A stretch of DNA of 64,000 nucleotides from Bugula neritina (lineage: Eukaryota; Animalia; Bryozoa): the NCBI GenBank assembly GCA_964035545.1, contig OZ037768.1, forward strand, positions 20,009,700 to 20,073,699, in the 5' to 3' direction. Made by a program: the position numbers and the translations under genes. The notes under the pieces were generated by a model, which saw only the letters and a list, made by a program, of their open reading frames with translations, was not told where the DNA came from and ran no database searches. This document shows, in pieces, positions 1 to 64,000 of the stretch (the stretch's first letter is position 1; each line of letters opens with the position of its first letter).

Positions 1-3000
1 TATTGGTTACAGACTAGGTAAATGTTTTTACCATAATCAGTTTTAACACGCATTGCTGTACCATGAGAAATATTACTCCTGTTTAATGTATGCATTTAAT
101 GGCATAAAATTTGTAATTTACCTGTATAGATGACTACACTGCATTACCGACTACCACCATTCAGCCTGGAACACATGGAAATACAGTTTGGTTGACAGTC
201 AACTTGGGGGTTTCAAGACGAGTTTACTCTATCATTGTCTTTTTCGATAGCTCTAGTAAGTGGACAGTTTCTATGTTTTATTTTTTTTCTTTTCTGGTTT
301 TTATTTTTTTTTTGCAGCTATTTAAGTCAGGTGCCAATATTCATTGCCCACTGGATATATATGTTGAACGGTTTATTGATGTCTATATATACCACATCAT
401 GCTCTATGTTTGTACTCTACTTTATTGTTGATTATATTTAATTAATCTTTCCTTGAATTGAAAATTTAAAAAATATAAAGAGAGCTAGCTGTATGGAACT
501 TGTGTGTTGTGTTTGTAGATTCTCCTAGCAGTACAGCTGATGTGCATGTACTAACATCTCAAGCTAAATCTATTAAGAACATTGTATTGGTGAATGACCG
601 AGTCTGGTCGAGAAGATCTTTGGAAAAACTTAGAGCTCCATATGGAGTTGTGTCACTGAGTCCTCCTCAGTATATTCAACACGTTGCTCTACTCACAGCT
701 TCTGATAGTAACTTACGAATTTCTGAAGTGATGGTTCTTGGAAGAGGTTAGTGAAGTATTCTGTATGTCAATATCAATATTTAGAAACTGATATTTTGTG
801 TGTTGCGCTTGTAAACTGAGTAAAGCTTTTGTGATTTGGGCAAAGTGTCACAATCCTTTGCCTACCCTAGTTGTTCTCTTGCATTTTATATGTTGACTTT
901 TTAAGCAAGTTGCTGTGTAACAGAGGTATATTGTATTGTATGTTCTGTTTCTAGGACAAGGGTGTATGTTTAAAACTGGTATGGAGAATTTTGCTTCCTA
1001 TGCTGAAGATAACTTTGACTTGAACAACAGGCATGTTGGTAGTAGTTTTAATCTGGATTGTAAATCAAAACTATGGCAGAAGAAGTGTGAAAACTGTTCC
1101 TCAAAAGTATTCTGTGTGTACGAGATTGGCAGTGATGGAACCAGCTTTGATATGGTGTGGGATGTGACTGAGCAGCAGAAACTCTACTGTAGAAGTATGC
1201 CTCTACTTTTAATCTCAATTCTAACATCAAACCAATCAATACAGTATTTATTTTAACAAGTTCACATGTTGTAGTTTTCAAAAACTTCTATGTTTTCAGA
1301 TTCTAGTGTATGTCTGGTCAGTGATATTCAGTTCTCTGCTATTTCTCTTCCTTCTCACTTTTCTATAAGATCTGAGGCTGAGTATATTTTTCCCGGAGAT
1401 TCTATTTCTGTCTATTGTCCTGATTCATCAGCAACACCACGTTACACACTGCTTTGCTCGTAAGTTTATTAATAAAGTGTATCCAATTACCTGCTATTAT
1501 AAGCATTTAATTAAACTGCTACATTTAATACCTATTATGTTATACAATGCAGGTCTTCATTAACATGGCAACTGGAATCAAATTTCTCGATGTCTTGTCC
1601 ACAAGAAGACATGACTGGCAAGAACTTGGCTTCTTTGGGCTCTGCCACTCAGAGTTCAATATCTCTAGGAAGTGCTGATGTAGCGATTGATGGTGTATTT
1701 AATTTTACTAGAGGTGTTGACGTGTACACAGCAACTTTGTGGGCACCTGACCAATGGTGGAAAGTAGATCTTGGTCATATCATTGCACTATCTCAGGTCG
1801 TCGTCGCCTTCCCTTATGATCAAGGTTTGTTGAATCAAATCATTTTACATAGAAAAAATAGCATACAAGTTGCTATATTTTGTTATTTAGAATACTTCCA
1901 TTCAGCTGTTGATAAATTCACAGCACTACTTATCTATTTTACTTATGGTTTTGGTTTTGCATTGTTTTGGGACGCTTTAGATTATATTTTGTTCATGAAC
2001 TATGTTTTAACATAGTTCATGCTCTCTATTTATTATGTAATATTTCAGATACTTACAATTGGAGCCTTAGTTTTTTCATAAAAACTTCAGTTTTGGTAGA
2101 ATATCATTCTGATATTTCTCGAGATACGCCCTTCTATTATTATTCATATTTGTACGAGGGAACTACCACTAAACCGATCCTCATTATGAATTTACCTGAG
2201 AACGCACCTGCTAGACACGTTGCAATATTATCACTCCAGAACTCTTCATTAGCTCTGCAAGAGGTTCAGGTGTTTGGTAAAAGTATGTACTCAAATATAT
2301 TGCTCTTTAAAGTTCATGTACTGTTTTATAACTTTGCCAAAGTTTCTCTGTCTTAATTACAGCTATTGAAACATGCAAATTGTTTAGAACTCATGTAGCA
2401 TTCATCAACATGTTTGGACTTTCGGTAATTGTTTTATGATGTTACTTCATTGCAGGTGTTGAAATGTGCAAGTTTTTTCTATTAACAGATTCGTACTATT
2501 AAAACTTGTCTTTTTGTTCAGATCTTTTTATCGTGGGTTTCAACTATTTATATTTCCCTTATGATTATCTTTATTCCGTCATTGTGTAAATTGTAATGTG
2601 TATATAAACAAGAAAATGTAAATCCTGCTTTTGGTGGCACTCAATTATAGATAATTATGAAGAAATTATCTGTTTAGGTAGCTTGGCTCGGTTTGGTGCT
2701 GTATCAAGTAGCACCAGTTCTCCCCTCAGTGGCTCTCACAAAGCCAATGATGAAGTGATTGGTTTACACAGGTACTTTATGTCGCAGCTTGAAGTTTCTA
2801 GGTCATGGTGGATGGTGGATCTTGATCACCTCTCGTGGTTATATTCAGTTTATATTTACCCAGCTGGTTAGTTCCTTTCAGTTTTACATAGTCTTGTCAG
2901 TTTTCCAGACACTGTTAGCATTTCTCTGCATACTCTGTCTTGTAGCCAGTCAATTTTTGAAGTGTTTTGTTTCCAGGTTTTCTTGATCAGCAATTTGATG

Positions 3001-6000
3001 TCTACACATCAGTGGATGAAGAGAGAAGCTGTTGGGGAGAAACTCCATTAACTTGTGCATCTATGTTTCTTGTGTTGAATGAAAGTACACTTGGCCTGTT
3101 GGAAGAATCTGTGTTGGCTAGAGTAGTAGCTGTAGTGTCTAAATCTTCTACACTAATACTTGAAGAAGTACTGATATTTGGTGAAACTCCTTCAAGTATG
3201 TGTATTGATTAAAGAAAGAGTTAACCTTTGTTTCACAATAATCAAAGTAACCTCGATAAACTTCATATTGTTTCACATTGAATTTTACAAACATTTCAAT
3301 AATTTTTATTAAAGTGGCAGCTCTTCTAATGACTCATTTTAGTACTTGTGATAGCTGTTCACAGCAAGCATGGATATAATCTTTTCAAAATTAATTTTGT
3401 TAAAATTGTAAACACGCGTGGACATGCTGTTTTAGAGAACCTTGCACTAGGGAAACCTACATCAAATAGAACTACTGCTGGAAATGAAGCTAGACTTGCT
3501 GTAGATGGCATGTGGAGTACATTTTATCAAAGTTTCCCTATTGGTACCCAGTGGTTGATAGTTGATCTGGAGACGTTTCATCTGATTAGTGAGATTGTTG
3601 TTTTCTGGCACCAAAACCAAACAGGTTTGTAGCAAGTGTTATTTTAAGTAGTATTTCAAAATGTCTGCATTTTTAAGGAGCATACCAAAATTAGGGTATA
3701 GGAAATTAGTTTACTTTCTAATCTCTCAGCACAAATTATGAAATCAGCATTAGTTGGTAAGTATGAACTTTATTATTTATATATAGTAATATACCTATAT
3801 AACTATTGTATTTATTGCTAAATAGCTAATATGCTAGTAGCTATAATAGCTATTATAAACTATCTGGAGTAATTTTCAATTTGCATGAATTTGTGTGGGA
3901 CAAAAAATAGTAATAAATTAATAATAGACATTATCTGTAATAAATACTTATTATCGAAATATTTTTTCCAACAGCAAGAAGTATAGAAAAAGCAAAATAA
4001 TTAAGTTAATGCAGATTAAAGAAATTTATTTATGTGCTAAATAACAAGCAATTGATCCAAGTTTATTTAAATGTACATATATTTCAATAATATTCAATTA
4101 AAATGCACATATAATATATATTGTATCAAAATAAATAGTGTCTAGCTGGGAAGCGTCCATGTGTGAAGTGTCTAAGTGGGAAATTTAGCCTATTCTTATA
4201 TCTGTCTACTTAAGATGAAACCTTCCTTTTATCAACTAAATATATTTTTCTTTCAACAATGAACTTATTTACAAATGCAGTCAAATCTTCTCCTCCACCA
4301 ATTCGCATAACAACGTCTCGGGACGATAAAGATCATGGAAAAATGTGTGACTTTGCCTGGACTGACGACTTCACAGAATCTTTGGACCATCCAGGCAATA
4401 GTTATTACAGATACGAGAAATGGAGGTTTGCCAGAAGAGTGAAGATATCTGTTCCCTTTGTTCGTGCTTATTTTGGACTTCACATTAGAGAGGTCTTGAT
4501 TTTTGGTAGTGGTAAGTTGTACTTTATACTTTTCAAAAAGTTTAAATGTTTTGCATTTTCTGTATATGAATGAGTAAGAAAAGTTTTGCAGAATAATAAT
4601 GGTATTTTACTGTACTTTTCTTGCGATATAATTTAGGATGTCTTTTTTACTATTTCACGTGTAACACTACAATCGCTTTTCAGATGATATCGGCAGTGTA
4701 TGCATGATGAAAGATATAGATTCTGACCTCCCTGAAGTTCATGTTGGTAGTAAGATTATACTAGAGTCAGTGTCTGACTATATCCGACCTGGAGAGAAAA
4801 TTTCTCTTGTCTGTCCTCAAGGTCAAGGTTTCAACACATCGTCTCAAAATCTCTCATTGGTTGAAACTCTAGTTTGCTCGTGAGTAATTCAATGGTTGAT
4901 TGTCAAATGGATTTGTTGTAAATGCCATTTATTTTCTGCCGTTATATTATATTCTAGTATTTTATGTAGTGGTGTTTAGTTAGGAAAAGTAATTGATTCT
5001 GACTTAGTATTCGATTTATTTTGATATATTTCAATTTTATGCAACTCTTGATCGTTTTGATAAATGCTTCTTTAAATCTTTAGGAGAGGAACCTGGGCAA
5101 GCCATGGAGAATCAATCAGTTGCATGGGTAAACTCACTACTTCTTGCTTCATTGAAAAGTGTTTTATAGTGTTGAGAAGTTTGTTATTATAATTGCTTCC
5201 AAGTTATTTGCATTTAATGTGACTGAGTTAGCAATATGTATCTCCATGCATCATGGTATGATTTGTATCTGTCTATAGATATAGCCTGTGAACCACCATC
5301 AAACAGTTCACTGTACGAGTACTCTGGTAGCGTCACAATAGATAACTTGATACCTCTAAATCAGACTCTACTGCTAACATGTGATAATGGAATATCATAT
5401 GAATCTCAGTGCAGTAAAAATGGTAACATGAGAATTGGACAGTGGATGCCCCCTCTCACTTGTGGTATGTTTTTTAGTCTTCTGCTAGTGAAAAGTGTCT
5501 GAGAACATGATTTTTGTAACTTTGAAACTAGAAACACGTCTGCAATAATTGGTTTTACAGACTACCAAGAATGCAGTTGGTTCAGTCAACCTGATATATG
5601 GGAAAGAGAGTTGGAGAAGTTTAGAATTGATAGAAAGCAAGAAAATATTATTCTCCTTCATAACTCTGTGGTGTTTAATTGTATGGAGGGTTACCATGGT
5701 AACACGGCTGAGTACATCTGCATGATGTAAGTCATTTTACAAGCGGTACTTTATAAATTTATAGATTGTGTCTCTAAGATTTATAATTTTTTCTAGGAAA
5801 GACAAAAATTATAAATATATTCTCCATATGGCTCCCTGCTTCTAACAACTAATGTCAACGTCTTTGTACTAATATACTCTTTCTTGTAAGTTTATTTCAA
5901 TACACTTTTTCATTTTATGGTTACATGTGTGTACTTACAGTGATTCATCTGGTCTAGTCTCATTGGCAGCTGTTCATCAAAGTTCTGACTCTTGTACTGG

Positions 6001-9000
6001 TCAGTATCAATTGCATTACATTTAGTTGCAATATATTTATTCCCGAGCTTATTAAAAAAAATATCCCTCTTCTTTAATGCTTTGATTTAGAGATCTTGTT
6101 TGCAATTTTCATTCTATTCTAATATTTACAGTGAATATGTGTCCTGCACCATCTGTTGCTCACTACGCTGGATACACCAAACAGTATACTGCTGACTGTA
6201 TAAATGGTAACTCGTGTCAAGTTAGAGAGACTGTGGAACTGAAGTGTACAGATGAGGAAACAGAACCTCTGAATAAACACATCTGTGAGAGTTCTTCTAA
6301 TCAGACAGACTGGCTCCCTCGGTCTACCTGTGGTAAGTTCTCTCTCTCTCTGGGGTGCAATTTTTCAACGAATCATCATTGGCTATGCCAAACGCGACTA
6401 TTCATTGTAAGATTGCTACAGTTCAATAACACTCACTGATGTAACACCTGATAAGCATGATTGTGCTTAAAACAATGACTTTATTATTTACTGTGATCTC
6501 TATGCATTACGTATAGGATATAGGGAAAAGTACGCAGGGAACCTGAAGTTTATAAAGCATATCATTTTTCTGCCATGTGTGGCAATAGCTATACTGTAAT
6601 AACTTGCATAGGCCTATACTATAATAAAAATACACATGGAGCTTAAAGTTTACAAAATATTTCAGTGTTTTGTCTTCCATTACACTAACCATACGATCAT
6701 TGGAAAGTCACAGGTCCTATTCTTTTAGATACACGTTGTGGTCTACCTCCAAGAATCTATGGTTTAGACTGTACAAATAACATACCTATAGAGTTGAACT
6801 CAGAACATCAGAAGTTTCCCAACAGTATGAGGATAGAATGTTCATGTCTGGCTGGTTTTGAACCAGTTAATATATCTCAACTTATTTACATGACTTGTAA
6901 TGGTGAAATTGGTGAATGGGTTCTTTCCTCCGTCAACCCATGCATCTGTAAGTCTTTTATTTTATCTGCATCTTGTTCTCATCTGCTTAGGTTATTTCAG
7001 AGTTTTTAGACACATCAATCAAAAAATCCTGAAAACATGGAGTCTCACTCTCTTGCAATTATTCATTCTATCAAGTGCATCAGACTTCATGTTTATTCTA
7101 TTACTTTAGCATAAGTCAATCATTCTGAATACTAAAACTATATAGTGGCCAGTGGCTTTTATTTCAAAATTCCATCTGAATATTATTCTGTTTTTTTATC
7201 CATTTCAACACACAATTATAGTTGAATCATTATAGAAAAGAGTTGAGCTACCAGAATTGAAGTCTGCACTATCTGCCTTTCCCTCGGTTATCTCTTATGG
7301 GTGTTCCTCAGTCGTTCACATGTTTTAATTTATTTTTAATAAATAATAAATTAACACTGTGGAACATTCAAATAATTACCATAATTATATTAATAATGGA
7401 TTTGTGTAGTGATGACTGAAGAAACATGGTCAGCCAACAGTTCTCAACTGCTGTATGCTAAACTAGATGAATATCCAGTGAGAGCTACAGTGTGCAATGC
7501 TGGGTTTTACATGGATGTGTCATACCCTAACAGACACTTTGTGGTTGATGTCACACCAGCTGAGGATATTGAAGAGACAGAAGTCATATGTTTGCGTATG
7601 TTTATTTTTTGTTGTTTCAATGTTAAATTTTATTTTGTGTTTGTAATGTCATGCTGTTCTTAGCATCTTTAGCTAATTTACCAATATGTTGTAGGTGGCT
7701 GTGATGCTAGTTCTCTTTTGGGTGAGAGTAATAACTTCACACTTCAACCTCTCAAGCAGTTTTATGGACCTGGCGAAGATGCTGTTTTTGATTGCAAATC
7801 TACCAACAACACTTTGATGGGTTTATATGGTATGCATTTTAAAATAATCTTCTAATGTTGATTTCTCTAAAAGAAAAGTCAACAATCAAATATAATAGTA
7901 ATTTATGTTTAATCTAGTAAGTTTTTTCTTTCTCATCAGCATATTAAGTTTCTTTCTAAACATACACAAAAACATTTTAGTTGATGAAAGAATATTCAAA
8001 TGTATTGTGACCATTCAACTGAACATCGAAACTAACTTGAATGAGACTACCTTGCAGTGGAATACTCTGCCCCATGATGTTTACTGTGAAGGTGAATGTT
8101 TTTTCTATTTAATTTTTATAGTTATCTTCTGCTTGTCTAAAAAATTTGAGGTTACTTTAATGTTGCTTAGCTTTTAATGGATGAACGTTTCGTCATTTTA
8201 GCACAAGTCCTAAATACAGAGCCGGAGGTCATCACCAGGAAGTAAGTTGACATTATCTTTAATTATCTTTATTAATATAACAGTTTCAACATAAATATTT
8301 AAAATTTACCCGCAATAATTTAAAGTTACGATCTAATAAAGCAGAATAATTTGTAACTTGTAACTTGGGTGTGTTTTATTTATTTGTAGATCATACGGGT
8401 CAATCAAGTTTGCTGGTGAGATCCTGAATTCTCTCCTTACTAATTCAGCTGACACAACTTCTATTGTACTCATTTTAGTAAAGAAAATGTAGATTGTAGA
8501 TATTCTTATTCAAGGCAATATAGTAAAAAATATAGTAAATTTTCAGAAATAGTGGAGTATTCATTGACTTATCAGTGAGTTCCATTATATATTTGCCTTT
8601 ATACCTGTGTTATAGACCAGGTAGAAGTTGCTCTCTTGTCACTGTGGGACATTACTGTGAGCTCTTCAGATGAATCCAGAGGTGTATTAGTCGACCACAG
8701 ATTAGATTATGTCTGGCAATCACAGGCTACTACTGGCCAATGGGCGATGTTGGAATTTCAAAAATTTATCTCTGTTGTCACAATTCGACTCTACCTTCCA
8801 AAGGCAGCTAGTGAGTTTTTACGTCACCAAAGTATGGCAGCTATGCTGTATATGTTAATAGTCTATGTAGCTTCAAGACATGAATCGCATATATCCGTTG
8901 TTTTATGCGTTCATCTTGCAATATTAGGAATACCACAAGTTGAGAAGTTGTCTATCCTATCTACACTCTCTTCCAATGATCAAACACCTGATTTTGATGA

Positions 9001-12000
9001 TGGCTTCTGGGTAAAACATTTCTACTCAGAGCAACCAATTGGTGGTGACATGAAAGACTTCAACTTTAATGTTGGAACTGTTAGATGTTACAAGATAGCT
9101 CTGCATTCAAACAGCTCCCAGGGACTTGCCTTAAGAGAGATTCAAACGTACCATTTAGGTATAGATAAACTGGCTGACACTTGCCTGTATCCATAGTCTA
9201 TTTTAAAACCTTTAAAAAGTCTCACTTACTATACTTTTTGACTGTGCATGTCTCATAATCAATTATTTTCTATTTTTAGCTAATCTGCTTCATATCAACT
9301 CTACGGCTGTTAGTAGCACCTCAGTTGGAAACTCTTCAGCGAAAAATGTCATCGATGGAGTAGCTGTTACATATGATCATAATTCCTATTTTAAATCTTT
9401 GTCTGGTAGACACCCTTGGCTAGCTTTGTATCTTGGTGATCGATATTTCTTGATAGACATCGCATTAGTGATGAACAGCAATGGTGAGTATAAAGTATAA
9501 ACACGGTTGGAGTTTGCTTGAAAAGTTACAGACAAACCAAACGCACACCCGCACACATACATCTTGCCAATATTTTGTATTCATGTGTTTTAGATGTAAC
9601 TGGTACAAACACCTCTCTCTTCTACAAGCTGGATATAGATACTTCAGCTATTTACGAATCAGGAAACAGTATGTGGACTGATATTGGTTCCTTAAGTGTA
9701 GACTCACCAAATGTTCTGATAGTCAGTCACCCTGTGGATGTGTTTGCTAGTCACCTGGCTGTGGTTGGACAGAGTCATAGTAGTCTTATTATTAATGAGA
9801 TAATGGTGTTTGGTTACATTCTCAGTAAGTCACACTTATCTCGTTATTTGTTTGGCTGTTGCTTTAGTTGAGCCTATTTTACTATGTGTCAGCTGATCAA
9901 ATTTGTTCAGCTCTTCATCATTTTATTATAATATTATGAATATCTTACAAATTCAATGAGTCAGAGCTGAGTGTTATAACATTGTACTGATTTAATTTTT
10001 TGTTCATTTACAACTCAACTTATGTTACAGAAAACTTTGCTGGTGTTGGTGAGACTATGCAGAGTTCAGAAGAATTGGTGGGAGTAACTGGAGCTGAGAA
10101 TGCAGTTGACGGTCTGATATTTGATGAAAGTGTTTATTCTCAAACAGAATCAGATGGACATCAGTGGTGGAGAGTAGATCTGTTGGCTTTACGCAGAATT
10201 TATTCCATTGTCATTTACTCTAGTCTGGCAGGTAAGTGTTTCCTTTATTTTAAGCTATTTCCTATTTGGCCAATTGGTTCTGTAGGTTTTGCATTTCTCA
10301 TCGTTGCGGTGATAGTATATATCGAGTAGTTTAATGTTTTGTAGTTTTCTTGTTCAATTATGCCATTCTATTTCAGATTCTCCAGCATCCAATATCCAAG
10401 TATTGGGTAGTCAAGGTGTAACTGCTGCAAACCCACATCTGTACAAGAATACATGGGCTATAGAGTTATATAATGGCATAGCATTTTTATCTCCATATCA
10501 TGCCATTCACTTGGACCAGTCTAAACTACTTCGTCATGTTGCTATACTATCTGGAGATGATGTTGGCTTACTACTGACTGAAGTAGAGCTCTATGGAAAT
10601 GGTGAGTACTCCCGTAGAGTGCGTTCCCTATTCACTTCCAAGTATTTAGGTATAATTAGTTTACTCTTGTAGTCCTTTTAATATATTTAGTACTTCTTGA
10701 TAGGTGGTTATTTTTGCATATTCGTTTTGATATTGCCACCTGTTTGTTATATCCTAATTAGAATAAAAATATTGGCAAATTAAGTGTGAGGAAGTTCAGT
10801 GCCTGATTTATTTTGTATTACTTCATCAGCTCCATCACTATACCTTTCTGTTACTATGATTTATTCTTCAAGGAGAATCAGTTATAGTGAATAGCTATAA
10901 TATCAGTAATAAAATTATTCAGCCTAAGTACTAGATTAAGCATATTTTTTGTTAAAATGTATATAATATACATATTATGTATTATATGTATAATTATATC
11001 ATACTTATGTAAGTACTCTGTAATTATACATTCATTGCTTATAAAATCGTGTCTCTGGATATTTTAAGCTACTGCATCCAGTGTTTGCATGTTAAGTCAT
11101 ACCAAGCGGAAAATAAATCATTGGTTTTTATTATGCAAATTAAATTAATTGTTATCTTTTTTTAGATCAAGTGTGCATCTTTCGAGATGGTGATGAAAGT
11201 TATTCTCGTTTGGCTACTGATGAGACAGACTTCAGACGCAGATATCCTGGAGAGTCCTTTGAACTAAAGTGTCCTCAGTCTATGTCAGTTGTTTGTCCCA
11301 ACTGTTCAGCTACAGTGACATGCTCACCGGATATTGATAGTAGTACTGGTGTATTTGACATGTTCTGGAATGTAACAGAAGAACAGAAACTTTACTGTCA
11401 AGGTACCGTGGCTCATCCTGTTTTGCTGGTTTGATTGTTTTTATTATAGCAAATAGTGTTCTAATATTATAGTGCATGAGCATTTAATTCTCAAAATACT
11501 TTACATAAGCCTGCACTACAATGTCAATGTTTCCTTTTTCAGTTTAAAATTATTCAATTTTAGATAACGCTTGTGTTTTCAAACCTGGTGAAGAAAGCTA
11601 CGCTAATTTAGCTGATGATGCCACAGACTTTAGACACAGATATCCTGGAGAGTCCTTTGAACTAAAGTGTCCTCAGTCTATGTCAGTTGTTTGTCCCAAC
11701 TGTTCAGCTACAGTGACATGCTCTCTGAATATTGATAGTAGTACTGGTGTATTTGACATGTTCTGGAATGTAACAGAGGAGCAGAAACTTTACTGTCAAG
11801 GTATCATGACTCATTATTTTACTAATCATGTTCTGTTGGTTTAATTGTAAATATTATAGCTAACAATGGTTTTCTAATGATACAGTATCGCTTTTTGGAC
11901 TGAAGGATTTACTCAAGTTTTCCATCAATTAATGCGTTGTCTGCTGGTATTATTACTGTTAGGCATGATTTGGTTAACTTGGTTTAAAATTATAATTCCT

Positions 12001-15000
12001 CATTGGATGGTGTCAATTATCAGTTTACCTGTAGCATATTCTTTCTTTTTATATTATTATAAAAACCTTCTCACTAATTTGTGAACTGCCATTTGTTGTG
12101 TTTCCAGATATAACTTTGTGTACTCAAAGAGATGCTAATAATGCTTTGCCTGCGGCTCTCAGTCTTGTGAAGCCATCGAAATATTTGATAGCTGGTAGTC
12201 TTCAACCATACCAGTGCAGCTCTCACCGTTCAGGAGTTTCAAGTAGAGGAATTCCACTGGCCTACAGTTATTTTATTTGCAGGTACTTTATTCACTTTTA
12301 AATAACAATTTAATTATTGATAATATGTTACCATTTAGCAAGGCACTATAATCTTCTATTCTAGTTTTATCCAAGTTAAGCAGAAGTTTTAGTATTATGT
12401 TAACTTCAATAATACTATATAATCAGTAACTTATTATTAGGGTGACTTAAATGCTCAAGAGTTTAATTAAATTTGATGGGTAAATTTTAGGGACACTTAA
12501 TATTGTTAAAACTTTGAATTTAATATTCTATTTACTTCAGCAAATTGATCCAAAATGTTTTGCTGCCAAAATAAAACTACATTCACAGCTCACTGTGTGG
12601 AACTCTTGAGAAATTCACCAAATAAAATCAGGGTGTTAGGGATGCGTTTTTCAACTTGCAGCTCTGAAGGAAAGTGGGCTGTTGGTGACCCGGAGAACAC
12701 GATTGCCAGCTGTATTAATCGTACCACATCAGAAATTAACCTGGCTATTAATAAAACTACAGACATTAGTTCCATCTCATCTGGGAATCTTTCATATCTC
12801 GTTGATGGATTATTTGATACTTCTGGAAGTTCTGTCGAGATTCTGTCTACAGACAGTGAAGCTAACCAGTGGTGGAAGATTGACTTATTTGCTATATATG
12901 GTATCCGTGAAGTCATTCTCTATGGCTCTAATGGTAAGGCGTTATGCTTACATATAATTAACTACAGAACGCCTGATAAAATGTTAGTGTAATTCTGTAA
13001 CACCTTTCATATTCAATTTCTAGACACACTGCACACCATTCAACAACTACACATATTGACATCTGTTGCCACATACCCTGACAGTGTGCCTTCAGTTTAT
13101 AGCGATTCATGGAACTCAATACATGTATATGATGGACCAACCACACATTGGATTGTCAATGTACAGTTTACATATAGAGCACCTGCTAGGCATGTCGCTC
13201 TGTTGTCTCTATATGATGAAGGATTTGGTCTACAAGAAGTAGAGGTTCTTGGGACAGGTCAGTGATAGAGCTTGCATTTATATTTTGAGGACTACATAGC
13301 ATTTTTTTGATACTTTAATGTTTTATGGTTTGTTTGGAAATGAAAGCACTAAAATTAATCAATTGTGTTACACAGTTTACATTCATGCAATGTATGCCTC
13401 TTTTTGTAGAGAATCTTGCATTTGGTACGCCGTTTGAAGTTAGCAGTGTCTCTCCATACGACAGGCGCCATGCAGCTAAAGTTATTGACGGAATAGTTGG
13501 AGCCATTGAATGTTTTAAAACGGATGTTGGAAAGGGCCAGTGGTTTATGGTGGATCTGTTGAGTGAATATCAACTAGAATGGGTCTATGTTTATTCCGTT
13601 GGTAAGTTCTTATTAAACATCTTTCAGTTGATATTCTATTCTATGCCTTTGTCTATTGTGATTTATGGTATGAGTGTTTACTAGCTTCTCTGTATTATGT
13701 ACTATCATTCTCATCTTGCAGAATTGGCAGCAGATTATGCTACCCTTTATGCTGCCAGTGAGATTCGATCTACTCACTGGGGCGTAGATCCAACCGAACA
13801 CCCAGATCACTGGGCTGCTAATTTCACTCTCAATCAACTATCTGCTGGTCTGCTTTCAACTATGTTCAGGGAGAAGTTCTTTGCTCAGAGCCTTGCGCTC
13901 TACAGTCTATTGGACTATGGTCTGGTCATAGACGAGCTTATTGTTTTTGGATCCCTTGAACAAGGTATTTCCTGCTCTTTTATTCATGCACTCATATTCA
14001 ACATGATTGGCAATAGCTGCTGTTCTATGCAGCCAATTAAACATTTTTTTAAAAATGCTTTTAAGCTGATGAGTTTTTGTGTGTATTCAATTTTCATTAT
14101 AGTTCTACTATAATTGTATTTGCCATTGTAATGAAATTGTACTGATTTAGGTTATAAATACAATTTATATTAACATTTATTACAGAGCCACTTTGTGGAG
14201 AAGATCTTCAATATAGTATTTGGGAAGCCGAACGCCTCAATCATAGACTTCTTGGTGGAGAGCCGAGAAAACTACCAATCAACAAATCTGTAACATTTGT
14301 CTGTCAAGATGGGTACATTGGGGACGCTGTGAACTACACCTGTACTTGGTAAGTTCTACATGTCATACTGTATGGATAACTGTACTAGCTGCAGTTGTGG
14401 TGGCACTGCAAGTGTTTTATAATGTGCCCTTGCAATTTCTATTTGCATTTGAATGGCTTGCGGTTGTAACCTTTATTTCACTGTTTGAAATGTGATTGTG
14501 AAACCCCTAATAAGCACTTGCAACTCTGTTAGTCCTATGCACAGCGATAATTACTCGAGATGTTTTGTATGGGCAAGGTTTGCGAGTTAAAATGGTACTA
14601 TACTTTTACTCTCTTCTATTTCTACTTAGTTACATATCATTTTTTCTTCGCAGGGAGGCATATAAAGGGCCTGTATTGAAGCTTCTTTCTGACAGCAGCT
14701 TTGCTTCCTGCCAAGGTTTGATAGTAATACTCAGCTTTTTTATTTCTGCAACTGTCACAACATTTTAGTTGTGTGATTTACTTACAACTGAAAGGTTTAG
14801 TGTGTATTCTTTGTTTTCTCCAATTGATGTTAAAGAATGCAAAGTAGTACAGTTAGATGGTTTATGCAAAAATATAATTTTTTTTCTAGGTTGGTCTTAG
14901 CCTTGACAGTTTTTCTTAAGTCATCAGCTTGTAATACAAAATATCAACTTTAACTAATTTTCAGTTTGTATTTTTATTAACCAAATGTATTGTCAAGGTA

Positions 15001-18000
15001 GCTTTTTGTTTACAGAAGTAAGTGTATGTCCTGCACCATCTGTTGCTCACTACGCTGGTTACACCAAACAGTATACTACTGACTGTATAAATGGTAACTC
15101 ATGTCAAGTTGGAGAGACTGTGGAACTCAAGTGTACAGATGAGGAAACAGAAACTCTAAATAAACACATCTGTGAGAGTTCTTCCAATCAGACTGACTGG
15201 TTCCCTCAGCCCACATGTGGTAGGTTTTTGTCAAGAATTGTTATAGAGCTTTCAGTTTATCATTTTATTGAATAAATTTACAGATACTATGTAATTTTAT
15301 CACTTCTTACAGCGCCTATTATTTTGTATTTTTCCTTGAGTTAGCCTGCTATACTTATCCCTATTTATGTTCTTTGCCAAATTTTGCTACATCTTTTTCT
15401 TGTAATTTAACATGTAATCCAAGTGAATAATAATTATGGTTTCTATTTGCATTGTTTGCAAAACATTCTATCTAATAATTCTGGCTACATTTAGGTGCAT
15501 ACTGCAATGCCCCTCCTCACGTTCACTCTATTGACTGCTCAAGCTCTTTAGGAGAGTTTTCTCCAGGCAGATATGCGCACGGAACAGTGATACAATGCAC
15601 CTGTGCACCTGGATTTGTGAAAGGTGAGCATTCTATGGGTGATGCTTCTATAATAATTTGTCTATTCAAAGATTCTGAGTTTTATACCCAATTACAGTTC
15701 CTTCAGTCTCTTAGCAACTTTTATTTAAAAGATACTGGTGATTTGGCAGTTTTTAAATGATATCACACAGCATAAGCCTGAAAATCAACGCGCTCTACGT
15801 TCTAGGGCAGAAAAAGTTCATTTTGAGGATATCAATGTGGTATATATACTGGTTAGAATCATAGGTCGTATGCTTTTCAACAACTCAAGTTCAGTTGTAA
15901 AATTTAAATCATACCTTGTGATTTTGAGTTGCAGCTGCTATGGTAATTTTTAAATTAATCTGTTTAGGTGGAAATGCTGATGATCCTACTATGACATGTG
16001 CTGACGATGGTTGGAAAGTTAACAACTCATGCTTGGGTAAAAACTGGAATTATTTGTGTACACTAAATAAGTATTCATGATTGTTTGAAGTAATAGTTAT
16101 TTCACTAATAATTTTCAATTACACATTATAATAAACTTTCAGCTGATGCTCTTCCACTGCACCAGCAGAATGTAGATGTAAGATACTTGAAAATAGAAGA
16201 AAGGCCGTTTATCAGTATTTCTTGTGAAGACGGGTTTTATTTCAACAGACCTGCACCCCACGGCACATTGCTCTTTGACCTAGCTGAGGATGCGGCAGTT
16301 CTAAATGATACTTTATGTATACGTAAGTTTTCAGCTGCAATTTTAATTGTTTCTCATGCCAATTAGCTGCTAAAAATCAAATATCTCTTATGCATTTTAA
16401 TGTAAAATTGCTTTTTAATATAATTTAAATAAAGATAGGAAATTTATTTACATCACTGTATTTGTTTTTAAATACAACTTGGATTTAGCCATCATTTTAT
16501 GTGGTCATTTATAAAATATTGGTCATTTATTTATAATCCATTAAATTACAGGATAGACCATAATTTTTAATGGAGCCGAATATTAAACCTGAAGTCACTT
16601 GTTTTTTAGTTTCATTGTTCTATTAAATAATATAAGGTTTACTAATACTACTTCAAAGATAACTTATAAATGGCAACATATTATTATATTGCATCTGGAC
16701 AAAATCGGTTTAAGTCGTCTGCATGAAATTAGCTTCTTTCCTTCTCCTCTTTTATTATGCTGTGAAAATGTGACTTAATGAACAGAATAATAAGCTATTT
16801 TTTCAGCTTGTGTTATGTTTGATTATCAATAGTTAAGTTTTTCCTCGGTGCAAATGATTTGAACAAACATCTATTTAAATTGTTGAGAGAAGTCATCGAT
16901 TATATATATGTACATTTCGTTTTAAATATTTTTTTCTTATTTTCAGCTGGCTGCAGCCTTCTAGAAATTGAACAGGCCATTGATGGAGTGGTTATTATTC
17001 CGAAAGTTTCATTTTACGGACTGAATGCTGAGGTTGTCCTCGGATGTGCTGATGGTCAAATATTGGATGGAGCACAAGGTAGCCATATTAATTTTAAAGG
17101 CTTCCATGTTGCAAAACTTTCAAACAACAGTTTTCTGATGAAGTAGTTTTTCAGAGTAACTCGTTTAAGTTATGTGAACTTCACTGACATGATTGTGGGT
17201 AAATTTATTGAATCGTCTCATTTAAATATGTTGCCAAGAATGCAGTTATAGTTTTCAAATTAAGGTTTGGAAACAATTTTGCGATGCATTGGAATCAATG
17301 ATGCGAGATTTAATGAGAGGGCTAAGATCGTTGGCTTCATCTGGGACAATTTACCTACAAACACCTCATGTATGCATGGTAAGAAGAAAGCAATATTATT
17401 TCGCGATTACTAAAACATCAGAAAAACGTGACCTTAAACTGAAATGTATTTCTTGTAGAAGAGCGTTAAATGATTCTAGCATTTTTTACACAGCTGTCTA
17501 AAAGGCCATAATAGTGAAATATTGTTTTAGCAAACATAGAAAATATTTGCGGGTGCAATTTGCATATGAGTTTGAGTTTTTTGGATGAAATATAAATAAT
17601 AATTTATTGATATGGATGCTACTTTACAACAAATAATATTTACGTATATTTATATGTCACTAAACTTATAGAACGATAGGTCTAACTTGAAAAAGCTGTG
17701 TATAAAAGTTGTATTTTTTTAGAATTATTTGAAAGTAATTTATTTTAATTTCATTCTTGAAGCTGGAACTACAACTGAAGTTGACACTTCTCCTGACTCT
17801 ACCACAATATCTTTCAAATCCGAGTCTACAACTGGTTCGCAAACAATCTCTGATGTTCCAACCACAATAACAGAAGCAGATACCACAATTAATGCTGACA
17901 CTTCTCCTGATTTGACTACAACTGAAGTTGACACTTCCCCTGACTCTACCACAATATCTTTCAAATCAGAGTCTACAACTGGTGCGCAAACAATTTCTGA

Positions 18001-21000
18001 TGTTCCAACAACAATTACAGAAGTAGACACCACAATTAATGCTGACACTTCTCCTGATTTGACTACAACTGAAGTTGACACTTCTCCTGACTCTACCACA
18101 ACAGCATTCAAATCAGAGTCTACAACTGGTGCGCAAACAATTTCTGATGTTCCAACCACAATAACAGAAGCAGATACCACAATTAATATTGACACTTCTC
18201 CTGATTTAACTACAACTGAAGTTGACACTTCTCCTGACTCTACCACAACAGCATTCGGATCAGAGTCTACAACTGATGCGCAAACAATTTCTGATGTTCC
18301 AACAACAATTACAGAAGTAGACACCACAATTAATGCCGACACTTCTCCTGATTTGACCACAACTGAAGTTGACGCTTCCCCTGACTCTACCACAATATCT
18401 TTCAAATCCGAGTCTACAACTGGTGCGCAAACAATTTCTGATGTTCCAACAACAGTAACAGAAGTAGACACCTCAATTAATGCTGACACTTCTCCTGATT
18501 TGACCACAACTGAAGTTGACGCTTCTCCTGACTCTACCACAATATCTTTCAAATCAGAGTCTACAACTGGTGCGCAAACAATCTCTGATGTTCCAACCAC
18601 AATAACAGGAGTAGACACCACAATTAATGCTGACACTTCTCCTGATTTGACCACAACTGAAGTTGACGCTTCTCCTGACTTTACCACAATATCTTTCAAA
18701 TCAGAGTCTACAACTGGTTCGCAAACAATCTCTGATGTTACAACCACAATAACAGAAGCAGATACCACAATTAATGCTGACACTTCTCCTGATTTGACTA
18801 CAACTGAAGTTGACACTTCTCCTGATTCAACCACGACATCTTTCAAATCAGAGTCTACAACTGATGCGCAAACAATTTCTGATGTTCCAACCACAATAAC
18901 AGAAGCAGATACCACAATTAATGCTGACACTTCTCCTGATTTAACCACAACTGAAGTTGACGCTTCTCCTGACTCTACCACAATATCATTCAAATCAGAG
19001 TCTACAACTGGTTCGCAAACAATCTCTGATGTTCCAACCACAATAACAGAAGCAGATACCACAATTAATATTGACACTTCTCCTGATTTGTCTACAACTG
19101 AAGTTGACACTCCTTTTAACTCAACCACAACATCTTTCAAATCAGAGTCTACAACTGGTGCGCAAACAATTTCTGATGTTCCAACCACAATTACAGAAGT
19201 AGACACCACAATTAATGCCGACACTTCTCCTGATTTGACTACAACTGAAGTTGACACTTCTCCTGATTCTACCACAACAGCATTCAAATCAGAGTCTACA
19301 ACTGGTGCGCAAACAATCTCCGATGTTCCAACAACAGTAACAGAAGTAGACACTACAATTAATGCTGACACTTCTCCTGATTTGACTACAACTGAAGTTG
19401 ACACTTCTCTTGACTCTACCACAGTATCTTTCAAATCAGAGTCTACAACTGGTGCGCAAACAATCTCTGATGTTCCAACAACAATTACAGAAGTAGACAC
19501 CACAATTAATGCTGACACTTCTCCTGATTCGACTACAACTGAAGTTGACACTCCTTTTGACTCAACCACGACATCTTTCAAATCAGAGTCCACAACTGGT
19601 GCGCAAACAATTTCTGATGTTCCAACAACAATTACAGAAGTAGACACCACAATTAATACTGACACTTCTCCTGATTTGACCACAACTGAAGTTGACGCTT
19701 CTTCTGACTCTACCACAACAGCATTCAAATCAGAGTCTACAACTGGTGCGCAAACGATCTCTGATGTTCCAACAACAGTAACAGAAGTAGACACCACAAT
19801 TAATGCTGACACTTCTCCTGATTTGACTACAACTGAAGTTGACACTTCTCCTGACTCTACCACAATATCTTTCAAATCAGAGTCTACAACTGATGCGCAA
19901 ACAATTTCTGATGTTCCAACAACAATTACAGAAGTAGACACCACAATTAATGCTGACACTTCTCCTGATTTGACTACAACTGAAGTTGACACTTCTCCTG
20001 ACTCTACCACAACAGCATTCAAATCAGAGTCTACAACTGGTGCGCAAACAATCTCTGATGTTCCAACCACAATAACAGAAGTAGACACCACAATTAATGC
20101 TGACACTTCTCCTGATTTGACTACAACTGAAGTTGACACTTCTCCTGACTCTACCACAACAGCATTCAAATCAGAGTCTACAACTGGTACGCAAACAATC
20201 TCTGATGTTCCAACCACACTAACAGAAGCAGATACCACAATTAATGCTGACACTTCTCCTGATTTAACCACAACTGAAGTTGACGCTTCTCCTGACTCTA
20301 CCACAATATCATTCAAATCAGAGTCTACAACTGGTTCGCAAACAATCTCTGATGTTCCAACCACAATAACAGAAGCAGATACCACAATTAATGCTGACAC
20401 TTCTCCTGATTTGACTACAACTGAAGTTGACACTTCTCCTGACTCTACCACGACATCTTTCAAATCAGAGTCTACAACTGGTGCGCAAACAATTTCTGAT
20501 GTTCCAACAACAGTAACAGAAGTAGACACCACAATTAATGCTGACACTTCTCCTGATTTGACTACAACTGAAGTTGATACTTCTCCTGACTCTACCACAA
20601 CAGCATTCAAATCAGAGTCTACAACTGGTGCGCAAACAATCTCTGATGTTCCAACCACAATAACAGAAGCAGATACCACAATTAATATTGACACTTCTCC
20701 TGATTTGTCTACAACTGAAGTTGACACTCCTTTTAACTCAACCACAACATCTTTCAAATCAGAGTCTACAACTGGTGCGCAAACAATTTCTGATGTTCCA
20801 ACCACAATTACAGAAGTAGACACCACAATTAATGCCGACACTTCTCCTGATTTGACTACAACTGAAGTTGACACTTCTCCTGATTCTACCACAACAGCAT
20901 TCAAATCAGAGTCTACAACTGGTGCGCAAACAATCTCTGATGTTCCAACAACAGTAACAGAAGTAGACACCACAATTAATGCTGACACTTCTCCTGATTT

Positions 21001-24000
21001 GACTACAACTGAAGTTGACACTTCTCCTGACTCTACCACAACAGCATTCAAATCAGAGTCTACAACTGGTGCGCAAACAATCTCTGATGTTCCAACCACA
21101 ATAACAGAAGTAGACACCACAATTAATGCTGACACTTCTCCTGATTTGACTACAACTGAAGTTGACACTTCTCCTGACTCTACCACAACAGCATTCAAAT
21201 CAGAGTCTACAACTGGTACGCAAACAATCTCTGATGTTCCAACCACAATAACAGAAGCAGATACCACAATTAATATTGACACTTCTCCTGATTCGACTAC
21301 AACTGAAGTTGACACATCTTTTGACTCAACCACGACATCTTTCAAATCAGAGTCCACAACTGGTGCGCAACCAATTTCTGATGTTCCAACAACAATTACA
21401 GAAGTAGACACCACAATTAATACTGACACTTCTCCTGATTTGACCACAACTGAAGTTGACAGTTCTCCTGACTCTACCACAACAGCATTCAAATCAGAGT
21501 CTACAACTGGTGCGCAAACAATTTCTGATGTTCCAACAACTATTACAGAAGTAGACACCACAATTAATGCTGACACTTCTCCTGATTTGACTACAACTGA
21601 AGTTGACACTTCTCCTGACTCTACCACAACAGCATTCAAATCAGAATCCACAACTGGTGCGCAAACAATTTCTGATGTTCCAACAACAATTACAGAAGTA
21701 GACACCACAATTAATGTTGACACTTCTCCTGATTTGACCACAACTGAAGTTGACACTTCTCCTGACTCTACCACAACAGCATTCAAATCAGAGTCTACAA
21801 CTGGTGCGCAAACAATTTCTGATGTTCCAACAACTATTACAGAAGTAGACACCACAATTAATGCTGACACTTCTCCTGATTTGACTACAACTGAAGTTGA
21901 CAGTTCTCCTGACTCTACCACAACAGCATTCAAATCAGAATCCACAACTGGTGCGCAAACAATTTCTGATGTTCCAACAACAATTACAGAAGTAGACACC
22001 ACAATTAATGCCGACACTTCTCCTGATTTGACCACAACTGAAGTTGACGCTTCTCCTGACTCTACCACAACAGCATTCAAATCCGAGTCTACAACTGGTG
22101 CGCAAACAATTTCTGATGTTCCAACAACAGTAACAGAAGTAGACACCACAATTAATGCTGACACTTCTCCTGATTTGACTACAACTGAAGGTGACACTTC
22201 TCCTGACTCTACCACAACAGCATTCAAATCAGAATCCACAACTGGTGCGCAAACAATTTCTGATGTTCCAACAACAATTACAGAAGTAGACACCACAATT
22301 AATGCCGACACTTCTCCTGATTTGACCACAACTCAAGTTGACGCTTCTCCTGACTCTACCACAACAGCATTTAAATCCGAGTCTACAACTGGTGCGCAAA
22401 CAATTTCTGATGTTCCAACAACAGTAACAGAAGTAGACACCACAATTAATGCTGACACTTCTCCTGATTTGACTACAACTGAAGTTGACACTTCTCCTGA
22501 CTCTACCACAATATCTTTCAAATCAGAGTCTACAACTGATGCGCAAACAATTTCTGATGTTCCAACAACAATTACAGAAGTAGACACCACAATTAATGCT
22601 GACACTTCTCCTGATTTGACCACAACTGAAGTTGACACTTCTCCTGACTCAACCACAACATCTTTCATATCAGAGTCTACAACTGCTACGCAAACAATCT
22701 CAGATGTTCCAACCACAATAACAGAAGCAGATACCACATTTAATGCTGACACTTCTCTTGATTTGACTACAACCAATGTTGACACTTCTCCTGACTCTAC
22801 CACAACAATATTCAAATTAGAGTCTACAACTGGTGCGCAAACAATCTCTGATGTTCCAACAACAATTACAGAAGTAGACACCACAATTAATACTGACACT
22901 TCTCCTGATTTATCTACAACTGAAGTTGACACTCCTTTTAACTCAACCACGACATCTCTCAAATCAGAGTCTACAACTGTTGCCCAAACAATTTCTGATG
23001 TTCCAACCACAATAACAGAAGCAGATACCACAATTAATGCTGACACTTCTCCTGATTTGACTACAACTGAAGTAGACACTTCTCCTGACTCTGCCACAAC
23101 AGCATTCAAATCAGAGTCTACAACTGGTGCGCAAACAATCTCTGATGTTCCAACCACAATAACAGAAGCAGATACCACAATTAATGCTGACACTTCTCCT
23201 GATTTGACTACAACTGAAGTTGACACTTCTCCTGACTCTACCACAACAGTATTCAAATTAGAGTCTACAACTGGTGCGCAAACAATCTCTGATGTTCCAA
23301 CAACAATTACAGAAGTAGACACCACAATTAATACTGACACTTCTCCTGATTTATCTACAACTGAAGTTGACACTCCTTTTAACTCAACCACGACATCTTT
23401 CAAATCAGAGTCTACAACTGTTGCCCAAACAATTTCTGATGTTCCAACAACCATTACAGAAATAGACACTACAATTAATGCTGACACTTCTCCTGATTTG
23501 ACCACAACTGAGGTTGACACTTCTTCTGACTCTACCACAATATCTTTCAACTCAGAGTCTACAGCTGGTGCGCAAACAATTTCTGATGTTCCAACAACAA
23601 TTACAGAAGTAGACACCACAATTAATATTGACACTTCTCCTGCTTTGACCACAACTGAAGTTGACACTTCTCCTGACTCTACCACATTAGCATTCAAATC
23701 AGAGTCTACAACTGCTGCGCAAACAATCTCTTATATTCCAACCACAATAACAAAAGCAGATACCACAATTAACATTGACACTTCTCCTGATTTAACTACA
23801 ACTGAAGTTGACACTCCTTTTGACTCAACCACGACATCTTTCAACTCAGAATCTACAACTGGTGCGCAAACAATTTCTGATGTTCCAACAACAGTAACAG
23901 AAGCAGACACTACAATTACTGCTGACACTTCTCCTGGTTTGACTGCAACTAAAATTCATACTCCTTCTAACTTCGTACCCAGTAACCCTACTACGTCTGC

Positions 24001-25170
24001 AGTGACAGATCCTACACCCGATTCTTATGTAACAGCTCCTGTAGCAAAGTCTACTACAGAAGTCATGTCTACTTCAACTGTTGCAGACACTACTACCGAA
24101 CTCCATAGCGGTAAGTACACTTAGGTAATTTTTTCAAGTTCGTATTTTCTAAGTGCTTTTTTCCAAGCAACTCTTCCAACTCTGTTTATCCTACAGACCA
24201 GCTCTCTTCAGTACAGTCTTCTCGCTCTGACTCAACGCCTGGTTCAACTAACAGTGATGTCACAAGTGACCCTCCTTCTTCTACCTCTGAAGCTGTTGTG
24301 CCTACTATGACAGAGATTGAATATATGATTCCTATGGATTTTACCACAGGTATTGTTTTTTTCTTTCATTCAATCTTAGTTTTGTTCCTAATGCTCATAG
24401 TTTTATGTCTAATAATATATATGCAGTTGAATATTGTATAATTTTATTCAGTTTTCAATCAAACCTATAGGTATATTTTGAAGCTCACTCTGCTTTGATG
24501 TATATAATGCTGTTTGCACTAAGTTAGTGCTCTTGCTATAGTTTTGCAATGCTAGTTAGCCAACTTATTGATCAATTTAAAAAGTTATTTTGCATTTTGG
24601 TGTCAGTTTCATGATTTTTTATAAAGTAAATGTAATTGGAAACTCGTTTCATGTATTTTACTTTTTCTTTTTAAGTACGTTAAGAAGCACTAATCTTATT
24701 TATCATGAATTCAGCATAATATCCTCTTGAGTTGCACATTTGCATTTTCGTTATTTTGTATTTTCCTGATTTGTGTTGTAGAGCGGGACACAGATCCTGT
24801 TGCTGAGGAGACGCCTTTCTACTATCAAACCACATGTAATATACTCCCTCCCTCCTTCATGTTTTTTATCAATTGGTCATATGCTGTCTGTCCAATATTC
24901 TCTTTTTTTAAATTACTTTTTTGTGTGACTGAGCTGTTAGATTCACATATATTGCTATAGATCTCATCAGTGTTTGTCCATTGCATATATTATTTATACT
25001 TTCATACATTTTTAGATGAGAAGCCTTGGCGAGAAACGACTGCTGAATTTTCATCGCCCACTCCATTGGGACTTGAGGGTTCAAGTGATAGCCCACCAAC
25101 ACTCGCATCTTCATTGGTTTTCATCATATTCATGTTGATTCTTCATGTTGTTTTTGTTTTGCTATTTTAA
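1..25170 (+). CDS. Giant multi-exon cell-surface protein (5'-truncated): F-type-lectin/discoidin-fold repeats + sushi/CCP-like repeats + mucin stalk + GPI-type tail
   Basis: Manual GT-AG model; every junction is phase-consistent. Exons: <1-17,130-255,519-746,955-1194,1300-1459,1553-1824,2049-2282,2678-2866,2977-3195,3436-3624,4281-4511,4684-4879,5084-5127,5279-5464,5561-5726,5941-5999,6132-6332,6729-6947,7410-7595,7695-7829,7981-8091,8202-8241,8390-8415,8616-8810,8928-9158,9280-9483,9594-9824,10031-10231,10377-10601,11166-11402,11564-11800,12108-12282,12662-12933,13024-13257,13410-13601,13722-13964,14186-14348,14654-14715,15016-15219,15495-15623,15968-16036,16143-16322,16947-17078,17265-17378,17763-24110,24197-24349,24782-24835,25016-25170. 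Recurrent NLA..G...QSS/AIDG/WW.VDL/RHVA...L.L.EV.V.G motifs (F-type lectin fold) and C..P..C..G..C...W...C motifs (sushi-like). Confidence 0.85.
1553..2282 (+). other. Representative F-type-lectin-fold domain (two exons, 1553-1824 and 2049-2282)
   Basis: NLASLGSATQSS...ADVAIDG...QWWKVDLGH...PARHVAILS...LALQEVQVFG follows the FTP/fucolectin scaffold. The same scaffold occurs at 130-746, 2678-3195, 3436-4511, 8616-9158, 9280-9824, 10031-10601, 12662-13257 and 13410-13964. Confidence 0.8.
17768..23941 (+). repeat. Coding tandem array: 42 x 147 nt (49 aa, TTTEVDTSPDSTTxxFKSESTTGAQTISDVPTTITEVDTTINADTSPDL), mucin/PTS stalk
   Basis: Units start at 17768, 17915 and so on; 6174/147 = 42 with no length variation. 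About 45% Ser/Thr, with 9 acidic and 1 basic residue per unit. Lies in exon 17763-24110 (ag|CT ... G|gtaag). Confidence 0.95.
25016..25170 (+). other. Terminal exon encoding a probable GPI-anchor signal
   Basis: ...LEGSSDSPPTLASSLVFIIFMLILHVVFVLLF-stop: small residues (GSSDS), a short spacer, then a hydrophobic tail running to the stop with no cytoplasmic residues. Confidence 0.7.
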
Positions 25171-27409
25171 ATCATCCCTAGGACCATTGGTCATTGAAAG
25201 ATAAAATCAGCTATAATTTACACTATGCTGGAAAAAATCATAGGGTTTTCTTTTGTCTTTCTAATGGTATTTTTTTGTAAGTTTTTTTGCTTTCCATGTT
25301 GATCTGTAAATGTGACTATTGCTCCGTTTTACTGGCTACACTTGAAATGGTGACCAAAGCTCTGCTCAGCTTAGAAATATTCTAAATCAACATTTACCTT
25401 CTGTTACAAGAACAATCCAACTACAGTTCCATCACAGAGCCATTATTTCATTGGTTAATACCTTTCCACAGACTCGCATCGCCAGCTGTTTATCCAAGCA
25501 TTGCAGCCATCTTTATCTACATCACTAACACTTGAGATCTCCTGCCATTTCTACCTCTTGTCTCTGTTTACTGAGTAACTTTCGCCTGCAGATCTTTACC
25601 AAGAGGACGGTGCTTTTACTGAGAACTTTCCCAGTGACAATATAATCAACTCTGAACATAGTTTGACTACTCTTAGCATCACACGCTGCTTTGACTATGA
25701 TGAGCGATTTTGCATCTACTTTCATTTGGAATCAGAGTCAGCCATTACAACAACCATCAACCTGGCTCTCATTGTGGATTGAATGGAAGTTAGATAAGAA
25801 ACTAATTGCAACAAATACTATTCACTATATGTGTGCAGTTTAAGCGTAGACATAGTCACATCTATCAGATCTTCATGTTGTATGTATGTCTGTCTCTTTT
25901 TCTGTCTGTCTGCCCATATGTTTTTTGTTTTCGAATTATGAAATTAATTTAGTCTTGTGTTTTTATTTGTATACCATTATAAGACTCTTTGTGTACTGTC
26001 AAATTAATGTGTCATGTTCAAACTATCATTATATTTAACCAATAAATTATGTCCATAGTTATTATGTTTAGTTTTAACTTCTCAAATCATGCAAATTATT
26101 ATGCTTGTGTGCATGATCTTCAAATACACTCTAGAGTTACCTTGAGTTGTGGAAATATTCAAATTGAACTTTAATCAGTGAAAGTTTTCCTCTCAGCTTT
26201 TGAAACCTTCACACACCAGTTGGTCGTCATCGTGCAACGCAACATCAACACGTGCATTATTTAAGCACAAACTTCATTAAAAAGGCTATGTGATTGCACA
26301 AGCATACATATAAGCAAGCATTCGAGTGCAAGCACTTGTAATAACTTGAATGCAGCTATAAGTACTTGTGCAAGCATGTAGAAATTATATAAAGTGCAAC
26401 GCTATAAAGAGGCAATGTCCTTGCTTTCAAATGACCACATTATGATGAGCCAAGCCAATGCTAAACATCCCTATTTATAATTTTGAGCCGCACTATTTGC
26501 AGTTGCTGGTCAGCTCTCATTCTCAACCTGAACAAAAGATTGAAGGATTCCTTAAAATTGTCCAGAGTGGCAAACTTTAACCTCTTCTATAATTTCATCA
26601 CATTTCTACAATTTTGTCAGTGTGGTAAAAGCAGTCTTTCCCCCCCCCCCTCAAGTTTGCAAGCTAGCTCACTACTCTTTACACTACACACTTTATGCAG
26701 TTAAAATAAAATTACAGTTATCAAATTAATATCTGTTATAGCAGATGCTGCTTGGATAGCAAGCCAAGAGTTTCTGAGAATTTTATGGCAACTTAAAGAA
26801 TGAAAGCAAATTGCAGAGCTATAGCGCTGGTAAAAAAGCTTTTAACATTAAAAGAACCGTAATCCTAAATATTTTATAAATATATGAACCCCTTGCACAC
26901 AGTCGTACATTTGTTTAACTAGGTTTCTACTTTCGAAGTAGCTTTTAGTAAAGATTTTAGTAATGGAATTGTCGAAGTCTATAAAGTCGCCAACAGAGGG
27001 AAGAGGAAGATGTGCAGCACATCCAAAGAGCATTTTATTGAGAGAGCTGGGCATGTTGAAATCGTCTGATGCTCCTATCTTCAACAGAGACATTACGCTG
27101 ACACTCCTACACACACAGTAACTGCTAATCCAATTACTTATTGAGTGTATTTAATATCTTTATACAGTTTCCATTGCATTTTCCTGTTAATTTATAGCAG
27201 TTTTACATAATAAAAGTAGAAGCGTTTTGCAAAAGAAATGAGTTCAAGTGTTTTCCACATCCTTATTGGGGCAAATTATGCATCTGGCTATAAATATTGT
27301 TTTTCAAACTTTAGTTTAAGCAGAAGTTTTTACCAGCTCAAACTATAATTTTCAGTATTTACATCAACTACGTATGACAAGTAAGCTGAAAAGTCTCCTA
27401 TGAAACTTT

Positions 27410-28614
27410 CAGTTGTAAGTGTAATAAGCTTTCAAAAGTTAGGAAGTTTGATTAAAAAGTAATCTAAAACTTAAAAATAAAGTTTTCTCCACAGTTAAAA
27501 ATTATGAGAACATTTTTCAGCCCAGTGCTCCAGTATTTCCAAAATTTCAATAGCCTGAATATTATGGTGGCTCACGGATTTCATATATCTATAGAAAGGG
27601 GGGAGTTCGCCACCCCCTTCCCCTTGGAATTGTTAGAGGCAGTCATGGCGTTTCTACCACTGAACTGAAACTATAACCATAGTTATAGTTCAATGGTTTC
27701 TACATTCCAGCACCACACGGAATGCCACGTGGTAATTAGTGGCATGATTATTGTTGGGCCTTCAATCAGGATGGGGGATCTAGTTAGATTACGAGAAACA
27801 GTCTGCTCCTGCGTCAGTTATGATCAGTTAAAGAAAGAGTGAACACTTGTGTATAGTAGTAGCAGTGTATGGACTAATTATAACGTTTGTTGTTGTATCT
27901 ATCGTATAAAATATATTGTATAATTCTCACGAGACAAACCAGTGAAGTCGATTGTGTAGTTTGAGTAATGCACTAATGAGCTTACACACCTTACCAACAA
28001 TAACATATAGACCTACAATATTTTAGTTTTTTTGTAGATTTTTGTTTGATGTGTGGCGTGAAATGTCTCTCTCTCACCAGAACATGCTTTCTCTTGAACT
28101 AAATTTTTCCAATTTATGACTTCTCATCTATAGCACACTGGTTTTGTTCAGCTTTCGCAGCTATGTTGTAGTGACAGAAGATTTATTTAATTATAGTGTT
28201 TGCGTGAGAATTTTCAAACTTTGTCAGATCCCTACTGTACTAAATATTTAAAATTTGAAATGCTTGAAATGTACTTTTCTGATTCTGCAACACTATATAA
28301 TTAGAAAAAGAATTTGACAGAATAAAGGCTGAGTTTGAAATATTATTCACAATTAATTTGGGAAACTTGAAATTTAGTTAAATTTATGGTGACCTGTCTA
28401 TTTCTCTGGTAAAACCTTTTAACTTGAAGGTGCTTTTTGGCTATTTATGTTGTTTATTAGGTAGTTGAAGGCATATGGCCCGCTCTACCTGTACCTACCT
28501 GGGCTGAAAAATGTTCTCAGCATTTTTAACTGTGGAGAAAACCTTAGTTTGAAGTTTTAGATTACTTTTTAATCAAACTTTCTGACTTTTGAAAGCTTAT
28601 CACACTTACAACTG
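27410..28614. mobile_element. Non-autonomous DNA-transposon-like element with ~116-bp terminal inverted repeats
   Basis: 27410-27525 (cagttgtaagtgtaataagc...cagcccag) is the reverse complement of 28499-28614 with about 8 mismatches. No transposase ORF inside and no clear TSD. Confidence 0.65.
27657..27696. mobile_element. 40-bp palindromic micro-element (CCA...TGG) flanked by a 6-bp direct repeat TTTCTA
   Basis: tttcta|ccactgaactgaaactataaccatagttatagttcaatgg|tttcta; the arms are complementary apart from one mismatch and a 5-nt duplication. Confidence 0.6.
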
Positions 28615-28694
28615 ATCTAAAGCTTTTTCTTCCATCTATTAGCAAATATTTATCTGAAATATCTTTAAATGTTTTGGTTTGATTTAATACATAG

Positions 28695-29988
<1,294 letters not shown>

Positions 29989-30968
29989 AAGTTAAGATAC
30001 AAAAGAATGGCAACCTAGAAGGGTATGTAATATGTTAAACTAGGTTATTCTAACAGTCAACAAATATAAAGTATTTTATGTTACCAAAGAGTAAAAAAAA
30101 TTTAGGTTGGAGATGCTTAGACATTTGATGTAATTACCGTAATTACAGGTTAATAAAATACTTTTTGCATACAAAAGTTCTATCGCTTTTCTATTTTATA
30201 ATAAACTTGGTTTATTTTTCAGTAATATTCTAACCAGCAACAGATGGCTCCTAATTGGTATTTATGGCTCACAACCATCACAAATTTACAAAAGAAGTAT
30301 TGCTCTGACATCATAGCAATTTAGTATTACTTCTTAGTTTGACGTTTTTACAAGACTTAGTGTTTAGTTTTGCAGCTTCTGACTATGAAAACTATTTTAA
30401 TGTTCTTTCAATAAATATGAAGACTCAAGAAAAAACCTATTCTAGTATTTTATTATTTTTGCCCAGACAAAGTTTCAGGATATGTTGCTAGAAAAGCTGC
30501 TAATACTTGTCAGTGCATTTTCACGGTTCCATTATTTACCATATTTATTTTAAGTTAAAAAATACTCCAAAATGTTCAACAAATTAGCAAAGGTTGGCAA
30601 GCAACATAGCAAATAATTTTATGGTACAATATAGATAGTCATTGAACTAAAGTGCTTTTATTAATAATTTTTAATTTCAGCAGCAAGCATAATGTTGTTC
30701 AATTTTTCTACAATACTCTATAATGTATGAAGTTGTCTAGTAGTTTAAATGACCATCTAAATTCTAAAACAATCGAATATTGTCAGTTTTGGCTTTTTAT
30801 TTGTAGTTTAAGTTATTTATAGATTCTATAAACACTTGAAGTATGCTGAAGGGAAACTATTATTAAAAAAAGTTATAGTTTCACTATATATAAAAATACA
30901 ACATAATAGTACACATTTGGGTGTGAAGTATAAATGTTAGATTTGTTTCCATAGCAAAAAACTGATGG

Positions 30969-31911
30969 CTAAAGAGGTACTGCTGCCTTGTCCCAGTTTA
31001 TGATGGTTGTTGTTGTTGTTGGCGCTCGCCTACAGCAGCTGTCTCGAAATGACCTCTTTAGATTTAGAGCTATGACAATTATAACCAGCAAAATACTGGC
31101 TACGACAGCCATCCCCTCAAGGACTCCTGACACAGATTTCTTGCTGCAATTAAAATAATTTTATAATAAACTTTGTAGACATCTGCATAAGCTACATTCC
31201 ATGAGGTTTAATCATCTGCCAAGTCGTGTAAAGTGCCCTCAGGTTGTAGCCATATGTGCAAAGCCATATATGTTATATGACAACTGAAAACATAATGTTG
31301 TATGGCAGCTGAAAACATAAGATCATCAACAGCTAGAGCGAAGAAAATTGTTTGTGTTGTTAGGAAAAGAATTGTAAATATTATTTAAAAAAGCGTAAAT
31401 TTTAAACCGTTGCATTATGCAGCATGCTGTAAAAAATTTATGATTTTTATAAATTATTGTATATCAATTATAGATATTTATCAATTAGAAATAAGTCCTA
31501 ATCTGTTAAATATTGAGCAATTCAAAGCAGTAGAGTTCTTTATAACTTTCGGTTGAAAGATTTCTAATCTCTGTTGCTTATTAGAAATAATATATCATAA
31601 GCTATTATGATTGTATAAAAAACTTTTCCCCTTCCTACTTTTTCTCCCCTAGTTTTACAGGGTTTATAATGCAGGACCAATAAGGTTCCCCAAGTTCACC
31701 ATCACCATGGTGATCCATAAGCAGCAGATGCTAAACAAACATTACCTTTGCCAGTAGGTGCAGCAGTATTCCTCCAACTTTGGACCACAGCAGTACCTCG
31801 CCTTGTCTGAGTCGGTGGCATCGAAGGGACAGACAAAGATCATGACTAGCTGATTTCTAGATTCCTGGTCATAAGTTCTGTTGTTCTGTAGTCTCATGCA
31901 GATGTTGGGAT
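30969..31911 (-). CDS. Shisa-like/CX six-cysteine single-pass membrane protein, copy B (last two exons 31746-31911 and 30969-31143; 5' exons unresolved)
   Basis: PNICMRLQ...IFVCPFDATDSDKARYCCGPKLEEYCCTYWQ|SKKSVSGVLEGMAVVASILLVIIVIALNLKRSFRDSCCRR...AVPL*. C-C-CC-CC pattern plus TM segment; intron positions and phases match copy A. Confidence 0.8.
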
Positions 31912-33413
31912 CTAAAACATTGCATCTAATAGAGTATGTTTTCTCATCATGTATTTTGTGACTTTTCTAAATCAAAGTATTGATGGAAATGACGTGTAAT
32001 GCTGATGTTGGGTGTTTTAGTCTGAAGTCATCAGTAGTAATTCCTTTGATTGAGTATATTATGTCATATGTCAGATCCAATATGAATCCTAACAGAGGGT
32101 CATGCCTTCCTTAAAGTTCCTGTCCTAAATGTTATTGAGTAGTTTAAGTGTTTTAGTAATGAGAAGTCTCTTATTTTCATTGGCAGACTATGCCATCAGC
32201 TTCATATGGAGAGGTTATATAATTTGCAAGGCCACACAGATACACTACAGTGATGATTTGGTTTGAAGTAAGAAATGAAAATGAAACTTTCACTCTACTT
32301 CTGCGCTTCTACTCAGTGTGTGGTCGCCAAAAATACAAACCATCATTAATAAATCTTAAACATTTTTTGATATTGTTGCAAAAGAACAAACAGTTTAAAA
32401 TTGGTGCAATCTTTGTAAATTACATCAAATAACTCAACTGAATAAGTCTTCTCTAACTTGATAAAAGAGCAATCAATAATGTTTATAAACTAAAAAGTTA
32501 ATTGAGGCTTTATAATATGTATTCGAAACCACATAATATCATTCTGTGATGATAATCCCATTATTTATAGAAATATCATGACATCCTTCGACCTGCCAAT
32601 AAAAATCCCATAACTTCGGGTAATAATAATCTTGGATATGGCTAATTTTTGGCAGATTTTCAAGTCTTGAGTCCTATATGCTTCTCATGCAGCATATTGC
32701 AGACTTTGACTAAGCTTAGAATGGACATTATTATTATGTGTACGTTTTTGAAAAAAGTTGGTTTTGTTTAATATTTCAAGAGCCACTTCAATCTTGAAAG
32801 GACTTACTTTTACTGTATCCTGACTTTTGTTGAAACCTGGCATTATACTCTGATATTCCAGAAACATGGAGTCCAGATGCCTTAGCCCTATTATACTTTT
32901 TTATTCCAACTCCCCTAAAAGAGCCAAACCTATATAAAATGCCACATCATTTTCATTATATGTACTATACTCTATTATAGCCTGGAATATAATTTGATTT
33001 AGTAGTCTAATGTAGAATTTGTCAGTTTATTTCTTATTAAAAACCAAGCATGACTCATCCACAGTCCTCTCACTATAATAACTAACATCAGGCCGCAAGT
33101 AAATCCCGTGGGAAGGACTTCTACAATGGTTTATTATGTCACGACATACCCTAGCCTACCTTTCCAAGGAAAGCTCCAGAACTTATAGTGTTGCCGTGGT
33201 TACTTGGAGACATAATGTTGAACTTCCCAACATCATCTCAAGACTTTAGAAAATGAGTATCAAAACTCGTAAAATGAAAGATGTTAATGTTAGTTGTGCA
33301 AACTTGAGGTCCAGTCTTCAACATTACAGTAGGTAAATCTTATACTCACTCTAAATTTCCTGCTCCATATGTTGACAAACTGTAGACTGCTCCACCTTAA
33401 ATTTTAATATATA

Positions 33414-33443
33414 CCTATATATATATATAACATTTAAATATGA

Positions 33444-33522
<79 letters not shown>
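33414..33522. repeat. (AT)n microsatellite
   Basis: Direct inspection. Confidence 0.95.
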
Positions 33523-33525
<3 letters not shown>

Positions 33526-35705
33526 CTTAACAACATCTAGACTTGGGGATTTGAAAACTCATTACCATCTAGAAAAGTCTAAGGACTGTAAAGATTACTA
33601 GTGAATCAGAATACTGTGTTTTAGACTGTCATTTCTATTTTTAGCTCATTAGAATTTTTAATTTAGTTCCATTTAAGTAGTCTTAAGTCACACTTGAAGT
33701 CAGGTAATATTATGTAGGCTTTACATAATCAGTGTTGACACCCAGTTCCTGTTTCTTACATCAGGAATTCTTGCAGTATACCCAGGCAGGAACTAGTTTG
33801 ATTTGGTCATGTATCCCAATGATATGATCATAACATAGAAGATAGAAGTTATATCTAATCATTGCAATCTCAATCCTCTTAGATTTATACCATGTTGCTT
33901 GAATTGAACAGGTCTTAATATTTTTTAAAATACTAAACAACTACAAACATTTTATTCAGCCAGTAAATATTCTGCTGAATGTTTCACTAATCATACTTAC
34001 AGTTTAGAAGAATGATCAGAGTCACCACCATAGCAGGTGTATCCATGGTAGAACTGCAGCCTCAAACAGAAAGAATGGCAGAGGAGTTGTTCTCTATTGC
34101 ATTGTGAAGTCAAGTTCAGCTAGACTAGAAGTTAGACCTGCAACACTCGATGCAAATGTCAGCAGTTCCACTTGCCTGCTAGTTTAACTTATACAACTTA
34201 CAGTGATACTGATCTTACTGTGTAATACCAGCACTACTGGGGGTTTTGACCTGTTCAGAGTATTAATTGTTTGGGTAGCCAAAGGTTATTAACAGGATTC
34301 TAAGATATAAACTTCTACATACTATTCATTGAGATCAATGTATGCATTGGAAAAGCTTGTAGTGAGTGATTCCATTAAGATTTGAAACTCAAGTTAATGA
34401 AATTTGTCCAGAGATTTTTTTCTTGGCATGTCTTCCTTCAAAGCTGTGTTTTAACATTCTGCTGCTGTTACTGCTGCTGCTGCTGTTGCTACTGCTGCAA
34501 TGGTGTAATGTAAAATCAAAACCAACCATGTAAGCAGGTGTTTGTTAACAAATTAAAACAATATTATTGAATTCACCAACACCTAATAGGTTAGAATCTG
34601 TTAACTGTTAACTACTGGAAGATTCCCGTGAATAAATGAATTTACCCTACATTGCACCGATAGCATATCAACAATCTATGTGGTCATTTCAACCTCTCTA
34701 TTTTAGCTATGTATACTCTAACTTGTAGGTCATTTACTCCAATGAAATGTGCAAGTAAAATCTAATACAATCATTATTCATTCTATAGATTAGCTTATAG
34801 ACTAATCTCAATGAGTTCTACACTGCATGTACAACTTTAGTATTATCACTAGCGATGTAGACCTCATAGTTGCTGAGTCAAACTTCCTTACTGTTCGTAG
34901 AGTAGAAGAATAAGCTGTGCTGGCCATAACATAAGCTCAATAACCATAATAATATATAACATGCTTTATAGTATAAGTAAAGCTTCAGTTCAGTTGATCA
35001 CAGTTGTTGAATAAGTTGCTGCAATATACTGATAGAAATGTTTATGCTTTGATGGTTATGTTTAGATAATTTATCACATATTAAATTGTTTTAGTTTTAT
35101 CAACAATTATTGTTTTTATTATTTTAATTGTTCCTTTCAATTAATGTATAAGTATTCATACTATCATCTGTACCTATATCTGTATCTGTGCTAAATGGCC
35201 GTAGTGTACTAGATAATTTTATATTTATAATATTTATATATTTTAAACTTTCACATTCTGTTCTACCATATTTTGTCATTGCAATTTGATTCTACACTGT
35301 TTTTTTTTATATTTTCATATTGTCATTTGTTTTTTATGTTTCATGCAGTTTTATTTTTTGCAGCTTGCATTTAATGTTTCACATGTGTATATTTATATTC
35401 CAATATTTGTTCTATTATATATAATATTTGTTACACTAATATTGTAGCAGTTCATATCTATTACATAAACTATATTTGTTTGAAAAGAGCTCAATGAACC
35501 CGAATCCTCACTCAACATTCATCGACCACCAAGTATTAATATTCTTGTGCAAAGTGTTTGAAATGAATCAGGTTCAGTGCTCAGGTAATGAAATGAAGTT
35601 CTAAACTAAAGCCTGCTAAGTTCAGTGACTGTGAAGTATCGATTGGCAGCAAAATATATGAAATGCAAGTCTCTATTGAAGGCAGCAGTTTCTAGAGTCA
35701 GCAAG

Positions 35706-38235
<2,530 letters not shown>

Positions 38236-40380
38236 GATACAACAGGAGACCAGCGTGTGGCGTGATGTTTATTAATTTTAATTTGTTTAGCTTAACAGTA
38301 ATTGCAGCTTTTGTAATAAATGAAGTGATTTCACTCCGCAGCCAGATATAACTAGTATAATAATGTATAAATATAGGTTTAACATTTTCCCAAGGTATGT
38401 GAAAAGAAAATTCTTTTGACTAAAATATGATTGTAATTTATATATTTTGTGGGTGACTATAATTTATATATCTATATTATGATTTTGGTGAAAAGCATAA
38501 TAAACTGTGATTGAAGTCGTTAAGAAAACAACTCCTATCATATCAAATAAGTTTATATATTGGCATAGTAACTGTTTTTCACGTACAAGCATCAATTGTT
38601 GGCTCTGCATTAAACATACTTCAGTCATATAAAATGGTATAGTTCATGCTCAAAGTAATCAAGAAAAAGTAAACTGAAATAAAAACCTCAGCTATTATTT
38701 TGATTTTGCCAAATTTAATATAAAAATAACAATTGGTCAACCAAAATTACATTTAATCAACCATTGGCAAGTGTCAATTTCACTTTTATAACCTTTTATA
38801 AGTTGTCTTACCCTTACATTTAATGACTGCTTTCTGCTTTTAAATAATAATATTATAAGAATTACTTGCTGCTCATCAACAATAGGGAGCACAACTCCTC
38901 ATTATAGCAATCAATACTTGGCTGCAATATTGTAAAAATAATAATACAGAGCTTTCTCCGTATCTCACTAAGCTACGTCGCAAAACTTCAATTCATGACC
39001 TAGTAGCATACCTTATTTAACTCAATATCTCTAAACACACATACGGTAAGTGTGTATACACATAAAGTACGCTCTTTAATGACCTCTGGCCATTTAACCT
39101 AAACTTTGCAACTGCATTTGATTATTATCAAAACAACACAATTATACAAAAGACAGGCTTCTCCAATAATGGCAGCATCACTCACTCAACATTTGAAATT
39201 GACACGAAAAAAATTTTGTCAAGATTTTCAATGGTTCTTTAGACACCACTGGAGTTCAATAACTTCCTGTGACCTGTGGAATTTTGTTTGAAAGAGATCC
39301 ATGAGCTATAGATGGAGCACTTTATCATATTTAAAATGGTAACTGCAGAGTATGCTCAAACAACATTGGTAATCAGCCAATGTATATATATTTTTTTTAT
39401 ATTACATGGAGGTTTGTAAAGCTGAAATTTGTAGTTGTGTCCACCTTTGGTTAGTGTGTCATAGTAGACTGTTGATTGTCATTGTAAGCAGCATAAGTGT
39501 ATCGTTCTAATGAAATAGGTATGTATTTCTAAACGCCATTGGTGGGCATGGCTAGATTTTGCATGTACATGGAAATTATATATCACAATACTGCTAGATA
39601 TGTTGCCTAACTTGCATATTCTTGTGCTGAGACCTGGTAAATGTCTAAACAAGTTTCAACTTCCCTTTTTGACCCATAGGGTTGTTGTAATACTTCATTT
39701 CTATTGTTTAAAGATCTTGCATATACTTTTCTTATGATTACACAAGTGGTACTTTTAACTCCTTTTATCTCTCTATGAACATTAAGTGATAACTATATTT
39801 GCTGATGAAATAAATGTATAGGAGAAATAGACAACAAGTTCACAAGTCTCTGCAAGTTATTGTGATGTTAAATGACTGCTCAGCTGTGATTTTATTCAAT
39901 ACATCTTCACATTTATATAGCAAAGACTTTTGGTGTAGAAGATAAAATCTCTCTCGCCTTGCTCATGTTCATACACATAAAAACAAGAAATCTAATGCTG
40001 TGGTGAGTACTTTAGATGCAATGCTTGGATGAAAATCCACCACTCCCAATCCACAATAGATCCATAGTTGCTGTTCTTATCTTTTCGGTTGCTGAACCAG
40101 TTTAACACAGCTTTAGTATCTTTCCACTGGCTTACAGATGACTTGTTGACAAGTATAGGTTCAATGTGTGCTTATTTTGCTTACTTCTGGCTTATTATAG
40201 ATGGTTGATTAATGTGCAGGTTGAAATTCTCTCAAAGTTAGTCTGTTGGTGTGATGTAATATGCTGTTTTCTTAGTTGGGATAATCATTCTGTAGACTAA
40301 CCTATTACTAATTGCTATTACTGTCTGGAAAATATAGAGGGCAGGGAGGGAAAGATTGTTTTTAGTAAAAGTATTGGAAA

Positions 40381-40555
40381 AAAACTCACGAACTTTTATA
40401 GTGGCTATCCCTGGGAGAAACACCTGATAGAAAGGGTATTTTGTTAAATTGGGCTAAGAATTTATTCAGATGGGGGCAAAAGAGCAATTATGACTGGACG
40501 CTTTTCCTAACATCACCAATGGCCTTTATTGGGGTTTGAACCTTTGACTTTGCGT
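40381..40555 (-). mobile_element. tRNA-derived SINE copy (head truncated by a microsatellite)
   Basis: The reverse complement aligns with 50480-50651 (ggccattggtgatgttagga..gcgt.cagtcataa...catctgaataa.ttcttagcccaatttaacaaaa); a B-box-like ggttcaaacc is present. Confidence 0.75.
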
Positions 40556-40983
<428 letters not shown>

Positions 40984-43167
40984 GAAGCTGAGTCTATGTG
41001 AGATGATGAGTGACAACCCTAACCATGCATTGAGCACCCAGTAGAAGGATAAGTAGAGAAGGCATGTCACATCGCATGACAAATAATACGATAACTGAAA
41101 ATAAATTAGAATAAAATTGTGCTGTTCGTGCTATGTGAATATTGAACAGAGATCTTCAGATTGACTGACAGGCAGGTAGTTATTTTGTCTCCATGGCAAC
41201 CAAGCTGTCACTCTATTGTCTTGTTATACATAATTATTAAACTTTATACAATTGCAGAATAAGTAGCATTAACAGTTACAGTGCATTAGTACATTAGAAA
41301 ATCATATAAAATGCAACTTGCATGGCTTCAGGTTAGCAGTAATTCTTTGACTAAAATTATCACATTCCAAAATTAGGGCCCAAAATAACACACTAAAAGT
41401 TTTTATATCAATTATAATATGTTCTACTTAAATGATGTGTGAGCCAATATAATATAGTCAATTTTAGAGTGGCATTTATTCACCTCTTCCCCTCCACAAA
41501 AATATCCCTATCCACTCAGTCCTATTCTAGAAAATTCTCTGTGAAATAATCTCAGTACTATTGGAAAGATAACTCCAGTGCAAGGTCTCTCTTGGGGCAA
41601 TCATACTGTTGACATTAGGTTGTTGACTGATAAGGGAAGTAAAGCAGCTCCTTGAAAGCAGATGAACAGGAAACTGCCATCTGCAGTGCTGTGAAAAGCC
41701 AATTGACAGCTCCATATACACAATTGCTATCAAATTCTTTATCAGTGTGTCACTAATAAAAATATGAAATACAGATGTTTAATGACCTTTTTGATTTATT
41801 TATAGCATAGATGTACTTTATATTATTTAGTTTATCAAAGTTATACCATATAACTTTCTGCTTGTCAAATATATAAGAGCATGTGTATGTGTTTTGTAGT
41901 TAAAGCGGTACATCTTCAGTACTTTCTATACTGGATCCACACTGGTGTGTACTTACTATGGTGAAGGAATAATATTTTGTGAAATAATGGTAGTTTCAAT
42001 TGAATCTATTGATAATAATAGTTAATTCACAAGCAATGATAATAATAGTTAATTCACAAGCAATGTAAGCTTAGTCTTTATGTTCCCTGACAAAGGTGCC
42101 ATCACCTATTAGTATTTCTCAGCTTAGACCTGATGTTTCAATAGCAGCAGTCAAACAAGCTTGAGAAAGTTACCTAACTAGCCAACTCTTTGCTAATCAC
42201 ACGTTACCTGGAAGATTATCACTGCTACTAGGAGGTGTAAATCCTAGAAAGCTATTCTCAAGGTTGTCTAGCTTTGTGATACTTATTCGTCTGTCTACAT
42301 CAGGGTTTACTAATAGCATTTCTGGCCAAAGTTTGAATTGATTGATTTGGAAAAATGATAATTGCTTTATCATTCTTTGACAGAGTCTAACAAAGAAATC
42401 AGATTTTGTATCTGTAGAAGCTTGGTTCTTGCAAAAGAGTGACTGATTGAAGAGAAATTACTAAATATATTTTACTTTTTTTAGATTTGAAATATACAAT
42501 GTATTGAGATTAGTAGGGTATAAAAGTTTGAGTACTACAAAATTTTTGTACATGCATGAATGTATACAATAAAATGTTAATCTAAAAAATCTCACTCCAA
42601 CATACTTTCTTCCATGAGACTTTCTTGAAACTAAAAAAAACTGTTTTGGTAACTCAGTTAGTAACTCTAACTGAGTTACAGTGAGTGATCAGAGATTCTC
42701 ATCTTAAGCTCTTTTGAAAAAAAAGGAAACTTTAAGCAGATGAAATCAGCTGTTAAACTACTGATATGATGAGACAATACTGTTATATACTAACTTGTTC
42801 CTACAACTCTTAAATTGAAAACTTAAAAATATCAGTATAATTTATAATGCAGTCTCAAGTATTTATCAGACATTGCTATAAATGGAGACATTATACTTTA
42901 CATAAATGTGATAAAATTGGCTTAAGCCTGCATATTTTTTAATTTTTAATTACTAGTGTGGTCATGGGATAGTTTGAGGTAATGGCTAACCAGTTACTCT
43001 GTTAACTCCATAGTATAAAATATTGCAACTAGAGAAAAAAATGTTAGTAATGAAATTTGAAGCCCACTGGTGATTTCAAAAGATAATTATTCAAGGAGCT
43101 TATCTTATGCTAGAATAGACATAACTGTTGGCTAGCATCACTGTTTGTTTTGCTGGTGTCAGCATGA

Positions 43168-46100
43168 TCATACAGCGGCCTCTTGAGGCACCCTGCCGCA
43201 ACAGCACCCTAATCTTCTGAAGAACTTGCTCCAGGAGCTCATTGTCTTGTTAGACCATATCCAGAAGCCAGAAGTAATTCCAACTATGAGATAGCCAAGG
43301 TACTTAAACATAAACCAAATAAAATCCGGGCCTCGAGATTCTCGGAGCAAATCTTTGTGTAGAGGGCAGGTCAACAGACCTTTGAACTCAGGTTCATCAC
43401 AGATTTTAGCCTGATACTGCTCCAGCCAATGGCCCCTGTTGAGCAATTCATACACGTTGCACACAATCACAATGATGGCGGGAACTGTGTACAAGACGGA
43501 GAACACACCAATTCGGACCATTAGCTTTTCCAGTTTATTTGTTTTAGTGCCGGTGTGCTTGATGGCATTTCGAATATGAAAGAGTGAGATGAATCCAGCT
43601 ACTAAGAAAATGGTTCCAAGTGTAAGATAGGCTACCAGAGGCGCTATGATGTAGCCAATCAGAGAGGTTCTATCAGATAGTCCGGTAAAGCAGACACCTA
43701 CAAAGTATACTACATATACATCTACTAGCTTATAGCAGTGTAAGATTTCAGTTTGTACCGGGAATAAATAAGGTTATAAAGTTTCATCAAGGAAGCTAAT
43801 TATTTCATAGATAGGAGGAGAGCTAACAGCGTGATACCTTTTGGTTGTTCAAATTAGGAATATTTTTAAGATTGCAGATGAAAGCATATTTATGAGATTC
43901 TAATCATAATGAGTGCAACTGTAAAGGGCCGCAGCTCGAAGGAACTGGCTTTTAACTTGCAACTGGAACAAAGCTAGACTCCAACAATAATTAGTATTTC
44001 TAATAGCCATTACAGGAGATTGAAATAAGCTAGCTTAATCAGTCTATTCATTCTATCAATAAGATTAATAAACTGTAAGTGAATTCAGTGAATCACTTTG
44101 TGAACACAATACCCCTCATTGTTCAGGCCACTCCTGTACTATCAGTTCCAGCACTACGCTGCTCAGCTGTATTGTGCTGTGACTAAGCAAATTCATACAA
44201 TTATCAATCAAAATTGCTACAATGAGCTGAGGAAATAAACGATATGGCAAATCTACCAAGAAGTTGACATTAAATATTGGTACTTGTGAAAAAGAATATG
44301 GGGATACTAGTGTATTGAACAATGTGCAATAGCTGGGCTCTGAAACTTAGATTTCCAAAGACATTTTCAATAGCTAAATGTTGTGACAGACTTGTTTGAT
44401 ATACTACAGTAAGCTTACTCAAACCATCACCCTAATTTAATTGATTTCAAGAACTTTTAGAAATAATTGTCAGAAAATGAAGTTGAGAGATTTGTTTCAA
44501 GGAATAAAGTTTAATTGATTCAATTTATGTATTTTATACAGTTGGATTATATTTTGTATAACTTTAACTTGTTAGGCATTCTAAACATTATTTAGCATAA
44601 AATAATACATTGATTTTTTTTAATCGGCAAGTAAACAACTAAGTTCTTTCAAATAGTGATTTTACTAGTAAGGGGGAGGGGGTTTACAGCCATAAATTTG
44701 AGCTTTTACAATGTTTTTGTTGATTTATACGCTATCTTTCCTGTTTAAGACTGATTCCTGCTCTACAAGATTAATTGGCTAGTAGGTATGACATTCAAAT
44801 AATAAATCAACTAAAATTACAGCTCACAGAAACAGACTGCTGAGCAGTTGGGTAGTAGTTGTTACTAGGGCTAAGAAACAAAGGTTAGATTTTAAACAAA
44901 CAATACAAATGTGATTTCACTATAAGCAATTAGTTCTAAACAAATATGGGTACAACAAAGGCAAACACAGACATCATATCTATCTAAGAAAAAGGAGTAA
45001 TGAGTCATATTCATAGTGAGTTAGGTGTTGAGATCTGCAACTGTAGTAGTCCTGGAAGATTTGTACAGCAAACTCAAGTACTTTGCCAAAACAATTGAAG
45101 TGAAATGTCATACAAACAATAAACTTTGAGAGATCTTGCTTTAGTAAATTTTGACATTCCTTAGTATTAAGTAAGACATATTGACATAACAAAGCCACCA
45201 GATACTGTCATATTTTGGGATCAAACAAAGCAATGGCTTCTCTTTACAGCTAATAAAAAAGTCTAAACTTTCTACCTACCCGACAATACATCTCCATCAA
45301 TAGATCGTAGAGCTATAATAGTTATAGTCTTGATAGCAGGAACAGCCCAAGCTGCCAAGTGAAAGTATTGAGAGTTGGACTCTATGGCTTCGTGTCCCCA
45401 TTTCAGTCCAGCAGCTAGAACCCAGGTTAAAGTGAGGATCACCCACCAGATTGAAGACGCCATTGTAAAGAAATACGTTAGCATAAACAGTATGGTGCAG
45501 CCTTCATTTTTAGTTCCCTGAGTCACTACTAATTCTCCTCCAGCAGCCGTAATACAGGAAGCCTTATCCTCCAAAATAAAGCCGACAATATAGCAGATGG
45601 ACACGATCAGATAGCAGCCAGATATAAATATGATTGGTCTCTCTGGATAACTAAACCTATCCATGTCTATAAGAAAAGTTAACACCGTAAAAAGTGTTGA
45701 CACGAAACAGAGAATGGCCCAGACACCAATCCAGTACCTGGCGAGTGTTTCATTGTTTTCATCAAAAAACACACCTTTACATGGCAAACCACAATCTTCC
45801 ATTTCATAGCCTTTAAGTTGTGTCAGCTGTAATTTATATTTCAGTTTTGGTTCAGTCCTCCATGTGAGAGGGCACACACCACTGATTATACTTTTCTGAG
45901 GAGGTAGCAAAGTATTTCGGGTTTGATCACCGCCAACAATTTCAGAATTATGCGAAGTGGGGAGAGTCTGTTGTGGCTGCAGAGGGTTCCATAAATTATT
46001 TTTGTTATAGTTTGGAGTATTGGGAGCTATACCTTCACCATTGAATGATTGATGATTAGTTGATTGCCCACCGTTTGGCTGGCCAACATTTGGATAGCTA

Positions 46101-46594
46101 TTTGATGGGTAACTGTTAGTTGGTTGGTTGTTTGTTGTAGTTTCATTGGGACCAACACACAGTTCAGGCAATTCCGGAAATTTTTCACAGGCCATATGTT
46201 CAGGCCAATCGTGACCAAAGCGATTCATCGTTCCACTACAACCATCTCGAGCAGCAATGCACACACTTCGACAGGGCGGTACCGGCTCTGTGAGAATGGT
46301 ACATACCGGTAAATATAAAGCACACAGAAACAGGCGAAGATGAGGGCTGCATTTGATTGACACTAACGGGTGATACACAGTTACTTCAAAGCCAGCATCT
46401 GTTTGTGTTTCATGTCCAAGAATGTTTGGCATTATAGTCTGGTTGTATCCTATCCCTTGGCAAATAGGTATAGTAATGGGTTCACACAATCCATGTGTAG
46501 GTTTTTCCGGGTTACCTGTTTGTTGTCCAGCAGTTAACAAAATGTTCTTTAGAAGAACTATTAAGAGAACTCTTTCCAGTTTCAGCGTGTACAT
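43168..46594 (-). CDS. FZD1/2/7: Frizzled receptor, Fz1/2/7 subfamily (614 aa; exons 45280-46594 and 43168-43697)
   Basis: [15 protein letters not shown]...YNQTIMPN...ELCVG. The 7TM region has [72 protein letters not shown] and KTxxxW (KTMSSW). One phase-1 intron at GDVLS|GVCF. Confidence 0.97.
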
Positions 46595-47159
46595 GATGTT
46601 TTTATCTTGAGAAAATTATTTCAAACAACTGCCACTTCCAAGTTAACTATTGAGAAACATCCATTTCACAACTTTGATTCTAGAGTTTTGAAGGGCATCT
46701 ACTTCTAGTAGAAAATATCCATAATGTCAAGAATAAATTACAATTATTTTACACCAATCATAAGACAAAATGTTCCAGTATAGTTATAGCTACCATCACC
46801 TTGTCCACGTAATTGTCTGTTGTCACCTGTTGTGGCTGCGTTCTTTTAAATGGTAGCTTGTTACGTGAAGTAGATGAGTTTAACCAGTTTTCTTCTTCAG
46901 CCCCAGGTGTAATAATGAAACGTGTACCAGAATAGTTCTCTATTTAGTTCTCGCTTTTAGTATTACACAACCATCAACATATATTCATATTGCGTGGTAT
47001 AACTAGTAGAAAAATTACATTTACTAGTTTCCGATGAGCATTTTCACTCACTGTTGGATCACCTGCGCGCACCTGTAGAATCCGAATAATGGAAGAGCGC
47101 TACAATCACAATTAGCTTGACTCGCCTGTTTGTATATATGTGGTTGACCAAGAAACCCT

Positions 47160-47200
47160 CAATACCTAACCAATAGCAGCCAATATACACAAAGCAATCC
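47160..47200. promoter_or_regulatory. Tandem CCAAT boxes in the CpG-containing Frizzled/NOSIP divergent intergenic region
   Basis: taaCCAATagcagCCAATat lies between oppositely oriented start codons (46594 minus, 48793 plus). Motif match only. Confidence 0.35.
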
Positions 47201-48792
47201 GAGAGAACGGCGTGTTATGAGAATTGTAACTTTGGATAAAAGTGAAAAGATAATATCTACTTCAATTTAGGCAATTGTGTTTATTTATAAAATTAATATA
47301 AAATAAAATCAGTTACTATGCAGAAGCAGAAAATTATCTAGTGCAAATAGATGCACATATTAAAAATACCGAAATTTAACAATGCGGGTATTTAAAGTTT
47401 CTAGCAAAAAACTAGTACATAGCAGGTTGTATTATTTTGTAGCGGTTATAAACTTCGTTTTGCGTGTATTCCATAAATTGAGGCAAATAATAATTCTAGT
47501 CATTATTTCAAGATTTGTAATACAATTATTATTTTTTATCATGGTTCAGATCTTTTTTTATGGTCAATAGTTATTATTGGCAGCAATTTCACCACGATTC
47601 ACTTGATCATTTTTGTAAAATTAAAATTAAATAATTAATTTGCTGGCGGCGTCGCTTCAACTTGGTCTTGTAGTTGTACTTTGGAGTTTGGGTAGTTGTA
47701 GTTGTACTCACTTACAGTTACTGTTGTCTGTTGTGCTTGTAGTTGTAATATTACTAATACTAATAGTATTACTTATAATTATGACTTATTAAATTGTGAT
47801 TAATTTTAGCTAATACCAATAGTAACAGTATTAGTTGAACTTAAAGTTAATCATAATAATAATGTTGTACTTGTAATTGTAGTACTAGGTCTAGTTATTG
47901 AATTTTTAAAATATGTTTATGTTAATCATAATGTTACTCATATTCACTATCATATTGATATTATTGTATTTGTTTCTCTTCAAGGTTGTTTACAAGTTAA
48001 ATTCAATTTGACAAATGTCATAGTGCCACCGATCAATGATACTTTAACGTTGATACAGTGATACTCATAGTCATAGTCATAGTGATAGCCCTTGTCATTG
48101 TGGAATTTTAATTTTTGGCTAAATTTAAATGTTACATTGGTTTTAAATGATTATTATAGCTATAACAATCAAATAAATATATATTATATTTAGTTCTATA
48201 TTATAAATATATATTTATAAATTGAATTTAATGAGTATTGCTATTATTATTTTAAATATATATATTATAATTATATTTAATGTTGAGTCACAACAACTTA
48301 CTCTTAGTTGACTTTTTAAATGAAAGTTAAGCAAAGTTTTTTAGCAGTAAACTATAAGTGTACTTCAAGAATCAACAATGAATGCTATAGTAAACATTCA
48401 TATTTAATATTGGTTTGTTTTATTCATCACAATTAACAGCTAATGCTCAGTTGTTATTACTTTTATAATAATTAATTGATTGTAATCAATAATTTTATAA
48501 TAGCTAGACTTAACGCTACAAATTAAATTTTCATTCAAATTGCATGTAACTAATACCAGTTTTATTTAATTGTTAGAATTTTAGACATGTAGTCTTTTAA
48601 ATAGACATTATTTATCTTGCCTAAAAGTAAATGCAGTAATTTTTTTGAGGGATCAAGACTCGGTTAGCTATTGACTTGAATTACTAGGATTTTAACTTAG
48701 CTCTGTTAGTGTTATAAGCATAATCAATGATGCATATAATACATATCTATAAAATGATTAGCGATGTTTTTATATTTTTATCACCAGGTGTC

Positions 48793-51700
48793 ATGGGCAG
48801 AAGGCACGGAGCTAATTGTACAAATGGCAGTGTGTACACTTACCATGAAAAAGCTAAGGATAAGCGGGAGTCGGGTTGGGGCAGTTTAGCCGCTAGACTT
48901 GGGAAAGATTCTGTGAAGGTGAGTTGCTAGAAGGACGACTGAAACTATTTCTATCTTTAGTTCTCTTGAGCTCTATATCAATTTAGAAATTAAGTGAAAC
49001 CAACAGCCTTCTTGCTAAGCTTTAAATAAGTTTTCTATGGAAAGTTGACTCTTTATAAATAATCTGTTATTCATTTTAGTTCTGCATTGTATAATTTTCT
49101 CTTTCAATATAAAGTGATACGAATTTAAAGACAGGGATTATATAAACAGGTCTTGTGGGTTGTTGTTGGAAATAATTATACAATTTGAAAACTGGATTTT
49201 ATGTTTTGGTAGAATTTTGATTGCTGTTGCCTGACCCTGCAGCCTTGCAAGGAGCCTGTGGTTACGTAAGTCTAACTTTATTCTGGGTAAAATTATTCTG
49301 CTTCATGCACCGAGTAATCTTTAAAGTGTAAATTATTTTTCACACTGAAGATTTAAACTAAAAACTTAGCATTTGTTTTAATAAGCATTTTAATTTCTTA
49401 GTTATTATTTCCACTACAATTTTTATCTCAAGTAGAGAGTATATTGAACACCGATTGCACTTGCCTTGCTATGCTGCCTTCTCCAAACACAAAACCATTA
49501 ATATTGTATTTTTCTTTGTTCTACTAAAATTCCTAATTAGTTCAGCTGCAGTTATGCAGTGATAAGACTATCAAGGTTTTCTGAGAAATTCAGTAAACTT
49601 GTATGATGCAGTCTCAACTTCTCAGTGGTTGGTAATTCTATAAAAATGTTGTTGCAGTCCAGATGGTTACTTGTTTGATAAGATGGCAGTTATAGAGTAT
49701 ATGGTTCACCAGAAAAAGGAGATTGCAAAGCGCTTAAAGGAATATGAAAGACAGACAGAAAAGTCTCAGGTTAGCAGATTGTATATAAAATGAAACTCAG
49801 TGGTGACTCCTATAAGATGTCCGCGTCTGCCAATGAGCTCTATGGGACTTATCAGATTAAAATAATCCAAAGTTTATGTTTTGTTGTACCTGCAAGACAA
49901 TACATGGACTTTATCATTGAGAATGTGCTGCTGTTTTTGTTATGGAGGGTAGAGTGTTGTAAATTTCAAGTGAAATTTCTCCTTTCCTGGTCTGTTTGTC
50001 CGTTTGAACTCTATAATGTGCAGCTTGTGAGTTGAAAGAACCTCGCTTAGTTAAAGTAAATCCACATATTGGAGTGTTTTAGGTGAATTTGACTGTGAAA
50101 TTTGGATACTGGGGTGTGCACATGCTACCAAATTGTGAACGTAGTCTTCTGCGATGCTTGATTTAGTTAGAATATCCATGAACTCTTCATCTCTCTATTT
50201 TGTTACATGACAGTATCAATTTTATATTGCATTAGAGAGAAGCGAGGCTCAAGGCATCTGAAGGAGACAAGCTGGAGAAAAAGTTTTTTTTGGAAACAGA
50301 AAAGAGTATCAGAACGAAACAGGCTCACGATTCTTCTAAAGGTTTGTTTTTTATTCAAAAACATAGTAGATTTCAGAACAGCTTGCTGGATCATTTTATT
50401 CCTGAAATAATAACAAGCAGTAGTATGTTGAATATGGGGAGCAGCCGTGGTCTAGGGGTTATGGCGTTGGCTTAGTAAACTCGTACTCATGGGTTTGATC
50501 TATAGTAAAGGCCATTGGTGATGTTAGGAAGAGCGTTCAGTCATAAGTGCTCCTGTGCTTCATCTGAATAAGTTCTTAGCCCAATTTAACAAAAACCTTT
50601 TCCATCAGGAGTTTTTTTATAGGGATGGAGACTATAAACTTTCGCGAGTTTGAATAGCATGTTGAATGTGAGCTGGGAGTCTAAACTTGGCTAGTAATTA
50701 GTAGCTGTATCTCTACTATCTAGTAAGGTTACCTACAATCTCTTGTTGTATATATTCTAGTACTCTTCTAACTCTCATATTCATTGCTGCTGCAGAAAGG
50801 GGGGCAAGTAAGCCAGCTGCCGGTGCTTCTGTTTCCAATATGGCTGACGGTAAAGATAAAGTACTGCCAAGCTTCTGGATACCCAATGAAACTCCCGACA
50901 ACAAAGACACAACTATCAGCAAACCAGTGAGTCATACACTTATGTTAAATGCATGCTGATTGGCTGATAGTGCTCATGCTATCGTGTAGTTATTAGTTAG
51001 AAAATTCATAAATGTAGCCTTTGAAATTTTTTTGAAACTGTAAGAAAAATGCAGCTTCAATGAAGAAACTGTATGTAAGGAAGAGAGTTTTCAAAATACC
51101 ATATAAATTAATCTATTCTCAAGTTATCATTTTCAAGTTGCATAAAACAAACACATCTTATGATGTAGGAGTAAGTATAATAATAATATACATATTATAC
51201 TGCTCAGATGTAAACTAAGAACTTTCTTGACCCACTTTGATACAGACTTGTATCCTGTTGACATTCACCTTGTAACTCACTAAGCTATCCATCAATCTCC
51301 TCTTCTATTTGCCTAATCATTGAACCAACATAAATCTAGGTGCTTGAAATTAATGATGAATGGAAACTGGTTGGTAAATTTCTGTGATGTGATTGTATAA
51401 GACCACTTGTGTTTCTACCAGCTGATGTAAATAAGTGTTGTTTGTATTGACTGATACAAAATATACAAGTAACTAATAGATATGAATAGCTCATCCAACA
51501 CCCCCTGGATATAGCACTAACTTGTTGGCATATATTATGAAGAGGTTTTAAAGATTTGAATATCTTCCTTCTCTGTTTACAAACTCTTCTGTTCATAGGC
51601 TTTTCAATTTCTGGCATTGAAACTCTTTATCTCTCTTGCATAACCTGAGAAGTACAAATATTGACTATAGGCTTAAGGCTTGCAGTGCTAAGTGGGTCAC

Positions 51701-53419
51701 ACAGGGCTACTGTATATTTGTGTCAATATACATCTAGCTTTGTCTGCTCACTGCACACAGTTTCTACTATGACTCCAGATTCTATTATGACTCCAGCTTC
51801 TACTATGACTCCAGCTTCTACTATGACTCCAGCTTCTACTATGACTCCAGTTTCTACTATGACTCCAGTTTTTACTATGACTCCAGCTTCTACTATGACT
51901 CCAGCTTCTACTATGACTCCAGCTTCTACTATGACTCCAGCTTCTACTATGATTTCAGCTTCTACTATGACTCCAGTTTCTACTATGACTCCAGTTTCTA
52001 CTATGACTCCAGTTTCTACTATGACTCCAGCTTCTACTATGACTCCAGTTTCTAATATGACTCCAGCTTCTACTGAACTAGTTGTCAGTGTTATGAAGAT
52101 TAGTATTTTGAGTATCTTTTAAGGAAGTGGTTTCCATGTTGTGTTCTGTAACTCCATGAAATTCCTACTTCTTGAGTTGATACTCATGTATTGTATCTAC
52201 AAATCATCGCAAAATGACTTCTTCACTTCTTCATCACAGGCCTGGCCACAGACCATATCTCTCTATACTAGTATAACATAGCCTGAGGTCTTTATGTAGC
52301 ACAGTGGGAGGCACTATGACCTCCCGACATTACCAGTGGGCCTGCTTCATAGGTGTGCCGTGCTAAACCAGCTCTCTAATCATAAACTCTGGTAGTTTTT
52401 TACTTACTGGAAAGTTGTTTTAGTTTATTTCTATGAATACCTTGGCTGTACCTGAAACTCATAACACCAGCTGTAATGTCTGCTTTGAGACAAAGACTCA
52501 AATTTGATTTCACTTTGTCTTTCATGTAGCATGCTGTATATTCAGGCATTTGATCCTGTATAGAGATAGTATTGACAGCACGACCTATCAAATGTCAACA
52601 GCATATCATACTCTCCAGTACACTCAAATATCTGTCTGATGAAAGGGAAATATGTTGATATCTCAATACTGCTATTGATGTAGCAGCTGCAACCTATACT
52701 AGCAATCAGTGATGCTAATGGCTATCAATGCAACAGCATTCACAAAGTGTCTCAGAATTTGTTAATTGCCCAAGTTGGTGTCTCGAATGCAAGATGGTTT
52801 TAATATTTGGCCAAGTTATTCTTTGCATTGTGCCTTAATAGCTGCCATAAGATTTGAAGCATTAAATTCAGGGGGTTTAAACTTTTCTCAAGTTTCAAAA
52901 TGTTGGTTTGGTTTTGCAATGGAACTTTTCTTTTGTCTCCCAGACAATTTATCTTACTGGAAATATCTGCTACGGCTGTTGTATTAATCTGCAGTATTGA
53001 AAGTATTGATAGTCACAGGGCTGCCTGTTACTTCTTGTTTTAGCCAACAGAAAGGTCAAACAGTCAAGCTGCCACACTATGCCACAGTTTGCACTTCGTA
53101 TTCTGAATCATCATTCAATATAATTTGATTTAAACTTTAAATGAACTATAATAGTGATAATATGGTTTCTATATCTGTGTTGGAGGGTCACCATCATAGT
53201 TCATTAATTACTATTCAACACATTGTCAACATTTTTTGTCATTCATTTAACTAGCCAACTCGTGTAGGCAATATACCCATGTATTTATAATGATGGCAAG
53301 TAGTAGTATTTTGTAGCAGCAGCAGCAAGCAGCAGTAGCACTAGTACTACTACTGCTACTAGTAGTAGTAATTTTAGTAGTAGTATTAGCAGTGGTAGTA
53401 AGTAGTTATAGCAGTAGTG

Positions 53420-53489
<70 letters not shown>

Positions 53490-55801
53490 TCTACTGTTAT
53501 TTCTGTGTTATCTATACATATTACATTATCCTGCCACATGTCATGTTGATTGTGTGACATTTAATAACAGCTGTGTACATAGTACAAACAGCGTGGATTA
53601 GTAGGCGTTGAGTAATATATGACTGTTCTCCCAGCTCTCTACCTTCTCTCTGTATATCAAGATATTCAAATAATTATTGGAAACTAGTGTCAAGTCTGAA
53701 TGCTAGAGTAAAGTAAATTAAGACACATGACACCTGGTGGCTTAATAAGACCAGAGTTTTTATGTGAGATGAATATTGACATGTGTGAGCTGTTTGCAAT
53801 GTTCTTCTGGCTGTTATACAAGATGAATGGTACTCTGAAACCAGCCTAATTAGTTGCACCTCACATATAAAATCAATTGATAAATATGAGTCATCATAGT
53901 GTCAAGTAACAGGAAATCTCTGTGCTGCTTTTGGTAGAGTTCTAACATATATGGCGGTATGAGATGTGTTGTAATACTTCCCCGTGGCATTTCTAATATA
54001 ACTGTACACATTAGCATCCGTTTTTTTGTGTTACCATGCTTATTCTAGTAAAATATGTAAAATTCAAACACAATTTTCGTATGGAATCTTTTTGTGTTAA
54101 ATATTTTTTTATATTGAATATTGCTTGTTTCGTCTTTAAACCAAGCTGTGGTAATATCATAGAGAGTCTTCACTTTGCACACGAGTTCTGGTCATTCCAA
54201 AGCTGTTTGAACTCCAACCAGAAGTAACCTGTTGGTGTGGTTGTTGCAGGATGAGAAAGTGAGGTGCCCGATGAGTGGTAAGACCCTTCGAATGAAGGAC
54301 TTGATTGATGTGAACTTCACACTGGTGAAAGACCCGGATGATAAGAGATCTCTCATAGTGAAGGATGATGAGAGATACATGTGCGCCGTAACCAAGGACC
54401 TTCTCAATAACTCTGTATGTTCCTGGTTGCTATCTGGTGTAGTTATTTACATGCTCAGTTAACTTTAGAATAGTGGGTGATGTGGTAACGGATTAGATGC
54501 CACTAAAGTTTGAGGTAGGTAATGCAGTAATAGAGAAATTGAGAAGTTTGTGTTCCAGATAAGAAATGTAGTAAAATTTAATAAGGAAATTAAGGAATTT
54601 AGGCTATCTCAATTTTTCCACTGCTGCTAAGTGTAGTTTGTATATTAGTTTTCTGTTACATTTGCTTTAGGATAGACCCTAATTACACCATGTTCTGTTT
54701 TCTGGTATATTGCATAATTCATCAAAAAATTATCCTGCAAGTCTTAGTTAATCTAATATTTGAAACAAATTATATTTCAAACTTTAATATGAAGAAACAC
54801 AAAGGTCAGATGAAATTTGAAATTGAAATAACATGTCTGTACCTTCAAATTATAGCTTAGTCTGATGTGGTTGAAAGTGGCAATTTGAATTTATGTTATG
54901 CAGTATGTGTACTGATTACTAAGAATCAATAGCTGTTTGAAATTACATGCCATTGAGTAGAAGCCTCCTGTCTCCTTGCAGGCCATACATGTGATTTCGT
55001 TGCTACACAAAGGAAGCTTGCTGTTGTAATTTTCTATAACATGCTGGTAATTAAATTGATTTTTCAGTAGTTAACTTGAAACCCAAGCCATTAATTTAGC
55101 ACTTAGCGTGCTAATTGCTTTTAAATTTTCTGCTTGTATAAACTTCTGTTTATAAATTAAAACTTGAACTTGAAACTTTGTTTTGTTTGTCAACTGATGT
55201 AATACGACAATACTAGAGTGAAGACTTTAGTTAATGTTTTAGACTTGTCTTCTCTTTAATAGTAATGTGTTGTGAGCAGATAACTCTAAGTATACGATTG
55301 TTTTTCTTGTCTAGGTACCGTGTGCAGTGCTGAGAGACACTGGTGATGTAGTTACAATGGAATGTGTGGAAAAGCTAATCAAGCCGGATATGAGGAATCC
55401 TATTTCTGGCAAAATACTCAGAGAAAAGGATATAATTCCATTACAAAGGGTATATAGCATTCACCAATACTTTTCTTATAACATCATTTTTTATCAAATC
55501 TACGCTATTCTATACAGGCAGTAGGGTTGCTTTATCTTATTTGTTGCCAATTAATTTTGTAATATTTATTCTAGCTTTCACTTACAAAATTGTCTATATT
55601 GTTTAGATTTTTCATAATTTTGCCATTTTGGGCTCCCATTTTGTATGCAATATAGGTAAATATACCTGATGCCATGTTATTCTTAATACGCAATGGTGTA
55701 TCTAATTGGTGTAGTTCTCTTACTAGGGTGCTACTGGATTTGCTGGATCTGGAGTGGAGTTGAAAGCTGTCAAGGCAGGAGCAGCCATGCAAGTTACCTA
55801 A
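48793..55801 (+). CDS. NOSIP: Nitric oxide synthase-interacting protein (300 aa; exons 48793-48918, 49213-49265, 49658-49769, 50236-50341, 50796-50926, 54250-54414, 55315-55449, 55727-55801)
   Basis: MGRRHGANCTNGSVYTYHEK, FDCCCLTLQPCKEPVVTPDGYLFDK, LPSFWIP, CPMSGKTLRMKDLI, ERYMCAVTKDLL, VVTMECVEKLI, LQRGATGFAGSG. 903 nt, all phases consistent. Confidence 0.96.
50436..50651 (+). mobile_element. tRNA-derived SINE, near full-length copy in NOSIP intron 4
   Basis: A-box-like TGGTCTAGGGG and B-box-like GGTTTGATC, followed by a body shared with 40381-40555. Confidence 0.75.
51761..52074. repeat. 18-bp minisatellite (ttctactatgactccagc, ~17 copies) in NOSIP intron 5
   Basis: Direct inspection. Confidence 0.9.
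53313..53487. repeat. (AGC/AGT)n plus (AT)n compound microsatellite
   Basis: Direct inspection. Confidence 0.85.
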
Positions 55802-56609
55802 AAAGCCTGGGTTCTATCCACAAAAAGACCTGGACTGGTTTTTCCATGCATCGAAGCAATGACTGTTGGCCATGTGAAATGTAAACTAGTGATTTATTGA
55901 CTTTCCAATGACCTTGATGCCATAGACAGTGTTTGAGAAAAGTAACTCTTAGGTATTTGTCAAGTAAAAAGTGTGTGTTAACAATATTTATGCAGCAATA
56001 TGCAGTGTACAGTAATTTTCACTATGAGTTGTCATCTCTCGACCATGTTGGCCTGATTTCTCTTTCATGTTTATAATATGTACAGCAAAATCATAATAAT
56101 ACAAATTTAAATAATTTATTTAGTTCAAAATAAAACAAATATAGTAAAACAACACATTATAAAATCATAGTAATTTAACTCATTTTTGTATATGTTGTAT
56201 AATATAATATGTATCTATATTTTCTAAAATGTACAATAAACAGAAATATTTACAAAAATATTGAGCATTCTATTTTACATCAGTAAAATGTCAAAATCAT
56301 GGCTCACTGGATTAGACTATTCCATTGCACAACCAGCAACTCATTATTTCAATAGTATATCACAATCTCACTACACAAAATTACCGAGCAGAAAGAACAG
56401 AATGTTAGACTATATTCTCCTTCAACCGATAAACATGAAGATAGTTTTTGGAAAGGTGGAGACAACTGTGCTTACAATAAATACAACAACTTCAGTATAA
56501 GATAGTAATGATTCTACACCAGTATATACTTGGCATGTTGTCTACAACACGGTGTACAGACACCCCCTTCTCACAGATAGGAACCCATGGCTACACATTA
56601 GACACAGAG

Positions 56610-59600
56610 TCACACAAAGGCGCTGGCTGAGTGTGGAATAGCATTTGGATTGGTTCTAATTGTTGTTCTTTTGTTGAAGGTTTCATGCACTAACTCACAA
56701 CCACGAACTGCTACCACTGACTGATCTGTAAATAGAAAAGACGTCATCTATAAAATCTAAACTGGCAACAGATATTCACTAGCATAACATAACTTTAGGC
56801 AACAGCATCAATCTTTAGTAACTGCATGATAACTAGCTGAAGTTACCTGCAAGGATTAAAACAGTGAGAAACTAGTTGAAATGAATAAGTTTAATAATAA
56901 GGTTGCATAATATTTAAATACATTGAAAGTGCAGAATTAGATATTATAATTTAAACTTAGTTCATCTTATTTACAAATACTGAAAATAAAAATTAACCAA
57001 GTGGTTAAATATGTTATGCTCTCACAATATATATAATTAATTTGAACTTGCATGTCGGGTATGATTAGATGATTAACTTGGAAACAAACGTAAGAAAAAT
57101 GCTACTCACTTGGTTTGAGCAAATGCACCACTTCAGGCATATCTGAGAAGTAGGCGTGTTTCATTGCGTCAGCTGCAGTTATTCTCTTCTCTGGTTGCAG
57201 GGATAATAATTTCCCAGCTAAATCGGCAGCATGTTTCAAGGAAGTCAGCCTTGGCACCACCCTGGTTACTGGACGCAAGGGATAACTCCTAATTTTATCT
57301 GCAAACACAACATGCCACATAATCTAAAGCCTTTCGGAGTTATCAGGACTTGAATGTCAGCAGATTTTTGAGAGAGAAAATCGCAACTAGTAGACATTTT
57401 CAAGAAGCCACCGATCTGAATGGACCCACACAAGTGTAGTAGTCATATTTTGAAAGACATTTTTTTGTAATTCATAACTGAGAAAAGTTTGCCTACATAT
57501 TCAATTTACGATCTTGAGTGGTTAGTATTTAGCATTGTTTAAACTATATCAGCGAAAGAAACACTGCAGGCCAAAGAGTAGACAGCTTAAAAAAGAAGAG
57601 TAAATTTATTTCTGTGAATAAGAAACATACCTGGATTATAATTTGAAAATTTTTGGATTCCTGGCCAGCTCTCGGTGGTGGGAGTTCCAAGGGCCTACAG
57701 AATAATAAGCGTGTTAGAACTCAGGTTAATCTGGCAGTTGGTCAGGAAGACAGATAGATTAGAACTGAGGTTAAATATGCAGGTTAAATATGCGGAGATG
57801 CGTTCTACAGATTAATTGAGTGATAATCTGCAATTACCAGGATAAATGGAAGATATAATCTCTGTTATTAAGTTATAATAGAACATTAGCGAATAGCATA
57901 AATTGCTTAGAGTCTAGAAACCTACATTTTTGAAAATAGCAGACATTTAATAAATTTTCAATCAATTAATGATTCAATTAAAGTTGATTAGCTTAATTTA
58001 AAACAGAAACATTATAATTCCTTAATAAGTTACAAAGGTCAGTTTCTTTACAAATTGTGCCAAACTGTGGTTGAACAACTTGTATATACACTATACCATG
58101 ATACCAATGTACAACTCTCAACACAAACACAAAAACTAAAGGCCAACAGGCACCAAACAACCAATCAGAGACAGGACTGATGGTGACACTCACCCTAAAT
58201 ATTTTATCAAGTTGATCGTCAGCATCCTTCATTCCCTGGAAAGCAGCAACACCAGACAACATCTCCAGAAATATGCAACCAACTCCCCTGCAATGAAATA
58301 TTCATATAATATTATATAGTGCACTGTAGCAAATGGGATGACAACTTCAAATTATGGCCACTTTTACTAAAAACGTTATCTACCAGGTTACAGAATATGA
58401 AGTAGTCTAATAACACGCATGTTCAGTAAAACAAACTTGTGAGTTAAAATTACGTGCTGACAAATATTATAACTATATTATAACTAGAGAGGTAGTGTAC
58501 CAGCATCTATGTCATGTGACTAGTTGACCCTCATAGGACTGAGCAATTTGATGGAGAACAAAATTCCACATTCATTGGAATAATCAGTCAAAAAGTTGAC
58601 AACAATTTATGTATTGCATAAGTTTTTATATTGTATTATTTAAATTGTCATATATTGTATTAAACTGTATTACAGTGTTATAATTGTTTCAAAACATCCA
58701 ATCAAACTACATAATAGTTAATACTTTTGCTATGGCCATTTCTATTTAATGAATCAGTGAGATTTATTGTAGTATAAATGTTTGTTTGGCATTTAACCTG
58801 AGAAGCATGTGAGCAGATGTGAAAACCTAATGAATAGTTTCTGTGAGTGTGCAATTCGAGCTAAAATTTCGAGCTGGCAGTTCGAACAACTAGTGCTAGT
58901 TAGTAACTAGAGCGGAGGACTGATTCAGAGTCGGTGGTTAAACAGTGAATCAACAAGTGCAGTAACAATGCACACATGTCAAGCTTAAACCAATCAATCA
59001 AAACTAATGTAAATCTCTTGACATAGTGCCTGTGGCCTGACTAATGCCTGCCAGCTAATGGCAGGTTTCCATGGAAACGGGGAATAAAAGAAGCTACTTG
59101 CAGGAATGAAGTGTTTTTATTAATTTAAAGCAAATGAGGTTTGAGATAATCTGCTGGGCTTGAGAAGTCAGTTGGTGGAAACAAAGAAACCAGGTTTATC
59201 AGACATACTTTTACAGATTGAAAACAGCTTTATCTTTCAGAGCTGCTGATGCTAGATCTTATAAAACAAAGAAGATGAGAAGATGGCTCAGGTTACAAAG
59301 AGGGGAGCCGCCAACACCTTTATATACAACACTCTTAGTCTATATGTAACACTCTCAGTCTATACTCTATACTCTATATGACTGTATACTAGTGACTATA
59401 TACTAGTGTCTGTGTACTAGTGACTATATACTAGTGTCTGTGTACTAGTGACTATATACTAGTGTCTGTGTACTAGTGACTGTATAGTAGTGACTGTATA
59501 CTAGTGACTGTGTACTAGTGTCTGTGTCACTGTGTACTAGTGACTATATACTAGTGACTGTGTACTAGTGACTGTATATCGTAGAGGTACTAAACTACAC

Positions 59601-62600
59601 ATTCTAGTAGTGTATGTACAACTGATGGATAGGTATGAGGAATTTGTATTGATAGACATAGGCTAAAGGTTATCAATAATCTCCCACAGTGTTTACAGTA
59701 CACATAATTCTGTCACATGGAATAAATCAGTTAGGTTGAATCATCCACATTCATTCACCAACTGAACTATTGATGCCACTGAAGATATCCTGGTGAGTAC
59801 AAGGAAAGGTTGACAGCGCATTTCTTGGAACATAACTCACCAGCTTGAAAGTCAGTACACAACTAGTAGGCAGCAAAACGCCTGCAGCCGTCACAAAATA
59901 GTTGTGTTTTTAAGGACTAGAGGTTGTCTTGAAGTCAGATAAAAGTTTTAGAATCTGAGGCTTATTTGATATTCCCAAAGCTAAAACCAGCTGCATTCTT
60001 TGTGAGCAAAAGTTTTTAATACTTTGATTTTTTTTAATTTATAAAGGAAGTTCGGACACACAGGCAGCTTTCTTGTCTACCATCTAGGAACTGGCAAGGG
60101 ACTCTATTCGCCCTCCCCCTTAAATTCCAATTAAAACTCAGCCTAAATGGGCACAGCCCAAAACACTCACCACATGTCGAGGGAGGCGTTGTAAGTTGTA
60201 GATCCAAACAGAACATCTGGCGGGCGGTACCACAGGGTGACTACCTCATTTGAATAGGTTTTGCTAGGAATAGACTTAGCTCTTGCCAGACCTGTAAAAA
60301 GATGGCAGGCTAGACAAAGTGGCCAATCAAATGATAACATTAATAATCCCCAGTGTCTTGTGTCTTGAGAATAATAAACAGCCAGGAAATGCTGAGAGTG
60401 AATAAGAAGGCAGCTGGCCAATGGCGTTGCCAGGCAACAGATCTATACATACACATGCAAATACATCTACAGATAATTTTGCATATTCAATGAATATGTA
60501 AAAATATAGCAACTGTGAAGGACATTGATTTGAAGGTATAGAGCAGTATGCCAACAGCTTACGATTAATGCTGTTCATTATAAAGCCTGCATTGAACATC
60601 AACTGCATTCAAAGACTTAATTTGCATATTAATTTACATTTATTCTGTTAGACCAGAGTTCTCAAAAGGTTAGTCATAAATTAATGGCAGTAGGCATTTG
60701 TGTCACGCAAACTATTTTTATCAACTAACATATTGTTCCTATATTTGCAATAAGCAGAAAAATATTTTGATGAATAATTTACCAAAGTCAGCCAGCTTGA
60801 GCTCCCCAACGTCACTAATCAGCAAATTTTGTGGCTTCAAATCCCTGCAATAAAATAAGAGAATTTAGGTCATGTCCTGATCCGTCCAGTTGAATTCTTC
60901 CTGTTTTTGGGTGAATAAATGAAGGAATTGACCATTTCCTGTTACATAACCATATTGTCACAGGAAGTAGTGGCTGAGCGTATGCATACCATGCATGCCT
61001 TGCTTCAATGGTTACAGGTCAGTAATGTTAATATCAATCAGCTTGTAGTTTCTATATGTTTTAGTCAATCCAAGTTGTAGTGTGATTATACAGTAAAATA
61101 TTACACAGTATAGTTCTCAAGAGATATATTGATGTTACACTTAAACCAACTGACATCGCAATAGTCACCAGTGAGAGGCTTTAGAGACACTAATAAGTAT
61201 GGTGTGAGAACTAATGTATTCCCATATAATATTCAAATAAATTACATAAGAAATGCTATGAAAAGAAAACCTCAAATGTGTTGTGTTGATGAGATGTTAA
61301 TGTTATGCAATTAAAAAGATGAATGATAGACAGCTGAAATGGCAGATGCATGCAATATAAAATATACAGCATATACAGAGTGTATATAGTAAAGTTTGTA
61401 TAGTAAAGTTTATATAGTAAAGTGTGTATAGCAAAGTGTGTATAGTAAAGGGTATATAGTAAAGTGTGTATAGCAAAGTTTGTAGTAAAGTGTGTATAGC
61501 AAAGTGTGTATAGCAAAGTGTGTATAGTAAAGTGTGTATAGGGAAAGTCAAAGGTCTTGCAGTACATAGTAATTATTCCCAGCTATAAACATCTAGGTAA
61601 CATAATCAATAGCACCAAAGGTGAAGTATTATGAGGTAACTAGGAGGGGATGAAGTGGGAATGAAGGGAGAAAACTCCCATAGGTATTACGTAACAACTT
61701 CTAGTATGTATTCCGATTGCTGGAATATTTTGGCCTCTCTTACAAAATTCAAACTCGATCACCGAACTTACAAGCCAAGTGTCAAAAACTAGACGGAATT
61801 TATGAATGGGTTGACAGGAAGTTGAGAAAGTGTGAAAGTATGATTAGCTGTGTCAGGTATGCATGTTAACTGGGTGGAACGTGTCATACCTGTGAAGGAT
61901 CCTTTTGTTGTGACAGAAGGCCAAGCCTCTCAGCAATTGAAAGAGGAATATCTACAATATCATTACATGGTTATCAGAAAGTAACATAACAAAATTTTCA
62001 TAATTTATTTGGTTTAGCCTTGGTTCAGTTGAATGCCGGTTTTACAAGATGGAGGCAAGACTATCAAATGCTTATTACACAAGAAATAGGAACTTCAGGT
62101 AACATGACTCAACAGTATTGCTAAACTAATTGCCAGATGAATGCACACAGAGTCAATTATCCCTGCAGGTAATAGTTTAGCTACGCAGGTAATAGTGTAG
62201 TGTTTCCCTGAGGAAACTATGAATTAACTTTAATGACACGAAGCCTCTACAAATATTTTCACTTGCATAGACTTCTAAATCCAATATTACACAGCAGTGC
62301 AGATTACTAGCAAGATAAATCAACCTAGTGCTCAAAAGAATATATAATTATTTCCCAACACTTGAGCCTTCAGTTAATTGACTGAGTTATACACTTTATA
62401 TAACTTAATAACTCTTGACAGCATAACCTGGAGTAGGCCGTAGTAGACAGCTGAGGTGAAGCAATTAAAAACTGTAATGCAATACCACTTCAATATAATT
62501 AATCACCATACTTAATAACCCCATCAGACGTATAATCATCATGATGGATGCTGACATGTGACTGATGCCAACACATGACGTTATGTAGCTCAGGTAGTTC

Positions 62601-63913
62601 ATAACTTCAGCCTATTAGCTGCAGGGCACAGTTGCTGCCAGTCTGACAGCAGCAGCATATTACTACTGAGTCCATGTAGTCTGGGTACGCTAACACGCAG
62701 AGCAATGCCAAGAGCACAATATGATATTATATAGCTAGACCTTAGGCTAAATAGACTCAGACCTCATGCTAGATTTATAGTCAATCCTAACACTGCCTTT
62801 CAGTGACAAATAGAAACAGTCACCAGAATCTAAGCTAGACAAAGCTGGCAGCTCATGCATTGTGAGTGGCTAGAACCAACTGACCTTGACATTGTGCGAG
62901 TGCAGACCTCCTGGATGTTTCTCGTTGTACTGGTTGAGGTCCGTCTCCTAAAACAGGAAGTAGCAGATACAGTGACACAGCCAGGAGACCTTACAATGCT
63001 AACCATTCTTAAGTTTCACCGTTTTACAGACAATATAAAGCACATTTTATATGAAATAAGTTGTTTAACACTGGCATTGCTAAAGACTGGGTTAAAATAG
63101 CAGAGAGTGGAGTGTGACCACTCTATCTAAAATACATCCCTACACGCTTGGTATCTACTACCTTTAGTAAGGTACATATAACCTACAGGTAAGTAGCTAC
63201 AGGTAAGTACCTTCAGGTAAGTACCTTCAGGTAAATACACAAGCAGATGCATATAATCATTAAATCACAGATGTTGAGCTATGAGCAGGGAAAGAGAAAT
63301 CTTACCACATATTCAAAGACAAAGGTGAGAGTGTCTGTGGTGTGAACAATATCATGCAGTGTCACTATATTTGTGTGTCTCAAATCTTTCAATAGTGAAG
63401 CTAAAAATAGAAAAAAATAATGATATGACACATCCATAATAATATAATATTCCACACTTCCATGAGGCCAGGTTATTAGCATGAGGTTAAGCAAATTATT
63501 TGCTAGATCAATAGCCATAAATTTGAATTATGATTTTCAAAGGCTTCATGCTATAAATACAAATAAATTTGATCTTTCAGTTATTGGCAGCAAATACCGC
63601 ATGCTGCCAAAGCTAGGCATTGTGGGTAATAGAGCTGTAAGGTGTCACCTCAAGTCACAACTGAATTCCCATAACATAATACAATACAATATCCAGTTAC
63701 TAGGAAATTGTGAGAATATACACTCTGATGTAACACAGTAAACGGTGAAAAAGGTGAACAAAGGAACCACATTAATGACACTTTAAAAGTGTGTGAAGAT
63801 AAAGCGCTACAATAAGCATAGCCTGTGACCTACCCTCTCTAATAGCAGTGAATGGGGTGCCCTCCTCCTCTTTTAACCTCGTCTCTTTAAGAGCAACAAT
63901 CTGTTGAGTCAAT
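56610..63913 (-). CDS. CDK14: PFTAIRE cyclin-dependent kinase (CDK14/15-like), 5'-truncated; exons 63834-63913, 63306-63400, 62885-62947, 61890-61951, 60783-60844, 60171-60291, 58194-58287, 57631-57694, 57110-57298, 56610-56725
   Basis: [89 protein letters not shown]. All phases are consistent. Confidence 0.95.
59380..59578. repeat. 14-bp minisatellite (actagtgactatat / actagtgtctgtgt, partly alternating)
   Basis: Direct inspection; CDK14 intron. Confidence 0.9.
61378..61541. repeat. 14-bp minisatellite (tatagtaaagtgtg)
   Basis: Direct inspection; CDK14 intron. Confidence 0.9.
63181..63238. repeat. 14-bp x4 minisatellite (cttcaggtaagtac)
   Basis: CAG at 63186, 63200, 63214 and 63228; CDK14 intron. 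Confidence 0.85.
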
Positions 63914-64000
63914 CTAAAAGTAATCATAGAAAATATTTCAAACTCTGGCTGTCAGTAGCCTTGAGGTACCAGTGAGCTATTAATAGGGAGAATTAATAAC

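Follow-up and report, generated by a model that had tools for sequence, protein, structure and literature searches.

Combinations of F-type lectin domains (FTLDs) with CCP repeats are known from Drosophila Furrowed and CG9095 and from sea urchin SpCRL, and they are the closest described counterparts of the Bugula neritina protein reported here; in CG9095 the triad is degenerate too, and an S/T/P region is likewise present in SpCRL (PMC5712786). The fly proteins have one or few FTLDs together with a C-type lectin domain and a transmembrane segment, and SpCRL has one or few FTLDs together with a FIMAC domain. The fucose motif of F-type lectins is H-x24-R-x-D-x4-(R/K), and F-type-fold domains that lack this triad can bind other ligands, such as phospholipid in the case of factor V C2; oyster bindin consists of 1–5 FTLDs that are under positive selection (PMC5712786). 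In CD55 a short stalk carries 4 CCPs, and lectin-fold domains are absent. CR1 has grown by long homologous repeats, and MUC16, Drosophila Dumpy and Uninflatable are very large apical glycoproteins, built from tandem modules and a PTS region, that act as barrier, tether or spacer. Their modules differ (viz. SEA in MUC16; EGF, DPY and ZP in Dumpy; EGF, CUB, FA58C and HYR in Uninflatable) and they are held by transmembrane anchors with cytoplasmic tails.

Extent of the gene and evidence from transcripts

The window analysed here, a 64-kb stretch of DNA from Bugula neritina, covers only the final 35% of a gene for which our hand-curated model has 201 GT-AG exons in 88 kb (longest intron 1.7 kb) and one frame of 13,458 codons without an internal stop. 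The gene starts with a signal peptide 62,977 nt 5' of the window (G000:C4:19946723), and 154 exons encoding about 8,690 aa lie upstream of the window. A full-length transcript would carry a coding sequence of 40,377 nt and specify a precursor of ~1.48 MDa before glycosylation. The domain order is a signal peptide, eight modules, a 2,116-aa acidic mucin and a GPI-like tail, and the eight modules hold in total 42 F-type-lectin-fold domains, ~63 sushi-like modules and 8 two-cysteine modules.

Within the window (130–25170, plus strand), 47 GT-AG exons with agreeing phases form a single frame of 4,763 codons whose sole stop is at the end (Table 1); exon 6 of the window reaches 2282 in the final model, and all head exons could be assigned as FTLD-fold, sushi-like or linker. 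The initial annotation had counted at least nine lectin-fold and about 15 sushi-like domains, and we likewise find 9 (8 full, 1 with a short first half) and 15, in addition to 2 two-cysteine modules. Its figure of more than 4,700 codons holds for the window and underestimates the whole protein (13,458 aa) about threefold; the repeat modules that it described as two copies of a lectin/sushi super-module do exist, and in fact correspond, among the eight modules, to the end of module 6, module 7 in full and module 8 in truncated form.

Table 1. Features of the window, with positions counted from its first nucleotide
Feature	Position	Strand	Remarks
Model exon 154, 3' end (second half of lectin-fold domain)	1–16	+	
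Module 6, last lectin-fold domain, two exons	130–746	+	First half shortened
Module 7, whole, 26 exons	955–10601	+	Six-Cys sushi-like, sushi-like, 3 lectin-fold, 5 sushi-like, 1 two-Cys module, sushi-like, linker, 3 lectin-fold
Module 8, truncated, 15 exons	11166–17378	+	Two tandem six-Cys sushi-like, sushi-like, 2 lectin-fold, 3 sushi-like, 1 two-Cys module, sushi-like; introns confirmed by RNA from 12.1 kb onwards
Mucin, single exon, 6,348 nt	17763–24110	+	RNA-spliced to preceding exon
Two short Ser/Thr/Pro/acidic exons (predicted)	24197–24349, 24782–24835	+	Coding scores 0.149, 0.167
Last exon	25016–25170	+	GPI-signal-like: candidate omega sites at small residues, then a polar spacer and 18 hydrophobic residues before the stop
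Candidate alternative last exon, 63 codons	25592–25782	+	No long hydrophobic end; coding score 0.020
First AATAAA 3' of stop	26041–26046	+	Candidate poly(A) signal

Assembly artefact or haplotype duplication was ruled out because the copies (82–97% identical) have diverged introns, the A and B types alternate in register, and DNA contig depth is ~4–6-fold higher at exons with 4–5 copies (a rough guide; the DNA run may be the assembly's own source). Separate tandem genes, each with its own mucin, were also ruled out, the upstream part having neither a mucin nor a stop. An antisense ORF of 1,529 aa (17740–22329) is a by-product of the mucin repeat.

Of the 13 introns predicted for 11.9–17.85 kb, 12 are removed exactly at GT..AG in RNA contigs and the 13th with a displaced joint, whereas none is skipped in the DNA run; hence, the exon model does not result from chance. 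The RNA consists of short contigs from one sample, of a strain divergent from the reference, and covers 13 of the 200 introns directly. These contigs include the joint onto the mucin (17377->17762), in agreement with the earlier proposal that one gene links the domains to the mucin. Compared by eye, loose ends of the RNA match upstream-module junctions (exons 82/133->83/134 and 31->32), and the one joined to 12108 looks more like the end of exon 183 than that of exon 184. This likeness would suit a locus without a single 40-kb mRNA, in which shorter products arose by module skipping, internal starts or at least two read-through tandem genes. Modules could be skipped in frame because nearly all exons have phases 1-1 (140 of 201) or are paired 1-2/2-1, and the public draft annotation breaks the locus into models of 144 aa and 4,594 aa (hypothetical fragments). 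However, the 88 kb are free of stops, of a second signal peptide and of introns >1.7 kb, and the 144-aa model is simply exon 3 together with read-through into the introns on either side; we consider shorter products very unlikely.

Lectin-fold and sushi-like modules and their evolution

A profile of 18 first-half exons matches the structures of FBP32 (3cqo, E 1.3e-13), lectinolysin (3le0, 8e-8), SP2159 (2j1r, 2e-6) and eel agglutinin (1k12, 5e-6), and by these matches the domains have the F-type jelly-roll fold, as initially annotated. The second-half exon profile has no PDB match, and Pfam F5_F8_type_C(_2) gives only matches below the cut-off on single exons; searches were run exon by exon, and each lectin-fold domain spans two exons separated by a phase-1 intron. 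Further lectin-fold clusters are located elsewhere in the genome (C3, C5 and C8).

The fucose triad is in register in none of the 42 domains (the aligned His is absent in 42 of 42, and likewise the R-x-D segment), and a lone regex match to the motif, at aa 9297, is out of register. The cation motif h2-D-G-x (x = N, D, S) is present in its strict form in 1 of the 42 and as the looser h-D-G in 25 of the 42, its Asp being invariant in 18 aligned domains. The chain contains ~17 distinct lectin-fold sequence types, and domains within one module differ strongly.

The sushi-like modules are divergent members of the CCP type, a type characterised by ~60 aa, four Cys, a G-F/Y turn, a Trp before the last Cys and a beta fold. 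Their assignment to the sushi fold, already made from the sequence, is borne out by profile matches to CR1 (1.5e-13) and factor H (4.4e-13), by an Atlas value of 0.96 to Sushi clusters and by a model of the six-Cys module (pLDDT 84, one of five models) that aligns best, weakly, to CCP modules (nearly all top matches, Z <=4.1). No single exon passes the Pfam Sushi cut-off, all matches being sub-threshold, and Foldseek gave no significant match for the six-Cys module. This six-cysteine variant provides a specific marker for finding orthologues. The eight two-Cys modules, possible CCPs, gave only a match of E 0.4, to beta-2-glycoprotein I, and a model of pLDDT 51.

The signature domain occurs at a single locus in the genome, and the gene is single-copy. 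The same domain was found in nine other samples, with the same exon order where DNA was at hand and 35–46% identity; one of the runs with homologues is a marine-biofilm metagenome. An independent B. neritina assembly (GCA_010799875.2) keeps the first 21 exons, annotated as fragments, at 93–99.6% identity, whole segments including introns align at 83–90%, and dN/dS for these 21 exons is 0.25. Values among module copies are 0.34–0.36 (average ~0.35) and among duplicated lectin exons 0.36, and a few exon slots with small counts have 0.8–1.0; in four exons of the RNA strain, 13 of 24 changed codons are non-synonymous. Sequence change is mostly purifying, unlike that of gamete or allorecognition proteins. 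The gene would have grown as a module was duplicated into an A-B pair and this 18.3-kb pair was duplicated in turn, with exchange between the copies in patches. It illustrates cleanly how exon blocks can duplicate hierarchically, from module to A-B pair to four pairs, with homogenisation that is patchy.

Because no triad is present in the 42 domains and dN/dS among duplicated exons is ~0.35, a fucose receptor or hypervariable recognition receptor is not supported; the initial suggestion of lectin-type recognition as in bindin or fucolectins, against which the single strict calcium motif and the mostly purifying change also speak, was not supported either. Close to that idea is a multivalent recognition molecule in which 42 lectin-fold domains with new, non-fucose specificities would be held out on the mucin stalk to bind microbes, the symbiont among them, as well as food particles, gametes or neighbouring colonies. 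The retention of ~17 sequence types in one chain and the non-synonymous changes in the RNA strain are consistent with such a molecule, and chimeras would be possible because a phase-1 intron cuts every lectin-fold domain; in addition, proteins that combine FTLDs with CCPs have roles in immunity and adhesion, and the triad is missing from some bindin isoforms as well (PMC5712786). The absence of the triads and of all but one strict calcium motif, the dN/dS values between assemblies and among duplicated lectin exons, the single locus and the lack of a cytoplasmic signalling part argue against it, and we regard this reading as possible, if doubtful.

Mucin stalk, probable membrane anchor and proposed role

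The mucin, encoded by one large exon, is a long tandem repeat rich in Ser, Thr and Pro, in which a 147-bp unit, encoding a 49-aa Thr/Ser/Asp-rich unit, is repeated 42 times. It contains 31.5% T and 13.6% S (Ser+Thr 45%; S+T+P 51%), 17.8% D+E, 2% Lys and no Cys, and a length-limited homologue search gave no match. The coding scores of the two short exons that follow are within the true-exon range. The excess of Asp/Glu (18%) over Lys would suit a skeletal matrix scaffold, whose acidic, probably O-glycosylated stalk would bind calcium and whose sushi and F5/8-type domains would give order to the organic matrix beneath the lightly calcified cystid wall. In brachiopod and annelid skeletal proteomes, F5/8 type C and sushi domains do occur (PMC13425148). 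Both domains are, however, common in all secreted proteomes, no bryozoan skeletal proteome was found in our literature search, and the GPI-like tail and the length suit a membrane-tethered coat; a skeletal scaffold appears quite improbable to us.

Only two hydrophobic segments are present in the 13,458 aa, viz. the N-terminal signal (aa 3, hydropathy 2.19) and the C-terminal tail (aa 13,440, hydropathy 3.07), and none is internal. By hydropathy and inspection, the protein has the GPI-type layout of a signal, a small-residue omega site with spacer and hydrophobic end, and no cytoplasmic tail. It is thus probably a cell-surface protein with a lipid anchor of GPI type, and the arrangement of CCPs, Ser/Thr stalk and GPI-like end that had been noted initially is retained; the term receptor is doubtful because a cytoplasmic part is lacking. 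GT sites within the hydrophobic stretch score -0.6 to -4.4, compared with a minimum of 1.2 for true donors, so that splicing to a tail behind the membrane segment is unlikely. With an alternative 3' end, the candidate last exon would give rise to either a secreted protein or a transmembrane one with a short cytoplasmic tail, and the donor scores count against the latter. That exon follows a good acceptor (25592) and is open in phase 1, and its coding score is above that of intronic open frames (maximum -0.067, n=11) but under that of the weakest true exon (0.038). CD55 reportedly has a comparable secreted isoform, which would be a precedent; we nevertheless consider this alternative extremely improbable.

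Our best reading, held with moderate confidence, is that the protein forms a filament of the cell coat, possibly of micrometre length, which is GPI-tethered and has a structural or adhesive role. The N-terminal signal peptide would direct it into the secretory path, where the domain part (204 N-glycosylation sequons) may be N-glycosylated and the mucin O-glycosylated, and it would be fixed to the outer leaflet of the membrane by the GPI anchor and might be released from there by shedding. The mucin would form a stiff, hydrated, acidic spacer of ~0.5 micrometre if extended, to which the bead chain of ~70 sushi-type modules and 42 lectin-fold domains would add 0.3–0.4 micrometre. Since the fucose site is lost, the lectin-fold domains would most likely be structural, low-affinity multivalent contact units for self-association or for binding to cuticle or matrix, and the filament may act in barrier, spacing or adhesion in the apical cell coat or at the cuticle interface. 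This structural role is argued from absence, viz. of the triad and of a diversifying signal, and the identity of ~15–35% among domains of a module is also compatible with many distinct specificities. The gene is a concrete candidate component of the bryozoan cell coat/cuticle interface, for which no protein was found in the literature searched. In a broader and unlikely reading, it would represent a class of micrometre-scale, GPI-tethered filaments shared across a lineage, probably the bryozoans, in which dozens of F-type-lectin-fold domains have been turned from fucose to an ordered array of new binding sites and which serve as the main scaffold of the zooid's surface coat, where it contacts microbes, symbionts and neighbours; if true, these would be among the largest GPI-anchored proteins, with the longest F-type-domain array by far.

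Comparison with known systems

No described orthologue with the same architecture was found, in keeping with the initial remark that this combination was not recognised at this scale. The C-type lectin domain and transmembrane segment of Furrowed and CG9095 are absent from the Bugula protein, which differs from these proteins and SpCRL in that its eight repeated modules interleave 42 FTLD-fold domains with ~70 CCP-type modules, that a 2,116-aa mucin and a GPI-like end are present, and that no hydrophobic segment is internal. It shares with CD55/DAF the layout of signal peptide, CCP chain, Ser/Thr stalk and GPI, and with CR1 the growth by long homologous repeats. Its modules give weak profile and structure matches to the RCA family (CR1, factor H), are too divergent for the Pfam Sushi cut-off and have 12–21% identity to CD55 modules, which is similarity at the level of fold only.

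Tandem FTLD-fold domains with an intron inside each are shared with oyster sperm bindin and the tandem F-type lectins (MsaFBP32, Xenopus pentraxin fusion). Unlike oyster-type bindin, with its 1–5 FTLDs and positive selection, the Bugula protein has no fucose motif, is under purifying selection and includes CCPs, a mucin and a candidate anchor; reviewed F-type lectins have 1–5 such domains, compared with 42 here, all without the fucose site. MUC16, Dumpy and Uninflatable, whose domains and anchors differ from its own, are its likely working analogues. Because all of its parts are known domain types and its layout has precedents in CD55, SpCRL and Furrowed, what is new in this protein is its scale and degeneration, not its mechanism.

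Extent and transcription of the giant gene

An intron-rich animal gene fills the first 25 kb of the window on the forward strand, where 47 exons (130-25170) were placed whose AG/GT ends and phases are consistent throughout and whose joined frame comprises 4,763 codons with a sole, terminal stop. The more than 4,700 codons of the initial annotation hold for the window but not for the gene, which is three times larger. The window's opening 2 kb are repeated 18.7 and 36.9 kb upstream (82-94% identity), and exon homologues, without any intervening mucin sequence, reach as far as about -62.5 kb. The resulting gene model, obtained from a window-trained coding model and then curated by hand, consists of 201 exons (100% GT-AG) with a 40,377-nt coding sequence for 13,458 aa and no internal stop; its upstream exons are curated predictions, among which some short linker exons could be wrong, leaving the overall picture unaffected. 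The introns have a median of 182 nt and a maximum of 1.7 kb, and the exons are of phase 1-1 in 140 of 201 cases, the remainder forming 1-2/2-1 pairs. The model starts with an ATG and a predicted hydrophobic signal peptide, and strong hydrophobicity is confined to the first and last 20 residues of the whole protein.

Evidence for transcription comes from two RNA runs of a single sample, deposited as symbiont-metagenome RNA-Seq, for the region 11.9-17.85 kb, in which exons are covered and introns are not. Twelve of the 13 predicted introns in this region are skipped in the RNA exactly at GT..AG and the 13th has a displaced joint; none of these joints occurs in a DNA run over the same region. One joint (17377 to 17762) connects the last sushi exon with the mucin exon, and loose RNA ends agree, in a by-eye comparison, with exon junctions in modules further upstream (82 or 133 joined to the next exon, and 31 to 32). 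Exon sequences of the sample are about 3-7% divergent from those of the window, which would be explained by B. neritina being a complex of sibling species (PMC4183541). The RNA contigs carrying these joints are too short to show a 40-kb transcript, and it is quite improbable that the locus gives rise to shorter ones instead. The gene is real, expressed and undescribed, and its function is putative.

Modules, folds and putative anchor of the predicted protein

Eight modules lie N-terminal to the mucin, a full one having the order six-Cys sushi, sushi, three lectin-fold, five sushi, a two-Cys module, sushi and three lectin-fold domains; modules 4 and 6 are each one lectin-fold domain short and module 8 is truncated. 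The whole protein contains 42 lectin-fold, about 63 sushi-like and 8 two-Cys domains, and the initial counts for the window (9 lectin-fold, 15 sushi-like) stand, with 2 two-Cys modules in addition. The modules sort into two types, odd and even, and the chain is thus a repeated A-B pair (about 18.3 kb, 2,870 aa), the first pair being older. This pattern is broken at individual exon slots, viz. one sushi slot common to modules 2-7 and several unique in modules 7 and 8, which suggests patchy gene conversion or unequal crossing-over as the inferred mechanism. In module 8 only, the six-Cys exon is tandemly duplicated (window 11166-11800; 91% identical, 398 nt apart); an RNA loose end spliced to the following exon resembles the end of the first copy, and hence the second may be skipped or missing in the RNA-sample strain.

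A profile of the first-half lectin exons hits F-type lectins of solved structure (3cqo, E 1.3e-13; 1k12, E 5e-6), an alignment that places the fucose-binding His eight residues ahead of the WW motif's first Trp. None of the 42 lectin-fold domains has His at this position, an R-x-D segment past the following strand, or H-x24-R-x-D-x4-R/K, the fucose motif of F-type lectins (PMC5712786); one of the 42 has the strict form of the calcium motif, and the internal cysteine pair is missing from most. Judged by sequence, these domains are of the F-type fold but fail membership as fucose lectins; recognition via new specificities is possible, though doubtful. A profile of the sushi-like exons hits CR1 and factor H, and in the Atlas these exons match Sushi clusters. 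The six-Cys module, for which one model out of five reaches pLDDT 84, aligns weakly, and almost exclusively, to CCP modules.

The repeat unit of the mucin exon is 49 aa of Thr/Ser/Asp (45% Ser+Thr, 18% acidic, Cys-free). A 1,529-codon antisense open frame over the mucin repeat (window 17740-22329, -) was rejected as a by-product of repeat composition. In the predicted last exon, small residues 28-30 from the end are followed by a spacer of polar residues and an 18-residue hydrophobic stretch before the stop, which by inspection reads as a typical GPI signal. A downstream exon adding a cytoplasmic tail, the initial annotation's own counter-case, is unlikely, since no GT within the hydrophobic stretch scores as true donors do. 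Alternative 3' ends are very improbable; the candidate alternative last exon, if used, could possibly give a secreted form.

Conservation and genomic surroundings

A profile of nine six-Cys exons matched 15 proteins among 1.84 billion. One of these is KAF6032773.1 (hypothetical protein EB796_008910, Bugula neritina), a 144-aa fragment around exon 3, next to which the draft GCA_010799875.2 has a 4,594-aa model whose F5/8 matches are faint; the gene is thus on public record only as hypothetical pieces, and a literature search found no paper describing it. Further matches (33-48% identity) occur in six runs of the series SRR255697xx, in ERR7439267 and in two ENA metagenome assemblies; we would guess at bryozoans as their source. 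In the matches with available DNA the neighbours are arranged as in the giant gene: lectin half exons precede the six-Cys exon, and a sushi exon and then a lectin start follow it. Matches P0010 and P0014, in which the short Cys motif alone matched, are probably due to chance. Against the independent assembly GCA_010799875.2, exons 1-21 show 93-99.6% identity (pS 0.088, pN 0.023, dN/dS 0.25), and dN/dS between module copies is 0.34-0.36.

Within the B. neritina genome the six-Cys domain is confined to the giant gene, and lectin-fold exons occur at about 80 places outside it. The first C5 cluster, with about ten matches on one strand over 65 kb, could represent a further multi-domain gene of very large size. 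Fly Furrowed acts together with Frizzled; the nearby Frizzled gene is probably a coincidence. The next gene upstream resembles, by eye, L-galactose/L-fucose dehydrogenases. A peptide at window about 57100-58300 (-) looks by eye like a CDK-type protein kinase exon; the piece tested had no Pfam match.

Features of the giant gene and its surroundings (C3 to C8, contigs of the B. neritina genome; L009 and L010, DNA pieces upstream of the window)
Feature	Location	Strand	Details
Giant gene	G000:C4:19946723-20034869	+	
Mucin exon	window 17763-24110	+	6,348 nt; 147-bp repeat, 42 copies
Candidate alternative last exon	window 25592-25782	+	borderline coding score; without long hydrophobic end
Small gene, several exons	window 36633-37886	+	Shisa N-terminal-like Cys domain (E 1.7e-4); Tyr/Ser/Gly-rich pieces
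Frizzled gene, two exons	window 43171-46615	-	Pfam Fz 2e-33, Frizzled 1e-72 and 2e-51; 18 kb downstream of giant gene
18-bp tandem repeat, x17.6	window 51758-52074		open frames on both strands
Aldo-keto-reductase-like gene	L010:about 8100 to L009:about 2500	+	72 to 67.5 kb upstream of window; peptide read by eye
Lectin-fold exon clusters outside giant gene	C5:452000-516000, C5:1230000-1333000, C3:7640000-8122000, C8:9625000-9644000, C6:11230000-12860000		

Putative role and comparison with known systems

The signal peptide, a glycosylated bead chain, an acidic mucin spacer and a GPI anchor would together form a long tethered filament. O-glycosylated mucin spans about 0.25 nm per residue and such domains 3.5-4 nm each; on these values the stalk would measure about 0.5 micrometre and the whole protein, if extended, up to about 0.9-1 micrometre. 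The lack of a cytoplasmic part and of a fucose site, the single locus and the purifying selection make a structural or adhesive role, at an apical coat or cuticle interface, the most economical reading, with roughly even chances of being right; a skeletal-matrix role is improbable. The protein resembles CD55 in layout, is likened to giant mucins and Dumpy in probable role, and has FTLD and CCP in common with furrowed, CG9095 and SpCRL. It nevertheless falls outside all of these by their defining features, and stands out by its size and degeneration.
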